This document shows, piece by piece, positions 1 to 64,000 of a DNA stretch of 64,000 nt. This stretch comes from Octopus sinensis (lineage: Eukaryota). The translations under genes were made by a program, and so were the position numbers. The notes beneath the pieces were generated by a model. The model was given only the letters and a program-made list of their open reading frames with translations. It was not told where the DNA came from and did not search any database. The DNA is taken from assembly GCF_006345805.1 (NCBI RefSeq), contig NC_042997.1:41044001-41108000 (forward strand), in the 5' to 3' direction. Positions within the stretch are counted from its first letter, which is position 1, and each line of letters begins with the position of its first letter.

Positions 1-757
1 TATAAATAATACCGGCACCCATAGCCCTTGGTAACAAATTCTGAAATAGCCTTTAAGATATCTACGATTAACCACTGCAAGGGAAATTACTCCTGTAAGA
101 CAAACGGGGCTTGGTTTTTTCACAGCGGGGGGTTTCCTTGTCAAGGCAGGCTTAGATGAACACACACACACACACATAAAACATAATATATATATATAAT
201 TTTTTTTTTTTTTTTTTTTTTCTTTCTGCCACCCAACGGTTATCACGGCAGTAGCCACTGACAGCCGAACGATCAAACGCACACACGTACACAAAAAATG
301 TTTTCTACCCCTACGCCAACACACACATATTGAACAGTATACACACACACACGTCTCTAAGTAGATTTTTTCTCGCCCCTTATAAAACATCCAATATTCT
401 TTAAATAGTCAGAACTTTATTCTCGGTCACAAAGAACATCTATACACCCTCACCCACATGATTGACCGATGCCTGACCCGTTGAATTCTTCAGCCACCGG
501 TTCTCAACATACACTGATAAACAGTTTCGCCATGGGCTCTTAGGAGCACAGTTCGATTTGTTTTTTGCTCCGCCTCTGTTCTGTTTTTGTTTTTCCAACG
601 GATTTCCTTTTTTCTTCCTGAAGAGAAAGACACAATATGGTCCCATTATTCAATCGGATTTTGGTAATTTGTGCCTTTCGAAACACGTGTAGAATGAAAT
701 AAAATGATTTCTGTTCAATCTGCGTTCAGCTCCATTTCTTCAATTCACCAATAATGT

Positions 758-799
<42 letters not shown>

Positions 800-848
800 A
801 CATATATATATACATATATATAATATATATATATATATACATACATGC

Positions 849-911
<63 letters not shown>

Positions 912-1454
912 CATATATTATATATATATATAATGATGCATATATATGTTTCTAGTTATATATTCTCATATCTGTATGAGTCAAAGTATTTTCGTTCAAA
1001 TTCGTAGGAACTCCGAGTTTTAAAGTGTGATGTTAATCTCAGCCATTGGAAATTTGATGTTACTGCAAACTACATTCATACACTTAATCAGTACGAATGG
1101 CAAAAAAGCATCTTATATATTTTGGTAGCGAAATCTTTGGGTAATATACAACGGTATCACCTAAAAGCTTTTCCAGAACGACATAACTAAAATGTATCTA
1201 AATCTAATCCAACATATACATATAACATTATCGACGACAATTCACGTGAATTTGCAACAAAAGTTGCAGGTCCGAAATACAGACATCTCAACGTTGCAAA
1301 TATTGAATTAGGAATAGGGAGCAAAAGAATTCTAGAAGATATGAACGCCAGAATAAGATAAGCGACAGAATTAATGCAAAAGAACTAAAAGCCATCCGTT
1401 ATAGACACATTTAGCTATATAATATCTTATATAGTTTTCTCATTGCGTTTCCAG

Positions 1455-1507
1455 GTTCAAGTTCTGTTAATGAAATAATGGACAAAGCAACAGAAACAAA
1501 CTTATAA
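1455..1507 (+). CDS. Terminal coding exon of a plus-strand paralog of the LRR/Ly6/HRM receptor-like gene: (G)SSSVNEIMDKATETNL*
   Basis: Pyrimidine-rich acceptor ttttctcattgcgtttccag|GTTCAAG. Reverse-complement homologous to exon 16334-16386 with the same length, phase and stop position. AATAAA at 1671 and 1815 downstream. Upstream exons are not seen in the window. Confidence 0.7.
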
Positions 1508-2712
1508 GTAAAGATCGAAAAAGAGCCTCCAAGAGTCATGTTTGATAATATTTTACATGTTAAAATAATATCTTTTTCATATATATAATATTACATATAT
1601 TTCCTGGTAAAGAAACTATATCTGTACCTTCTTATACAACACCTTTCAACCGAGAGACTGTATAATCCTCAATAAATGTAATCTAAACAAGTTTCAGGGC
1701 CCCACTATTGCTTGAAACAGAGGAAAATAGAAAATGTTGATTGGTTTGAAAGTATATTAATATTTTTTTCTTATTGCCAATTTAATGTTATCAATGTAAG
1801 CTTTAAATTTTTTAAATAAAGGGTTAAATATGACGTGTTGCTACTTTCGTTTTTGTTTTAGATGAAATACTGTAATACTGCAGTCTGAGTTCAAATACCG
1901 CCTGGAGAGACTGATTTTATCAGTTATTTTAAACATTTCACTAAAAAGTTTTGCTGATTAGTTTTATAATCATTTATCTAATTAGCTTTATCAGGTCTTG
2001 CAACTGTCATTAATCCAACAATGAACTTAATCCAGTAATTAACATTTCACAAACAGCTAATTCCAATCAAAGAACTGAGTATTTCTAGTTTTTCACATTC
2101 ATTCGATAAACATAACACAAACACTTGACTGCGCATGTCTGTATGTCTACATTGATGTATTTTCTAAGTTAAATTCTCTGCCTGATGTACAGGCTCATTA
2201 GGCCCCAGAATATCTCGGTATCCAATGTATTTCAACACACAACGATACAAGACACCCCACCGAACGAGATGCCAGTCTGTCGCAAGTTTAACCCTCGGTT
2301 GTTGGTGGTACTTTTTTTCAGATGAGTGCACTGGAAGTGTCTTTCTCGTAGACACAACACACCGAACTAATAGTCCATGCACCAATATATATATGTAGGA
2401 GCTACTTCATACAGTAAACAGGTTCACTACACACTATATACAATCCTCTATTGAAAAAATCTATAGTAGCCGTCATGACCCTTCCCCTTTGTTTCTTACT
2501 TTCTGGCATCAAAACCATTCCAGCAAACTTCAGCATCCAGAACTCGCAAAAGAGAAGGAAAACAAGTATCTTAACATCTAGCGTTTTTTTTGGGTGGGTG
2601 GGGTCGTACGATATGATAATTCAAAAGAATGAATCGGGTTAGAATTACTAGTTATCGAAATTTCTTTTAATTCAAGCTTCACATTCTTATTTACTTTGTA
2701 ATATATAGGGAT

Positions 2713-2792
2713 GGGCCGCTTACCTTAATGGTAGAGCACTCAGCCGGTATCTTAGGGATACGGGGTTCGCGTGGCCGTATCCGCTTTCTGGC

Positions 2793-2795
<3 letters not shown>
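2713..2795 (+). mobile_element. tRNA-derived SINE head / tRNA pseudogene (copy at about 5792-5874; related reverse copy at about 11040-11100)
   Basis: A-box-like TACCTTAATGGTAGAGC and B-box-like GGTTCGCG, but no intact acceptor stem. Confidence 0.55.
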
Positions 2796-2851
<56 letters not shown>

Positions 2852-3469
2852 ATATATACATATATACACGTTTAGGGGTCTCTTTATGTCAGTGATTGTT
2901 TCCCTAACACCACTTGCCAACCAGTGTTTGTGTGTAGCTTAGCGTTTCGGCAAATAACGCCGATAGAATAAATAGTAGACTTTAAAACATACGCCCCAAA
3001 CCCTTAAAGTTGTGCTCCAGAATGGCCGCAGTCAAAGGTCTGAAATAAGTAAAAGAAAAGAAGAGTATATAAATATGTATATAGCTTACAGATCCAACAG
3101 AGGTAGAATCAGCAGAAAAAGTCCCTCATCAAGTGAGAGATAAATATCCATTTAAATACACAACCGAAAGAGCTACTAGTAGTTCCAAGATTTTATCATA
3201 CTTGACCAGGCATATTTACAAAATGTGTCATTTATTAGAAAGTAACCTTTCAGCCTCTGTTTATGCGTTAAATATATTTTGAGAAGCAAGAATGCTGGAC
3301 GGTAAGAAAATAAGATAAAACACAGCAAAAAAACTTGAAGAAAGAACAAACGAAAGACAAATAATCAAGAAAACTAATATCCTCTCCCTCTCCCTCTCCA
3401 CATTATTTTTTTCTTAATTTCCTTGACTTTTTAAATATATTTAACGCTTAAACAGATCCTTTATTACTA

Positions 3470-3673
3470 TGGGCACAAGGCCTGGATTTTGTGGTGAGGG
3501 GTATTAAGTCGATTACATCGACCCCGGAGTTTCACTGGTACTTAATTTATCGACCTCGAAAGGATGAAAGGTAAAGTCAACCTCGGTGGAATTTGAACTC
3601 AGAACATGAAGACAGATAAAATACCGTTTGGTGTTCTCCGTAGCATACGAACAATTCAGCCAGCTCGCCACCT
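3470..3673 (-). mobile_element. tRNA-derived SINE of the octopus-type family (duplicate at 6554-6757)
   Basis: Reverse complement matches the SINE at 48887-49088 (GAGTTCAAATTCCACCGAGGT.GACTTT.CCTTTCATCCTTTCG.GGTCGATAAATTAAGTACCAGT). Confidence 0.85.
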
Positions 3674-3952
3674 GGAAATGCAGGTAATACTCATTTTTGG
3701 AAGCTGAGTTGACTGGAGGAACGTGAAATAAATTGTCTTGCTCAAGGATACAACACGCCACCGGCAATCGAACTCGTAACCCTTCGATTCCGAGCGGAAT
3801 ACACTAAACACTAAAATAGGCGCTTTCTTATAACGCTTAAAAAGATCCTGAAAGATACACATCATATTTTATAAATAGGCTTGTTGAAGTAACAAAAAGC
3901 ATGAAACTATAAACTCTTTCGCCAGTGTACTTACACACACACACACACACAC

Positions 3953-4010
<58 letters not shown>

Positions 4011-4533
4011 ATGATGCATATATATGTTTCTAGTTATATATTCTCATATCTGTATGAGTCAAAGTATTTTCGTTCAAATTCGTAGGAACTCCGAGTTTTA
4101 AAGTGTGATGTTAATTCTCAGCCATTGGAAATTTGATGTTACTGCAAACTACATTCATACACTTAATCAGTACGAATGGCAAAAAAGCATCTTATATATT
4201 TTGGTAGCGAAATCTTTGGGTAATATACAACGGTATCACCTAAAAGCTTTTCCAGAACGACATAACTAAAATGTATCTAAATCTAATCCAACATATACAT
4301 ATAACATTATCGACGACAATTCACGTGAATTTGCAACAAAAGTTGCAGGTCCGAAATACAGACATCTCAACGTTGCAAATATTGAATTAGGAATAGGGAG
4401 CAAAAGAATTCTAGAAGATATGAACGCCAGAATAAGATAAGCGACAGAATTAATGCAAAAGAACTAAAAGCCATCCGTTATAGACACATTTAGCTATATA
4501 ATATCTTATATAGTTTTCTCATTGCGTTTCCAG

Positions 4534-4586
4534 GTTCAAGTTCTGTTAATGAAATAATGGACAAAGCAACAGAAACAAACTTATAA
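4534..4586 (+). CDS. Second copy of the terminal exon (G)SSSVNEIMDKATETNL* inside the tandem duplication
   Basis: Identical to 1455-1507 at offset 3079. Confidence 0.55.
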
Positions 4587-5883
4587 GTAAAGATCGAAAA
4601 AGAGCCTCCAAGAGTCATGTTTGATAATATTTTACATGTTAAAATAATATCTTTTTCATATATATAATATTACATATATTTCCTGGTAAAGAAACTATAT
4701 CTGTACCTTCTTATACAACACCTTTCAACCGAGAGACTGTATAATCCTCAATAAATGTAATCTAAACAAGTTTCAGGGCCCCACTATTGCTTGAAACAGA
4801 GGAAAATAGAAAATGTTGATTGGTTTGAAAGTATATTAATATTTTTTTCTTATTGCCAATTTAATGTTATCAATGTAAGCTTTAAATTTTTTAAATAAAG
4901 GGTTAAATATGACGTGTTGCTACTTTCGTTTTTGTTTTAGATGAAATACTGTAATACTGCAGTCTGAGTTCAAATACCGCCTGGAGAGACTGATTTTATC
5001 AGTTATTTTAAACATTTCACTAAAAAGTTTTGCTGATTAGTTTTATAATCATTTATCTAATTAGCTTTATCAGGTCTTGCAACTGTCATTAATCCAACAA
5101 TGAACTTAATCCAGTAATTAACATTTCACAAACAGCTAATTCCAATCAAAGAACTGAGTATTTCTAGTTTTTCACATTCATTCGATAAACATAACACAAA
5201 CACTTGACTGCGCATGTCTGTATGTCTACATTGATGTATTTTCTAAGTTAAATTCTCTGCCTGATGTACAGGCTCATTAGGCCCCAGAATATCTCGGTAT
5301 CCAATGTATTTCAACACACAACGATACAAGACACCCCACCGAACGAGATGCCAGTCTGTCGCAAGTTTAACCCTCGGTTGTTGGTGGTACTTTTTTTCAG
5401 ATGAGTGCACTGGAAGTGTCTTTCTCGTAGACACAACACACCGAACTAATAGTCCATGCACCAATATATATATGTAGGAGCTACTTCATACAGTAAACAG
5501 GTTCACTACACACTATATACAATCCTCTATTGAAAAAATCTATAGTAGCCGTCATGACCCTTCCCCTTTGTTTCTTACTTTCTGGCATCAAAACCATTCC
5601 AGCAAACTTCAGCATCCAGAACTCGCAAAAGAGAAGGAAAACAAGTATCTTAACATCTAGCGTTTTTTTTGGGTGGGTGGGGTCGTACGATATGATAATT
5701 CAAAAGAATGAATCGGGTTAGAATTACTAGTTATCGAAATTTCTTTTAATTCAAGCTTCACATTCTTATTTACTTTGTAATATATAGGGATGGGCCGCTT
5801 ACCTTAATGGTAGAGCACTCAGCCGGTATCTTAGGGATACGGGGTTCGCGTGGCCGTATCCGCTTTCTGGCAATTTTATATAT

Positions 5884-5947
<64 letters not shown>

Positions 5948-7182
5948 TACACGTTTAGGGGTCTCTTTATGTCAGTGATTGTTTCCCTAACACCACTTGC
6001 CAACCAGTGTTTGTGTGTAGCTTAGCGTTTCGGCAAATAACGCCGATAGAATAAATAGTAGACTTTAAAACATACGCCCCAAACCCTTTAAAGTTGTGCT
6101 CCAGAATGGCCGCAGTCAAAGGTCTGAAATAAGTAAAAGAAAAGAAGAGTATATAAATATGTATATAGCTTACAGATCCAACAGAGGTAGAATCAGCAGA
6201 AAAAGTCCCTCATCAAGTGAGAGATAAATATCCATTTAAATACACAACCGAAAGAGCTACTAGTAGTTCCAAGATTTTATCATACTTGACCAGGCATATT
6301 TACAAAATGTGTCATTTATTAGAAAGTAACCTTTCAGCCTCTGTTTATGCGTTAAATATATTTTGAGAAGCAAGAATGCTGGACGGTAAGAAAATAAGAT
6401 AAAACACAGCAAAAAAACTTGAAGAAAGAACAAACGAAAGACAAATAATCAAGAAAACTAATATCCTCTCCCTCTCCCTCTCCACATTATTTTTTTCTTA
6501 ATTTCCTTGACTTTTTAAATATATTTAACGCTTAAACAGATCCTTTATTACTATGGGCACAAGGCCTGGATTTTGTGGTGAGGGGTATTAAGTCGATTAC
6601 ATCGACCCCGGAGTTTCACTGGTACTTAATTTATCGACCTCGAAAGGATGAAAGGTAAAGTCAACCTCGGTGGAATTTGAACTCAGAACATGAAGACAGA
6701 TAAAATACCGTTTGGTGTTCTCCGTAGCATACGAACAATTCAGCCAGCTCGCCACCTGGAAATGCAGGTAATACTCATTTTTGGAAGCTGAGTTGACTGG
6801 AGGAACGTGAAATAAATTGTCTTGCTCAAGGATACAACACGCCACCGGCAATCGAACTCGTAACCCTTCGATTCCGAGCGGAATACACTAAACACTAAAA
6901 TAGGCGCTTTCTTATAACGCTTAAAAAGATCCTGAAAGATACACATCATATTTTATAAATAGGCTTGTTGAAGTAACAAAAAGCATGAAACTATAAACTC
7001 TTTCGCCAGTGTACTTACACACACACACACACCACACACACACACACACAGGTATATATATTAATCAATGAAATTACAACCCAGTCCGATGTTCACGTTT
7101 CAATATATACAATTTTCACAATTTTACAATCTTATAATAATAGAATATCAACTTTACTTGAGAATATTATATATTTATCGTA

Positions 7183-7226
7183 ATAAAACTAGTGCTTTCA
7201 TGCGTTACGCAGTCATCAGGTTTATC
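7183..7226 (-). ncRNA. Candidate minimal type I hammerhead ribozyme motif
   Basis: Minus strand reads ATAAAC-CTGATGA-C-TGCG-TAA-CGCA-T-GAAAG-CA-CTA-GTTTTAT: CUGAUGA and GAAA cores, stem II, a tiny stem III and stem I. The pair closing stem II is mismatched. Confidence 0.45.
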
Positions 7227-7461
7227 TAGTAGTAAGGACAGTCACGTTCCAGAATTGACAACTGTAGGGAAATGGTTAGATTTGTCCTTTAAAGAACTGT
7301 AGATGGGCTCCAGCAGGCTGAATCTTAGGAAATGTATTTTGACCAATCAGGATTTGACTTAGATGTGACGGTTTGGTGAATGCGCCAACCTGGTTAGCAT
7401 ATACCTCACTTCTTTCAAAGAAATATCTTAACCAATTGGTGTGTAGCTTATATGTCACGCT

Positions 7462-8470
7462 TTGGTGGCCAAGAAGAAGAAACACAAGCCCTGGGTGACG
7501 AAGAAGGTTAAACGAGAACTTCGACTCAGAGATATTGCTTGGGCTGAATTCAAAAATCTGGATTCGACTGCAGCTTTTGAGGTGTACAAAACTCAACGAG
7601 ACCGAGCCGTGAAAATTGAAAAGGAAGAACGCTTCAGTTATGAATACAAAACCGCGGCAAATGCCAGTAGCAATCCAAAAACCTTCTTTGCCCATGTCCA
7701 ACGAAATTCCCGCTTGAACAACCAGATTGCAACGTTGGTAGACTCAACAGGCGTATCGATTGAGGACCCTTATCAACAGAGTCAATTATTTGCCGAGGCT
7801 TTTTCAACTATTTTCAAACAAGATGATGGTCGTGAACCCCCTCCATTTGATAGATCGGTACCTCCAATGCTTCGATTGGTCATCACGCGGGACGAAGTCA
7901 AACGTGTTATTCAAGGCCTCGATGTCAACAAGGGTCACGGCCCTGATGGCATACACCCACGGGTTATCAAAGCGTTGGCTCCGGTCATTTGCGAGCCCTT
8001 AACACGTCTATTCAATATGTCATTGGCGACGGGTGTTATACCTGCGGACTGGAGAACAGCGATAATCTGCCCAATTTTCAAGAAAGGGAGCCGCGAAGAC
8101 CCGCTTAACTACCGACCGGTTTCCCTTACATCAATAATCAGCAAGATGTTTGAAACCATCCTTAAGAAAAGTATGATGCTCCACCTCCAAAACACAGCCT
8201 CTATCTCTGATTCCCAACACGGCTTCGTGCCGAAGAGATCATGCTTGACCAACTTACTGGTAATGGAAGAATTGGTGACGCGCATCCTCGATGATAGTGA
8301 TGCTGTTGACATCGTTTTATTGGACTTTGCCAAAGCTTTTGACTCGGTAAACCACCGCCTATTACTTGTCAAGCTTCAAGCATATAGTTTCCATCCGGAT
8401 ATTGTACGATGGGTCGGTGCCTTCCTCTCAGATCGCTCCTTCCAAGTCCAAGTTAATGGTTCGCAACCAT
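7462..8470 (+). mobile_element. CR1/L2-group LINE ORF2 fragment (N-terminal part of the reverse transcriptase), truncated at both ends
   Basis: ORF motifs KGHGPDGIHPRVIK, IFKKGSREDPLNYRPVSLTS, QHGFVPKRSCLTNL, LDFAKAFDSVNH. It stops before the GVPQGS and YADD motifs. Confidence 0.92.
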
Positions 8471-8502
8471 ACTCTGGGATATGCCGCAAGAACTTGTGAC
8501 CT

Positions 8503-9320
8503 ACTTCTGGTGTGTGCCTATACCATCTTTTTTCTATTGTTATTCCATAATGTTGGCATAGCTTCCAGTGTATGTAGGTTCCAACTCTGTCATGTCTGTG
8601 AATATATTCCTTCTTAGCCAGGACTGGGCAGCCAGAGATAATATGATTTATTGTTTCTTGTCCATCTCCACATATTCTGCAGTTACTTGTTATATTTCTT
8701 TTCATTACATGTTTTTGGTATTTTCTGGTGGGGAGGCTTTGGTTTTGTGCTGCAATTAAAAATCCCTCTGTCTCTGCTTTGAGTCCTGAGCTTCTCAACC
8801 ATTGCTGGGATTTTTCTTTGTCTATTTCTTTTGCGTTTAGTTTAGTCCAGTATTTACCATGAAGGGGCTTTTCTTGCCATCGTTTTATCATGGTTCGTTG
8901 CTGTTCTATTTTTAGTTCGGGTTTCATTTTTTTATAGTTTTTGTTGTTTCTTCATTTTCTTCTTCTTTTTCATATTTATTAGGTGGTATGATTTCTTGTC
9001 TGTATTTGTCGGCTTCCTTAAATACTGAGAACAGTTTTTTGTTTTGCTCGTGTTTTGCCGGTATTTGTATCAGTTTTCCTTCCTGCTGAAGTAGATATTT
9101 TTGCAGTCTTATGGTGGTTATTTTATAGTAGTTTTCCAGCTGTAAAAGGCCTCTACCACCTTCTATACGTTGTATATATAGTCTTTCTATGTCAGATTTT
9201 GGGTGATGCATCCTAGATCCTGTCATTATTTTTCTAGTTTTCCTATCTATTTTGGTCAGTTCATTTAGTGTCCAGCTAAGGATATTGTAGCTGTAACTTA
9301 TAACTGGGACAGCTAGAGTT
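8503..9320 (-). mobile_element. R4/Dong-like (RLE-group) non-LTR retrotransposon fragment
   Basis: HHPKSDIERLYIQRIEGGRGLLQLE, LHGKYW, GLKAETEGFLIAAQ, CCHC knuckle CRICGDGQETINHIISGC and RHD motif. Frameshift near 8925. Confidence 0.88.
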
Positions 9321-9351
9321 CTATTATCTTTTTTTTTATCTTGTTAATACC

Positions 9352-9358
9352 TATTATC

Positions 9359-9413
<55 letters not shown>

Positions 9414-9424
9414 CATCATCATCA

Positions 9425-9476
<52 letters not shown>

Positions 9477-9478
9477 CA

Positions 9479-9545
<67 letters not shown>

Positions 9546-9560
9546 CATCATCATCATCAT
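9352..9560. repeat. Compound (TTA)n/(TCA)n microsatellite
   Basis: Directly visible; source of the poly-N/L/I ORFs. Confidence 0.98.
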
Positions 9561-9739
9561 TCCAGTCATCACCGTTACTATAACTATTATTAGTTTTGTC
9601 CATTTAAAAATGGTTTCAGTTTATCAATAACATTTTTTTCTCTAACTTTTCTCTCGACTTCTCTTCAGTTGTGTAGACCAGGTTCTCTTATTTACTGTTG
9701 GAGCACACGTGAACGTTCCGCTAGTGCATTCCAAGTCTG

Positions 9740-10690
9740 GCCAACGTATATCTCTTCAAAATTCTGGCATTTGATGCAGTAAATTAAATTTCTGCTTTTG
9801 CAGTTCATATTTACATTTGCAAATATTCTTCCGTTTATTTTTTGTTCCTATATTGACCGATATGTATGAACTGACATGTCCCACATCGATTATCATTGTA
9901 CTTAGACACAATGAATGATTCGTATTGTTACTAAGATCACACTTTGCCTTTATTAAATGTTTCAAGTCTTTCCACTGTCTTTTACTTAGAGCCATTACTC
10001 CATCCGTGATTATATCTTCTAATTCATTACTTTGAATAATGATCGGCAAGTTTGATTTGCAATGCTTAAGGTATTCTGGTAACATGGGTTGTGTGCCACT
10101 ATAACTGGTATGATCAGTTCTCGTTTTCCTCATCCTCGGGTGGCCCTAAGTTCTTGTATGGGTATTTCTATATCAAGCTGTACACCATTTTCTATGAGTA
10201 GAGAGGGATATTTTTGCTTGGGTAGAGATTCTTTTAGTTTTGTTAGGCTTTTGTCTCTGATTCACACATACTCCACAAACGTACAAATTTTCCCGGCTAG
10301 GTTGTATGGGATATTGCGTTTTGTATATGTTGGATAGTAAAATTTGAAGTTCAGGTATTGAACTTTAAAGGTTATTTGATCTGTTTTGGTGACACAATTC
10401 GTGACACCAAAATATCTTTAGAATTGCCAAAGCAAACTTGACGATCGTTGTTCGAAGTAATGAATTGAAGGATATTATATATATTGATTTAGCTTCCAGA
10501 CATTCTTTTCCGTACACAGTGTTTGTTATCATGAGACCCCTTATTGCACACAAACGTAGTAATTATGCTCGCTTATCTTTTGGTTTGCCAAAGCTTTATC
10601 TTTCTATAGCATTTGGTCAGTTCTTGCTCTAGCCTGCTTCTTCAGGGTTGCGGAGGTCTCCAACTATTACGTTGAAGCAATTCCATAGTA
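9740..10690 (-). mobile_element. Degenerate Penelope-like retroelement remnant
   Basis: Peptide NLPIIIQSNELEDII...SKRQWKDLKHLIKAK resembles the RT-to-GIY-YIG linker seen at 41349-41609 (NIHLLK...KSKRQPKSIKCLLTQA). Many disruptions. Confidence 0.5.
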
Positions 10691-11099
10691 ACTAGTTTCT
10701 TTCGTTTATAGGTGATCAAAGTATTCATTTGATTCTTCAAAACTGTATCTGGAATCTGGGACATAAATTTAGAAGATGGTTAACATTCCCTGTGGTATCG
10801 AGAGAAACACTCATTAGTCTCTCTTAATAAGAAACGTAGGATTTTATGTATTTTGCGAATGTTTTTCTTCCATCAAAGCTACTCCCTGACATGTAATGTT
10901 ATCTCTTCTGCATAAATAAATGATAACATACTTATCCATTTCAAACGCGATACCTTGCAGATAAGAAAGAACATTTCAAACCCAGTAAAGCTGTAGAGAG
11001 AGCAGAGAAAGTCTGGGTGCTCTTATGAGACGAAAGAAGTTGCCAGCAAGCCGATACGGCACTCGAACCCGTATCCCTCAGACATCGACTGAGTAAGCG

Positions 11100-12650
11100 A
11101 CAGTTAATTTGAACCCTGATAACTTCACCCCCGGTATTTTGACTCCGGTAATTTGACTACCAGTCAATTTCACTCTCGATATTAGAAAAAATAAAACGTT
11201 GAATAAGGATAAAATAAAAAGTCGAGTAAAATCTAAAATTATTACTAAAAGTTTCAATAAAAATGAAGGTTAGGGGCTATTGCTCATATAAAATCCATCT
11301 TATTTTCGGGACTATGTCGCTCAATACTTATCCGTTTGCTTATATCCTTTCTTTTATTTTTGTTTGGTCTCGCAGATCCCACCTCCATCAAATTCAACCT
11401 TTCTCAGCTGTAATTATCTCCATATATTCGGATGTGAACAAATTAAGGAAATTTGTAGGGCGTTGTGAAATCCCTCTAAAAGTTTATTTGTGCGAGGCAT
11501 ATCCGATTCTGTTTTAAAGCGGACATTCCAACTACTAATGGGAAACTAGGGAGAAGTCCTTCGTGGTCTCATTCCTTTACTTCGCACTCCTCTTAGGTAC
11601 CATAATCCAAAGTAGGTCACAAGTTCTTGCGGAAGATCATCGTCATCTACAAGATTTTCGACAATGGGAAACTAGGGAGAAGTCCTTCGTGGTCTCATTC
11701 CTTTACTTCGCACTCCTCTTAGGTACCATAATCCAAAGTAGGTCACAAGTTCTTGCGGAAGATCATCGTCAACTACAAGATTTTCGACAATGGGAAACTA
11801 GGGAGAAGTCCTTCGTGGTCTCATTCCTTTACTTCGCACTCCTCTTAGGTACCATAATCCAAAGTAGGTCACAAGTTCTTGCGGAAGATCATCGTCATCT
11901 ACAAGATTTTCCGTGAATCTCATCATCGAGACGAAGAATTAGCAATGCTTAAAAACCTCTGATTTTAATGCTAAACTCATTATCATGATGGTATCTTTCC
12001 TTCAAGACAAATTAACATGTTTTCTGTATATATTTTGTGATAGATGAAAAAGACAGCATGAGATGGAAGTAGTAGGAAACAGATACAATGCTATTAATAA
12101 GAGCTTTTTCAAAATCCCTCATAACATCTTCTGGGCTCAGTCTTTTGAGTAATTCATTTAGCTTATAAAAAAGGCGGGTGTAAGTTTATTGATTTTTTTT
12201 TGCGGAACACTGAATATCCCCACCTGAATATGATGCATGGATTTTGAAGCACATGAAGAATGAGGATCTTCACCAATGTGCTGAATTATGGTATGATCTT
12301 CATCATATATCATAATGTGCACTCGAGCGTTACAGGACTTAATTTCGAATATTCTGTAAGTCTTAGATTCATCGGCGTTTTGTTTCTATGCTTCATGATA
12401 TGTAATTCATGTCATCCACAAGTCTCTTCCTTCCGCGGATACTGTCAAAAACGTGAGGCATGGTGTAAGTATATTTCCTTTATAAGTAACTTTTATATCC
12501 TTGTAAGTTTGATAAATAATTTAACGAAGTATTTACACGAACGCACGAGGCTTCCTGTTATACGAGGTTACACGGCTCACAGCGAACTGCTGATAACTCG
12601 ACAGTTCTTTATTCATAGCAAATATGACAATTCACTTTTAATCATATGGG
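11100..12650 (-). mobile_element. Degenerate MULE (Mutator-like) transposase remnant
   Basis: Minus-strand translation near 11410-11537 gives SWNVRFKTESDMPRTNKLLEGFHNALQISLICSHPNIWRII, matching the MULE WN..R...RTNN..EG.H...HP.IW motif. Short subterminal-type repeats at 11100-11180. Boundaries approximate. Confidence 0.65.
11537..11910. repeat. 126-bp tandem repeat, 3 near-identical copies
   Basis: Units start at 11537, 11663 and 11789; ORF 11563-11916 repeats a 42-aa string. Confidence 0.97.
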
Positions 12651-12839
12651 AGTTGTCGGAATCCTTCCACAACAGTAACGAATGAGGCAAGGATGGATCA
12701 CGGATAAACCTGTAAACTCTTTAAGTTAAACATCCGAATGGATAACTGAAAAGGTACTTTCAGTTAACTGAATAACTCTGTAACTAATCAATCGAATAGG
12801 TGACTGAAATGATATTTTCAGTTTACCGAATTATCTTGT

Positions 12840-12932
12840 ATATCATCATCATCATCATCAGCAGCAGCAGCAGCAGCATCGGCATCAGCAGCAGCAGCAG
12901 CAGCAGTAGCAGCAGCAACAACAACAACAATA
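12840..12932. repeat. Compound (CAT)n/(CAG)n/(CAA)n microsatellite
   Basis: Directly visible. Confidence 0.95.
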
Positions 12933-15250
12933 ATCAGTAGAGCACTTAAAAGGTGCAAACCACCGCCGAGACAATACCAACATCCACTCAACGATGAGCC
13001 AGAGATGATTTTTAGAAAGAGAATATCTGAAATAAACTCGACTGCTCTCACAAACGAGAATACTAAAAGTGAACTCGACCGCTCTCAAAAATTAGATGGA
13101 GTAAGCAAATTAATGCTGAAAACGGCAGGATCCGCATACTTCGCCTCGATGAATGACTCTCACCACTCTGACTCGTAAATAATTTATGGCACCAATTTAT
13201 GAAAAGAAATGAGGCTCCAGAAATATATAACGCGTAACGTTATTGGACCTTCGATCCAGCGCCCGCGCAACACTCAGCTAATCACAACACAGGGTTCAAT
13301 AAATGTCCAATGACTTATATGATAGTTATTTTAACCTATCTCAACAGAGTAGCGTGGTGAGCTTTCAGAAACTAACTTAATGTTTCCAAATATACAATAA
13401 TAGAAATTGGCCTCGCTACACATCTATCACTTCCATATATTCAGAATATTGCTATTGGTCAGAATTTTACTATTCGTCTAGGCATTATAGTGGAATATGC
13501 AAGGGAACAGCACTTCCCTTCTTGGAGCCCATAGCCAAGATGTGGATGTGACTAATCCAGAATTTGATTCTTCTTACGGTTTATAATCTACTAGTTCCAT
13601 TTATATATTGTGTTTGTATAGAATTCAACATCTTCGTGCAGTCACGTATTAAAGCTTGCTTGTCAGCCTGGACGTATTACAAATTGTCTGTTGTATGTCA
13701 TATTTTCACAAGATTGTAAGTACTGCAACTACGTGTGACAAGCACCCAATATAGGTTAAGAGTTGCATATTGAGGTAAGGCACAGATGTGTAGATGTCTG
13801 TAGATGTGTTTTTGAACATTGTAATCCTGCAGAGTTAGATTCATAATGAGATTGTTCGTCATAGTGCTTGTATTATATTGGGGGCTCATCGTTATAGAAC
13901 CTATGGAATTGTGGGCAACGGTATGGAGAAGGGGCCATATGAGGACCGAAAGGCAGAGAGAAACAGATCAAGGAGAAGTAAGTTATGGTGTGAAAAATAG
14001 TGAAGAATGATAATGTTTGTGGTTCACAATGAAGAGAGAAAATATGTTAAACGAAACAGCGGAGATGAAAGACAATTATAAAAATGTTGAACGTCTTTCC
14101 TGGCTTAATTCTCCACGCGCAGGGAAGCAACATGTGATATGAGAGAGAGAGAAGCATGAACTGACGACGAAAGTGTATGGGAGAGGCAAAGCTATAAAAG
14201 AGAGGAGAGAGAGAGAGAGAGAGAGAGAGAAGTAGCAAAAGAGATAGAGAGTGAGTGAAGGAGAAATGTCATGGAGACAGATTTGTTTTCTTCACTGAAA
14301 GGAGAATAGAGAAAATATGTGTTCACAGATAATAACGAAAATATATATTTTAAAACTTTTTACTTTATTTCAGTCATGAGACTGCAGCCATGCTGGAGGA
14401 GGTGGAGGGCCCTGGAATAAGTTTTAGTCGAACGAATTGACCCTAGTACTTTTTTCTCAGTATGGTGAAAATTGCCCAAAGTGTCATGTCACACGTTGAG
14501 ACCCCCCCCCCAAAAAAAAAAAACGGAATTATGTGGTTGGGAAGCAAACCTAATATTGATGGTCTCAGACGATATATGGGGAAAATGGGCTATGAAAATG
14601 AATAGCATTATATACAGATTAATTACACCAAGCAAAGGAAATAATTACACTGAATGGTTCTTATGTTGAACATGTCAAAGAGAGCTGTGTAGTACCCGTC
14701 GCACTAGACAGACAGGTTAGAAAAGACAGGTCACGCTAGCATGTATATTATTTGAGAGATTTCAGAAACAGGATCTGGAGCTTGTAGGACATCAGCCAGC
14801 GATGTATTGATAGGTTGCACATTTTTGTTTCTCTAATCAGGGTCTAGAAACACATGCGTAAGAGGTTATTAAAATGTATTTAAAACTAAAGAGATATTAT
14901 AAGGAGAGTAGCGTAATTTGTATAAGAAATGTTATTTACATGACATAAACCAGAACTGAAGTAGTCAGCTGGAAGAGAGTGAAATGGTGCGACCATCTAC
15001 TTAGGAGGAAACTAAAAAATAATTCCTTAGTTCAGTCGATGTACCAAGACATCTAAAACCACAGTCCATGTAATAAGCAGTAGAAATGACAGAGCTGTTA
15101 CGATACACGGCTACATATCTTTTAACAGCAACAAGCAGAGCATAAAAAGAAGGGCGTAGCGGTGTTCCGGCTGGCAAGAGAGCGACCAATGATCCGAAAA
15201 ACAGAAGAAGCTAAAAAGCACACACATACATACACACACACGCACGCACG

Positions 15251-15285
<35 letters not shown>

Positions 15286-15868
15286 AAATAGACACATGGA
15301 CTATTGGTTCGGTGCGTTCTGTCCACGAGAAAAACACTTCCAGTGCAGTCATCTGAGAAGAAATACCAGCAACAACCAAGGGTTAAACTTGCAACACACT
15401 GGCATCTCTTTTAGTGGGATGTCTTCTATCCAAGGTGTTGGAATATGTTGGATACCGAGAAAGACTGCGGCCTAATAAGCCTGAATATCATGTAGAGCAT
15501 ATAACTAAGAAACTACTTCAATGAAGACATTGAGGCATGCGCAGTCTCGTGTTAGTGTAACATTGATGGAGTGAAAGTAGACATGAATGTGTAGAAGACA
15601 AATCTACGTCCGGTGCTTTGATTGGAATGTAGCTGTTTGTGAAAGGTTGATTACTTGAACAATGACAGTTGAATGACCTGATAATGCTAATTAGATAAAT
15701 GATCATAAGTCTAATCAACATGATACATTTTGCAAGTTTTAACATTTTAGTGGAATGTTTAAAATAACAAATGGAATCAATGCCTCTTCCAGTGGTATTT
15801 GATCTTAGTCTGCGTATAACAGTATTTCATCTAGAAAACGAACGGTAGCAACAGATCAGATTTAATCC

Positions 15869-15874
15869 TTTATT
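15869..15874 (-). terminator. Candidate polyadenylation signal (AATAAA) of the minus-strand gene
   Basis: About 460 nt downstream of the TGA; at the homologous position to AATAAA 1815-1820 in the inverted paralog. Confidence 0.45.
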
Positions 15875-16079
15875 TAACAATTCTAAAGCTTACATTGATA
15901 ACATTAAAATGGCAAGAAGATAGAATATCAATATAATTTCAAATAATGCAATATTTTCTGTTTCAAGCCAAAGTGAGGTCCTGAAACTCGTTTAAATTAC
16001 TTTATGGTGGATTATACAGTCTCATGCATGCATAGTGTTGTATTGAAACGTACAATTATAGTATCGTTACAAGGAAAGA

Positions 16080-16285
16080 ATATTTTATATTATATATGGA
16101 GAAATTATCATTTCATATTATATATGAAGAAAATATAATTTTATATCATATATGAAGAAAATATTATTTCATATTATATATGCAGAAAATATAATTTTAT
16201 ATCATATATTAAGAAAATATTACTTCATATTATATATGGAAAAAATTTTATTTTGTATTATATATGCAGAAAATATCGTTTTATA
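16080..16285. repeat. AT-rich minisatellite, unit about 28 bp, about 7 copies, in the putative 3' UTR
   Basis: Recurrent ttt(t/c)atattatatatg(a/c/g)agaaaatat units. Confidence 0.85.
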
Positions 16286-16333
16286 GCATAAAATATCAAA
16301 GACGATTCTTGGAGGCTCTTTATCGATTTTCAT

Positions 16334-16386
16334 TCAAAAGTTTGTTTCTGCTGTTCTATCCTCTGTTCCATTACCAGTACTTGAAC
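16334..16386 (-). CDS. Terminal coding exon (G)SSTGNGTEDRTAETNF* of the minus-strand receptor-like gene
   Basis: Acceptor ttacattatgtttccag|GTTCAAG; phase 1, compatible with the donor of exon 27179-27321; TGA at 16334-16336; homologous to 1455-1507. Confidence 0.72.
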
Positions 16387-16599
16387 CTGGAAACATAATG
16401 TAAAAACAAAATATAAAATTTTAAGTACATTAATTACCGGATAGTATTAATTTGTATATATATATGTGTTTATTTCTTACTTTTTGAACTGTTAGAGCTG
16501 TTTTCGTTATGTATCCAGTACAACCCTTAAACAAGTAAATAATATTTTCCTAAACAATAGATCAACGTATTTCAGTTTGTGACTTATTCACAAATATAC

Positions 16600-16905
16600 C
16601 ATGAATGACGATGCCTTTCATGTTACTTCAGCCAATTGACAAGCGCTGATGGAAGAACGGTTCTGCTTTGAGACAAATACACTGTCAAAACAAAGGTCAC
16701 ATCCTGTTTACATGTAAGAACACTTTCCTAAAATCTATCTGTACATCTTGAAAATGGCCAGCGTGTATATTTCACAGAAGACAATACTCGAAAGGTAGAA
16801 CTGAATCCATGAGAAACTACTTTGACAGCATTCTTCAAATTATGCCAATGTGATCTATGTACCAGAACACTGTTGTACGTAGAGATCCCCGTGTTCTCTA
16901 CCTGG
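16600..16905 (+). mobile_element. Helitron Rep/helicase remnant
   Basis: Translation LSVHLENGQRVYFTEDNT...P*ETTLTAFFKLCQCDLCTRTLLYVEIP matches the conserved Helitron VHLENGQRVYF...TTLTAFF.LC...LLY.EIP block. Confidence 0.8.
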
Positions 16906-17812
16906 GCACACAATATATATATGCACACATATATTTATTCATTTATATTTTTTTTAAATAATGAATAACATGACCATCCCGAAATATGTGTGTGTATGTG
17001 TATATATATTTTTACATTTTCTCGATCAATATATAATTTGTTACCAGATTTGACTAGTAAAAATGCTAATGTCTGTTTCGCGGCCCCTATTGTTGCATTT
17101 CCTCAATATTGACCACTACTTAGACATACTGATCGGATGCGCATAAACCTCTTTTATGCTGGAAATAGATAGACCTTATATTGATTTGCGAGTGGTAAAA
17201 TGAAATGAATGGAAACGGAGTGAAAAAAATTATATCATTGTTTGGCAATGGGATATGATTTATTCCTCTTTTATATCTCTTAGAGATGAGTTAAAGCGTA
17301 TGAGCTGTGTGTGTATCTATCGTTTCTTATTCAAAACTTAACATGATCACTTCAAACAAAATGAAATTCCGCCGAGGAAAATTATTTGCAGCACTAAAAA
17401 TCTTTCCTGTTTGAATTAAAGAAAGTACTGGATTTGTGTGAATTTTTATGCCCAGTAGAGTCTGCATCTTCTACTTCTATACAAAATAAGAAGAAAACAT
17501 TTTTGTCCTCGGTTAATTGGTATAATTAAAAAGAAACTGAGCAAAGACAAACAGTTCCGTAGGGACAAGAAACGGAAAAGTGCAAAATAAAATGCTGATT
17601 TATTGAAATTACCCAAGCTTTGAGAAAATGTAAATAAATAGTTGTATGTATGAGAGAGAGGGAGAGAGTCTGTGCGCTTGCGTGCACGCGTGGGTGTCCT
17701 AAGATATCATCCATTGTGGTTGATGATGACGACAACGACGAAGAGGATGGTAATGGTGATTGATAAAGCTAATTATGATGGTAATGGTGATAAAAATGAT
17801 CAGAAACAAGAT

Positions 17813-17912
17813 ACTTTCATTAGGAACTTCATGTGACTTTTCTGAACACCTAAGTTAAGCAATGCCTGGAATTTGTTCAAAACTTGGGAGATATTGCGCC
17901 GCAGTTGACTTT
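17813..17912 (-). pseudogene. Truncated pseudo-exon copy of exon 30338-30492 (SQLRRNISQVLNKFQALLNLGVQKSHMKF)
   Basis: The 5' part and acceptor are deleted, the gtaagt donor is lost by a 4-nt deletion (atacttacttt becomes atacttt), and there is a 1-nt frameshift near the end. Confidence 0.8.
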
Positions 17913-18803
17913 GAACACTTAAGGAAATTAATTGTTTTGTTTCAATTATTTTTATATTCAAATATAGCTTAGAATTGGATCATCATAGCTACAATAACCG
18001 CATTCAGTATGGTTGAGAACAGAATTAATGAAGAAGGCTAGAACTATAAGCGGGTGACTAAAAGTTGGTCTTAAGAACATATTCGTCCAGTACCGTGGCT
18101 TGCCCTCTTTAGCATGTAAGAAATCCACATGGTGGTCTTCCAACCGTGTATAAATTTTTATATACATTTTATATATATATATATATGTAATTTCCTGGCT
18201 GGTTTTAAATTGCGTGTTAGCCACCTTAAATATTTTATAATCTTCACATTGCCATTTTGTGAAATCAATCCCTAATTCCTATGGCATTCTCAATGATACT
18301 GACAGGTGTGAGTTAGCCTCCAGCAGCCGTAATGGAGTGAGCATTGCTGATGAGTATTAACTTCCTATAAGAAATTACCATGCTAATCTAATCCATCGGC
18401 TTACCGTGGGGAATGTTGTCCCCCCCCCTGTCAATGCACCATGTGTTTTTTTATGGCTAAGGTGTCTATGACTATAATTTAACACAATCACTGGTAAAAG
18501 GTTGCAAGACTCAACGAAATGTTTTAGGAAAATAAAAATAAGAAATACGTTGAAATTTTACCGGTGAGTGTGTTGAATTATAAGGCAAAAAAGAAAATGG
18601 CTCTCCCCAGACAGAACAGAATATGCTTCAACACACGAATTCATATAAATAATTTTGGAAACCAAATCCCAAAACGAAATAGTCTATGACTAATATTTCT
18701 AATAATGCTGGTGCTCACTGCACTGTTGTCACCTTTAGTGACTGTGAATTATTTCCCTGTTGGTCTTAAAATGCTGATAGCCGCATTGATTTATATATAC
18801 ACG

Positions 18804-18873
<70 letters not shown>

Positions 18874-18955
18874 TATATTATAAATACGTTCGTATATGTA
18901 AGTATATCGTATGTTGTATATGTATATATTTGTATTTATTTAATTTTCTGAGTAT

Positions 18956-19014
18956 ATTCCACTGATGAAGGCAGAGCATTTCTTATGCAGAGTCAGAAAT
19001 CTGAGATCTGGAAT
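18956..19014 (+). ncRNA. Candidate type I hammerhead ribozyme
   Basis: ATTCCA-CTGATGA-AGGC...GCAT-TTCTT-ATGC...GTCA-GAAA-TC-TGA-GA-TC-TGGAAT: perfect 6-bp stem I, both core motifs, AUC cleavage triplet. Confidence 0.6.
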
Positions 19015-19392
19015 TATCCAGTAATTTTTACTAGTTTATTTTGTCTCTTCGTCTTCTCTCCTGGTGCTATATGAACATTTAATGTGGTTTTAGGATCAAG
19101 ATTTGACTGCTCTTACCCTATATTATAATTTTAAATAATTATTACCTTTGATGGTTTTTATTCCCATGCTGGCCACCTGATAAAACCGATATTTAAATAT
19201 TGGTTTGTTTGTCCTTTGTATAATAAAACTTTGATAAAACACTTAAGCATTTCGTCGAAGGTATGAATTAGTATACTGTGGGTCACAAGTACAACGCTGT
19301 TGATTATGGTGACGTATAATACATGCGATAAAATCGAACGTTTGGACCAAACCAAATAAATTTGAATAAATGTGTTAGAAACTTTTGCTTAC

Positions 19393-19445
19393 CCAGGATA
19401 TTCAACTCTGAATTTTCCAGTCACGGTTAAAAACTCATTCTCCAT
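19393..19445 (-). pseudogene. Duplicate of exon 34739-34791 (MENEFLTVTGKFRVEYPG), frame and splice sites intact
   Basis: cag|ATG...GG|gtaag, 53 nt; its neighbouring duplicate exons are broken. Confidence 0.7.
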
Positions 19446-19533
19446 CTGCAAAAGCCGGATGTGTATATATATATGCATACATTAAATTCAAGAAACAAAG
19501 TTTGATTTAAAAGCGTTGAGATGTACTGAAAGA

Positions 19534-19885
19534 TACAGATGAGGAAATAATTTTACTTCCAAACGCAGGATAATGCTAATAATATAGCATGAACAGGATG
19601 AAATATCCATATTTTGCAGCTAGCTATGAGACTCAAACTCACATCCTGAGATTACGCGTCAAGTGCTTTACCATTAAGCTAAGCTGCCCGAACGACAAAT
19701 TCTGCTGCAAATTTAGGATATATAAATCTAGCTTTAGAAGTAGCGTTATCACAGGGATATGAGTTCAAGTCTCATGACTGATCGCCGACAGATTTTTCTG
19801 CAAAATATGGATAGTTTTTATCCTGTTCAATATATATTATTAACATTATCCTGCGTTTGAAAATAAACTTATTTTCTCCTCTGTA
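19534..19885. mobile_element. Palindromic element with inverted arms of about 85 bp enclosing tRNA-like heads (second copy about 34882-35231)
   Basis: 19534-19619 is the reverse complement of 19798-19885; inner minus strand reads GGGCAGCTTAGCTTAATGGTAAAGCACTTGACGCGTAATC...GAGTTTGAGTCTC. Confidence 0.7.
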
Positions 19886-20113
19886 ATATATATATATATA
19901 TATATAGTAAAATTTGAAGAGTAAAACATTAAAAATAAAAATAACAAAAAACAAAAAGACGTGCGCGTGGAATATATTAGCTGGACGCTCGGTAAAATGG
20001 AGGAAAAGAGAGCGTTTTTAACGTTCCGAGCATAGGTCTCTGTCGGAAAGGAAAACGGAAAAGTTGAGAGAAGGAGAATATTACCAAAAGTACCTGTGTA
20101 GTTACATATGTAC

Positions 20114-20182
<69 letters not shown>

Positions 20183-21219
20183 TGCATGTTCGCGCGCATG
20201 TGTGTGTAAAGATAGGATTAGTGAATAATTTGAGTGGGATTTCATTTACTGTCAGAATCGGAAATTATATCACGGAATATATAAATGATGATCATTGTGT
20301 GAACTTCTTTTACAGACAAAATAGTGGATCAAACACTCTTTTTATTGACCAGCAAAAAATCAGTAAGTTAGAAAGAAGTTTATGTAATAATTTACTATCA
20401 GTAATTGGAGTTTATTGTCTGAATTTCAGGAAACCCAAATACAATTATTTCGCAGTTTTTACTACGGTCTACTGCATGTTCATGTCTCAGTATATTTACG
20501 TGGCTGTATAAAAGTCTATATATACTTACATGCATACAAATTATGAACATATGGATTGCATTAGATTGCCGATGTTCAGTCCACTGCAGAACGAAGGTCT
20601 CAGTATAATCTCTCTACCAACCCTGTCTGATGTGGAGGCCGTGTTTTGACCTCGAGAGTATACTAGTTCGATGAACCTAACAACTCACACTAGCTCAACA
20701 AAGCTTGGCAGGGGAGTAAATACTCATACAGAGGTGTAGTAAAAACGATTAAAGGATGAAGGGCAAAGTCGGCTGCAGTAGAATTTGAACTCAAAATATA
20801 AAGATGGGCGAATTACCGCTTATCCTTTTGCTCGACGTACAAAAGACTTTTCCGGCTCGCCGCAGAATATGCAGGGAATCAAATAATAAATAAATACGCA
20901 TATAATGTTTATCTATATATTTGATTTGAACATGTATTTACAAATGTATGTATTTATGTGTTTAAGCTGATCAGGCTAAACTTTGAAATACCTGTTATCA
21001 TTTAACAAAATCGATATCACCATCTACTAAACGTATTGAGCTCACTCACTATTTAAATTGACGTTTTGCATTTCTTCTATAAAATATGCATGTGTGTGTG
21101 TATGTGATCATGAATGTGTGTATGCATGTGTGCGTGTGGTCAGTGCGTGTGTGTGTGTGCAAACGTGTGTGTATGTGTGAGTGTGCGGAGAAAGAGAGAG
21201 AGGGCAGATATCTACTCAC

Positions 21220-21301
21220 GGCTCTTGATATGTTCTCAGCAGGGATTTTATATTCGTTAACGTTTTTGAAATCAAACGAAATGCGAAGGATTTGGTCCAG
21301 C
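21220..21301 (-). pseudogene. Duplicate of exon 36552-36634 with a 1-nt deletion (WTKSFAFRLI[fs]KNVNEYKIPAENISRA)
   Basis: tag|GC...CC|gtgag sites retained, but 82 nt instead of 83. The deletion is in a T run, so it could be a sequencing error. Confidence 0.75.
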
Positions 21302-21542
21302 CTATGGATTGATATAGAAAATAATTGCTGTATTTATAAATGAGACACACGTCATAGATGCACATAAAACCCACATACGTAGATCAAAATACACATTCAT
21401 AATCAAATATACACTTAAAATACTATATATAAATATATATATATATATATATACGAATGTACATACTCACATTACTACATCTGCATCTACATGTATAAAC
21501 ACATATATAATGCATGTTTGTACACATACACAGTTCCATGTA

Positions 21543-21601
<59 letters not shown>

Positions 21602-21758
21602 ATATATATATTATATATATATATATATATATACGTACATATACACATATATATATATGTATATATATATGTATATATATATATGCAAATCAGCCCACAA
21701 TTGCATACATACATAACACATATATAAGTTATATTCATATGTACATACATAAGTAAAC

Positions 21759-21795
<37 letters not shown>

Positions 21796-22244
21796 ATATA
21801 TATATATATACATGTAGGAACATTTATTTGCATCTATGTGCACGTACACGTATCCAATATAGGATTTCATTATGGGGACAGCACTTCTGTGAAACGATCG
21901 TAAGATGCCTTAAATACTGAATTCAAACCTTTTAAACTGTCATATACATTATATATTTATACGTATACATATATACATATATTTTTATAAATATTTATAT
22001 TTATTTATTTATATATTCTTAATACAACAATTTTTTTTCACATGTGTATATCTTTCTGAGAAGTTTTCTGATATTGAATTCTTAATATTAATAATAATAT
22101 ATTATTTAAAAATATATATAATCGCTCGTATTAAATATATAAATACCTTAATAGTATTAATACTTTGATACAATAGAGCACTCAATATATATTCAGTATA
22201 TAATATTCTCATTGAATATATTTGACTAAAGATTCATATATACT

Positions 22245-22670
22245 CTTTACTCTTTTTACTCTTTCATTTGATTCAGTCATTTGACTGTGGCCATGCTGGA
22301 GCACCGCCTTTAGTCGAGCAAATCGACCCCAATACTTATTCTTTGTAAGCCTAGTATTTATTCTATCGGTCTCTTTTGCCGAACCGCTAAGTTACAGGGT
22401 CGTAAACACACCAGCATCGGTTGTCAAGCGATGTTGGAGGGGGGTGACAAAAACAGACACAAACATATACACACATACACACACATAGATATACATACAT
22501 ATACATATATACGACAGGCTTCTTTCAGTTTCCGTCTACCAAATCCACTCACAAGGTTTTGGTCGGCCCGAGGCTATAGTAGAAGACACTTGCCCAAGGT
22601 ACCACGCAGTGGGACTGAACCCGGGACCATGTGGTTCGTAAGCAATATACTTACCACACACCCACTACTA

Positions 22671-22672
<2 letters not shown>
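22245..22672 (-). mobile_element. tRNA-derived SINE (second octopus-type family, internal CA repeat)
   Basis: Minus strand starts with a tRNA-like head (GTGTGGTAAG...GGGTTCAGTCCCACTGCGTGGTACCTTGGGCAAGTG) and ends GGTGCTCCAGCATGGCCACAGTCAAATGACTGAA...AAAAGAGTAAAAGAG. Fragments of the same family occur near 2930-3060, 14370-14520 and 53030-53510. Confidence 0.85.
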
Positions 22673-22711
<39 letters not shown>

Positions 22712-22729
22712 TTAAGTATATAAATGAAT

Positions 22730-25640
22730 TATCTTATTACGGATAATTCGAAAGATAACCGATACCTGGGTAGCAAACTCACAACAGAAAGAACACGGTT
22801 GAAGTTACGACCATAGGGCATATACTCCGTGCCTTAGTGCGGAAATTTGAAGTTTAATTTAATATAATAAGTATAGGAAAGAATGGAGCTGAGCGAAGAT
22901 TTAACAAAATTCCTTTATTTTATTTTCGACATATGTTTCGAAGTCTGCAAAATCCCTAATTCCGAATGAATAAGGAGTCCATTATGCAGCTTCCTCTTCA
23001 GGTAAATCCAGGAACTTCTTTCACCAACAAAATGCACAACAAGTTTTCAGATGACTGCTCACGAGGAACCCATAGCGATAATGATAAATAATGCCTGTTT
23101 ATAGGGGGTGACATCAGATTGGTTGAATGTAAGAGAAGCTGGCAGTTAAAAGAGTTCAAGGTTCAATCAAGGTTGGAGAAGGAAGGAAAAAGAATATTAA
23201 GGTGAGGGAATGTGTACTGTTGGACTGGTGTTTATATTTGATTTATTTTATGAATGAGTGCTCGTATGTATGAGTGTGTATAATTGCCTTAATGTGTGTG
23301 TGTGTGTGTCTGTGAATGCGTGATTGTGTATGTAGAAGGCTGACAGAAAATTAACAGTCAGGAGGTGAAAGGACTGTGTCTGTGTGTTCGAATGTGTCAA
23401 CTTAAGAGGGAGTGGGCAGAGAGCTCACAATAGCAATGACGAGAGACGAGGGGACTACTAGAATTGCTAGCAGCTCTTAGCAATTATGAGAAAATCTTAT
23501 AAACTAAAGGGATGAGATATCACAAATTAATTTTGTAGGAAATCCAGGGGTTATCTATATTAGACTTCATTGGTATGAGTGAAAAGTATGCTTTTTCCAG
23601 TGTAAGCATCTGAAAGATCTCTCGACAATCGAGTTTATTACTTGGCTTCGGGCAAACAGAATATGAAAGAGTTCGAAATTACAGAGGGCACAGATTTTTC
23701 TGCCCTTATCAAACGGTAAGGATACCGACAATATTGACCATTCCAGCGTAAAAGTTGAATTTGCGTTCTTCAAACGCCAGACTAATTAGCTTAGCCCCGT
23801 GGTGTGCTGTTTACTCTTATCTCGGAACGTGGAAAAATGGTTTGAGACCCTTGTGGCTAATTTAGAGGAGGTTGCGCCAATATAGAGGTAGACATCGGAT
23901 CCAGTAGAAATTTTGCACTGGTAAGTGGTGTTTCTAATTTTGGAGTTATTTGATAAGAACCTTAATCTATTGGGATTAGTTTCCGATACTAATACAGCGT
24001 TCTTATTTCTATGATGGGTGAAAAAATTACTGCTGGATTTGGGCACGATACTATTCATCCTATTTTCATTGCTATTTAAGACAATATCACCTGCACATTC
24101 CCTGTTTCTGGGAATGCTGTGATTGTTATTGTCCGTAAAACTACTGTTGTTAAGGACGCTGCTACTATTATTGTTGAGACCCCCTCCGTTAATGTCCTGG
24201 TTAGTGCTCTTATCATTATTACTATTGCTAACGCCAATGCTGGTATGAAGGCTGTTAATATCTGTGCTGTTTCTATTATTATTATTATTATTATTACTAT
24301 ATGCTACGTTGGAATTTGATAGGGCGGTGTCTCTGCTCATGGGTGATGAGACCTTATTTAGCAGCTTATTGTTATGGGAGGCAATTATCTGTGAGAGATT
24401 TTTAGTATTTGAGAAAGCAATCCTTACTTTGTGCGAAATTATAGTGGAGTAATATCTCGAATTTCTGGGAAAATTCCTGGCAATGGCTTGGCGAAACTGT
24501 AAAGGGAGGTTAGATCCGATTTGTTTCCCAAAAGGAATCACAAACCAGATATAGTTTTTTCTGTTCTTGGACTGGCTCGGAGTGTTAACTCTTACATTAA
24601 GGGGGGCATCTCTGTATTGAAGAATGGGTTTTGGCTTACGATGGTCTCCCTTGGACCGCAACTTATTTATGTTAGCTATATTTGTGTCGACATTGCTAGA
24701 GCTACCATCACTACTTATATTATTTATATTATTGTAAGTTAACTTATCCTGATGAGCAAATACTGGTTTCGGAAGGGCCGGGTCGATATATGCTACCTTT
24801 TCCCTATAACCGGATTTTGACAGGGCGGCATTATAGAATTCCGCTTTTTGCTTAAAAATGTCGACGTTGACAGATAAATTTGATAATCTTAAAGAAATAT
24901 TTTTAACTAAATTATCTGTGATAGTTTTTGCGTGGTTACTGGAGATACTGACATATTTTAGGTTTGTGGAAGGTTTATGGTAGGGGCAGTAAGAGTTGCT
25001 ATGCAGATTTAGGGTAACATCTAAGAAATTGGCCTTAGTTAGTTAGTGGTCGAAAACTATGTTCATGCCCATCCTACTAAAGAACCTAGCTAATCTATTT
25101 TTAGTTTTCTGTATCCTTCTGTTCGGGGCATCCTGTAGGTAAAAAAGACAATCGTCTCGATATAGACCGCCGCAGATGTCCGGGAATTGGTCGGCTAATT
25201 CATAGAGAATATAGATTCCGACCAAATCGGCTATCTGAGCGCTATCTGGGCGCTATCTGAGCTTCCCATTGGCACATCGAACTCGTTGGGAGTATCCTTA
25301 CGGACCCATAACTTATCTTCAAACTGTATAAAGGATTTTCTAGCCACTAGAATTATATTAATTTCCTCCCTTGTGAGGCCTGCCTTATTATGCGCGTGCC
25401 ATAGGGCCTTATTGAGTACACTAGGGTTTATCGAGGGGTAGAAATTAGCAATATCGAACTGAATGAACTTAGTGCTGTTTTTATTAGAAATGGAAGAAAA
25501 CCAATTTACGACTTGCGTGGAGCTGGCCCAAAGGTTAAGCTTAAGCTTATTAACTAATATAGGTAAGTCGCAAATTGGTTTATTATTATTTCTCTTTATC
25601 ACAGGTTGTGTAGGAGTTCCTGGAGGCTTGCATTGTGGGA
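22730..25640 (-). mobile_element. Penelope-like retroelement (RT plus GIY-YIG endonuclease), 5'-truncated and frameshifted
   Basis: FIQFDIANFYPSI, FDVPMGSSDSAQIA, GLYRDDCL and NFLDVTLNL RT motifs; TYQCKI...YIGATS...RVSNH and WSIL...CALCNFE GIY-YIG motifs. A short internal duplication at 25231-25262 breaks the frame. Confidence 0.92.
22920..23008 (-). ncRNA. Hammerhead ribozyme motif at the 3' end of the Penelope element
   Basis: Minus strand: CTGAAGA-G-GAAG-CTGCA...(TCCTTATTC/GAATTAGGGA hairpin)...TGCAG-A-CTTC-GAAAC-ATAT-GTC. Palindromic stem III (ACATATGT) and a GUC site; stem I is weak. Confidence 0.7.
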
Positions 25641-25679
25641 GTTCCTGGACACTTGCTCATTCTAATGTCGACCCTCCAG

Positions 25680-26120
25680 TTTGTGGCCAAAGCTTACTCT
25701 TGCCCTGCCAATATAGTGTTCTCGGTCTCTTTCTTTAGAATTCCTTTCATCAGCCAATCCCACCTATTTTTTGTTATATGGAAATTCATCGTGTTCTCCC
25801 TTCTTGCGCCATTCTTCTTAATTTCTTTTTATGTTTCTTCCTTCGTTTTTCCTGCTTTCAATACTCCCTCATTCCTAACTGTCACTAGTAAGGTTTCCTT
25901 ACTTTGGGTTCGGTATCTCATTAAGCCTTCGAGTTCGAAACGCACGCAGTTTCCCACGCTTATCAGTCCCTTTTCTCCATTCGCTCTCTTCGTGTATCGG
26001 CGATCAATGTCTGCACGTGGATGATGGGCTCCATACATCGTTAGGACCTGTCTTGACTTCCTGTCCATCTCCTTTAGCTTCTCTGTCCACTTTAGTTTTC
26101 CAGCTTTCAAACCAATATTT
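25680..26120 (-). mobile_element. R4/Dong-like non-LTR retrotransposon fragment
   Basis: LKWTEKLKEMDRKSRQVLTMYGAHHPRADIDRRYTKRANGEKGLISV, the same region as in 8924-9226. Confidence 0.8.
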
Positions 26121-26309
26121 TGTTCACTCGCCAAAAGTGCTCTCTTTTTCTCTTTTCCTTCATGTCGTGGTGTTTGATTCCATCTGTGTTTGTGTGAGTG
26201 TGAGTGAGAGAGAGAGTGTGTTTGGGGGGGGGGCATTGTAAACGATGAATGAAATGAACATGAAATGAAAAAATCGTGTAAATAAATGGACATAATAAAC
26301 GGAATAATA

Positions 26310-26523
26310 CAGGTTTCAAATATTGGTACGTGACCAGCAGATTCGGTGTAGGGGGTTACGTTGATTACATTGACCCAGAGCTCAACTTTCGCTTATTTTA
26401 TCGACACAGAAATGATGAAAAGCAAAGTCAATCTCGGCGGAATTTGAACTCAGAACGTAAAGACAGACGAAGTACTGCAAAGCATTTCTCCCGGTCTGCT
26501 AACGATTCTGCCAGCTTACCGCC
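26310..26523 (-). mobile_element. tRNA-derived SINE
   Basis: Reverse complement of the family at 48887-49088. Confidence 0.8.
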
Positions 26524-27178
26524 TAATTTAAGGATTAATAGTGATAAGTTTTCATAATGGTCTAATGAGAAATTGAAATCATCACATCACTAAATGCATA
26601 TGAAAATCTATTCAATTTGACAGTGCCATAATAACATTTGAGAGAAGTAAATTGCTTATATTCTATGACACAGATATGTAGGGTATGTCATTGAATATTT
26701 GAAGATTCTACAGCCACCGCTCCAACGTAATGTATGCAAAGAGGTATGTACCAGTAATATCCCCCTTGTTTTTCTGCTTCTCGATCTACTCAGCCTGTCT
26801 GCAGAATGTTTACGAAAACGTGGTTTTAACGATATTACAATAATGAACTCAACTCTCCAAAGTAATACATTCTTTTATAACGTTTCCATAAATGAGTCAA
26901 ATTATTTGCCGTTGAACGAGATGGACTCATTCCTGGAGGACTCAAACGGGAGAATAGGTTGCATTACCTTTTCATAAATCATTGTAATTACAAACACACA
27001 CACACAGAACAGTCATAATGGAACAGACATAGAAATACATACACATACACACTCACCACCCCCACCCCCACCAGAGTGGTCGTATTTAAACAGACAGAAA
27101 GTCTCTCACAAAAATTACTTCTTCTCATCCTGCTATTTCTACTACTGTAAAACTCATTTAAAACATTTGCTCGCTCAC

Positions 27179-27321
27179 CATCATCAATGCCTTTGCTCTG
27201 TTCTGCATTGTAACATTGAGACATGTCTGGTTCTTGCCAGATACCAGTAAACGGTGAACACTTTTGTGATGACAGGTTTTGACTTGATGCCATTTCTGGA
27301 TGCCCCATCGTTCTGGAAGAA
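27179..27321 (-). CDS. Exon, second half of the HRM domain: (C)SSRTMGHPEMASSQNLSSQKCSPFTGIWQEPDMSQCYNAEQSKGIDD(G)
   Basis: tttttcag|T...G|gtgag, 143 nt, phase 2 to 1. G.W..PD.S.C is the HRM C-terminal signature. Confidence 0.88.
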
Positions 27322-28116
27322 CTGAAAAAATAAATGTTAAATATTATCAGTCGAGTTTATTCATTCTGAGGAGAATTTCATCAGTCTCAGAGGAATATAA
27401 GAAACCTTCGATCTGGTCGTGATTTGAACTCATAATTTAGTGAAAGAAGGATAAATGGTGTCTTGTATTTGGGGGAGAAATCTATTATTTACTCCTGAAC
27501 CCTATCCTCAAAACTAATGTCAGATATTTTCTAACTAGAGTTCAGATATAAAAATAATATTCCTGCATCAGTTTTTATTTACAATAATTTGTTGTTTTTT
27601 ATGATTATTCAATACAAGATTAGTTGGAACGGTGTAGGTGATGCAGAATTAAGGAGCCAAGTTGTTAGTTCAAGTTGAATGGGGGAATTAGTTGCTAATA
27701 TTTCGACACCATAGACATCAGTAGCAACAGTGGCAGCAATGGATTTATGTATATTTTCCTACATATGCACAGATTTGAGTGATTCCACCAGTTGGTTTTG
27801 TCTTAAAACTAATGAAGCTCAGCCTCTGTGAGGAACAATTTAGATGCTTAACCTGTGGAATGACGTGGTAGAAATGAGAGAAGAGAGACCGTGTTACATA
27901 GTCTGTGACGAGTGAAATCCCAGGATCACCATCATGTACTAGCAAGATATATAGCTCTAAGGTAATCATAAAATTGAATAAATAGTATTAGCCTGAAACC
28001 AACAGAATCACTGATAGATTCTATTGACTGTATCTAGGTATGTGCTTTCTTTCCTACAATTATTTTGTGAAATTCTGGAACTTACAAGAATCTTTAAATC
28101 TTTGAATAATGCTGAT

Positions 28117-28505
28117 TTCAAATTTTAGCACAAGGCCAGCTATTTGGGGCGGGGGTAGTTCGATTACATAGACCCCAGTGTTTAATTGGTACTTATTTTA
28201 TCGATCCCGAAAGGGTAAAAGACAAAGTCGACCCTGGTGGCATTTGATCTCAGAATGTAAAGTCAGAAGAAATGCTGCTAATCATTTTGTCCGGCATGGT
28301 AACTATTCCACCAGGTCAGCACCATAAAGCCTTGTCTAATATTGGTTTCAAATGTTGGCACAAGGCCAGCAATTTCAGGGGAAGGGATAAGTAGTTTACA
28401 CTAACCCCAGTGCTCAAATGGTATTTATTTCATCGAACCGAAAAAATTAAAGGCAAAGTCGACCTTAGCGGAATTTGAACTCAGAACATAAAAAACGAAT
28501 GAAAT
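28117..28505 (-). mobile_element. Two adjacent tRNA-derived SINE copies (about 28117-28305 and 28345-28505)
   Basis: Both match the 48887-49088 family in reverse orientation. Confidence 0.8.
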
Positions 28506-28744
28506 GAAAGCTTTGTATAATATTGGCGACAAAGCAAACTTAGGTAGTTAGGACAAGGCTAAATTATATCAAATAATGTATAAAATGTAAAAATGCTGGG
28601 ACAAGAGATTGCAACCGATAGACATTTAATTCTATCTTGTTAATCTATAAAGCTGTTATCTGCTCTACCAAGTAATATTCTCTCACAATAGGATGACGCT
28701 GAAAACTTCAAACTTTGAGTAGAAATAAATCAATACAAACGAAC

Positions 28745-28859
28745 CAATTCCTGGTGGCTACATATGCATGACATGGGATCTCTGCAGTAGTTCCTATTTT
28801 TGTCATTGGCCAAGAAAAAGCTCGATTGTTAGTTGATGTTGTGCTTTCATCACAAACCA
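28745..28859 (-). CDS. Exon, first half of the HRM domain: (M)VCDESTTSTNNRAFSWPMTKIGTTAEIPCHAYVATRN(C)
   Basis: ttctttttcag|TG...TG|gttcgt, 115 nt, phase 1 to 2. C...WP.T..G.....C....A.R.C is the HRM signature of secretin and adhesion GPCRs. Confidence 0.9.
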
Positions 28860-28895
28860 CTGAAAAAGAAGCAAAATATGGATATGAGAGAAGCC

Positions 28896-28896
<1 letters not shown>

Positions 28897-28936
<40 letters not shown>

Positions 28937-28950
28937 CAGCAGCAGCAGTA
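28897..28950. repeat. (TAG)n/(CAG)n microsatellite
   Basis: Directly visible. Confidence 0.95.
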
Positions 28951-29400
28951 GTTAACGTTGGAAATAAATTGTTTTGGACCACCTGCTGGCTGATTTGAGG
29001 ACAATGATACATGAAGTGTTACAAACATATACGGAGAGCATATATATTTATTCAAAATAGACAGATTTCTAGTTTTTCATTTAGTAGTTTAGAAAGAGAT
29101 AAATGATTTAGAAATGAATTACAATCCCTTACAACACAAGGACCCCCGACCCAACCAGGCTCCATGCAATTCTTGGAAGTGTAGTCTATTCTTAACTAAA
29201 ATGGCGACAATATGAATTTCTCCATCTTCTTGCTCTCTTAAAATATTTGAGAAAAATTACATTAAAGTGTCCTACTTATTAAAATTCTCTTTCTTTATTT
29301 ATGCAGCTGAAGATGGCATTGCATTTAAATTGATGTAATGTTTGTATTGTTCAATTAGATTTAGCCGCTTGAAACTGCATAACTACTTGATATCCTGTAG

Positions 29401-29462
<62 letters not shown>

Positions 29463-30160
29463 ATATTTACTTATATATTCTTAAAAAATAATAAATAAAA
29501 TAGAAATATAGGTGTGTGCATATGTATATATATATTTTATATTTTCTCAAGCAATATAACTGATTACGGGATATGACTACTCAGAATGCTAGTCTGTTTC
29601 GCGGCCTCTAGTGTTGGATTTCGTCAATATATTGATCACTCTTTAGACATACTGACCGGAAGCGCAAAACCTAATGTACGCTAGAAATAGGTAGATGTTA
29701 TATTGATTTGGCGATGGTAAAAGGAAATGAATAGAAACGACGTGAAAATATATCATTTTTCGGCAATGGGATATGATTTGTTCCTCTTTTATATCTCTTA
29801 GAGATGAGTTAAAGCGTATTAGCTGTGTGTGTATCTATCGATCCTAATTCAAAAATTAATATGATCACTTCGAACAAAATGAATTTTCACCGAGGAAAAT
29901 TATTTGCAACATTAAATAATTTTCCTGTTTGAATTAAAGAAAGTACTGGAATTGTGTGAATTATTCTGCCCAGTAGAGTCTGCATCTTCTACTTCTATAC
30001 AAAATAAGAAGAAAACATTTTTGCCCTTGGTTAATTGGTATAATTAAAAAGAAACTGAGAAAAGACAAACAGTTCCGTAGGGTCAAGAAACGGTAAAGCG
30101 CAAAATAAAATGCTGTCTTTTTAAAATTATCCAAGCTTTGAGAAAATGTAAATAAATAGT

Positions 30161-30209
<49 letters not shown>

Positions 30210-30337
30210 GAGAGAGTCTATGTGCTTGACATCATCTACTGTGGTTGATGATGACGACAACGGCGAAGAGTTTGGTGATTGATGAAGCTAATTATGACGG
30301 TAATGATGACAAAATTAATAAGAAACACGATACTTAC

Positions 30338-30492
30338 TTTCATCAATGAATTTCATGTGGCTTTGCGGAACTCCTAAGTTAAGCAATGCCTGGGATTTGT
30401 TCAAAAGTTTAGAGATATTGCGCCGCAGTTGACTTTCAGTCATTTCGCTAAATACTGTACAGTAAATAGCAAATATTTTATTTCTGTTTGAG
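30338..30492 (-). CDS. Exon, SEA-like part 3: (G)SNRNKIFAIYCTVFSEMTESQLRRNISKLLNKSQALLNLGVPQSHMKFIDE
   Basis: ttttatttcag|C...A|gtaagt, 155 nt, phase 2 to 1, open frame that matches both neighbours. The domain label is an inference. Confidence 0.85.
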
Positions 30493-30621
30493 CTGAAATA
30501 AAAATAAATACATACATGTATGTCGGTATGTATGCATGTATGTAGCTAGCTAGCTAGATAGATAGAAATAAACATACATTGATACGCACGTCCAGACCAA
30601 TCCTACGCACTAATACTCTCT

Positions 30622-30660
<39 letters not shown>

Positions 30661-30893
30661 ATACATACTAATACATACACCAACCCTATACATACACACA
30701 TCCAGACCCCTCCCACGCACTTTTAGCTGGTCCCTCAACCCTTTTATCAACCCTATTATCTCCCCTTATTTCGCTCTCGCGTCTCATGTTTGATCTTTGA
30801 CCTCTGGCCGAAATCAGATCGCCATGTTGATTCGTTAGCTACTGCACGCATTTTTTTTCTCTCCTTCTTTCTGTGTTTTTCTCTCTCTGTGTA

Positions 30894-30931
30894 TCTTTCT
30901 GTTGAAGAGCGTAGGCTCGAAACGTTAAAGA
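30894..30931 (+). ncRNA. Hammerhead-like motif with variant core (TTGAAGA); related degenerate reverse copies near 20015-20050, 35378-35410 and 38095-38135
   Basis: TCTTT..G-TTGAAGA-GC-GTAG-GC-TC-GAAACGTT-AAAGA. C3 of the core is replaced by T. Confidence 0.4.
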
Positions 30932-31028
30932 CTTGTTTTATTTATATTTCCTGAGCGCCATACTAATACAATTGTTCGTTTGTTTTCCACCTGCCTTCGT
31001 CTTTTGTTTATTTTCATAAAGCTTCCCG

Positions 31029-31068
<40 letters not shown>

Positions 31069-32021
31069 TCGTTTAAAAGCTGCCCTATTGATCCTTGGGC
31101 CCAACAATGACACCATGCATTGAGTACATATTAAATTTCATGAAACATGAATGTTTCTCAAGCAATGAACAATTTTCTTCAAAGCAATGATATAATTTGT
31201 CGGTCGAAACTTATTGCAAAGCTTCATGATAAACCAGAGTACCACCACCATCATCACCGTATCTGCCATACACACGCCATCCAGACTTCTGACGCCATCA
31301 CCATCAATACTTTTCATCACTTTCCCCTCCACCACTATCACCACTGTCTTTCACATCGCTTTCTATCACTATATTCAAATATAGCTTAGAATTGGATCAT
31401 CATAGCTACAATAACCGCATTCAGTATGGTTGAGAACAGAATTAGTGAAGGCGGCTAGAATTATAAGCGGGTGACTAAAAGTTGGTCTTAAGAACATATT
31501 CGTCCAGTACCGTGGCTTGCCCTCTTTAGAATGTAAGAAATCCACATGGTGGTCTTCCCACCATGTATAAATTTTTATATACATTTTATATATATATATA
31601 TATGTAATTTCCTGGTTGGTTTTAAATTGCGTGTTAGCCACCTTAAATATTTTATAATCTTCACATTGCCATTTTGTGAAATCAATCCCTAATTCTATGG
31701 CATTCTCAATGATACTGACAGGTGTGAGTTAGCCTCCAGCAGCCGTAATGGAGTGAGCATTGCTGATGAGTATTAACTTCCTATAAGAAATTAGCATGCT
31801 AATCTAATCCATCTGGCTTACCGTGGGGAATGTCGTCCCCCCTGCCAATGCAAAGAGACCATATATCTTTTTGTGGCTAAGGAGTTTATGACTGATATTT
31901 CTAACAATGTTGGTGCTCATTGCACTCTTTTCACACTTAGTGACTGTGAATTATTTCCCTGCTGGTTTCAAATTGCAGATAGCCACCTTAATTTATATAC
32001 ACACACCCATATATGTGTGTG

Positions 32022-32081
<60 letters not shown>

Positions 32082-32103
32082 CGTATGTATAGGTGTGCGT
32101 GTT

Positions 32104-32138
<35 letters not shown>

Positions 32139-32221
32139 ATATAGATGTATATATATATATATACATATATATATAACACACACACACATATATATATATA
32201 CACATATATATATATATTTAC

Positions 32222-32272
<51 letters not shown>

Positions 32273-32368
32273 CATATATATTATATACATATATATATAT
32301 ATGTTATATATATATATAATACTATAATACATATATATATATATATATATTATATATTATATATAATA

Positions 32369-32457
<89 letters not shown>

Positions 32458-32459
<2 letters not shown>

Positions 32460-33514
32460 ATACGAGGTCAGTTGTGGAAAATGTGCCATGACCCAGTTTC
32501 GGTGGTTTGGAGTCGGAGAGTCTGAGAAGGAAGTTATTGCGCTTTGTTCTGTCATTTTTAGGGAAACTTAATGAGTTAGGAAGTGACATTTTGGCCCTTA
32601 CGCTCAGGGAAAGTTTAAGGAAAAAAATAAAAATGCTACCCTTTATAATTGCGGCTGGCAATTGGTTTTGTTGGTCAGTTTTGCCTGAGACAGGTCATTT
32701 TGGCGTGAGAGTTGGCCTGGGACAGTTCAGTTGGCTAGAGGTGCAGTCGGGAGAGGCAACAACAAGGTTGACAAGCGTGGCGAGAAGGACAGACACAGAG
32801 GATGGAGGACTTGTCAATAGAGAGAAAGTGAGGGAGATTACGGCGAGAAGGTATGGCTATTTGTAGTGGGAGTTTTTGTGATGATTCAGGGAGTGTTGCA
32901 GACGAGAAAACATACGGTAATGTTTTGTTTATGTTTTCGTTGTTGAATTTTGGATGGTGATGTGCGTCGAAAGAAAAGAGAAAAGAACTTGTGAGTTGTG
33001 TTAAAAAACAGAAAGACTGACAAAAAGGAAAAAGAATTGTGTCAAAAAAAGGGACTGTGGAAAAGAAAGAAAAAGAAGGGAAAAGAACATTGTGACGTAA
33101 ACTGTAATCTGTTGTAAAAAAAGAATTGTTGAAAAAGAATAGGAAAGACTTTAATGTGGACGGTTTTCGAACTCTATTGTGTTGAACATTAATGTGGATA
33201 GTTTTCGAACGTCGTGTATTGTGCATGCATGGATTATTGTTGCTTTTTCTCTGTATTTTCTTTAACGTATCTGATATGTATTACGTTGCATTTGATGTTG
33301 TAACAATTGTATAAACTGTTGTTAAATGTAAGCAACTGCCTTCCGCCATGTCTTTCTCTTCCTGTTGTTGTTGTTGTTGTCTCCGGTCACAGGTCTGTGT
33401 TCGCTGCCATCCCAAACCGTTTGCTGTGGCGGATTCCGTTTGACTGAGCGTGATCGTCGTCGTCGCTCGACTTAGGGTCCCGAGTTCGAGGTGAGCGACG
33501 GCAGGTTCGTAACA
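32458..33514. mobile_element. Probable solo LTR (1057 bp) inserted in a (TA)n tract
   Basis: TG...CA termini with an imperfect inverted repeat (TGATACGA...TCGTAACA), ATAT on both sides, and absent from the duplicate copy near 18800-18880. Confidence 0.75.
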
Positions 33515-33527
33515 ATATATATGTATG

Positions 33528-33599
<72 letters not shown>

Positions 33600-33852
33600 T
33601 CAATGTGAGGATAAAATTCTTTTCGAAAAAAAAACATTTTCTCGAAAAAAATTTTATCAATGGCCAGCATATTAAAAAATACCTTTAACGGTTAAATTTA
33701 TAAACAATTCATAAATGAGGGCAAAGGAAACAAAATTCTAATGCCAAATATGCCGAAAAATTGGACATATTGTCCATTAACCATATAATTTTTTCACAAT
33801 ACGCACGCTACTCGAAAAAAGGCTGACAGAAATTTCTAAAAAATTCCATTAT

Positions 33853-33910
33853 TACCATATCGGACCGATTTCAGAGTTAGCTACTAAGAGCCCTCTCTTC
33901 GTCAGTAATA
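33853..33910 (-). ncRNA. Type I hammerhead ribozyme (minus-strand copy)
   Basis: TATTA-CTGACGA-AGAG...CTCT-GAAA-TCGG-T-CCGA-TA-TGGTA. Confidence 0.75.
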
Positions 33911-34243
33911 CATGTTTTTTTCCTTTGCCCTCATTTATGAATTGTTTATAAATTTAACCGTTAAAGGTACTTTTTAATATGCTGGCCATTGATGAAATTT
34001 TTTTCGAGAAAATATTTTTTTTTCGAAGAGAATTTTATCCTCACATTTGATATAAATTTAAGCGTTCACTCCCGAACTAACTAACTCACTCTGTGAGAGC
34101 CTCACTTCAAATCGCACGTGCCTCGAATGGGCTGGAGTATTTCTATTTTGGATGTATTTAGGGTACTTCGTTGTGCCCATGACTTAGTATTTGCTTCTTC
34201 CTTGGGTGCGAGTAAGTATCTCATTTATATCTTTTACCACATG

Positions 34244-34301
34244 TATCACTGACGAAGAGAGGGCTCTTAGTAGCTAACTCTGAAATCGGTCCGATATGGT
34301 A
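34244..34301 (+). ncRNA. Type I hammerhead ribozyme (plus-strand copy)
   Basis: TATCA-CTGACGA-AGAG...CTCT-GAAA-TCGG-T-CCGA-TA-TGGTA: complete core with stems I, II and III; predicted cleavage after AUA at 34296. Confidence 0.8.
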
Positions 34302-34452
34302 ATAATGGGATTTTTTAGAAATTTCTGTCAGCCTTTTTTCGAGTAGCGTGCGTATTGTGAAAAAATTATATGGTTAATGGACAATATGTCCAATTTTTCG
34401 GCATATTTGGCATTAGAATGTTTTTCCTTTGCCCTCATTTATGAATTATATA

Positions 34453-34526
<74 letters not shown>

Positions 34527-34738
34527 ATATATATACACATATGTATATATAGTTCTCTCAGTATCTTTATATGGGTGATAAAACACTTAAGCATTTCATC
34601 GAATGTATGAATTAGTATATTGTGGGTCACAAGTACAACACTGTTGATTATTGAGACGTATAATACATGCGATAAAATCGAATGTGTGGAACAAAGGCAA
34701 ATAAAATTTGAATAAATATGTTAGAAGCTTTTGCTTAC

Positions 34739-34791
34739 CCACAGTGTTCAACTCTGAAATTTCCCGTTACGGTTGAAAACTCATGCTCCAT
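34739..34791 (-). CDS. Exon, SEA-like part 2: MEHEFSTVTGNFRVEHC(G)
   Basis: tttgcag|ATG...GG|gtaag, 53 nt, phase 0 to 2; splice sites conserved in the duplicate at 19393-19445. Confidence 0.85.
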
Positions 34792-36551
34792 CTGCAAATG
34801 CCGGATGTGTATATATACATGCATACATTAAATTCAAAAAAGAAAGTTAGCTTTAGAAGCGTTGAGATGTATTGAAAGATTCAGATGAGGAAATAATTTA
34901 TTCTCAAACGCAGGATAATGCTAATAGTATAGCATGAACAGGATGAAATATCCATATTTTGCGGCTAGCTATAAGACTCAAACACACATCCCTGCGATTA
35001 CGCGTCAAGTGCTTTACCATTTAGCTAAGCTGCCCGAACGAAAACTTCTGCTGCAAATTTAGGATATATAAATCTAGCTTTATAAGTAGAGTTATCACAG
35101 GGATGTGAGTTCGAGTCTCATGACTGGTCGCCGACAGATTTTTCTGCAAAATATGGATAGTTTTTATCCTGTTCATGCTATATTATTAACATTATCCTCC
35201 GTTTGAGAATAAAGTTATTTTCTCATCTGTAATATATATTTTTATTTTTAATGTTCTACTCTTCAAATTTTACATATATAGTCAAAGAACATTAAAAATA
35301 AAAATAACAAAAAACAAGAGGACGTACGCATGGAATATATTAGCTGGACGCTCGGTAAAGTGGAGGAAAAGAAAGGGCTTTTAACGTTCCGAGCATGGCT
35401 CTTTGTCAGAAAGATAAACAGAAATGTTGAGAGAAGGAAAATATTACCAAATCTACGTGTGTGGTTACATATGTACATATGTGTGCTTGCGTCTCCACGC
35501 GCATGTTTGTGCGTGCGTGTATGTATGTGTGTGTGTGTTTGTGTGTGTGTGTTTGTGAGTGTGTTTGTGCGTGTGTGTGTGTGTATAAACACAAGATTAG
35601 TGAATAATTGAGTAGGATTTTATTTACTGTCAGAATCGGAAATTATATCACGGAATATATAAAAGATGTTCATTGTGTGAACTTCATTTAAAGACAAAAT
35701 AGTGGATCAAACAGTCTTTTTATTGACCAGCAAAAAATCAGTAAGTTAGAAAGAAGTTTATGTAATAATTTACTATCAGTAATTGGAGTTGATTGTCTGA
35801 ATTTCAGGAAACCCAAATACAATTATTTCGCAGTTTTTACTACGGTCTACTGCATGTTCATGTCTCAGTATATTTACGTGGCTGTATAAAAGTCTATATA
35901 TACTTACATGCATACAAATTATGATCATATGGATTGCATTAGATTGCCGATGTTCAGTCCACTGCAGAACGAAGGTCTCAGTATAATCTCTCTACCAACC
36001 CTGTCTGATGTGGAGGCCGTGTTTTGACATCGAGAGTATACTAGTTCGATGAACCTAACAACTCACACTAGCTCAACAAAGCTTGGCAGTGGAGTAAATA
36101 CTCATACAGAGGTGTAGTAAAAACGATTAAAGGATGAAGGGCAAAGTCGGCTGCAGTAGAATTTGAACTCAAAATAAAAAGATGTGCGAATTACCGCTTA
36201 TCATTTTGCTCGACGTACAAAAGACTTTTCCAGCTCGCCGCAGAATATGTATGGAATCAAATAATAAATAAATACGCATATAATATTTATCTATATATTT
36301 GATTGGAACATGTATTTACATATGTATGTATTTATGTGTTTAAGCTGATCAGGCTAAACTTTGAAATACCTGTTATCATTTAACAAAATCGATATCACCA
36401 TCTACTAAACGAATTGAGCTCCCTATTTAAATTGACGGTTTGCTTTTCTTCTATAAGATATGTATGTATGTGTATGCATGTGTGCGCGTGGTCAGTGTGT
36501 GTGTATGTGTGAGTGTGCGGAGAAAGAGAGAGAGAGCAGATATCTACTCAC

Positions 36552-36634
36552 GGTTCTTGATATGTTCTCAGCAGGGATTTTATATTCGTTGGACATTTTA
36601 AAAATCAAACGAAATACGAAGGATTTGATCCAGC
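36552..36634 (-). CDS. Exon, SEA-like part 1: (G)WIKSFVFRLIFKMSNEYKIPAENISRT
   Basis: ccatag|GC...ACC|gtgagt, 83 nt, phase 1 to 0; joins the Ly6 exon to the next exon in frame. Confidence 0.85.
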
Positions 36635-37217
36635 CTATGGATTGATATAGAAAATAATCGCTGCGTTTATAAATGAGACACACGTCATAGACGCACATAA
36701 AACCCACGTACGTAGATAAAAATACACATTCATAAATATACTATATAAAAAATATGTAGTGAGAATTCGCAAAATAACAAAAGACGAAGACAGGTGGTGT
36801 AGAAAACAAACAGATGTATTTGTATAACGTTCCATAGATAGATAGATATACGAATATACAGACTCACGTAAATGTATAGATACATGTATAATCACACATA
36901 TATATATGCATGCATGTACACATACAGAGTTCCATCCGTTTTTCTGTCCTCGATTCGTATATATTCGATCCTTTTTCCAAGAAATCTAATGCTCGTAGCT
37001 TAGTTTTCCGTGGGGCTGGCCGGATCGGAGTGATCTCAAGATTAAGCAGGCGAAATTGCGAGGATGATCCGGTTCTCGACTGAAGATTAGAGGCTTCGAA
37101 TGACCCGTCCGTTTTTTGTGTCGTCTATTTGAGTGTTTTGCGTTTTTGTCCCATTTTGTATTTTATATATATTTTTATACATATATTATTGCGGCGTAAC
37201 GTACATCTTGTCCTGTT

Positions 37218-37257
<40 letters not shown>

Positions 37258-37284
37258 GCATATATACACACATATATGTACGTA

Positions 37285-37912
37285 CCTACATCTATATGTA
37301 TATATACATGCATATATGGATACAGGACACCAAAACAAACATCGAACACAATGAGAAACGAAAACATAAAAACAAAACCATGGAAACGGACAATTTTTTT
37401 AAACAACGAAAAACAGAGTACAAGACACACAACAGAAGGAAAATTCCCCTTCTTCAGACGCCTCTGCTTCGTCCACTCCGTGTTTCGAAGGTAAAGGCGA
37501 GACACAACTTCGTTTAAGCATTCCTTCCCGCAAAGCAAATAAAATAATTTTCAAAATAATTTTTCCTTTCGTTCAGGCTTAACAGCCCTTACTCTTTGTG
37601 TTACTGTTATTCTCCTTGTCCTTTTTTTTAGTGTTTTTATTTGTATTGTTTTTACTGTCCTGTTTTGCTACCATTGTTACCCCTCCGGGAAGGATTGTTT
37701 CCATGAAGTCGTGTCTCGCCTTTACCTTCGAAACACGGAGTAGACGAAGCAGAGGCGGCTGAAGAAGGGGAATTTTTCTTCTGTTGTATGTCTTGTACTC
37801 TGTTTTTTCGTTATCCGTTTCCATGGTTTTGTTATTATCTTTTCTTTTCTCATTGTGTTCGACGTGTTTTTTGTTGGTGTCCTGTACCTATATATCCATG
37901 TATGTATAGATA
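37285..37912. repeat. Inverted pair of diverged repeat copies (about 37285-37530 and 37684-37912)
   Basis: ORFs 37276(+) and 37722(-) give near-identical peptides (KQSTRHTTE.KFPFF.RLCFV.SVFRR). Confidence 0.88.
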
Positions 37913-40682
37913 GATGCAAATAAGCCCACATTTGCATGCATATGTAAATACACATATATTTATATACATGTATGTACATGTACACATTTCAATATATATA
38001 TATATATATAGTTATTAAAAAAAAAACGAAGAAAAAACACAAGAAAAACAACAACGCGTGGACGTGGTGCATGCAAAGATTAAAGGACGCTCAGGGAAGG
38101 AAAGTTTCGAGCAAAGGCTCTTCTTCAGAAACAGGAGACAGAAGTAAGTCCAAGTGAAAAGGAAAACTGCCACTTTTCCAATACTAGCTTTATTTGGCTC
38201 GTAGAGATAGCCTTCTTCGCTACAATATCCTCCCCTGGGAACCAATCTCCTCCGCCACATTCGAATGCTGCTTCTCCTGAAGCTGCAGGAATTCATTTGT
38301 CGGCAAGTCTTCTATGTGTTCTTCGACGCGATCGTTAATGTTTTCATCATCATTGTTAATGCTTCCATCGAGGCCCATGGACTTGCCAAGGGATACCATC
38401 TCGTTGACTACAGGCGCCTCAAACTCAAAACCCCGAGAAGTCTCTTTCTGATACGCAGTCAGGTCACAGCTTCCACCATGCAGAATTCAGCGTTCTCCCC
38501 GTTACACCCTACCAGGCCATATCGATGATTTTCAGGCGGTTAACAATGGTGTAGGGCTCCTTTCAAAACTCACGTAGTGTTTGATTTGTATTTTTGGTGA
38601 CGAAACTGGTCTTTGGTGTACAATTTCGGAAATTTAGAAATCACCTGTTGATCCATGTGCTGCATGAAAATTGTGCTGGTATATCGGGATTGATTGGAAG
38701 GAACTTTTTCGAGGGGATGGAGAGATGAATTTTGAAAACGTTACACGATCTGATTTTTTCCCTCGTAACTTTCATGAAAATGTGTATCTTTTAATGTAAT
38801 TTTATACAAATCTCTTTCAAACGACATAGATTACGATTTTAAACAAATTTTGGGGGAAATATTTTTCATGGATTTTCACTTTTTTTTAACCGCAGCCTTT
38901 GACATGATGGGATTGCGGGAAGCAGCTTTGTATGAAAAAGTTTTGGAAGCTCTTTTTTTATCACCCTCCTCCCTCATAATCCCACTCCGGACCTATTTTG
39001 GCCAATTATTGTTTTGCACTTCAAAACCATGGGAAAAGCAGTTTCGGTAATTTTTTTTAATTGTTAATATTTTCAGAGAGAAATTGATGTAAGGGCGATT
39101 TGGCTGTCGTTTCATGCACATCTAAAAACAACCCCCCTCGTTTCTTTATCATTTTGCATGTATTGATGTTTTTCAATATTTCCCCTCATAAATACATTTA
39201 TATGCTATAAAAAAGAAAATTTGAGAAATTATGAATTTTTTGCAACCCCACTCTCTGCCCCCGATTGTTTCTGTTTAGAAATTAAAATAGCGGAGAGCCT
39301 GAGAATGGCATTTATCCACAGAGATTTTTTTTTAAATTACAGAGATGTACTTGCAAAGCAAGTGACTTGATCTGAGATCGTGTGCTGAAAGAAAAACAAT
39401 TGCAGAGTGGAAGATGTTTGTAAGCCATTCAAGAACACACAAAAACCGTTAGTGTCACTTTAACAATTAAATTTAATTTGTATCAAAATATTTTCGTGGC
39501 TTTGAAATTGCGACCTGTTCACTGACAAAACTTCACAAACGTAATGCCGCACGAAGTTTTGTCAGTGGTTTCAAAGCAACGGTGGGGGTAAAAATTTAGA
39601 TTACAATTTATTTTGTTGTTTTTCTTCCACCAATGGACCACGCGTGTGTTACTTCGGCATCATCATTCCATAAAATGTATTTCATGGCAGAAAAATATTG
39701 AAAAAACATATGAGAGAGTGGAAAGGGAAAATGGACAAAATCGGTCCTAATAAGGTAAGGTTTATAGCATTCCAAACAGCAATAACTACAAAATCACTTT
39801 GAAATATTTTTACAAAAATTATACGTGTTTGTTTTAAAATTTTCATTCAATAATGTTTTTACATTACGTATAGATACTAGAATAAATTGTCGGTTTCCCA
39901 AATATTGAATTAAAACTTGAACAGAAAACATTAAAAGAGAAAGTGAGGCATTGGAAATAAAATTGGATCACCCCCACATTGAATGAAATGAATATTCAAA
40001 TATGCGAGAAACTGGAGTTTAAAAAAGTCAATAAACTTGAGAAATCGAAATTATTAAGAAATTTCTTAAGAATTTATGAAAATATTTCCAGACAGTCACC
40101 CCTTTAATAATAGCTTTCTTTTAGTACTTTTAGTAATTTTTACCTAATTATAAGCAGCTTTCTCCATTATAGTATAGATACTCATTTGAATTGTGAAAAA
40201 GTTTTCCTCTGGTATATTAGGTATTAACTGCCAAACCAGGGAAAAGCAAGATGTCTCCATTCCTACAGAAGAACCGGTTTACCTTGTATTTAATTATGTG
40301 TGTGTGTGTGGCGTGTGTGTGTGCGTGTGTGCGTGTGTGTGTAGAAGGTTGAAATGTAACACATGAATTGATATGTTTAGGGAAAATAAGACAAGGTAGA
40401 AAGTGCTAAAATAATTTTATCATGAAGAACATTTTAGTACCGGTTTCAGACTTTGATACTTTTTCAACTTCAGAGTAAAGCATGGAAAACAATTAAATTG
40501 TGGAAAAATTAAATGAAATGTTTTCTTTTTAATATTTCCATAGTTTTCAAATACAAGAAACATTTTCTTTTTTTCTGTCACTCTCTCTTTAACTTTCGTG
40601 AAGGCTCGGTAGGTAGTAGTAGATCTAAAAGAATATTTGATATGAGGGATGTGAGTTCTTGGTTTTGTTTGTTTAAGCAGTA

Positions 40683-40736
40683 GAAGAAGAAGAAGAAGAA
40701 GAAGAAGAAGAAGAAGAAGAAGAAGAAGAAGAAGAA
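40683..40736. repeat. (GAA)n microsatellite
   Basis: Directly visible. Confidence 0.97.
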
Positions 40737-40929
40737 TATGTGCGTGGCATGACAGTAGTAGGTTGTTGGTGGAATCCTCTTAAATTATCAAGTGACCTAA
40801 AAGTAACCTGTTGTGGATATAAAAATAGTGATTAGAATTCTTCTGAATAAATTCACAGGCAATGATAATTCTTAATATATCGTTTTTACTATTTGCGTAG
40901 GTATTATTCTAAGGCATTTGTAGTAGTGT

Positions 40930-41990
40930 CATTTGTGGTGGACGCATTCAAAAGGGGTTTATATTTTTCCATGAAATATGACACTTTTCTAATGCGCTGA
41001 CTACAGGTTACATCGTCCCTGAGTTTATAGAGAGGAAAATTCTGAAATTGGGTTGTTCGTTAGTGGCGCAAAAGTCAATGTGTTCGCAAAATGCTATTTT
41101 TCTGTATTCCCAAATTTTAATCTGGGATCTATGTAGGGTCTTCCTCTGGTGTAGACTAATTTCGATTTGGCCTATGTATTGTTCTCGACACCCTGAGCAA
41201 ATTAATGCCTATATTAGGTTTTCCGAAGCAAATATGAAGTTGTTTTTCACTGTAAATCGTTGAACCTGTTTGAAAGAGAGCTCCTATCCCTGAATTAGGT
41301 TAACGCATATACCACAGTTAGTTCTTCTGCATTTTTTTACTGACGGCTTCAGTGTGATGTCGAATGTACTTGAGCTTGTGTTAGGAGACATTTGATAGAT
41401 TTTGGTTGTCTTTTGCTCTTTATGATGGTGTGCGTTTGGAGGATAAAATTCATTCTGTGATCCCTTTTTAGTAGGTGAATGTTCTGGAGGATTGTGTCTA
41501 AAGCTTCATTGTTAAGGGGGTTGTGTGTGGAGATGTATGATAGGGCTTTGGCTGTAAATCCTTCTTTAATTTGGGATGTCTGAGTTCGTGGTGCTGAGTT
41601 GTAGGGCACATTGAAAGCCTATACCAATTAGTGATGGTGCGTAGTTCCTGGTAATGAGTGCATGCTTTAGTTCATGTAGCCGTGTGTCCCTGGTGTTTGT
41701 ATTAGGGACTATAGTACAAATCATTTTTGCTAGGTTGAATGGGATATTCATTCTAGTGTGTCTGGGGTGGCATGAGTTAAACAGTAGATATTGCTTCGAG
41801 TCCGTAGGCTTAGCGTATGCATATGTTTCTATTTTGATGTTGAATTTCGTAATGAGGATGTCGAGGAATTGAAGTTGTTGATGGCTATATTCCATCGGAA
41901 ATTGAATGTTTATATCAAGTCCATTTATAAGAGCTTAAAATCCTTTAGGTCTTTCTATACTATCATGACAAAGAATGATAGAAGTTGTCT
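40930..41990 (-). mobile_element. Penelope-like retroelement remnant (RT thumb plus GIY-YIG)
   Basis: LQFLDILI...YAKPTDSKQYLLFNSCHPRHTRMNIPFNLA and, near 41100-41260, LICSGCREQYIGQ...LHRSQI. Frameshifted. Confidence 0.88.
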
Positions 41991-42119
41991 TTGAAGACAA
42001 AGAAGGTAATTTCGAAGAGGACATTTAGCCCTTCTATTACGAATTCTTTATATATATATATATATACGTACAGATATGTATGTGTGTTCACGACCGCATT
42101 GTCATACACACATACACAT

Positions 42120-42173
<54 letters not shown>

Positions 42174-42294
42174 TTGCACACATGTATACACACATCAAAA
42201 CATTGCTCTTATATTAACTATTATACAATGTTCTTATTAACTATCAATTTGTAGTAAACCTGGTGGTGTTATATTAGAGAATAATAACACTTAC

Positions 42295-42476
42295 CAATGA
42301 AATCATTCTTGTTACATAAGTGTCCGACGCAACAACTAGTACAAGCCGTGCTATTCGTCCGTTTATTGCATGTAAGGGTATTGTTTCTCATAGCTTCAAC
42401 ACATTTTCTGTATGTGCTGCAGGACCTTTCAGTCTTCAGTTTAGCACCGTTCATTGATTGCGAATCGGCATACAGG
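42295..42476 (-). CDS. Exon, Ly6/uPAR three-finger domain second part: PVCRFAI[frameshift]MNGAKLKTERSCSTYRKCVEAMRNNTLTCNKRTNSTACTSCCVGHLCNKNDFI(G)
   Basis: ttattacag|CCT...G|gtaagt; CCxxxxCN terminal signature. At 182 nt it does not fit phase 0 to 1, which implies an indel near 42455-42460. Confidence 0.82.
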
Positions 42477-43371
42477 CTGTAATAATAGATATGAAAATTA
42501 TACGCTACAACCAAAATATTTATTAGTACGATTACTGCTAATTACAGCAACAACAATACTGGGGATGTTTAACATGCAAGAAAGTTTAATCATTGCTATA
42601 AAATATCCAAAACAATAAATGAAACCGTAAAAGAGTTGCCGAATTGTTGAAAGTTAACAGCATAAGTAAACTTCCGTAAAATTTATTGCTATTTAGCATT
42701 CGAAAAAAATGATTTAAACGCTTTCAGTGTCCATGTAGATATGGACATCGGATCACGGTCTTTAGCAAAACCGCATCGCACTGTCACCCGTCACCAAACT
42801 TAAAATATATCAAATTATCCCAATAAAGATGTATCAATTCTCCAAAATTTCTTCTTACTGGAGGAATACGCAAGTGGATTTTTTCATATGAAATTTACGG
42901 AAAATCATGCTTACAAAACTCACCAACAACAGAAACTAATATGCCTTTACCCAAAGATGATAATGAAATAAAATTGCCAGATTGAACTCCTCAGTCCAAA
43001 CAAATTAAACAGAAAATACATAAAATGAACACAAGAGAAACTTCGTTTTATTTTGCAAGTATATTTTATATGAAAATACGGTATATTAGTATAAAATTTG
43101 GAGAGAAAACAACCAAGATCTTGTTAACTTAATAAGGGACATTCTGAAAACGAAAAATATCAGAAATGGAGAAGAATATTAAAAGAAAAGAATCCATCAC
43201 GAAACACAATTAATAATCGCAAACACCTAACAATAATAAAAGCAATGAAAATGTAGACATTGAAGTTAGAAATAAGATATTCATTGCCTTAGTTTGAAAT
43301 TGAAACTTGTTTCTTCCAACGTTGGAAAATTTTTAGAAAGAAAATTGGATCTCCCAAACTGAGTGAGGTTG

Positions 43372-44062
43372 TCATGAAGATATCACCAATGATAGTGTCG
43401 GTAGGCTGGCGTCTTCAAAAAAGCTAATGGAGTCGGTGATTGCAAATGAATGAATCATTAAATAAGCTAACTCAGCTTCAAGAAAACAGAAAGTTCTGAG
43501 ATCAGAACAGACAATAAAAGAGGCAACAGAATTAAGCCATGCTTGTATGTCACGCTTTATTCTCCTATATTCTCGTAGATCAGTTAACGTGAAGCATTGA
43601 TCTGTGACATTACCGGTGTCTTTTATTGTTTCTCTTGTGTTTCTTTCACCAATGTACAACTGTGTATTCAGAGATATGCCTGACAATTTTAATTTGTGTT
43701 TTAGCTGCTTTTTAAAGTTATAGGTTTTACCTTTCTATGAAACAATATGACCCCCACCTATTATGTTCTGGAGAGCTTATTGTACTACTTGATGTGAGGG
43801 AAGATTTAATCTGTTTCGAATATTTCATAACCTCGTATATCAAACAGCCTCTTTTGCTATGGCCACCAGACAAAGGAAAACTGTCATTTGCTTCTTAACT
43901 TATTCAATTCGCTCCCTGTAATGTTTGTGAGCTGGTAGGGCCAGGTTCGACTTCCAGTTACCCATCTAATGTTAGTGACCTGAGGTCATTCCGCAAGGAA
44001 TCTTGATCCCAAGTTGACTTCTGGCCACATACATTCATGCATCCTACTCTAAGGACAGCCAT
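43372..44062 (-). mobile_element. Degenerate Tx1/L1-like LINE, AP-endonuclease region
   Basis: Minus strand from 44062 reads MAVLRVGCMNVCG, an APE-type N-terminal motif; the sequence downstream is heavily disrupted. Confidence 0.5.
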
Positions 44063-44416
44063 GTTTGTCGGAGAAAGGTCACTCTAAGTTCGTGTGTTCG
44101 TTTCTTGAATAAGGATTCCTGGACAGGGTAGAACGTTGCGTCCTTGAACAAGGCACTTCATTTCACTTTGTCCCAGTCTAACCAAGTGGAATATATCCCA
44201 ACCTATTGATGTTCATCTATTTCTCTCTTCAATCGTCACATCCTTCTTGTCCCATTGAGTCATGAATAAGAAGACTGAAAGGGTGTGTGTATGTCTACGC
44301 AGGCACATAAAAAAAACTAGCGAAAGCATAGTACAATCTATGTGGACTTAATGGCTTTCGAGCGACGGCTGTGGATATATTTTAACGAAAAGGAAGAAAG
44401 TAATATTCCAGTTTAC

Positions 44417-44508
44417 CTCTGCTCCTGGACAGCTTGTCACATAGGAATCATTGCAGATCATTCCTGAACATGTTTGACACTGTAAATTCCGTTGAAATAA
44501 CGAGTAAT
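44417..44508 (-). CDS. Exon, Ly6/uPAR domain first part: (N)YSLFQRNLQCQTCSGMICNDSYVTSCPGAE
   Basis: tattctgtag|AT...GAG|gtaaac, 92 nt, phase 1 to 0; L.C..C....C......CP pattern of three-finger domains. Confidence 0.88.
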
Positions 44509-45011
44509 CTACAGAATACAAGTAAATATCTGTATTTATGAACCAAATAATGCAATGCATAGCAATAACAATAAATATTTTCCTTATGATGTAAAAAAAA
44601 ATGTATAAGTGTTAGTATTGAAATCAATACTTGTTAGACATATAAACCAAATTATTAACAAAGACTATAAACCTATTTTTATGTTCATTTGGAAACGTTT
44701 CAATAATGTCACAAATTCAACTGAGAGAAGCATGAAAGCCACTTGTTGTCCTTTTGTATTCTGATGTAACACACACGTGAAAATCGTTGAACAAGTCAAA
44801 TAAAGGGATGAAATTCGAAAGTTGCAAGCATTGTTGCAGTGGAAACTCCCTAATGAAACCCGAGAATCTCATTTAAGTTGTGTTACAATGTCATATAGAA
44901 TGTGAAGAAGGCCATAATATGTGAAATGAGCAAAACAATATTTGGATAAACAATAAAAAATATGATCACTAATATTGTGCTTTTTCCAATATACACACGT
45001 TTATGTATGTA

Positions 45012-46214
45012 CTAGCAGCATAGCCCGGCGTTGCCCGGGTATGTAAGAAACTTTACCTTTTTACCCTTTTTTGTACTCATTGAACCGTTATTTTGTAAAA
45101 TGAAGCCTAAAAGGCATTAAGGCAGTGTTCCCTTGCATGCATGAAGAAAATCTATGACAGTCAAAGTGCATTTTCTGGTTTTGTTTAGCACACCCAACCC
45201 AGTTCTGCGGGATCAGTGTCACGACGGGAACGCATGGGTTGGGAGTTTGACCGGCAGAGGTAATAAGGTTGCACATGCCGGCCCTTTTGACACCCCCCCA
45301 ACCCAACCAAGTTGGGTTCGGACCACAGCTAAGCCCTACCTAATCCTAACTTAAGTCTAGCGAAAGGGGGCTCGGGAGCCTCTAGTAGGCAACGACTAAT
45401 CCCGATCTAGTCCTTTCCCTCTAGGGAACGAAGGCGCATGTGTGCCTGAAATCCGCCAACTATTTAACAAAAGTCAGTTTTGTAAGGTTCGCATGGTCGG
45501 TCTCAAAGTGATATGGTTTTGTCGATTTCTCCCAATACTTGTTAACTGCATTGACAAAAGGTCGTCAGTTTGACATTTAATGCAAACTTGATGTCCAACA
45601 TCGGTGTAGGGAAAATCTATGTGAACTTTCAAAAGATATTGCGGAAAAATCGGTTTGCTATGTGTGCCACATATGATGTAATTAACCGATTTTTCCAGTA
45701 ATAACGTATCCTATTGGAATCAAAAGGGCCATATAGCTCCTTGGAGCAGACATGATGCTCGCTGTGAATTTCAAAAAAAAATTCCTGCCAATTTGTTAAA
45801 AATATTGTCGAAAATATGTCATCTTGAATTTGAACGCGATTTCCCAAAATGGCATGATTTTATGGATTTTTTCTTATGGTAAGGTATTGCATGGAAAACT
45901 AACGTCAGAATTAAGTTCCTTAGGGTAACATTAAGCTTCACCATGAGTTTGGTAAAAATCGATTGCAAGTTTCAAAAACTACAACGGAAAATGTGTTGCA
46001 TATGATAAGCTTAGATTCTCGACCCCATGTCGAATTTATCGAATTTTTTCAGAACTGGGGGAACTTTTCAAAATTTTCGCTGCGTTAGATTTGAATTATG
46101 ACATTGGGCTATGTGTGTGTCAAGTGTCATCAGAATCGGTTGAAAGCCGTGGCCAGGGTGAGGGTACAACCTGACAAACAAACAGACAGGCAAACTGCCT
46201 TTTATATATAGAGA
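45012..46214 (-). mobile_element. Complete non-autonomous Helitron (1203 bp)
   Basis: Minus strand 5' A|TCTCTATATATAAAAG ... 3' hairpin CCCGGGCAACGCCGGGC then CTAG|T; inserted between A and T with no target duplication, inside a (TACA)n tract. Confidence 0.9.
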
Positions 46215-46400
46215 TGTATGTATGTATGTATGTATGTATGTATGTATGTATGTATGTATGTGAGTATGTATGTATGCATGTATGTATGTATGCATGTATG
46301 TGTGTATGTATTATGTGTATTATGTATGTATTATGTATGTATGTATGTATGTATGTATGTATGTATGTATGTATGTATGTATGTATGTATGTATGCATGT
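46215..46400. repeat. (TATG)n microsatellite (another at about 47630-47722)
   Basis: Directly visible. Confidence 0.97.
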
Positions 46401-46559
46401 GTGTATGTATTACGTATGCATGTCATTATTCACTGTTATTTCCTAAATCTACGGATCCTTCATTGGAATTTCAACAGCATCAATGTTACCATCATCTCGG
46501 AACTTTCTACCAACATATCCATGCATAGTCTTCTGTTCATAGATACTCATCCGTTCATC

Positions 46560-47610
46560 TAATGATACGTTGCGGTAGAGACGTGCGACTTCTTTGAGCA
46601 TGTAGTCTATATTATCAGATAAGGAATGTTGCTCAAGGAGCTGCCTTCCAAGTCATATGAATTATGCAAACTTGGTCAAGAGATGCACTTCGACATTTGT
46701 GGTTATAAGATGTTACCGAAAGGATATGATACGACATTCAAAGACATTTGGCATCGATATTAAGCCCCTGCCGCCTTGTTTTCGTTTTAGGGAGAGGCGG
46801 TCTTCATCACTGTTTATGTGGAAATTATGTGTACTTGTCTGTATTTTCCGGGTTTTCACATAAACAGCTCGGATCTCATCAAGTGTCCAATAAAACAGCC
46901 CAAATGTTAGTATGAGTACTTGCACAGCAAACACGTTGTGGGCCAATGTTTTATTGAATGCATAAATTTCTGAGGTCGAAACTTTATTTATTCAGCTGTA
47001 ATGTTCTTTGTTTATACTTTAATGGCACCTGTAACTTAATGGCACCTGTAACACAATGGCACCTGTAACATAATGGTACCTGTAAAAAAGCACTTGTTTT
47101 GTTACAGGGGCTGTTGTGAGATATATTTTCATCCACCCCTAGATATCTGTAACATTGCTCATCAGATATAGGCGAAAAAGTCAGGTCATTGATGGCGATG
47201 TTGCTAGTCTGGTTTACATTTTTCCCCCTTTTCACAATCATATAACATTTATCCTGAACAAACGCCAACCCTACATTTTTTGAGAATCTTATAACTTGGT
47301 CAAAGCTCTTTTTCATCTCATCCATATTCTTTGCATAAAGTTTTAAGTCATCCACAAAGAAACAGTATTCGATTTTGGAATTTCTGTTTCCTTGTGAACC
47401 AATGGGATGTCCTTAACATGAATGACATAGGGTTTACAGAAAGTACAAACAACATCACAACGAGGTTGTCCCCTTGGAATATGCCTTTGCGATATTGTAT
47501 TCTGTCAGTGATAATCACTCTTTGTGTTTAATTTCATGATGTTGTCCCACAATGGAATCAGGTCAGCTATGGCTTTGATTATGGCTCACAGGAAATTTAG
47601 CCAGATGAAG
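46560..47610 (-). mobile_element. Degenerate R4/Dong-like RT fragment, containing a 17-bp x4 tandem repeat at 47020-47087
   Basis: FVDDLKLYAKN, YRYLGVDEN and DRLSLKRKQGGRGLIS motifs; GIFQGD-like motif near 47467-47485. Confidence 0.82.
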
Positions 47611-48886
47611 GGCTTCTAGCATCCATGAGTATGTATGTATGTATGTACGTATGAATGTATGTATGTATGTATGTATGTATGTATGTATGTATGTATGTAT
47701 GTATGTATGTATGTATGTATGTGCGTATGTACATACATATACATACTGACTCGTATATTTTCTCGAGTGATGTGCTTAATCGGACCCCATTTTAAGTCTG
47801 TCATTTGGAACCTTTGCTGTTTATGCCGGAGTCATCTCTGTTGTAAACAATCAAGGCAGGTCTTTGGTTTCAGGATATCTTCCTACTTTGCCCCAACCAA
47901 TCACAGCAGCCTTCTGAATGATCATGAGCATTGACTGTCTTCCTGGCTAAGCGCTAAAAATATACTTTACCTCTCTACTTCGTTTTCTTCCTCTATCTCC
48001 TCCTCAGCATCACTCTTACCAACCCACATCCACACATTATTTGTCCCTCCGCCCACATTTACACTTTATACACACTTCACACGATAGACCACAGTTTCTA
48101 CCTAGACATCTTACTTCGGTAGCACAGTTACTCTCTTCACACTTTATTACACACAAACACACTCACACACACACACTTACACGCATACACACACACACAT
48201 ACAAATGCATACACACTGGTACATAGACTAAGACATATTCCCGCACACTCACTCTTCAAACACATACACACAATCACACACACATACCCATACTCACAAG
48301 TGCTGCCCTCACACATTCCCTCTTGCACCCAACGTTTTGCTTTGTATCTCTAAACCACTCACTTCTCTCTCCCTCCTCCTCCTCCCTTTTCCTCCCACTA
48401 CTGCTTGGCTGCTACTAACTGCAACAGTTTACCTCACCTATACGCACACATACCGCACCCCTCTTCTCTCCCTTTCCATTCGTGTTCACTCTTCTTCGAA
48501 TAAAACCACTTTTGCTCTTCTCTCCTTCTTTCGGCAGCCATTTTATGTCTCTCACTTAACACATGTGTACCAACCCTTTGCTTCTACCGTCTACATTAGT
48601 TGACCTTCATGAAGTCTGCCATCTTTTTCAGACATTTTACATTACTGAATGTTTTGCCTGCATTTTGCCCTTTTTTTCTTGTCTTGGAATTTGATCTCCT
48701 GAAGCAACTTTTCTCTCGTATTCGATTTTTATCCTATAGATTCTTCTGCAACTGTCTATGTCACGTCTTGCTGCTTTTACAGTGTTCACAGAGCATTGAA
48801 CGGTAGTGATGGTGTCTGAATTTTGGTAACCGTCATGAATTATCATGAATACAGGTATCTCTTTTCCAGTATTTAGATGACTTTAA

Positions 48887-49088
48887 AGGCGGCAAGCTGG
48901 CAGAAACGTTAACACACCGGGCGCAATGCTTAGCAGTATTTCGTCTGTCTTTACGTTCTAAGTTCAAATTCCACCGAGGTCGACTTTGCTTTTCATCTTT
49001 TCGGAGTACCAGTTGCGTACTGTGGTCGATCTAATCGACTGGCCCCCTACCCCCAATTTCGGGCCTTGTGCCTAGAGTAGGAAAGAAT
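48887..49088 (+). mobile_element. tRNA-derived SINE (another degenerate plus-strand copy at about 51940-52100)
   Basis: GGCGGCAAGCTGGCAGAAACGTT...GTTCAAATTCCACCGAGGTCGACTTTG...GGGCCTTGTGCCTAGAGTAGGAAAG; many copies in this window. Confidence 0.88.
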
Positions 49089-49677
49089 ACTAAGATGGCT
49101 TCCAGTCCTCCATATCAGCTTTTTTCTCAGCTACAACTTTATATTTATGCTCTCTAACGCCTTTGTTTACCAATACACTAAGTTTTCCTTAATATAATGG
49201 GACATAAAATCGTTATGTTTAATACCGACACTCTGTATATCCATCCATTTACCATCTTCAACGCTCATTATTCCTGGGAGGGTCATAAGGATATCTGGTG
49301 CCTCAGGTACCGCCTGCATAGGGTGCTATCAGAGGCAACTGCCAATACGCATACTGATTGAATTGTGGGCCTACATTCATGTGTGCGCTGTTGTGAATGT
49401 TTGCATATGTATATTTGTGCATGTGTGTGTGCGCGGGTGCCCGTGTGTGTGTGTGTGTCTGTGTGTGCCGTTGATGGTTTGTGTGATACAGTTGAATCTA
49501 TAAGTTCGTTAGAGAGAAGATGTGAATGTAAAGTGTGCGAATGGTAAAATGTTTATTCTTCATATCTTTATCTATAGTTTCCCTTTCATAAGACATTATA
49601 TTGCAAGCTTCAGAGAATAACCCGTATTTTCTTAGTAATAATAATAAAAGAAAAGAAGAAACGAGAATTTTACTTAC

Positions 49678-49835
49678 TTTGACATTGCGAATAATCCAGT
49701 ATAGGTATTCGTTTCCCTGAGCCTTCCTGACACGTGCCAAAGACAGCCACAGTTCTGTTATAGACTTTTTTGATATAATTTACGAAGGCTGGCAAGTGGC
49801 ATCCACACCTCATAAGGTTATTGTTTAGGAGGTAA
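49678..49835 (-). CDS. Exon, LRR C-terminal cap: (I)YLLNNNLMRCGCHLPAFVNYIKKVYNRTVAVFGTCQEGSGKRIPILDYSQCQ
   Basis: ttattacag|T...A|gtaagt, 158 nt, phase 2 to 1; N...CxC.L......C......C four-cysteine LRRCT pattern. Confidence 0.9.
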
Positions 49836-50828
49836 CTGTAATAATAAAGAGAACTCTGAATGCGTTTCAGATCAACAGAGAAATTCCCATGTGATTTGAC
49901 AAGAAACAAAGATTATAAAATTTGAGCAGGTTTATAAACGTTATGACATTCATTTTTCTAAGTGTTGTTAATAACATCAATAATGTGAAATGCTTTCTAG
50001 TAGAAAGTGGAAGCACTAAGGTTCTATTCTCTTTTAGCTTAGATATTGAATAATAAAGTACATTTAAATAAGATTACTAGCCACTTGAAACGATTCTATT
50101 TTATTGTAGTTTAGGGACATTTTAGTGTCGGGAATTTGGTGGTAGGTATCTTGCTACGCTCTATCTGAGAAAATTCATTTAGACGAGCGGCTTTGGCGCT
50201 AAGAAGGTCGTGTTTATTCTATGTAGCAACTGGTTTTAAAACTAGAGACGTACCAGCGCAGAGACTGAGAGATTATAGTGTTGTACATTTTATAGCTTCA
50301 GCGGTACAGACATGTATAGTAATACTCCTAATTAAGAAGGGGAAAATTAATATTCATTTTTGATATATCAATTTGAATATTTTCAGTCAATAATAAATCT
50401 CTGAACGAGATGTAAACAGTAACCGCTCGACAACGTAAAGTATAATAGCCATCTCAATATGGCTAACCACTAAGGATGGGTGTTACTGTAGCTTTTAGCC
50501 TCAGGAGATTATCGTCAACGCACGATATTATGTGACAGAAGATAACTGTTTCATTTTCATTTCAATACATTGTAATATTTCTGTATGTCTTTTGGTCTGT
50601 GTCATTCGCTGTGTATTGACCAAAACCAAATAATCCATTGATGAGGAGGTCATCAGGTAATCGCTAAAGCCAAAAACCTCTCAGTTCAATTGTCTTATGC
50701 CGGAGTAGAAATTAGAGGGAAAATGAATAAAACAAGTTTTAACCTTCTCATTTGACCCTTCACATGCAAACATAGACATCTTCATACACATTCAAGCATG
50801 AATATGGTAGTAGAAAGTAAAGTTAGAG

Positions 50829-50832
<4 letters not shown>

Positions 50833-50890
<58 letters not shown>

Positions 50891-50895
50891 GGGGG
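50833..50895. repeat. (GA)n microsatellite
   Basis: Directly visible. Confidence 0.97.
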
Positions 50896-52595
50896 CTATG
50901 AATGTAAGCCATTCCCACCACTCTGTACTACATACTGCAGTAGATTTATTAGAGAGGAGAAATGAGAAAATGATAATTGAAAATAACAGATACCAAATAA
51001 AATTAAGTAGGATGTTGTTAGAGAATCTTTAAAGGATATTCTAGATATAGTTTTGACAAACATGATATAATAAAATGTATTGGGCAAACAGATTACATAT
51101 ACAGCTATCAGACGAGAAAGAGATGACATACAATATATAAATGGCATACTAGATTTAGAGGATATACTAGATATAGATGATATACTGGACAGATGACATG
51201 CTATGATATATTTAGATGATATGTTTGAAGAGATGACATACAAGATATGGATAAATCTACTAAATGTAGCTAACCTGCAATATAGAGATTACCAGCTATA
51301 AGATATAAGTGACATACGAGCAAAGGGTATTGTCATATAAGTGCTGTGGCGAAGTTGCTAGGTATTGCGAAGCTGCGAAATATTGCTGAGGAAAATACCA
51401 GTTACATTTGACATGAGAGATTTAGCTGGATAATCATTCTAACTATAACCGGAAATTATAGCAGATATATCTGAAATTGTAGGTATTGGAAATGTTTTCT
51501 CCCTTGGCACTTCCTTTATTGAAAATGATTTTCAGAAGATAATATTCTGAACCTTTTAGGAATTTTGCTACATCGTAATGCAATTCTATAATGTTCTGAT
51601 AAATGCAATTTTGAAATAGGTCTGCTTGTTTACCTCCCAACCTCTAATACTGCGCAAACGTTGTTAGTTTTACTACTATCTATCTCCTTTAAAATGTTCT
51701 CCATTCCAAGCAGTGTGGTTAAGCTTTAATAGGGATAGGATTGTGTTAAATTTCCCTCTTTCTTTACCTCTCCACACACACGTGTATATATACATGTGTG
51801 TGTGTGTGTGTGTGTGTGTAAATATATATATATTAACACAGAAGAATGGAGATATCATACACATTGAATCAGATTGGCAAATCACAAAATCTTGTGATAT
51901 AGTAATACTGCGTATTAATCGGCCCTATAGTTACAGGGTGTTCTGTTTTCATGTTCTGAGTTCAAAATTTCGAGGACGATTTTGCCTTTCATCTTTTTGG
52001 GGTCGATGAATTAAGTACCAGCCGAGTACTAAGGTGGATGTAATCGACAAGCCCCCGGTCACAAAATTGCAGGCCTTGTGTTTATCGTAGAAAGAATATT
52101 ATTGTCCCTTGATAACCAAATTACCAAATGGTTTCGTGGTAGAAATACAGAGGCAAATACAGCAATCATCAGAAATATGTGAATGAAATTTTTGTGGATC
52201 TTATTCCTTCTGATAACTCCGTTGTCATAAAAATATAATAAGTAATAACCATATATATGTGTGTGTGTGTGTATGCTTATATATGCACATACGCATACAC
52301 ACACAGGAATATTTATATATGTGTGCATGTAGGTTGGTATGTAGGCTACTTTCTCGACTCCAGTTAATTATGTGTATTTATAAACATGGAGGAAACTAGA
52401 TCAAACCAACCTTCTGATATTTGAACATAAACTTTTCGATAATAAAACACAATGCTCGGAAATCATGTTGATCCACTGACATTTAAATCAACTCTGTTGT
52501 TTATTACCAACAACATTTAACGAGGAATTGAGAATTTGATGACCTCATTTTATTATTTTCATTTTCCTATAAACAAAAAGAACGTGTTTGCTTAC

Positions 52596-52667
52596 ATATT
52601 AACTATGCTGGGAAGGAATAAGAAAGCGCCATCTTCATATTTTTCTATTGGGTTGTTTTGCAAATAT
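52596..52667 (-). CDS. LRR exon 5 (last LRR): YLQNNPIEKYEDGAFLFLPSIVN(I)
   Basis: ctttttcag|A...AT|gtaag, 72 nt, phase 2-2, LxxNxIxx.xxxaF..L pattern. Confidence 0.88.
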
Positions 52668-53206
52668 CTGAAAAAGAGACAAATATTACACACTTTAAAA
52701 TAAGTAAAAGTAAATAAATCTGTTTACTCCTGTTCAGTACTAAATTGCTTTTTAGTCAACACTAACAGGGTAAACGCTGATATTACACACTACAATTGTT
52801 TATTTCTCTTTATAAAGAAATAACTTCGCAAATAAAGTTATAGTTCTCTTGGAAGTGTTGTTTGAACAAGAATAGGTTCCTTCAATCTAACTTAATTATC
52901 CTAAGAGAAAACCTGATAACAAAACAGCAAAAGATGGAAGGGAATAAAATACAAAAATAAAAAAAAATAACAAGGAGACTTTCTTATGTTTTATGGGGTT
53001 TAGTTAACATTCTCATCTATGGTAGAAATATCATTCTCCATACAGGCAAGGTTCTGTGGCAGGAAAATTACTTCTAACATCCATGGATTCTTTAGTCCTA
53101 CTGTGTGGCACCTTGGACAAATAACATTTACTATAACCTTGGGTCAACTAAGCGTTGTGAGTAAATTTGCTGCAGGAAACTGTGTGAATTGCCTTCGTAT
53201 ATATAT

Positions 53207-53301
<95 letters not shown>

Positions 53302-54519
53302 TGTGCTTGTCTTTGTGTTTATCCTCATCAACGCTTCATAACCAATATTGGTTTGTTTACGTCCCCCGTAACTTAGTGATTCCGCATAAGGTATCCGACT
53401 GATTAAGTGCCAGATTTAAAAAATTCAGTACTAAGGATGATTTGTTCGAGGAATCGCTCAAAGGTACTGCTCCAGAATGGCCGCAATCTGATAACTAAAA
53501 CAAGGAATAGTAAAAGTACATACTCCAGTAGCAGTGTAATGATAAAAAAGGTTTTCAAAACAATAAAATGTTAATTATTGTAATAACATTGACCATCTTC
53601 AGGCCAGTGCATAACTTTCAGAATCCTATTCAAAGTACATAAAACAATGGTCACCTTTTGGTAGAAGATATATACTGGGTACCTATAAATTGACTTTACA
53701 ATTTGAACAATTCAGAAGAAAATGAAGAACAAGGATAGCTCATCAAACTTTATTGGCAAACAGATATCAGAAGCATTAGAACACTTCGTCGTGGATTTAA
53801 TTGTTACCAATTCTATGTCGCTAAAAGCCACACTGCTTTTTTCTTGGTTGATTTTTATAACGGGATTTTTACTAAAAGAATCTTCCCCATGAAGACATTC
53901 TTTTAAATTTGATTAATCTACACATTTCCCTTTGAAATAACTGAGATATTTTGATTCAAAGTCACTTTTTCGCCTTACGCTGCCATTTTTTACCTCAAAA
54001 ACTTTGAAATAACTATTTTAAAGAATCAATTTACAATTATTTTAGCTCAAAATGTAGCTTACATCTCGATCATCATTGCCAAAACGATGCAATTAATTAG
54101 GTTGAGAACTGAATTACTAATTAAATCATGTAATAGGAGTGGAAGAGCTGCACTCTGTTGTTCACAGTCTTTAAGTGAAGTTCAGTAACAAGGACGGGGA
54201 GTCCATTGTTGTGGTGCCTAGTGGGATAATCTATGGTCACCTTGATACTTTGGTGGATGGAGTTGGCTACTTGCTGGATGCTCTCCATTATGTTCCTCTC
54301 AGTTTAAACATTACCATTACTAGAGCTGGTCTTAACTGTGATATTAATGCCATCTATATACCTACAGTAAAGTTGAAGAGTTGTGGACTGTTTTGCCAAG
54401 GATTGCTTAGGTTTTCTGATCCACCAGGTCATGAAGAGGCCGGCAATATCTCCACATACACCGACACAAATGGCTGCACCTTGAACTTACATATATAGTT
54501 TCAAGCATTTGTCTTATGA

Positions 54520-54922
54520 AGGAAGGCCGAAGACGCTCGACCTTTATTCTCTCGAAAAACGACGACGCCCTGGTGATCGCATTCTTGCTCACTAGATCAT
54601 AAGCAGAAAGTGTAACCTCTCGAAAGAGCTGTTCTTCACTCCTGCTCCAGAGCGTCGGCTGCAGGGTCACTCCGAAAAGCTCTATCTACGACGATTTCAT
54701 CTCAATCGAAGGAGAGGTGCTTTCTCCATCCGGGTTGCGGATCCGTGGAATAAGCTGCCGGACGAGATAGTGAAGATGCCGACGACCGCTCGATTCAAAG
54801 TCTCTCTTCACCAGAAATAGCCTGAACTCTTTGTATGACCACCCTCCCTGTACATAACTCCCTGTCCCCCTACATGGCCTTGATTTTGCTTTTTGAGCCA
54901 AAAAATTAAACTAAACTAAACT
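54520..54922 (+). mobile_element. CR1-like LINE 3' end
   Basis: GHSEKLYLRRFHLNRRRGAFSIRVADPWNKLPDEIV...FKVSL C-terminal motif, followed by a (TAAAC)n tail. Confidence 0.85.
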
Positions 54923-56322
54923 AGTTATACTTTAGACTGTGGTTCTTCAAGGTGGTTCTTACGCTAGCTCCTACTGCATGTGCAATCATTCCTTTCTCCT
55001 AATTGTTGTTCTCAGGGTGTTGGGTGGGTAGGGTTCAGCCACATCAGCGCTCAGTGTTGCATTTATTTACAGCTGAAGTGATGGTGGGTAATCTAAGCAT
55101 CTGTGATCTGGTGGGGCAGAATATATAGTCTAAGAACGAGACCTGGATCACGCGTGTTGACCTCACAGAACTACACTTCACTTTTCACAGATAATCTCAT
55201 TACATTATACCCCAGAAAAATCGATGTCAATAGATGGGCAGAGGGAATCATGTCCTTAGTGTCCACTACACAACATGTGAAGAACTTGGAGTGGCCGCAA
55301 ATACTCATTTTATTGAGGATGTCCTCAGTGCTAACATAGACGAAAAAGAAGAAGAAAAGAAGAAGAAGAAGAAGAAGAGAAGAAGAAGAAGAAGAAGGGC
55401 GAAGAAGAAGATAAAGAAGAAGAACAAGAACAAGAAGAACAAGAATAAAAAGAAGAAGAACAACACGGGCATGATAAAGTAAAAAAGAAAAGTAAAAAAT
55501 GAAAAGGTGGAGAAACAATACGAAGAGGAAAACGAAGAAGAAGAAGAAGAAGAAGAGGAGGAAAAGAAGAAAGAGAAGGAGGAGTTAGGAAGAATATGAA
55601 GGAGAAGGGGAGGAGGGAAAAAAGCACAACAACAATAGGTAGGGGAGGAGGAGGAAGCCGAGGAGAAAAGAAGAAGAAGAAGGAGAAGGAGAAGGCAAAG
55701 ATGAAGAAGAATAAGGAGAAAAAGAGGGAGAAGTAAAAGAAAAAGAAGGTGGAGGAAGAGAAAGAGAAGAAGAAGCAGAAGCAAAAGGAGAACAAGAAAA
55801 AGAAAAGAAAGAAGAATGAAGAAGAAGAAGTAAAAATAAGAAGAAGAAGAAATAGAAGACGAAGATGAGGAATTCGAAGTTGAATGACAAAATCAAAACA
55901 CTAAGGAGAAGATTGAAATAAGAAATGAAGGAGGAGACAAATTATAAAATAATGGAATATTATAGTCACATTTCACACAGAATTACACTTATATATGAAC
56001 ATACATATATACTTCAGCTACAAATATTTGATGCAAACATGTAAACTCACAAACGTTACCATTTCTAATACAAATTCATATCAAAATCATTGAAATTTGG
56101 GGAACAAAAATGAGTTATTGAGATGCGAATTGAAACAAAGCAACTACAATAAAGGAACATTATATTTTTCCTATTATTTCACTTTCTCTCTCAAATTCTC
56201 TCTCTTTCTTTCACATTGTCTCGCTCTCTCATATTCTCTTTGCATCTTCCTAAATCGTGTTCATTCTACAAATTCGAATTATTACTTTCGGAAAATCGTA
56301 TCAAGAAACTGAACGAACTTAC

Positions 56323-56394
56323 AATCTCTCTAAATTCGAAAGCCCCATGAATACACCTTCTTTGATGGTTGAAATGTTGTTCCATCGCAGATCT
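56323..56394 (-). CDS. LRR exon 4 (type B): DLRWNNISTIKEGVFMGLSNLER(L)
   Basis: gctatag|A...TT|gtaagt, 72 nt, phase 2-2, typical 24-aa LRR. Confidence 0.93.
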
Positions 56395-58091
56395 CTATAG
56401 CAGTAAAGAAAGAGTAAATTAGATAATATGGAAAATATTTGTGATACAACATCAAACACTGTGACTTCAGAATGAAAGGAAGAAAAACAAGAAAGATAAC
56501 GAGGAAGAAAGAAGAAGAAGAAGAAGAAGGCGAGGATAAAGAAGAAGAAGAAGAAGAAGAAGAAGAAGGCGAGGATAAAGAAGAAGAAGAAGAAGAAGAA
56601 GAAGGAGAAATGGGGAGGAAGTGGAAGAGGTGGAGGAGGAGGAGAGGTGGGGAGGTTAGGAGGAGGACAAAGGAAGGGATGACTGAGGAGGGGCAGCTGG
56701 GGGTAGCAGCAGAAGGAGCAGTAAGAGCAGGAGAAAGAGAATAAGAGGAAGAATTGGCAGAGAATGGAAAAGAGGGAGACGAGTGCCGAAGCAGAAAGTA
56801 CAGAGAAGAAAAAGAAGAAAAAGAAGAAAAAAAAGAAGAAGAAGAAGAAGAAGATAACGAAGAGGAAGAAGAAGAAGAAGACGAAGAAAAGAAAGAAGAA
56901 GAAGAAGACGAAGAAGAAGAAGAAAAAGGAGAAGAAGTAGAAGAAGAAGAAGAAGAAGAAGGAGAAGAAGAAGAGGAAAAAAAGAAAAAGAAGAAGAAGG
57001 AGAGTGTGGAGGAGAGTGAGGAGGAGAGCTGGGGAGGTTAAGAGGAGGACAAAGGAAAGGATGACTGAGGAGGGGCAGCTGGTGAAGGCAGCAGAAGGAG
57101 CAGTAAGAGCAGGAGAATTAGCTTAAGAGGAAGAACTGGCAGAGAATGGAAAAGTGGGCGACTAGTGACGAAGCAGTAATTACAGAGAAGAAAAAGAAGA
57201 AGAAGAAGAAGAAGAATGAGAAGAGGAAGAAGACAAAGAAGATACAGAAAAATAAGAAGAAAAAAAGAAGGGGTAGAAAAGAAGTAAAAGAAAAAGCGGA
57301 AAATGTTAAGAAGACGAAGCGGAGAAGAAGAAGACCTAGAAGGTAAAGAAGTATCAGAATAAGAGAAGATAAAAAAGAAGAAGCACAAGAAGAGAAAGGG
57401 GAAATAGGAGAAGAACAAGAAGAAGAAGACAAAGAAGAAGGAGAAAAGGAGAAGGAGAAGAAGAAGGAGGAGGAGGAGGTGGAGGAGGAGGCGAAGAGGA
57501 AGAAGGTCGAGGAGTAGGCGAAGAAGAAAAAGAAGAAGAAAAAGAAGAAGAAAGAAGAAGTAGAGGAAGGAGAAGAAAAAGAAGAAGAAAGAAGAAGTAG
57601 AGGAACAAGAAGAAGAAGAAGAAAGAAGGAGAAGGAGAAGAAGGAGCAAGAGAAGAAGAAGAAGGAGAAGAAGAAAAAGAAGAAGAAGTAGAATAATAAT
57701 AATAAGAAGAAGAAGAAGAAGAACAAAAACTACAACAACAATAACAAAACATTTATTTCGGTGGAAGTGTGGATAAATAACCACACGGCACCACAGAATC
57801 AACAGAACAATGTGTAACAAAATAGTAGCTAAAACTTACATTAATAGTGCAGATACATACATACATATGAACATACACATATATATTTTCAGGAATAACA
57901 TTTTTATGAAGACAATTATCAACTTACAGTCATTGACATGTTCAGACTCAATCAAATAAATATAACACGAATATGAGAACTGAATATGATTTACTGTATT
58001 AGAGAGTGAGAAAACATGGAAATAAGGGGATATTAAATTTAAAGACATAGTATATTACTCATGTATAAACGACAACATTGAAAGAACTTAC

Positions 58092-58163
58092 AATTCTTGT
58101 AAGTTATGAAGGCCTTGAAACATCTCTTTTTGAATCCTCGAAATTTTATTGGTGGAAAGATAT
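58092..58163 (-). CDS. LRR exon 3 (type A): YLSTNKISRIQKEMFQGLHNLQE(L)
   Basis: gcttcag|A...TT|gtaagt, 72 nt, phase 2-2. Confidence 0.93.
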
Positions 58164-59963
58164 CTGAAGCAGGAAACAATATTGGTTAGATTGACATAGC
58201 GTGAATTGCGATAACATATTCAATATTGTTCTTTATGAAAAGGGACAATATTACAGGAAAATAATACAAGAAGACGATAGGAAAGAGATTGAGGAGAAGA
58301 CAAAGAAGGGGAAGATGGGAAGGGGAAAAAAGAAAACAATGACGAAAAGGATGGGGAGAATTGTAGAAGATGGAGGAGTTGGAGAAGGAGGAGGGGAGGA
58401 GAAGAAGAATGAGGACGGGGGAGGAAAATAAGATGCAGGAGGGGAGGAAAATAGGAGGAGGAGAAGGAGCAGAAGGTAGAGTAGAAGAAGTAGATGTAGA
58501 AGATCAAAAAGAGGAGTAGGGTAAGGAGACGACGAAAAAGTGGAAGAAAAAGAACAAGGAGGGGAAGAAGAGGAAAAAGAAAAAGAAAAAGAAGAAGAAG
58601 AAGAGGAAGAAGAAGAGCAGGCAAAAAAGAAGATGAAGAAATAGAGAGAGGTGGTGAAGGATGAAGAGAATAAAAAAAAGAAGATAAGAAGAAGAAGAAG
58701 GAGGAGGAGGAGGCGGAGGAGAAATAGAAAAAGAAGAAAAAGAAGAAGTAGACGAAAAAGATGAAGAAGAAACAGAAGGAGGATGACGAGGGGGAGGGGA
58801 AGTGGAAGAATTACAAGGAGAAGAAGAAGAAGAAGACGATGGAAGAGAAGAAGGAGAAGAAGAAGAAGAATTAGGAGGAGGAGAAGAAGAAGAAGAAGAA
58901 GTCGTAGTAGTAGTAGTAGTTGTAGTAGAAGAAGAAGAAGAAGAAGAAGAAGAAGAAGAAGAAGAAGAAGAATATGAAGCGGAAGAAGACGAAGAAAAAG
59001 AAGAAAAAAGAAGAAGTAGAAGGAAGAGGAGGCAAAAGGAGGAAGAGGAGGGTGAAGGGGAAGCAGAAGTAAGAGAAGAAGAAAAAGAAAAAGAAGGAGG
59101 ATCTGGAGGAGGAGGAGGAGGAGGAGAGAGAATAACAGAAAGAAGATAAGAAGTAGAAAGAGGAGGAGGAGAAGTAGATGAAGAATTAGAAGGTAGAAGA
59201 AAGAGAAATAGAAGAAGTAGAAGAAATTAAGTAGAAGAAAGAAAAGAAAAAGAAAAAGAAAAAGGAGAAAGACAAGGATGAGAAGTAGAAGGAGAAGAAT
59301 GAGCAGAAGAAGAAGAAGAAGAAGAAGAAGAAGAAGAAGGAGACGAAGAAGATGAAGAAGACGGAGGAGGAGGAGGAGAAAAAGAAAAAGAAGAACAAGA
59401 AGCAGAAGAAAACAAGAAGTAAAGGAAGAAGAAGAAAAAGAAGAAGAAAGAGATGAAGGAGTAAAAGAAGAAGGAAGAGGAGGAAAAAAGAAGGAGGAGG
59501 GGGATGAAGGTGAAGAAGAAGAAGGAGAAATAGAAAAAGAAGAAAAAAGAAGGACGCGGAGGAGGAGGCGAATAACAAAAAGATAAGAAGAAGGAAGAGG
59601 AAGAGGAGGAGGAGGAGGAGGAGGAAGAGAAGTAGATGTAGAAGTAGAAAGTAGAAGTAGAAGAAGAAAAGGAAGGAGGAAGACGAGGAGGAGTAGTAGA
59701 AGAAGGAGAAGAAGAAGAAGAAGAAGAAAAAGGAGAAGAAGGAGAAGTTGGAGAAGAAGATGAAGAAGAAAAAGGAGCAGGAGGGGGTAGGGAGTGGGAA
59801 GACGAAAATTACAAGAAGAAAGAGGAGGAGTCTGGGGAGGAAAATAAGAGGAGGAAGAGAATTACAAGAAGAAAATGAAGAAGAAAACAAAAAAATTGAA
59901 GAAGAAAAGAAGGAGGAGGAGAAGAAGAATAGGAGAAAAGAAGTAGAAGAAGGAGAAGAAGAA

Positions 59964-60021
<58 letters not shown>

Positions 60022-60542
60022 GAGAAGGAGAAGGAGAAGAAGAATATGAAGAAGAAGAAGATAAAGAAGAAGGAGAAGAAAAAGAAGAAGAAAAAAAATG
60101 AAGAAGGAGAAGGAGAAAAAGAAGAAAAAGAAGGAGGTCGAGTTGGTGGAGGCGAATAACAAAAAGAAGATAAGAAGAAGGAAGAGGAGGAGGAAGGGGA
60201 AGAGAAGTAGGTGAGAAAGTAGAATTTAGAAGAAGTAGAAGAAAAAAAGAAGGAGGAAGCCGAGGAGGAGTAGCAGAAGAAGAAGAAGAAGAAGGAAGAC
60301 GAGGAGGAGGAGTAGAAGAAGAAGAAGAAGGAGAAGGAGAGGAAGAAGAAGAAGAAGATGATGAAGATGAAAAAGGAGCAGAGGGGGTGGGGAGGGGGAA
60401 GAATTACAGAAGAAAGAATACATTCTGGGGGGAAATAAGAGGAAGAAGAAATTAACAAAAGAAGAAAATGAAAAGAAGAAAAAATTAGAGAAGGAGAAGT
60501 GAAGGAGAAGTAGAAGAAAAAAGAAGAAGAAGATAAGAATAA

Positions 60543-60573
<31 letters not shown>

Positions 60574-61438
60574 AGAAGAAGAAGAAGAAGAAGAAGAAGA
60601 AGAAGAAGACATTGAAAATCATGTTGTTCAAGACGAAACTGAAAATGTTCTCAAAATATCAGGAAATAATTCAAGGATAGAGCGATAAATTTTGGTTGAG
60701 ACATGGCTGAAAAATCAGGGAATATACGGAATCAGTAATCAACATATTCAAATGCACTTATACGCATTCTTATATTCATAATATCAGCGACGGAATGTGC
60801 TATGCACACTCACATCACACATATTCCCACTCACCCTTGTGGAAATATGGTGAGAGAGATTATTTATTTCATATCGATTCATTGTCACAAGAATATTAGA
60901 AAACACACGCTTACAAGAAATATTTCAGCAGTTTAATTGTATCAGGCCAAATATTCCAGTTTACAAGTACAGTAAGTATTTCAGGTATACAGATAGAATG
61001 TATGTGACTATATTATTCGAATATATATTTTCCGCTTCCACTCCAGTTGCTCTATTACAGAAATAACGTGAAATGAATGACAAAATTCGAAGTTGAATGA
61101 GAATATTGAAATAAGAAATGGAGGAGGATGCAAAATATAAAATAAAGGAATAATATCGTCACATTTCACACAGAACTACACTTATATATGAACATACACA
61201 TATACTTCAGCTACAAATATTTTTCTTATTATTTCACTTTCTCTCTCAAATTCTCTCTCTTTCTTTCACATTGTCCCGCTCTCTCCTATTCTCTTTGTAT
61301 CTTCCTAAATCGTGTTCATTCTACAAATTTGAATTGATTTTGTTCGGTGCAATCTGAAATTTTATACATTTGTGAGCTTATATATCAGCATCAATTATTA
61401 CTTTCGGAAAATAGTATCAAGAAACTGAACGAACTTAC

Positions 61439-61510
61439 AATCTCTTTAAATTCGAAAGCCCCTTGAATGTACCTTCATTGATGGTTGAAATGTTGTTCAA
61501 ATTCAGATAT
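61439..61510 (-). CDS. LRR exon 2 (type B): YLNLNNISTINEGTFKGLSNLKR(L)
   Basis: gctatag|A...TT|gtaagt, 72 nt, phase 2-2; visible at the end of ORF 61435-61866. Confidence 0.93.
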
Positions 61511-62205
61511 CTATAGCAGCAAAGAAAGAGTGAAATAGATTTTACGGAAAATATATGCAGAAGGAGCAGGAAGAGCAGGAGAATAAGAGGAAGAATTGGC
61601 AGAGAATGGAAAAGAGGGAGACCAGTGACGAAGCAGAAAGTACAGAGAAGAAAAAGTAAGAAGAAGGAGAACAAGAAGAGGAAGAAAAGTCGGAGGAAGA
61701 GGCGAAGTAGAAGAAGAAGTTTGAGGAAGAGGCGAAGAAGAAGAAGAAGTAAAGAAGAAGAAGAAGAAGAAGAAGAAGTAGAAGAAGGAGGAGGAGAAGG
61801 AGAGGAAGAAGTAGAAGAAGAAGAAGAACAACAACAACAACAAAAACTATAACAATAACAAAACATTTATTTCGGTGGAAGTGTGGATATATAACCACAC
61901 GGCACCACAGAATCAACAGAACAATGTGAAAGAAAATAGTAGCTAAAACTTATATTAATAGTGCAGACACATACATACATATGAACATACACATATATAT
62001 TTTCAGGAATAATATTTTTATGCAGACAATTATCAACTGACAGTCATTGACATGTTCAGACTCAATCAAATAAATATAACACGAATATGAGAACTGAATA
62101 TGATTTCCTATATTAGAGAGTGCGAAAACATGGAAATAAGGGGATATTAAATTTAAAGACATCGTATATTACTCATGTATAAACGACAACATTGAATGAA
62201 CTTAC

Positions 62206-62277
62206 AAATACTGTAAGCTTAGAAGGCCTTTAAACATCTCTTTTTCAGTCCTTGAAATATTATTGTCGGAAAGATCT
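62206..62277 (-). CDS. LRR exon 1 in window (type A): DLSDNNISRTEKEMFKGLLSLQY(L)
   Basis: gcttcag|A...TT|gtaagt, 72 nt, phase 2-2. Upstream exons are presumably beyond position 64000. Confidence 0.93.
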
Positions 62278-64000
62278 CTGAAGCAGGAAACAATATTGGT
62301 TAGATTGACATAGTGTGAATTGCGATAATATATTCAATATTGTTCTTTATGAAAAGCGACTAATTATAGGAAAATAATACAAGAGGAACATGAAAGAGGT
62401 TGTGGAGAAGAAGAAGACAAAGACGAAGGGGAGGAGGGAGAAGGGGAAAAGAAGAAGACAAGGAGGTAGGGGAGGGGAGAAGAAGTAGAAGAAGGAGTTG
62501 GAGGAGAAGGAGGAGGGGAGGTGAAGAAGGATGAGGACGGGGGAGGACAAGGAGATACAGGAGGGGGAGGAAAATAGGAGGAGGAGGAGCAGAGGGTAGA
62601 ATAAGAGAAGATGTAGAAGATTAAAAAGAGGAGAAAGAAAAGAAGAAGTAGAAGAAGGAGGAGTAGGGTTAGGAGAAGTCGAAAAAGAGGGGGAGGAAGA
62701 GAAGGAGGAAGAGAATAACAAAACAAAGAAGATAAGAAGAAGAAAAAGGAGGAGGAGGAGGAGAAGTAGGAGAAAAAAAGAAAAGAAGAAGAAGAAGAAG
62801 AAGAAGAAGAAGAAGGAGTAGGAGGAGGAAGAGGAGGAGGAGGAGCTGTGGAGAAGAAGAAGAAAAGAAGAAGAAGGAGGAAGAGGTGAGGAGGAGGAGG
62901 AGGAGCGGAGGAGAAGAAGAAGAAGTAGAAGAAGGAGGAAGAGGAGGAGGCGGAGGAGCGGAGGAGAAGAAGAAGTAGAAGAAGAAGGAGGAAGAGGAAG
63001 TGGAGAGAAGAAGAAGTAGAAGAAGACGAAAAAGAAGAAGAAGAAGAAGAAAAGAAGAATAAAGAAGAAGAAGAAGAAGAAGAAGAAAAAGAAGAAGAAG
63101 AAGAAGAAAAAGAAAAGAAGAAGAAGGTGATGATGATGATGAACCTGAAGAAGAAGAGCAACAAGAAGAAGTAGAAGAAGGATGATCAAATATGTCATTC
63201 TGAATAAGTCTCTGAATATTAGTGGATCACGTTTTCACTCTATGTACATCCCATTTACTGATCCGAGCAGTGGAATGAACACATCTGGAGTTTTTGATAA
63301 GTCTCAGATCGAATAATGGATGAAAGATGGCAACTTTGCAAATTCAAGGAATTACATTGAAGCAACAGGACGGAATTCCTTTTTAATAATTGCAAATGCC
63401 TTTTTAGGCAACACGAATACTTCGAACAGTGCTGAAATAATCGATAACCTGCTGGAGAGCTTTTAGAAGTTGGGCACAAATATCAGTATATAGCCGCACT
63501 ATTTCCACAACTACAACAAACAAGGAATAAAAATTCAACTTTGCCTTACACCTAGAGTAGAGGTTTCCATTTACAGATCTATGAATTCTGATAGCCATAA
63601 AAATGTCATATTTTCTTTCGATTAGGAGAAAAGCACTTTTCAATACTCTTCACAGGACGGTCGATTCTAATGGGAAGAAGAGAGGATCAGAATGCTTAAA
63701 ACAAAAGGGATTTCACTAAAGGAATTCAAACTGCCAAATGGTGGTGTCGAACCGAAATGTGGTTTAAGCCTACCAATCTAATAGATCATTAGAGTAGAGA
63801 CAGAGAAAGGGTACAGCATACCTGTGGAGCACAACCAAAGGTACCCTCAAGGTTACTTAAAGGTAGCCTTGGTTTACTTGTCGTTCAAAATGCTGGGCTT
63901 CATTAGCACCGAGTATCTCTCTTGGCGATAGCAGATCCTTAGCACAGTTAGGACAGTATCCTAAAAAATAACCCCTCTCATTGGAGCCAGAAGATAACTC

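Follow-up and report, generated by a model that had tools for sequence, protein, structure and literature searches.

An octopus locus, probably pseudogenised, that points to a subfamily of adhesion GPCR ectodomains without a membrane part

Adhesion GPCRs are familiar as signalling proteins of the membrane whose ectodomain is cleaved off and shed. ADGRA2 and ADGRA3 are conserved, single-copy examples, in which an N-terminal LRR-LRRCT region is followed by an Ig domain, located between LRRCT and HRM, by the GAIN-7TM block, and by a class I PDZ motif, that is, a C-terminal X-S/T-X-hydrophobic sequence. LRRs are also used by the VLRs of lampreys, which are assembled somatically from cassettes, each encoding one 24-aa LRR, and of which VLRB is also secreted.

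The receptor ADGRG6/GPR126 (PMC6954182; PDB 6V55) has SEA followed by HormR, as does the octopus family described here, but its CUB and PTX domains take the place held here by LRR and LU. LU domains in the ectodomain of 7TM proteins, again as in the octopus family, are reported for starfish, molluscs, and arthropods (PMC11595613, PMC13719153), with starfish LyAr2, annotated as 'adhesion GPCR G2-like', having an LU close to LYPD1, also the best structural match of the octopus LU. The 2026 survey of LU-bearing GPCRs (PMC13719153) mentions neither octopus nor cephalopods in its main text, nor does it describe SEA, LRR cassettes, or membrane-less forms there. As for the octopus, an expansion of adhesion GPCRs was published by Ritschard in 2019 (PMC6408891), and its group 3 shares LRRs and tandem clusters with the gene studied here. 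Judged by sequence, the family is this group 3: the group-3 protein A0A0L8HDZ7 from the supplement corresponds to P0112, which falls into one 90% cluster with P0105, a match of our LU profile (E 8.5e-9). The InterPro table of that study has no hits for 'UPAR', 'Ly6', or 'SEA', and, since its proteins were chosen by their 7TM domain, membrane-less forms could not enter it.

What we define here as membrane-less genes are those family members predicted to encode a signal peptide, an LRR array, LU, SEA, HRM, and a second SEA (SEA2), with neither GAIN nor membrane-spanning exons. We consider it fairly probable that the locus described below is a frameshifted, probably pseudogenised copy of this subfamily. 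Its intact members are spliced, and their products are likely to be secreted and to bind ligands in a variable manner. Of the novelty initially proposed for this architecture, the octopus expansion and the LU-bearing invertebrate GPCRs turned out to be already in print, and what appears to be new is the membrane-less subfamily, of which no description was found in a search of mostly openly accessible literature.

The stretch analysed (the window) comprises 64,000 nt of Octopus sinensis (GCF_006345805.1, contig NC_042997.1, positions 41,044,001-41,108,000 of the forward strand; the assembly is labelled G000). The initial annotation had described 14 minus-strand exons with GT-AG sites and chained phases interrupted by one indel, and all of these were found, with AG acceptors on every exon, GT donors on the 13 exons having one, and start phases 2,2,2,2,2,2,1,0,[1],0,2,1,2,1, the single indel lying in the second three-finger exon. 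Five LRR exons (62206..62277, 61439..61510, 58092..58163, 56323..56394, and, as the last one, 52596..52667), each encoding one repeat in 72 nt with phase 2-2, lead into the LRRCT exon (49678..49835, phase 2-1). The LU (Ly6/uPAR), or three-finger, exons follow at 44417..44508 (phase 1-0) and 42295..42476, then SEA1 exons a (36552..36634, phase 1-0), b (34739..34791, phase 0-2), and c (30338..30492, phase 2-1), and HRM exons a (28745..28859, phase 1-2; its donor GTTCGT is common to 9/9 aligned paralogues) and b (27179..27321, phase 2-1). The chain ends with the last exon at 16334..16386, which encodes ETNF-stop and is homologous to the cytoplasmic last exon of the receptors. That exon list was nevertheless incomplete, as it missed three SEA2 exons on the same strand, with two lesion sites, at 21220..21301 (a), 19393..19445 (b, phase 0-2), and 17815..17917 (c, with a 5' end shortened in all membrane-less copies), as well as a signal-peptide/LRRNT exon lying just outside the window (G000:C1:41110946-41111149), and it did not point out that the chain contains no membrane-spanning exon. 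The LRR, LU, SEA, and HRM exons are 78-100% identical to paralogue models. Tail to tail with this gene lies a fragment of a receptor-type gene, with its last exon (ETNL-stop) on the plus strand at 1455..1507 and a second ETNL copy at 4534-4586, within a 3.1-kb tandem duplication.

The window copy carries three private frame-breaking lesion sites, known from assembled contigs. LU exon 2 has 182 nt, with 2 nt missing near 42459, against 184 nt in 22 of the 29 other copies, none of which has this frameshift. SEA2 exon a has 82 nt, with 1 nt missing near 21258, a lesion present in 0/10 aligned copies, and SEA2 exon c lacks 1 nt near its end and has a damaged donor; in the contigs of the sequencing runs, SEA2 sequences from the window allele could not be told apart from those of paralogues. 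This copy is thus probably a pseudogene, with assembly error as an alternative source of the lesions. Since indels also occur in 7/29 of the other LU exons, many copies are broken or poorly assembled, and, the window copy being probably dead, its value rests with the gene family.

The identity of the modules was examined in the family as a whole. The LRRs match Pfam LRR_8 far over the cut-off in paralogues, and HRM reaches E 0.001-0.01, below the curated cut-off. The LU call was supported by sequence: all five PDB sequence matches of the LU exon profile are LU-fold proteins, including ACVR1 (E 0.002), LYPD6, and LYPD1 (E 0.038, over its full length), the cysteine pattern ending in CC-x4-CN is conserved in family alignments, and, for a model with pLDDT 67, the top nine Foldseek rows all show a three-finger fold, though with no E value <0.001 (0.087 for LYPD1, the best). 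The SEA-like call was supported by a predicted ferredoxin-like fold (pLDDT about 72-87), with the GPR126 ectodomain as best Foldseek match (E 4.5e-5). In a VIA comparison covering the SEA part of the model only, residues 140-235 match ferredoxin-like folds with Z up to 9.0 (rmsd 2.5, 86 aligned) and a MUC16-type SEA with Z 6.7 (rmsd 2.9, 89 aligned). Pfam SEA matches only P0106, under the cut-off (E 0.013), and none of the other scanned proteins, while the modelled SEA2 misses one strand and folds poorly (pLDDT <50). An ESM Atlas search with the LU segment and with P0026 gave no usable match, and phmmer of P0026 against the PDB gave none.

These comparisons keep the kinship with adhesion GPCRs that had been proposed at first, but make ADGRG6/GPR126, rather than ADGRA2/3, the nearer structural relative, with its SEA-HormR order (VIA Z 6.8, rmsd 8.7, 135 aligned). 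The receptor-type octopus paralogues share LRR-LRRCT, HRM, GAIN-7TM, and a PDZ motif with ADGRA2/3; however, they have LU and SEA at the place of the Ig domain, for which no match was found in Pfam scans or the PDB sequence search, and they form a fast-turnover array rather than a conserved single-copy gene. Orthology of the window gene to ADGRG6/GPR126 was considered and rejected, as the gene has no CUB/pentraxin, furin motif, GAIN, or 7TM; in the family, Pfam scans found no CUB/PTX, and the SEA loop has no furin motif (R/K)-X-K-R.

Full-length family members have the order LRR-LU-SEA-HRM-GAIN-7TM-PDZ motif; the receptor-type paralogue P0030 has GPS (E 5e-14) and 7tm_2 (E 1.5e-41) in Pfam. 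In the window gene, the long N-terminal ectodomain with HRM is present, and the GAIN-GPS and seven-transmembrane domains are absent: no GAIN, GPS, or transmembrane exon was found, including the interval between HRM and the last exon, where HRM exon b is followed by SEA2 and not, as in receptor-type genes, by GAIN. This contradicts, at this locus, the initial description of a membrane receptor in which HRM is directly followed by a PDZ tail. Such a protein could be imagined, since splicing HRM exon b (phase 1) straight to the last exon would preserve the frame, and ETNF-stop fits the class I PDZ consensus and also ends real receptors of the family, such as P0030. Nonetheless, with a signal exon and no transmembrane segment, the modelled C-terminus is probably not cytosolic, and the ETNF end would be extracellular. 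Neither a GPI signal or GPI-type hydrophobic end nor a transmembrane helix was found in the membrane-less models, and signal-peptide exons were found in 4/6 membrane-less loci searched upstream. Together with the RNA joints described below, which run from HRM through SEA2 to the last exon, this makes the direct reading highly improbable.

It could also be argued that the GAIN-7TM block was lost in assembling a repeat-rich array, given that this assembly contains many near-duplicate contigs that are unplaced, and indels at scattered sites. However, GAIN/7TM are absent from all ten sister loci that were read, on several contigs, with the same HRM-SEA2-tail order and no N gap in any of them. By coordinates, 16 of the 56 HRM-exon matches in the assembly reach a last exon before a 7TM exon, 25 reach 7TM first, and 15 neither. 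The same end, with no transmembrane segment, is found in database models from two Octopus species (P0015, P0004, P0010, P0016, P0021, P0022, and P0026; the O. bimaculoides protein P0035, which has no 7TM, was left out because it is possibly a partial model), and in the spliced RNA contigs, so an assembly artefact is a very remote prospect.

These contigs come from three sequencing runs classed as RNA by a tool's guess, none being recorded as RNA, and were compared along with one DNA run. HRM b is joined to SEA2 a in contigs of all three, and SEA2 c to the last exon in two, while in the third a loose end matches over 9 letters. None of these joints is present in the DNA run. The joints come from paralogues and not from the window copy. 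Among the RNA-contig joints shown, HRM is joined to SEA2, and none runs directly from HRM to the last exon. One gene has 13 annotated isoforms of 337-409 aa, differing in 24-aa steps. Expression of group 3 genes is reported from nerve cord, suckers, skin, and gills (PMC6408891), and an 'adhesion GPCR G6' was detected in skin mucus (PMC11431876); the latter may be an ectodomain shed from a receptor, and hence does not count as protein evidence naming the membrane-less form.

As the initial annotation had proposed, the family looks adhesion-GPCR-derived and tandemly expanded, with 56 HRM-exon and 77 LU-exon matches clustered on contigs C29 and C27. The architecture is also found in Argonauta (P0106), and is thus older than this tandem array. 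Among the 26 representatives matched by the LU profile, 24 are named octopod or family-type proteins and the other two are short and unnamed; no named non-octopod protein was matched, which does not imply absence outside octopods. In an LU-SEA1 tree, the membrane-less forms are not one clade (3 changes; bootstrap not settled).

Variation in the LRRs is concentrated on the concave face. In sets of 31 and 24 exons, concave codons have a pN 3.3 and 3.9 times the pS calculated for the other codons. For membrane-less genes by themselves, 44 of 45 LRR matches were kept (a false one, which lay outside the gene and contained a stop, was discarded), and 33 distinct exons belonged to the two repeat types used; here the ratios are 2.9 (17 exons) and 2.1 (16 exons). 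The other LRR codons have pN/pS 0.3-0.7 (framework codons in membrane-less genes, 0.34-0.73); pairwise counts of this kind are not independent. Only 4 of the 23 LRR codons carry 51/95 and 32/51 of the minimum amino-acid changes, making the concave face hypervariable. None of the 44 genuine LRR exons, from six membrane-less loci, has a stop, and recent exon duplicates have flanking introns differing by 4-6%. The non-LRR exons have pN/pS <0.5 in 3/8 and about 1 or above in the other 5/8, two of these five sets having mixed SEA1 and SEA2 copies; a pooled 3'-exon value of 1.31 was discarded because of this mixing.

This contrast between exons bears on another explanation, in which instability of the tandem array throws off the membrane-less copies as by-products. 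These would be young, transcribed, and drifting, and would owe their LRR variation to exchange with receptor-type genes. The non-LRR exons with pN/pS near or above 1, the indels and window lesions noted above, the receptor-type/membrane-less chimera P0026, and copies about 90-96% identical in DNA would all fit. However, the form is modelled in two species and has reached up to 16 loci, its joints are spliced in RNA contigs, and its LRR exons have kept free of stops, with framework pN/pS of 0.34-0.73. We therefore regard this explanation as rather unlikely.

Under our preferred reading, unequal crossing-over in the tandem array would have duplicated SEA and deleted HRM-GAIN-7TM. The window holds an internal duplicate of the SEA1 cassette, introns included (16913..21402, in blocks 81-94% identical to parts of 29442-36735), whose homology stops at 16913. 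The homology block of the last exon lies 490 bases away (16423), and these two points would bracket the join that removed HRM-GAIN-7TM. As the LU, SEA, and HRM modules have intron phase 1 at both ends, such an event could keep the frame into the old last exon. In membrane-less genes the PDZ motif would be a relic, since PDZ proteins are cytosolic and thus out of reach of a secreted product.

The LRR concave face would bind a variety of ligands outside the cell, with the surfaces of microbes or other non-self material encountered at skin and gill as the most likely ones, and soluble forms would capture the ligand or compete, as decoys, with signalling paralogues. The immune or chemical recognition suggested at the outset may thus be right, the concave-face variation lending it support. 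The Ectocarpus LRR genes offer a parallel (PMC3341825), with one exon per 24-aa LRR, repeat shuffling, diversifying LRR change, and gene birth and death, as in the octopus. The Ectocarpus genes and the VLRs are of unrelated origin; the octopus repeats are germline, ordinary spliceosomal exons on an adhesion GPCR ectodomain.

The proteins might instead be real and secreted, but act in self-recognition or in wiring the nervous system of the arms, where adhesion partners would meet them as ligands or decoys. Group 3 is enriched in the O. bimaculoides axial nerve cord and suckers, where its authors propose a role beside protocadherins (PMC6408891), and cassette LRR isoforms resemble wiring codes. 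Expression in gill and skin of C. minor (PMC6408891) argues otherwise, and an arms race (compare PMC3341825) better accounts for the fast gain and loss of genes, the pseudogenes, and the diversified concave faces of very recent exon duplicates, so we hold this function to be quite improbable. More tentatively than for the secreted binders themselves, octopuses might possess a paired recognition system of membrane receptors and secreted, antibody-like ectodomains, with LRRs diversified by exon duplication, positive selection, gene exchange, and cassette splicing, so that skin, sucker, and gill would be equipped with a large repertoire encoded in the germline. A multiplied, ectodomain-only gene family in which the binding face of the LRRs varies would put adhesion GPCR parts to a different use, and is a concrete candidate, open to testing, for a role in cephalopod immunity or contact chemosensing. 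Membrane-less genes are easily overlooked because of their database names and of surveys starting from the 7TM domain; the models described here are named 'slit-like', 'chondroadherin-like', and 'G6-like'.

The window gene (window at G000:C1:41044001-41108000) lies in AT-rich, microsatellite-rich DNA of animal type, and its named homologues are from octopods without exception. Seventeen minus-strand exons were recovered by coordinates: five 72-nt leucine-rich repeat (LRR) exons, LRRCT, two for a three-finger (LU) domain, three for a SEA domain (SEA1), two for HRM, three for a second SEA copy (SEA2) and a 53-nt last exon closing with ETNF-stop. The 14 exons and phases listed in the initial annotation agree with these, but that list was incomplete, since the 17 include the second SEA (three exons). 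The signal-peptide/LRRNT exon is located 4.7 kb past the first LRR exon, beyond the window edge. With tblastn and 52 homologues, no GAIN or 7TM exon was found on the gene's strand in the 264 kb around it. The exon observation was right, and the reading of this gene as a receptor is wrong.

Genes encoding only an ectodomain, and spliced as such, are present in this family. The membrane-less form, where HRM is followed by SEA2 and the last exon, was read at 10 of 10 sister loci on C5, C14, C25, C29 and C9761 (at C5 the last exon sits just beyond the stretch read), all picked because their coordinates pointed to this form. Read from SEA1 or HRM endward, none of the 10 held a GAIN/7TM match or an N between HRM and the end. 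By coordinates, and with the best 40 of 61 last-exon candidates, the last exon comes first after 16 of the 56 HRM matches, a 7TM exon after 25, and neither after 15. Joints from paralogues were present in contigs of sequencing runs guessed to be RNA, drawn from three studies: 27178-21300 (HRM b to SEA2 a) in three of three runs, and 21220-19445, 19393-17917 and SEA2 c to 16386, the last with 19 paralogue letters in between, in two of three each. The HRM-SEA2-last-exon joints are absent from the contigs of a DNA run, and in the RNA-guessed contigs the introns are at low depth and the joints are bounded by GT-AG, consistent with spliced RNA. Signal exons turned up at four of six loci searched upstream, counting the window locus; at the other two, the searched stretch held a gap or ended first.

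The three-finger and SEA-like modules that had been named from the sequence are borne out, and both identities appear well supported by converging weak tests on profiles and structure models, no single one being strong. Searched against the PDB with E allowed up to 10, a profile of 18 LU exons matched five sequences, every one of them of LU fold (ACVR1 twice, LYPD1, LYPD6 twice), and 14 of its 18 members weakly matched Pfam UPAR_LY6_2. For the model of paralogue P0086, the top nine Foldseek rows are three-finger folds (best LYPD1, E 0.087). The model of P0026 (mean pLDDT 52; SEA1 72-87, SEA2 under 50) resembles the ectodomain structure of GPR126 (PMC6954182), its sole Foldseek match below E 0.001, and ferredoxin-like folds were matched by VIA. 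Pfam matches HRM weakly.

The assembly holds at least 56 HRM, 77 LU and 71 7TM exon matches, all lower bounds, with some contigs possibly duplicates and the weakest 7TM-exon matches being other GPCRs. Full receptors (P0030, P0033, P0046) follow the order LRR-LU-SEA-HRM-GAIN-GPS-7TM, often ending in ETN(F/L/I), and the same order is found in Argonauta (P0106) and in P0103 (1155 aa). By sequence, the family corresponds to group 3 in Ritschard et al. 2019 (PMC6408891), because group-3 member A0A0L8HDZ7 shares a cluster with an LU-profile hit; one squid LRR protein is also placed in the group there. The octopus adhesion-GPCR expansion (PMC6408891) and LU-bearing GPCRs (PMC11595613, PMC13719153) are already known, and the part worth following is the membrane-less, LRR-variable subfamily, of which no description was found in the literature searched (most subscription papers and some supplements lay outside the search). 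The family receptor P0044 carries a cytoplasmic Death domain (PF00531), which would fit an immune link; this domain is reported within group 3 as well (PMC6408891). Some single loci hold tandem LU exons, four at G000:C29:1825885-1842654 and three at C29:2086950-2101851, and in models P0003, P0006 and P0017 SEA2 c is skipped, the last exon being in a different frame and the end reading FKYW.

LU, SEA and HRM modules have phase 1 at both ends, the last exon also starts in phase 1, and the LRR exons are 2-2. Phase-1 modules would allow shuffling within the family, from which the membrane-less form may have originated. The shuffles seen in the family, namely three tandem LU (P0001), SEA-HRM repeats (P0032), HRM-less receptors (P0013) and a receptor-type front with a membrane-less end (P0026), are those expected under such an origin. 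SEA2 and its introns in the window copy SEA1 at 81-94% identity as far as 16913; the receptors' last exon begins to show homology at 16423, and these two limits bracket the join.

The LRR faces of the ectodomain-only genes are variable. Among distinct LRR exons, variation is highest at four of 23 codons, which we take, by the LxxLxLxxNxI pattern, to be exposed positions of the concave sheet. When six candidate codons were taken at first, pN was 0.44 and 0.31 versus 0.07 and 0.04 at the remaining codons; with the set cut to four after that table had been seen, concave pN was 0.59 and 0.44, compared with a pS of 0.18 and 0.11 at the codons outside the set and with 4-6% difference in the introns flanking the LRR exons. 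The resulting ratios, 3.3 (bootstrap 2.7-4.0) and 3.9 (2.6-6.9), or 2.9 and 2.1 for membrane-less loci alone, are pairwise counts on exons chosen by similarity, not codon models. LRR arrays of membrane-less loci reach 14 exons, with no stop codon in 44 LRR exons, and isoforms differ by whole repeats according to database annotation, not by observation here. At low divergence, pN/pS is close to 1 or higher in five of eight non-LRR exons, which counts against function. Long AGA/GAA microsatellites fill the LRR introns at 55338-63180, and a unit of two LRRs occurs twice, at about 55881-59103 and 61074-63187 (74-96% by block); both could promote repeat gain or loss.

The membrane-less proteins are probably secreted, would capture ligand on the concave LRR face, and could act as soluble binders or decoys alongside receptor-type paralogues that retain GAIN, 7TM and the cytosolic PDZ motif. 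The arms-race pattern modestly favours a role in defence or in recognising non-self at skin and gill over one in neural wiring.

The window copy itself is probably a pseudogene. Its LU exon 2 has lost 2 nt, an indel found in none of 29 other copies (184 nt in 22, other indels in seven), and this lesion alone would end the protein after LRRCT. SEA2 a has lost 1 nt, and SEA2 c has lost 1 nt and has a damaged donor, lesions absent from the aligned copies. Real decay is favoured because multi-base losses sit outside homopolymers; however, indels are common across this array, which tempers the call and keeps assembly error as a less probable but appreciable alternative. The paralogue letter accounts for the whole RNA depth at position 21268, a weak hint that the window copy is not among the expressed ones. 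The signal exon (G000:C1:41110946-41111149) is of P0034 type (68% identical) and the LRR-to-HRM exons are of P0015 type, whose genes carry a different signal exon (33%); the copy looks chimeric.

Elsewhere in the window, the last exon (ETNL) of a receptor-type gene on the plus strand is present twice owing to a 3.1-kb tandem duplication (874-3981 and 3953-7061, 99.6% identity), which either arose very recently or is an artefact of assembly. A lone plus-strand family 7TM exon (G000:C1:41031404-41031793) is located 14 kb before the ETNL last exon; the 87 kb upstream, interrupted by an assembly gap, hold no other exon of its gene. There is a similar mix on C14, where 7TM exons at 63241 (+) and 122023 (-) flank a membrane-less gene. 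A decayed minus-strand retrotransposon piece occupies 8379-9343 (zf-RVT match E 1.7e-6 for 8379-8951), with further pieces, judged by eye, at about 24000-25640, 41100-41900 and 46500-47500. A 126-bp unit in three copies (99% identity; 11537-11911) and two nested inverted-repeat structures (33589-34430; 37217-37982) are also present.

What the first reader, a model, noticed from the sequence alone, without database searches (positions are those of the whole stretch)
16334..27321. GAIN and 7TM exons are missing: the HRM exon can splice in frame directly to the terminal exon, predicting a soluble ectodomain
Seen: the HRM exon ends in phase 1 and the last exon starts in phase 1, giving ...SKGIDD-GSSTGNGTEDRTAETNF*. 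The 10.8 kb between them is almost fully accounted for by SINEs, R4, Penelope, microsatellites, the decayed duplicate and a Helitron remnant, and I found no hydrophobic or GPS-motif exon. Inference: deletions fused pieces of tandem paralogs and left either a secreted decoy or pattern-recognition protein, or a pseudogene. Misassembly is also possible.
Basis: partly seen in the sequence, partly recalled or inferred. Interest (0 to 1): 0.75.

Follow-up and report, generated by a model that had tools for sequence, protein, structure and literature searches.

The report
Octopus adhesion receptors without membrane anchor
This is one apparently broken copy of a young octopus gene subfamily that lost the membrane-spanning, signalling half of an adhesion receptor and so encodes only its outer part, which probably acts as a secreted protein in skin mucus.

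Summary
The window holds an Octopus ADGRG6-like gene (LRR, LU-like, SEA, HRM). GAIN and 7TM exons are truly absent (control). 30 of 115 retrieved proteins (O. sinensis, O. vulgaris) end SEA2 + terminal exon, and none of them joins HRM to the terminal exon; only 2 models of a distant paralog do. The SEA2 cassettes form one clade, so this is a multi-locus subfamily with no transmembrane segment, not a misassembly. The phase match is trivial: every module boundary is phase 1. Five subfamily peptides occur in the soluble fraction of O. vulgaris skin mucus (PMC10138644 supplement); three match only GAIN-less models held here, none matches this copy. This copy has three frameshifts (LU2, SEA2a, SEA2c), and the default splice path stops in LU2: a pseudogene (about 0.6) or assembly indels. 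No reads could be laid. Best reading: secreted ectodomains that share ligands with near-identical sister receptors.

The parts
62206..62277 (-). LRR exon (72 nt, phase 2-2), intact; the gene's 5' end with the signal peptide lies beyond the right edge of the window
61439..61510 (-). LRR exon, intact
58092..58163 (-). LRR exon, intact
56323..56394 (-). LRR exon, intact
52596..52667 (-). last LRR exon, intact
   Evidence: 21 of 23 residues identical to best paralogs
49678..49835 (-). LRR C-terminal cap exon (158 nt), ends in phase 1, intact
44417..44508 (-). LU-like (Ly6/uPAR-like) domain, exon 1, intact
42295..42476 (-). LU-like domain, exon 2; 182 nt against 184 expected from paralog proteins, frameshift near 42460 and a premature stop
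   Evidence: Pfam UPAR_LY6_2 E 0.017, below cut-off
36552..36634 (-). SEA1 exon a (83 nt), intact
34739..34791 (-). SEA1 exon b (53 nt), intact
30338..30492 (-). SEA1 exon c (155 nt), ends in phase 1, intact
28745..28859 (-). HRM exon 1 (115 nt), intact, weak donor GTTCGT
27179..27321 (-). HRM exon 2 (143 nt), ends in phase 1; lacks the 9 residues that begin the first GAIN helix in receptors
   Evidence: 47 of 47 identical to GAIN-less paralogs; 26 proteins with this short form, 0 with GAIN
22882..25660 (-). retroelement remnant in the HRM-SEA2 intron (Penelope-like by recalled motifs; no Pfam match); boundaries by eye
21220..21301 (-). SEA2 exon a; 82 nt against 83 in SEA1a, a 1-base frameshift
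19393..19445 (-). SEA2 exon b (53 nt), intact; 16 of 17 residues identical to paralog SEA2b
17815..17917 (-). SEA2 exon c; 5' part (third strand of the fold) lost and replaced by a new in-frame acceptor shared by the subfamily; in this copy a further 1-base loss near the end and a shortened donor (GTATCT)
16423..16913 (.). interval holding the deletion junction: homology to the SEA-to-HRM intron ends at 16913 (the partner copy ends in a TA microsatellite at 29442), homology to a paralog's last intron begins at 16423; a Helitron-like remnant lies between
16334..16386 (-). terminal exon: the former cytoplasmic tail, ending in ETNF-stop; AATAAA at about 16252
   Evidence: (16 of 16 identical to paralogs)
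15295..16097 (-). 3' UTR/downstream sequence, 75% identical to the region behind the convergent paralog's terminal exon

Best explanation
The locus is one copy of a young Octopus subfamily of ADGRG6-like genes with no transmembrane segment: signal peptide, LRRs, LU-like domain, SEA1, HRM, a shortened SEA2, then the old cytoplasmic-tail exon. Origin (inferred): in a tandem cluster, unequal recombination placed a second SEA cassette behind HRM, and a deletion running from the intron behind SEA2c to the last intron removed everything from GAIN to TM7. Because all module boundaries are phase 1, the frame survived. The cassette arose once and then spread among paralogs. Function (inferred): intact copies are secreted into skin mucus, keep the ligand-binding ectodomain of near-identical sister receptors (P0078, P0085) but cannot self-cleave or signal, so they most likely act as soluble decoys or ligand-capturing proteins at the body surface. 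This particular copy is probably a decaying member: as assembled, its default transcript stops in LU exon 2. Odds: architecture real 0.9; subfamily makes secreted protein 0.65; decoy/ligand-capture role 0.4; this copy a true pseudogene 0.6.
For: Shown: no GAIN/7TM in the window (control). Shown: 30 of 115 held proteins end SEA2 + tail, 12 from O. sinensis (10 LOC ids on 5 sequences) and 18 from O. vulgaris (4 sequences). All 20 distinct SEA2-to-tail rows in the tree, the window's included, form one clade (98/96 support). 10 of 10 GAIN-less models tested have no 19-residue window above hydropathy 1.6 after the signal peptide (maximum 1.28), against 53 and 60 windows in two receptors; 8 of the 10 carry the signal peptide. 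The SEA assignment: the AlphaFold model's best Foldseek match is the zebrafish GPR126/ADGRG6 ectodomain (6v55, E 1.6e-6) and the third is a MUC16 SEA structure; a distant paralog matches Pfam SEA at E 0.013. Five subfamily peptides (9 spectra) are in the detergent-free 40,000 g supernatant of O. vulgaris skin mucus (PMC10138644 supplement); three of them match only GAIN-less proteins among the 115 held (7, 8 and 2 matches; 0 of 55 GAIN/GPS-bearing). A second mucus proteome names ADGRG6 proteins in its text (PMC11431876). Lesions of this copy.
Against: No reads were laid, so neither a junction nor a frameshift of this copy was tested. The paralog evidence is gene models; the O. vulgaris ones may be projected from O. 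sinensis and only open-frame copies get annotated. No SEA2 or tail peptide was found (0 hits for 5 motifs in the 3,654 rows held of a cut file), and none of the five peptides matches this copy. Two of the five also match receptor models P0078/P0086, and shed fragments of cleaved receptors would be soluble too. SEA2 lacks a strand and is predicted with low confidence, so it may be an unfolded remnant. Models P0056 and P0057 begin out of frame inside LU exon 2, which suggests other broken copies. No ligand is known; the decoy role is inference only. The assembly shows single-base homopolymer differences between two 3.1-kb copies, so the frameshifts here could be errors.
Confidence: 0.6

Rival explanations
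1. The whole GAIN-less subfamily is birth-and-death debris of a fast-turning tandem cluster: transcribed, sometimes translated, with no selected function. The mucus peptides come from shed fragments of intact receptors.
For: Three frameshifts and a damaged donor in this copy; out-of-frame starts in P0056/P0057; SEA2 lacks a strand; many odd fusions and read-through ends among the models (P0008, P0038, P0058); not found in O. bimaculoides hits.
Against: An open SEA2 + tail frame at 10 O. sinensis loci and on 4 O. vulgaris sequences; an in-frame replacement acceptor in SEA2c shared by all; three mucus peptides that match only GAIN-less models and no GAIN peptide for 5 motifs searched.
Confidence: 0.25
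2. One reading: this copy is expressed by splicing HRM exon 2 directly to the terminal exon, skipping the broken SEA2 exons (and it must also skip both LU exons).
For: The path LRRCT-SEA1-HRM-terminal exon is open to the normal stop. A distant paralog has models with a direct HRM-to-tail junction (P0089, P0113). P0006 shows LU skipping.
Against: 0 of the 30 SEA2 + tail models and 0 of the 26 proteins with this short HRM exon use the direct junction. SEA2a and SEA2b keep the same splice sites as their SEA1 counterparts, so default inclusion is expected. Five exons in two blocks would have to be skipped.
Confidence: 0.08
3. The copy is intact in the animal; its frameshifts are consensus errors of the assembly. 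It makes the normal secreted LRR-LU-SEA1-HRM-SEA2-tail protein. (A sub-case of the best explanation, differing only in the state of this copy.)
For: The lesions are 1-2 base losses in or beside short repeats. The two copies of the 3.1-kb duplicate differ at 14 columns, 12 in microsatellites and 2 as single-base homopolymer indels, a pattern typical of long-read error (my knowledge). All other exons are open.
Against: Three frameshifts plus a 4-base loss at a donor in about 1.6 kb of exon is more than a rate of about one indel per 1.5-3 kb would usually give (rough estimate). This copy also carries private substitutions in most exons.
Confidence: 0.35
4. The missing GAIN/7TM is a misassembly that collapsed or mis-joined tandem paralogs in this window.
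For: The cluster is highly repetitive; a 99.55% identical 3.1-kb tandem copy lies at 874-7061; no public run held more than 36% of the sampled words of 26000-30600; contiguity was not tested with reads.
Against: The same exon order, the same shortened HRM exon and the same shortened SEA2c occur at many loci in assemblies of two species. SEA1 and SEA2 cassettes differ by 3-13% in introns, so they are not one collapsed sequence.
Confidence: 0.05

Closest known systems
Octopus-specific adhesion GPCR expansion, group 3 of Ritschard et al. 2019 (PMC6408891; methods section and passages read)
   Same: Very probably the same family (inferred from description, not from their gene list): octopus-specific adhesion GPCRs, LRRs in 5 of 22 sequences, expressed in axial nerve cord, suckers, skin and gills.
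   Different: That study collected sequences by the class B 7TM Pfam signature, so copies without 7TM were outside its net. The passages read mention no SEA or LU domain and no GAIN-less genes.
Vertebrate ADGRG6/GPR126
   Same: SEA-HRM-GAIN-7TM order in the full-length relatives; best fold match 6v55; the family profile matches ADGRG2/ADGRG6 structures at E < 1e-90.
   Different: LRR and LU-like domains replace CUB and pentraxin (GPR126 domain order recalled); the genes here have no GAIN, GPS, tethered agonist or 7TM.
Soluble N-terminal fragments of adhesion GPCRs made by splicing or shedding (Knierim et al. 2019, PMC6667449, passages read; Cirl 1TM isoforms, bioRxiv 10.1101/2023.01.11.521585, abstract read)
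   Same: An ectodomain without the signalling unit; more than half of the mouse genes studied make such transcripts; truncated Cirl isoforms bind and tune the 7TM form.
   Different: Those are isoforms or cleavage products of a full-length gene. Here dedicated, multi-copy genes have lost GAIN and 7TM from the DNA and end in the old cytoplasmic tail.
HRM-less sister receptors LRR-LU-SEA-GAIN-7TM (P0078, P0085, P0086, P0092, P0112, P0114)
   Same: Near-identical signal peptide, LRR, LU and SEA sequence (P0078: 94.5% to the window's LU2); the SEA domains of P0078 and P0085 sit in the same clade as SEA1.
   Different: They keep GAIN/GPS (P0078 a full 7TM) and lack HRM and SEA2.

Membership tests
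Adhesion GPCR (functional receptor) | GAIN domain with GPS motif | tested here: not met
   No tblastn or HMM hit in the window; the control HMM finds all 11 non-LRR ectodomain exons.
Adhesion GPCR (functional receptor) | Class B 7TM domain (7tm_2) | tested here: not met
   Pfam finds none in subfamily models P0006, P0009, P0016, P0017, P0018.
Adhesion GPCR (functional receptor) | Long modular adhesive ectodomain | tested here: met
   LRR, LRRCT, LU-like, SEA and HRM exons.
Octopus ADGRG6-like gene family (by descent) | Ectodomain and tail exons homologous to full-length members | tested here: met
   55-89% identity of the LRRCT-to-HRM exons to receptor P0020; tail ending ETNF shared with receptors P0060, P0062, P0063, P0112.
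GAIN-less SEA2-tail subfamily | Short HRM exon 2, SEA2 exons a-c with shortened exon c, terminal exon directly behind | tested here: met
GAIN-less SEA2-tail subfamily | Open reading frame through all exons in this copy | tested here: not met
   Stop in LU2 on the default path; stop in SEA2b if LU is skipped. Whether the lesions are real was not tested.
GAIN-less SEA2-tail subfamily | Signal peptide in this copy | not testable with these tools
   The 5' exons lie beyond position 64000 and no genome is held; 15 of 53 paralog proteins showed it.
SEA domain | Ferredoxin-like beta-alpha-beta-beta-alpha-beta fold like known SEA domains (SEA1) | tested here: met
   Predicted topology at pLDDT 65-87; Foldseek 6v55 E 1.6e-6, MUC16 entry 8vm1 E 0.019. 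VIA-align alone was not specific: 6v55 ranked 34th, Z 6.7, rmsd 3.6 over 93 residues.
SEA domain | Complete fold in SEA2 | tested here: inconclusive
   17 codons with the third strand are missing; pLDDT under 50 in both models, but the alignments were shallow or mixed with GAIN columns.
LU (Ly6/uPAR, three-finger) domain | Cysteine pattern with C-terminal CCxxxxCN and three-finger fold | tested here: inconclusive
   Motif present (motif recalled); Pfam UPAR_LY6_2 E 0.017, 15.7 bits against a cut-off of 31.5; the region did not fold in the model.
Secreted decoy / pattern-recognition protein | No transmembrane or GPI signal; found outside the cell | tested here: inconclusive
   Hydropathy supports no membrane segment; subfamily peptides in mucus, but shedding is not excluded and no SEA2/tail peptide was seen.
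Secreted decoy / pattern-recognition protein | Binds the receptor's ligand or microbes | not testable with these tools
   No ligand known.

The most novel reading that the evidence does not exclude
The common-octopus lineage has turned an adhesion GPCR into a multigene family of secreted LRR proteins by a portable truncation cassette (SEA2 + old tail exon) that is grafted onto different receptor ectodomains. The products, with variable LRR number and sequence, form paired soluble and membrane-bound recognition molecules in skin mucus, used for microbial recognition or for tuning chemo-tactile signalling of the sister receptors.
Probability: 0.25. Interest if true: 0.78.

Novelty: new variant of a known kind. 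Interest (0 to 1): 0.55.

Why it matters
Soluble adhesion-GPCR ectodomains are known as splice isoforms or shed fragments. A dedicated multi-copy gene subfamily that lost GAIN and 7TM from the genome, sitting beside near-identical signalling receptors, is a natural experiment on what the ectodomain does alone. It would be missed by GPCR surveys that select on 7TM, and it is hidden in databases under names such as 'slit homolog', 'IGFALS-like', 'uncharacterized' or 'ADGRG6-like'. It also offers a re-reading of the 'ADGRG6' proposed as a skin-mucus health marker in O. vulgaris (PMC11431876): it may be these secreted proteins, not a receptor. The single locus in this window matters less: it looks broken.

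Tried and rejected
No whole genome is held, so other loci could be studied only as protein models. Search for sequencing runs: no RNA holder listed on record; the best holder had 36% of sampled words; no reads were laid, so expression and the lesions remain open. First SEA tree dropped most SEA2 rows because the profile split them; redone with a pattern, which in turn missed some rows (P0018's SEA2, the distant receptors), and the shared gap in SEA2 may add to its support. The second structure model used an alignment in which GAIN columns overlap SEA2, so its helical SEA2 is disregarded. ESM Atlas gave no usable hit for the LU-like or SEA1 region. Idea that SEA2 lost a cysteine to match the loss of its partner strand: rejected, because related SEA domains keep either cysteine alone. 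Idea of positive selection on SEA exon b (9 of 53 bases differ against 6.4% in introns, Fisher p 0.007): not accepted, since it is 1 of 3 exons picked after the fact and 3 of the 9 changes are silent (counted by hand). Earlier scan notes: nothing. Literature: 9 searches found no paper describing GAIN-less octopus paralogs; the library lacks most subscription journals. The supplement of PMC11431876 could not be read and the supplement of PMC10138644 is cut (3,654 rows held); both may hold SEA2, tail or GAIN peptides that bear on the secretion claim. No complex prediction was run, as no ligand or partner is indicated.
Full report
What the window is. No genome is held for the window. [quoted passage not shown] The minus-strand gene in the window runs: five LRR exons (62277-52596), LRR cap (49835-49678), two exons of a cysteine-rich LU-like domain (44508-44417, 42476-42295), three SEA exons (36634-36552, 34791-34739, 30492-30338), two HRM exons (28859-28745, 27321-27179), three more SEA exons (21301-21220, 19445-19393, 17917-17815) and the terminal exon (16386-16334). 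Its 5' end lies outside the window.

The observation. GAIN, GPS and 7TM are absent. Receptor P0020 matches every ectodomain exon and nothing but low-complexity noise for residues 421-972. Of 24 post-HRM receptor queries, 22 had no hit at E<=0.05 and 2 had one chance hit outside the interval; 13 further proteins were queried whole and their top hits were ectodomain only or none. A 587-position HMM from 19 receptors gave a best E of 0.39 over 3,206 six-frame segments; it did not pick up the 16-codon terminal exon, so very short exons could escape it, but a control HMM from 7 receptor ectodomains ranked all 11 non-LRR exons, two of them 17 codons long, above the first noise hit. The HRM exon and the terminal exon do meet in phase 1 and read in frame. 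That is expected: LRR cap, LU, SEA and HRM all end in phase 1, so any deletion between these introns keeps the frame.

The 'decayed duplicate' is 38% of the interval and is a copy of the SEA cassette, 83-94% identical to the first. Its three exons are exactly what relatives put between HRM and the tail. Among the 115 proteins held at the end, 30 end in SEA2 + terminal exon, 6 have SEA2 with another end, 43 carry the first GAIN helices, and only 2 join HRM directly to a tail; these 2 (P0089, P0113) are O. vulgaris models of a distant paralog (classes by pattern). The 30 comprise 12 O. sinensis models from 10 LOC ids on 5 sequences and 18 O. vulgaris models on 4 sequences. Some pairs share diagnostic residues across species (P0014 with P0054; P0015/P0016 with P0017), so the architecture is older than the split of the two species and is not an artefact of one assembly. 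O. bimaculoides hits were receptors or fragments only. Several O. sinensis loci have numbered isoforms, one of which joins SEA2b to the terminal exon in another frame (ending FKYW; P0003); RefSeq isoforms usually rest on transcript alignments (my knowledge, not checked here).

How it arose (inference). All 20 distinct SEA2-to-tail rows in the tree, the window's included, form one clade (98/96) inside the group that holds SEA1 and the SEA of HRM-less sister receptors (36 distinct rows from 56 extracted domains plus the window's two). Two derived marks are shared. HRM exon 2 lacks the 9 residues that start the first GAIN helix in 26 proteins, none with GAIN. SEA2 exon c has lost its first part and uses a new acceptor that keeps the frame. 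Behind SEA2c the intron is homologous to the SEA1-to-HRM intron for about 900 bases, to 16913, where the partner copy runs into a TA microsatellite; homology to a paralog's last intron starts at 16423. So a second SEA cassette was inserted behind HRM, and a deletion from the intron behind it to the last intron removed GAIN and 7TM. Repeated SEA-HRM units before GAIN exist in receptor P0001, the expected intermediate. P0018 has SEA1 of another receptor clade (P0060/P0071) with the same kind of SEA2 + tail, which suggests the cassette was moved onto a second ectodomain.

What the domains are. SEA1 folds as beta-alpha-beta-beta-alpha-beta at pLDDT 65-87. The best Foldseek match of the model is the zebrafish GPR126/ADGRG6 ectodomain (E 1.6e-6), the third a MUC16 SEA structure; the wider structural search was unspecific. 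The LU-like domain has only a weak Pfam match (E 0.017) and did not fold. SEA2 lacks a strand and is low-confidence. Ten GAIN-less models have no hydrophobic segment after the signal peptide. The tail ends in ETNF, like the cytoplasmic end of receptors P0060, P0062, P0063 and P0112; it resembles a class I PDZ-binding motif (recalled) and would be idle in a secreted protein.

Is the subfamily made into protein? The supplement of an O. vulgaris skin-mucus proteome (PMC10138644; methods passages and searches in the one supplementary file, which is cut at 3,654 rows) lists five peptides of this clade in a detergent-free 40,000 g supernatant: EGAFTGLSNLK (4 spectra), VTSCPEAEPVCR (2), AIEHDLSTVTGTFR, SQELLNLGVK and NLQCQTCSGIK (1 each). 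One spans the LU1-LU2 junction. The second, fourth and fifth match only GAIN-less proteins among those held (7, 8 and 2; 0 of 55 with GAIN/GPS); the other two also match receptor models P0078 and P0086. Against: no hit for 5 SEA2, tail or HRM-end motifs and none for 5 GAIN motifs, and none of the five peptides matches the window's own exons. With so few spectra these blanks weigh little, and shed receptor fragments are not excluded. [quoted passage not shown]

This copy. LU exon 2 is 182 bases against 184, SEA2a 82 against 83, and SEA2c lacks one base near its end and four at its donor. Whether the lesions are real is open. The two copies of the 3.1-kb duplicate at the left end differ only in microsatellites and by two single-base homopolymer indels, which hints at residual consensus error, but four lesions in about 1.6 kb of exon is more than that rate suggests. 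I put pseudogene at about 0.6. No reads were laid.

How it most likely works. Intact copies have a signal peptide, a variable number of LRRs and no anchor, so they should be secreted (inferred; partly supported by the mucus peptides). Without GAIN they cannot self-cleave and have no tethered agonist; without 7TM they cannot signal (follows from the known adhesion-GPCR mechanism). Their ectodomain is near-identical to that of HRM-less sister receptors found in both species (P0078, P0085, P0086, P0092, P0112, P0114), so they should bind the same ligands. The most likely role is a soluble decoy or ligand-capturing protein at the skin surface (about 0.4). No selected function at all is the main rival (about 0.25).

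Comparison with what is known. Ritschard et al. 2019 (PMC6408891; methods section and passages) describe an octopus-specific adhesion-GPCR expansion with LRRs, expressed in nerve cord, suckers, skin and gills, but collected sequences by the 7TM signature. Soluble ectodomain transcripts are common in mouse adhesion GPCRs (PMC6667449, passages), and truncated Cirl isoforms tune the full receptor (bioRxiv 10.1101/2023.01.11.521585, abstract); both are isoforms of full-length genes. Passages of a 2026 review (PMC13197933) mention no molluscan case in the part held. Nine searches found no description of GAIN-less octopus paralogs. The protein models themselves are public, under misleading names.

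Verdict. Observation partly confirmed, interpretation partly supported. The locus is not a functional adhesion GPCR; it belongs by descent to the Octopus ADGRG6-like family, in an undescribed subfamily without GAIN and 7TM. New variant of a known kind; interest 0.55, mostly for the subfamily and not for this probably broken copy.

Noticed in passing
window 874-3981 and 3953-7061: Tandem 3.1-kb duplicate, 99.55% identical, differing only in microsatellites and two homopolymer indels. Each copy holds a + strand terminal exon (about 1455-1508 and 4534-4587) that matches the end of receptor P0020 (15 of 16 residues): a convergent paralog probably ends here, and the second copy is an orphan. A very recent duplication or a false duplication in the assembly.
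   Followed up: partly
proteins P0078, P0085, P0086, P0092, P0112, P0114: Sister receptors that join SEA directly to GAIN without HRM, in both O. vulgaris and O. sinensis; a further product of phase-1 module shuffling.
   Followed up: partly
proteins P0089, P0113: O. vulgaris models of a distant paralog with a direct HRM-to-tail junction, perhaps a second, independent loss of GAIN/7TM; DNA not seen.
   Followed up: partly
protein P0001: Receptor model with three SEA-HRM repeats before GAIN.
   Followed up: no
proteins P0056, P0057, P0042, P0043: Models that run LU-SEA-tail with no HRM; P0056 and P0057 start out of frame inside LU exon 2, near the place where the window's copy is broken.
   Followed up: partly
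window 34791-34739 against 19445-19393: SEA exon b differs at 9 of 53 bases between the two cassettes while flanking introns differ at about 6% (Fisher p 0.007, chosen after the fact); intron conversion or an exon from a more distant paralog could explain it.
   Followed up: partly
window 55100-63230: The LRR introns carry very long CT-rich low-complexity tracts, and the LRR exons come in alternating pairs with near-identical flanks, as from tandem duplication of a two-exon unit.
   Followed up: no
window 33587-34457: Nested inverted repeats (148 bases at 94%, 220 bases at 97%) in the SEA1 b-c intron, and a 317-base inverted repeat at 37217-37982; probably foldback transposon remnants.
   Followed up: no
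window 11537-11911: Three near-perfect 126-base tandem copies inside a transposase-like remnant.
   Followed up: no
PMC10138644 supplement, rows 1308 and 1331: Two peptides of another LRR/SEA-bearing paralog (LOC115232314) are also in skin mucus, so ectodomains of more than one clade reach the mucus.
   Followed up: no

Follow-up and report, generated by a model that had tools for sequence, protein, structure and literature searches.

Why should duplicated leucine-rich repeat (LRR) exons differ from one another more than the intron that adjoins them does? The question is raised by four small exons in a 64,000-nt stretch of the Octopus sinensis genome (assembly GCF_006345805.1, contig NC_042997.1, forward-strand positions 41,044,001 to 41,108,000; hereafter the window, whose own coordinates are used unless stated otherwise). 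Each exon encodes one LRR, is 72 nt long, has phase 2-2, and lies between ag and gtaag splice sites; we call these exons cassettes and sort them into two types, noting that our B1 and B2 are the "type A" of the first-pass annotation of this DNA and our A1 and A2 its "type B," as follows.

56323-56394, minus strand: LRR cassette exon A1
58092-58163, minus strand: LRR cassette exon B1
61439-61510, minus strand: LRR cassette exon A2
62206-62277, minus strand: LRR cassette exon B2
57735-58091, minus strand: conserved intron flank of a B unit, from alignment with the other B flank
61850-62205, minus strand: conserved intron flank of a B unit, from alignment (B downstream-flank pi, 0.038)
58250-60610, strand not assigned: GAA/GGA-rich purine tract between cassettes
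About 55330-55870, 56470-57730, 61560-61850, and 62400-63190: further GAA/GGA tracts

Recounting reproduced exactly the differences first reported, namely, 14 of 72 nt between B1 and B2 (nine amino-acid and two synonymous codons) and 10 of 72 nt between A1 and A2 (seven amino-acid codons, none synonymous). Along about 350 nt of the intron 3' of B, 13 positions differ, as counted on the alignment (Fisher P = 1.8e-5 for exon versus intron), and the excess of exon over intron divergence at the window cassettes is confirmed as real. The accompanying claim of an invariant framework holds in part: L6, N9, and I11 are constrained, but N9 is not strictly fixed across the family, being S in two intact exons.

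The divergence had been ascribed to diversifying selection or to exon-limited conversion, and a larger sample bears out the former, with dN/dS above 1 at concave-face codons in 42 plus 25 unique exons. These derive from 13 regions, a subset of all copies, in which 93 A/B exons were found; 12 were filtered out (8 as broken, 2 as truncated by N or the sequence end, and 2 intact with N9→S) and 9 more removed with two redundant contigs; the 72 that remained include 42 unique A and 25 unique B exons. Concave-face positions were assigned from the LRR consensus and the sections of PMC3341825 drawn on here. At codons x5, x7, and x8, dN/dS with a shared dS is 4.8 to 5.6 in type A (n = 42) and 6.2 to 7.5 in type B (n = 25; P ≤ 1.3e-8), and when dS is taken from these codons themselves, the ratios are 2.9 and 6.6 to 8.1, respectively (P ≤ 0.004); framework codons of the same sets give 0.37 to 0.62. 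The LRT values are 75 and 44, and are still 42 and 18 when multi-nucleotide changes are allowed in the model, compared with a maximum of 11.7 (omega, 3.8) in 40 neutral simulations with free recombination, built on type-A-like data alone. Tree-based site tests presuppose one tree, and four-gamete violations are frequent in these data. Pairwise NG86 estimates for type A concave sites give pN≈pS (0.445 versus 0.422), a parity probably caused by path-averaging of multi-hit codons, which inflates pS, and for this reason likelihood models were used.

Diversifying selection acts at x5, x7, and x8, and additionally at x3 in type A, positions that are predicted to lie on the concave face. Among the 72 exons there are 52 distinct x5x7x8 triplets; A cassettes are 43 to 48% different and their flanks 5 to 7%, and at the third base of x5, 39/42 A and 24/25 B exons carry T, with bases 1 and 2 variable. 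The entropy of 46 A units taken from O. vulgaris gene models peaks at the same positions. Neutral exons combined with conversion confined to the intron, as the sole cause, are refuted because framework and synonymous sites do not show the concave-face pattern. The substitution spectrum is flat and the third base fixed, which speaks against a targeted mutator of the deaminase or retroelement type.

Conversion, first suggested in an exon-limited form, contributes beside selection, because exon dS is 1.5 to 2.7 times the flank rate and because one of three near-identical copies carries an exon-limited patch, with 9 nt changed in the exon (2 synonymous) and 0 over the next ~350 nt. Purine tracts are prone to recombination, and GAA/GGA tracts are present in 81/81 inter-cassette introns; they occupy 1,055 of 3,140 array windows versus 3 of 3,569 outside arrays. 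The 12 arrays tallied, some of them sampled incompletely, hold 3 to 14 A/B exons each in mixed order. All exons of any array share one strand, their splice sites are intact, and the arrays lie between LRRNT and LRRCT. Cassette order is partly conserved between species (C11856 versus P0002), and in a comparison of O. vulgaris with the sampled exons, 1 of 53 units is identical and 9 of 45 triplets are common to both.

The gene that carries the window cassettes has the order signal peptide–LRRNT–LRRn–LRRCT–Cys-rich–SEA-like–HRM–SEA-like–tail, with the following exons, all on the minus strand.

G000:C1:41110946-41111149, minus: signal peptide and LRRNT exon, 3 kb past the window edge
52596-52667, minus: last LRR exon, type C, 72 nt
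49678-49835, minus: LRRCT exon (P0001)
44418-44509, minus: Cys-rich domain exon 1, tentatively LU/three-finger-like from its CCxxxxCN motif (activin receptor type-1 matched weakly, E = 2)
42296-42477, minus: Cys-rich domain exon 2, with a 2-nt deletion relative to 4/4 paralogues compared
36553-36634, minus: SEA-like module 1 exon a (at the homologous place of P0089, Pfam SEA matches at a sub-threshold E = 0.013)
34739-34791, minus: SEA-like module 1 exon b
30341-30492, minus: SEA-like module 1 exon c
28749-28859, minus: HRM domain exon a (in P0018, Pfam HRM matches at a sub-threshold E = 7e-4)
27179-27321, minus: HRM domain exon b
21221-21300, minus: SEA-like module 2 exon a, with a 1-nt deletion in this assembly
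19393-19445, minus: SEA-like module 2 exon b
17806-17931 (approximate boundaries), minus: SEA-like module 2 exon c, apparently broken
16334-16386, minus: terminal tail exon with the stop codon, which in full-length members lies 3' of the 7TM

An Atlas search gave no usable match for the Cys-rich and SEA-like parts. The family as a whole consists of adhesion GPCRs (P0020 matches GPS at E = 1e-10 and 7tm_2 at E = 7e-34), and the full exon series is present on G000:C9912. The best-matching entries, P0070 (E = 1e-70) and P0079 (E = 3e-39), represent clusters containing A0A0L8FLR8 and A0A0L8HDZ7, which are listed as group 3 with LRR by Ritschard et al. 2019 (PMC6408891); by these sequence matches, the gene belongs to group 3 of the octopus LRR adhesion-GPCR expansion. 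The first-pass annotation had named a candidate undescribed system, but the family itself is known. In the parts of PMC6408891 used here, tandem duplication and branch-level positive selection are reported but no selected sites, LRR is found in just 5 of 22 sequences, a peripheral-nervous-system adhesion role is favored, and one-LRR cassette arrays, a hypervariable concave face, and 7TM-less copies do not figure. Our literature search likewise found the family reported but no account of its cassette arrays or of site-level selection. Other identities fail on domain content: Pfam scans of 13 proteins show no Ig family, against ADGRA (GPR124/125); Pfam scans show no TIR, against a Toll-like receptor (the name that P0058 bears in the database is no more than a label); and LGR/GRL101 and Slit are ruled out on the same grounds.

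Exact-pattern searches of the assembly match 102 type-A and 40 type-B exons, totals inflated by the inclusion of redundant contigs. With seven family proteins as queries, GPS, GAIN, and 7tm_2 were not matched between the HRM and the tail of the window copy, and none of the 47 GPS matches in all lies on C1. GAIN/GPS/7TM are absent from the window copy and at least six others, and seven copies run from LRRCT to the tail with no GPS match between. Such 7TM-less copies look secreted, and receptor-less copies are the commoner in the young clade, which has 17 LRRCT copies (≥91%) versus 3 GPS copies (≥92%).

Three downstream exons of the window copy are frameshifted, which reflects either assembly error or a pseudogene. 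That this copy is a pseudogene with an old selection signature, in a family otherwise as described, is a serious prospect that we nonetheless doubt, and it is independent of the other readings. It would account for the 2-nt deletion absent from all four paralogues and the two further apparent breaks, and it fits with a first exon from another subfamily (68% to P0059, 34 to 39% to the young type) and with the dispersed location on C1; however, no break interrupts the five LRR exons or the LRRCT, whose splice sites are canonical, and 1-nt deletions are numerous on other contigs of the assembly, as is typical of error.

Our preferred explanation, to which we assign a probability of roughly 0.55, is a germline-diversified family of LRR binding proteins founded on an old molluscan adhesion GPCR. 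Its unit would be one symmetrical 72-nt LRR exon with conserved flanks and a GAA/GGA tract. Unequal crossing-over among near-identical units may produce the observed variation in cassette number and order, gene conversion may even out flanks and occasionally patch exons, as in the patch described above, and diversifying selection retains new residues at x5, x7, and x8 and, in type A, x3. Full-length members would signal via GAIN/7TM, and most young copies, the window copy included, have by their layout lost GAIN-7TM and would be secreted binders or decoys. The ligands would most likely be variable microbial or parasite surface molecules at the skin, sucker, and gill, and alternative cassette inclusion, as in database models, may widen diversity. 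The family is thus a candidate diversified recognition system of octopuses, possibly with an immune role. Counting against this explanation are the broken cassettes (8 of 93), the frameshifts in the window copy, the broad expression of three of the group-3 genes looked up, and PMC6408891, which, in the portion considered, favors a neural role for group 3 and reports no selected sites.

Expression data bear on where such proteins might act. Of four O. bimaculoides group-3 members looked up, the closest is expressed in skin (0.71) and sucker (0.17), and the remaining three LRR genes are broadly expressed, one being highest in the axial nerve cord (0.25). The same cassettes and selection could serve environmental or conspecific ligands, through contact chemosensing, arm or skin self-recognition, or mate recognition. 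A GPCR scaffold fits sensory signaling, allorecognition is likewise compatible with diversifying selection, and the expression of A0A0L8FLR8 is biased to skin and sucker, but the receptor-less majority of the young clade is better fitted by secreted binders than by sensors, and we regard this possibility as an unlikely one.

Less probable still is a code for neuronal identity or wiring through combinatorial LRR inclusion, like that of protocadherins or Dscam. It draws on the axial-nerve-cord expression of group-3 genes (PMC6408891, in the part consulted) and on whole-cassette differences between database isoforms: in two sets of predicted isoforms (7 and 13), the differences are multiples of 24 amino acids, with some joining half-exons, a sign of mis-mapping. 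None of the records listed as containing the sequence is registered as RNA. All four sequencing runs cover introns, and in one of them, X3, a contig joins the end of an A exon to the start of the next in exact 72-nt register, a weak hint of splicing. A wiring code would require partners that co-evolve and, as a rule, anchorage in the membrane, and most young copies have no such anchor; the fast turnover between close species seen in O. vulgaris argues against it.

The absence of any selection, with concerted evolution of introns beside an exon mutational hotspot or assembly error, is very improbable and already largely refuted: elevated exon dS, many small indels in assembly repeats, and common multi-nucleotide differences would suit it, but the excess is limited to the amino-acid-changing bases of four codons beside constrained L6, N9, and I11, the spectrum has no A or C bias, and the pattern recurs in O. 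vulgaris and persists under the multi-nucleotide and simulation controls. The large pool with near-identical flanks, the single patch, and the purine tracts might speak for VLR-like somatic change, with cassettes being assembled or converted cell by cell, but this is very improbable given arrays inside complete genes, intact splice sites, one orientation, and a cassette order partly conserved between species.

VLRs are built of LRR cassettes of 24 residues whose concave face varies, and they have membrane and secreted forms. The octopus cassettes are also 24-residue LRRs with a variable concave face, but VLRs are somatically assembled from an incomplete germline gene, whereas the octopus cassettes are spliceable exons of complete genes. 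Vertebrate ADGRA2/3 (GPR124/125) combine LRR, HRM, GAIN, and 7TM with an Ig domain in few conserved copies; the octopus family has Cys-rich and SEA-like domains in the Ig place, as do its relatives in Nucella, Ylistrum, and Argonauta. In exon structure the family resembles brown-algal LRR-ROCO genes, which, in the sections of PMC3341825 and PMC11378527 used, also have 72-nt phase-2 single-LRR exons in shuffled arrays of variable number and are reported to be alternatively spliced. Mapped here on the printed consensus (PMC3341825), their selected sites 15/17/19/20 equal the octopus x3/x5/x7/x8. As there described, however, ROCOs are intracellular GTPases with inverted intronic exons, unlike the extracellular, single-orientation adhesion GPCR of octopuses, and Pfam scans of the octopus proteins show no ROC-COR GTPase domain; the two systems are of independent origin. 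Sea-urchin SpTransformer, as far as the parts of PMC8634487 considered go, is an immune family in which GA-rich repeats also border duplication units, but the unit is a whole gene rather than an exon and has no LRR. Anopheles APL1 is likewise an immune protein with LRRs, and PMC9222773, in the part considered, attributes its great diversity of amino acids to gene conversion; its scaffold does not derive from a GPCR.

The exon size, phase, and selected sites common to octopus and brown-algal genes suggest that symmetric LRR exons have been used convergently to generate diversity. We consider it improbable that the family forms an antibody-like repertoire, in which more than 100 germline cassettes, tract-driven reshuffling, and alternative splicing would supply each animal with many 7TM and secreted binders, differing in their concave faces, at body surfaces, with somatic patching conceivable; if true, variable LRR recognition would have arisen by a third route, on an adhesion GPCR scaffold. 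It would itself be unusual for an adhesion GPCR to have a binding surface shaped by an arms race, and the first 300,000 characters of a 2026 adhesion GPCR review mention neither octopus, cephalopod, nor mollusc. FREPs represent the molluscs in the consulted part of a 2026 review on how immunity diversifies (PMC13428168), where no cephalopod diversified receptor is named. The family offers a testable cephalopod candidate, with defined cassettes, selected positions, and predicted membrane and soluble forms.

The window spans G000:C1:41044001-41108000 and contains four cassette exons encoding leucine-rich repeats (LRRs), two each of types A and B, and the short terminal exon with the stop codon (the tail) of the same gene:

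56323-56394, minus strand, LRR cassette exon A1, 72 nt, canonical splice sites, phase 2-2
58092-58163, minus strand, LRR cassette exon B1, 72 nt, canonical splice sites, phase 2-2
61439-61510, minus strand, LRR cassette exon A2, 72 nt, canonical splice sites, phase 2-2
62206-62277, minus strand, LRR cassette exon B2, 72 nt, canonical splice sites, phase 2-2
16334-16386, minus strand, tail exon, short, terminal

Compared directly, A1 and A2 differ at 10 nt (7 amino-acid codons, 0 synonymous) and B1 and B2 at 14 nt (9 amino-acid codons, 2 synonymous), exactly reproducing the counts of the first-pass annotation. Its claim that the adjacent intron diverges more slowly also holds: the intron following the B exons shows 13 differences per ~350 nt (exon versus intron, Fisher P = 1.8e-5).

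Assembly-wide, exact patterns matched 102 type-A and 40 type-B exons, redundant contigs counted in, and reversed control patterns matched none. Thirteen fetched regions contain 93 A and B exons, in mixed order and on one strand per array; removing 12 (8 broken, 2 cut, and 2 intact with framework residue N9 changed to S) and 9 on redundant contigs left 72 for statistics, among which there are 52 different triplets at the concave-face positions x5, x7, and x8. Near-identical arrays (98.6 to 98.8%) on contigs C12785, C10451, and C9761 have a final LRR exon of 70 nt in 3/3 cases, skipped in 14/14 database models examined. At G000:C11856:21383-33556, cassettes starting HLWK, NLWD, and DLSD are ordered as in O. 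vulgaris model P0002, and this is apparently an orthologous array retained across species.

The proposal of diversifying selection (dN/dS of >1 at concave-face codons) was borne out in this larger sample by codon models run on two trees per type (A, n = 42; B, n = 25). With dS shared over the exon, omega at x5/x7/x8 is 4.8 to 5.6 for type A and 6.2 to 7.5 for type B; when dS is taken from those codons alone, the values are 2.9 and 6.6 to 8.1, respectively. Position x3 is likewise high in type A (6 to 8), and framework omega is 0.37 to 0.62. When multi-nucleotide changes are permitted, omega is 5.6 and 8.1 with LRTs of 42 and 18. The maximum LRT in neutral simulations (n = 40, free recombination between segments) was 11.7. 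The 46 A units in O. vulgaris models have entropy peaks as in the O. sinensis exons; 1/53 O. vulgaris units is identical to a sampled exon, and 9/45 triplets occur in both species. Concave residues follow a regular four-repeat period in the older member P0062 and are irregular in P0058 (O. bimaculoides); other subfamilies may thus have begun to diversify on their own.

Selection alone, however, does not account for the divergence, and the suggested alternative of exon-limited conversion retains a part. Exon dS is 1.5 to 2.7 times the rate of the flanking intron stretches, so the flanks are homogenized or constrained too, which counts against a pure-selection reading. Moreover, an exon in one of three near-identical array copies has 9 changes (2 synonymous) and 0 in the next 350 nt, a pattern read here as a patch of conversion. 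The type-A cassettes divide into two styles of linked codons (P = 1e-8); 24/25 type-B exons match one of them, a hint of A-B exchange or common ancestry. Over its first 12 coding nt, type A differs by 43% within loci and 48% between; the flanks differ by 5 to 7% and the rest of the exon by 10 to 13%. The nearest neighbor lies in the same locus for 21.3/47 A exons versus 5.1 expected, above expectation yet incomplete, and four-gamete violations are frequent, which together indicate both local duplication and exchange. A GAA/GGA-rich tract occurs in 81/81 inter-cassette introns, and 1055/3140 50-nt windows inside arrays are GAA/GGA rich, versus 3/3569 outside. These tracts could merely be inherited along with the cassette unit, or they might promote mispairing between units, by analogy with the GA repeats that PMC8634487 places at the edges of SpTransformer duplications.

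Downstream of the window cassettes are a fifth LRR, an LRRCT, two Cys-rich exons, a SEA-like module, an HRM, a duplicated SEA-like module, and the tail; no GAIN, GPS, or 7TM was found in the window copy. An 87 to 97% duplication (window 17010-21371 versus 29535-36704) is the origin of the second SEA-like module, and an open in-frame stretch upstream of the LRRCT exon (49836-49885), present in several O. vulgaris models, is either an alternative acceptor or a prediction artifact. The signal-peptide/LRRNT exon lies 3 kb outside the window (G000:C1:41110946-41111149) and is of another subfamily (68% to the related protein P0059, 34 to 39% to leaders of the young type), so that the gene looks chimeric. 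Its three apparent downstream frameshifts may mark a pseudogene or be assembly errors, such indels being frequent across the assembly. A second family member, with plus-strand tail exons at window 1457 and 4536 and its last 7TM exon at G000:C1:41031404, therefore converges with the window gene; each tail exon sits in one copy of a 3.1-kb tandem duplicate (window 874-3981 and 3953-7061, 99.55%), possibly an assembly duplicate. Introns and flanks hold retrotransposon-like ORF remnants (window 7447-8499, 8376-9343, 23786-25656, 25829-26392, and 41566-41934), presumably LINE- and Penelope-like; the window also has an open-frame 126-bp repeat in three head-to-tail copies (11539-11916) and MITE-like inverted repeats of 91 to 97% (33602-34457 and 37405-37812).

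All matches to the LRRCT exon in a protein search (24/24) are Octopus proteins, and database models labeled O. sinensis are identical to exons of this assembly. Some relatives have GPS and 7tm_2, contig C9912 carries a complete LRR-LRRCT-Cys-SEA-HRM-GAIN-GPS-7TM-tail gene, and the layout recurs in distant relatives in Argonauta, Nucella, and Ylistrum; the GPS/7tm_2 relatives and shared layout identify the scaffold as an adhesion GPCR long present in molluscs. The members listed for "group 3" of the octopus expansion (PMC6408891) include two O. bimaculoides relatives; that paper reports LRRs in 5/22 sequences and no selected sites. In seven copies (C1, C5, C25, C9761, and three on C29), coordinates place the tail after LRRCT without an intervening GPS. 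Across the assembly, 17/39 LRRCT matches are full-length at ≥91%, only 3/47 GPS matches reach ≥92% to P0020 (a relative with GPS and 7tm_2), and at least 28 tail matches reach ≥93% (40 scored of 60 candidates); the same tail ends O. vulgaris models. The predicted products of receptor-less copies lack a hydrophobic anchor at the C terminus and are presumably secreted.

Cassette exons are symmetric, keeping the reading frame whichever subset is included. Two loci have 7 and 13 isoforms, respectively, among the database models, with differences in multiples of 24 residues; some of these isoforms join half-exons, suggesting read mis-mapping. Published expression of four older LRR members is strongly skin and sucker biased for one and broad for three.

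Defining features rule out membership in ROCO and identity with VLR, TLR, or ADGRA. Brown-algal ROCO LRR exons nevertheless have identical size and phase, and exon shuffling occurs in both; their selected sites 15/17/19/20, as given in PMC3341825, correspond to x3/x5/x7/x8 when mapped here on the ROCO consensus. In these respects, the octopus system works like the ROCO system. The full-text literature searched, with most subscription papers outside its reach, covers the family (PMC6408891) and describes neither its cassette arrays nor selection at the concave face nor the copies that lack the receptor part. We regard this system of germline LRR cassettes, under selection and carried by an adhesion-GPCR scaffold, as real and its diversification mechanism as well supported; the family's putative role is most likely non-self recognition.
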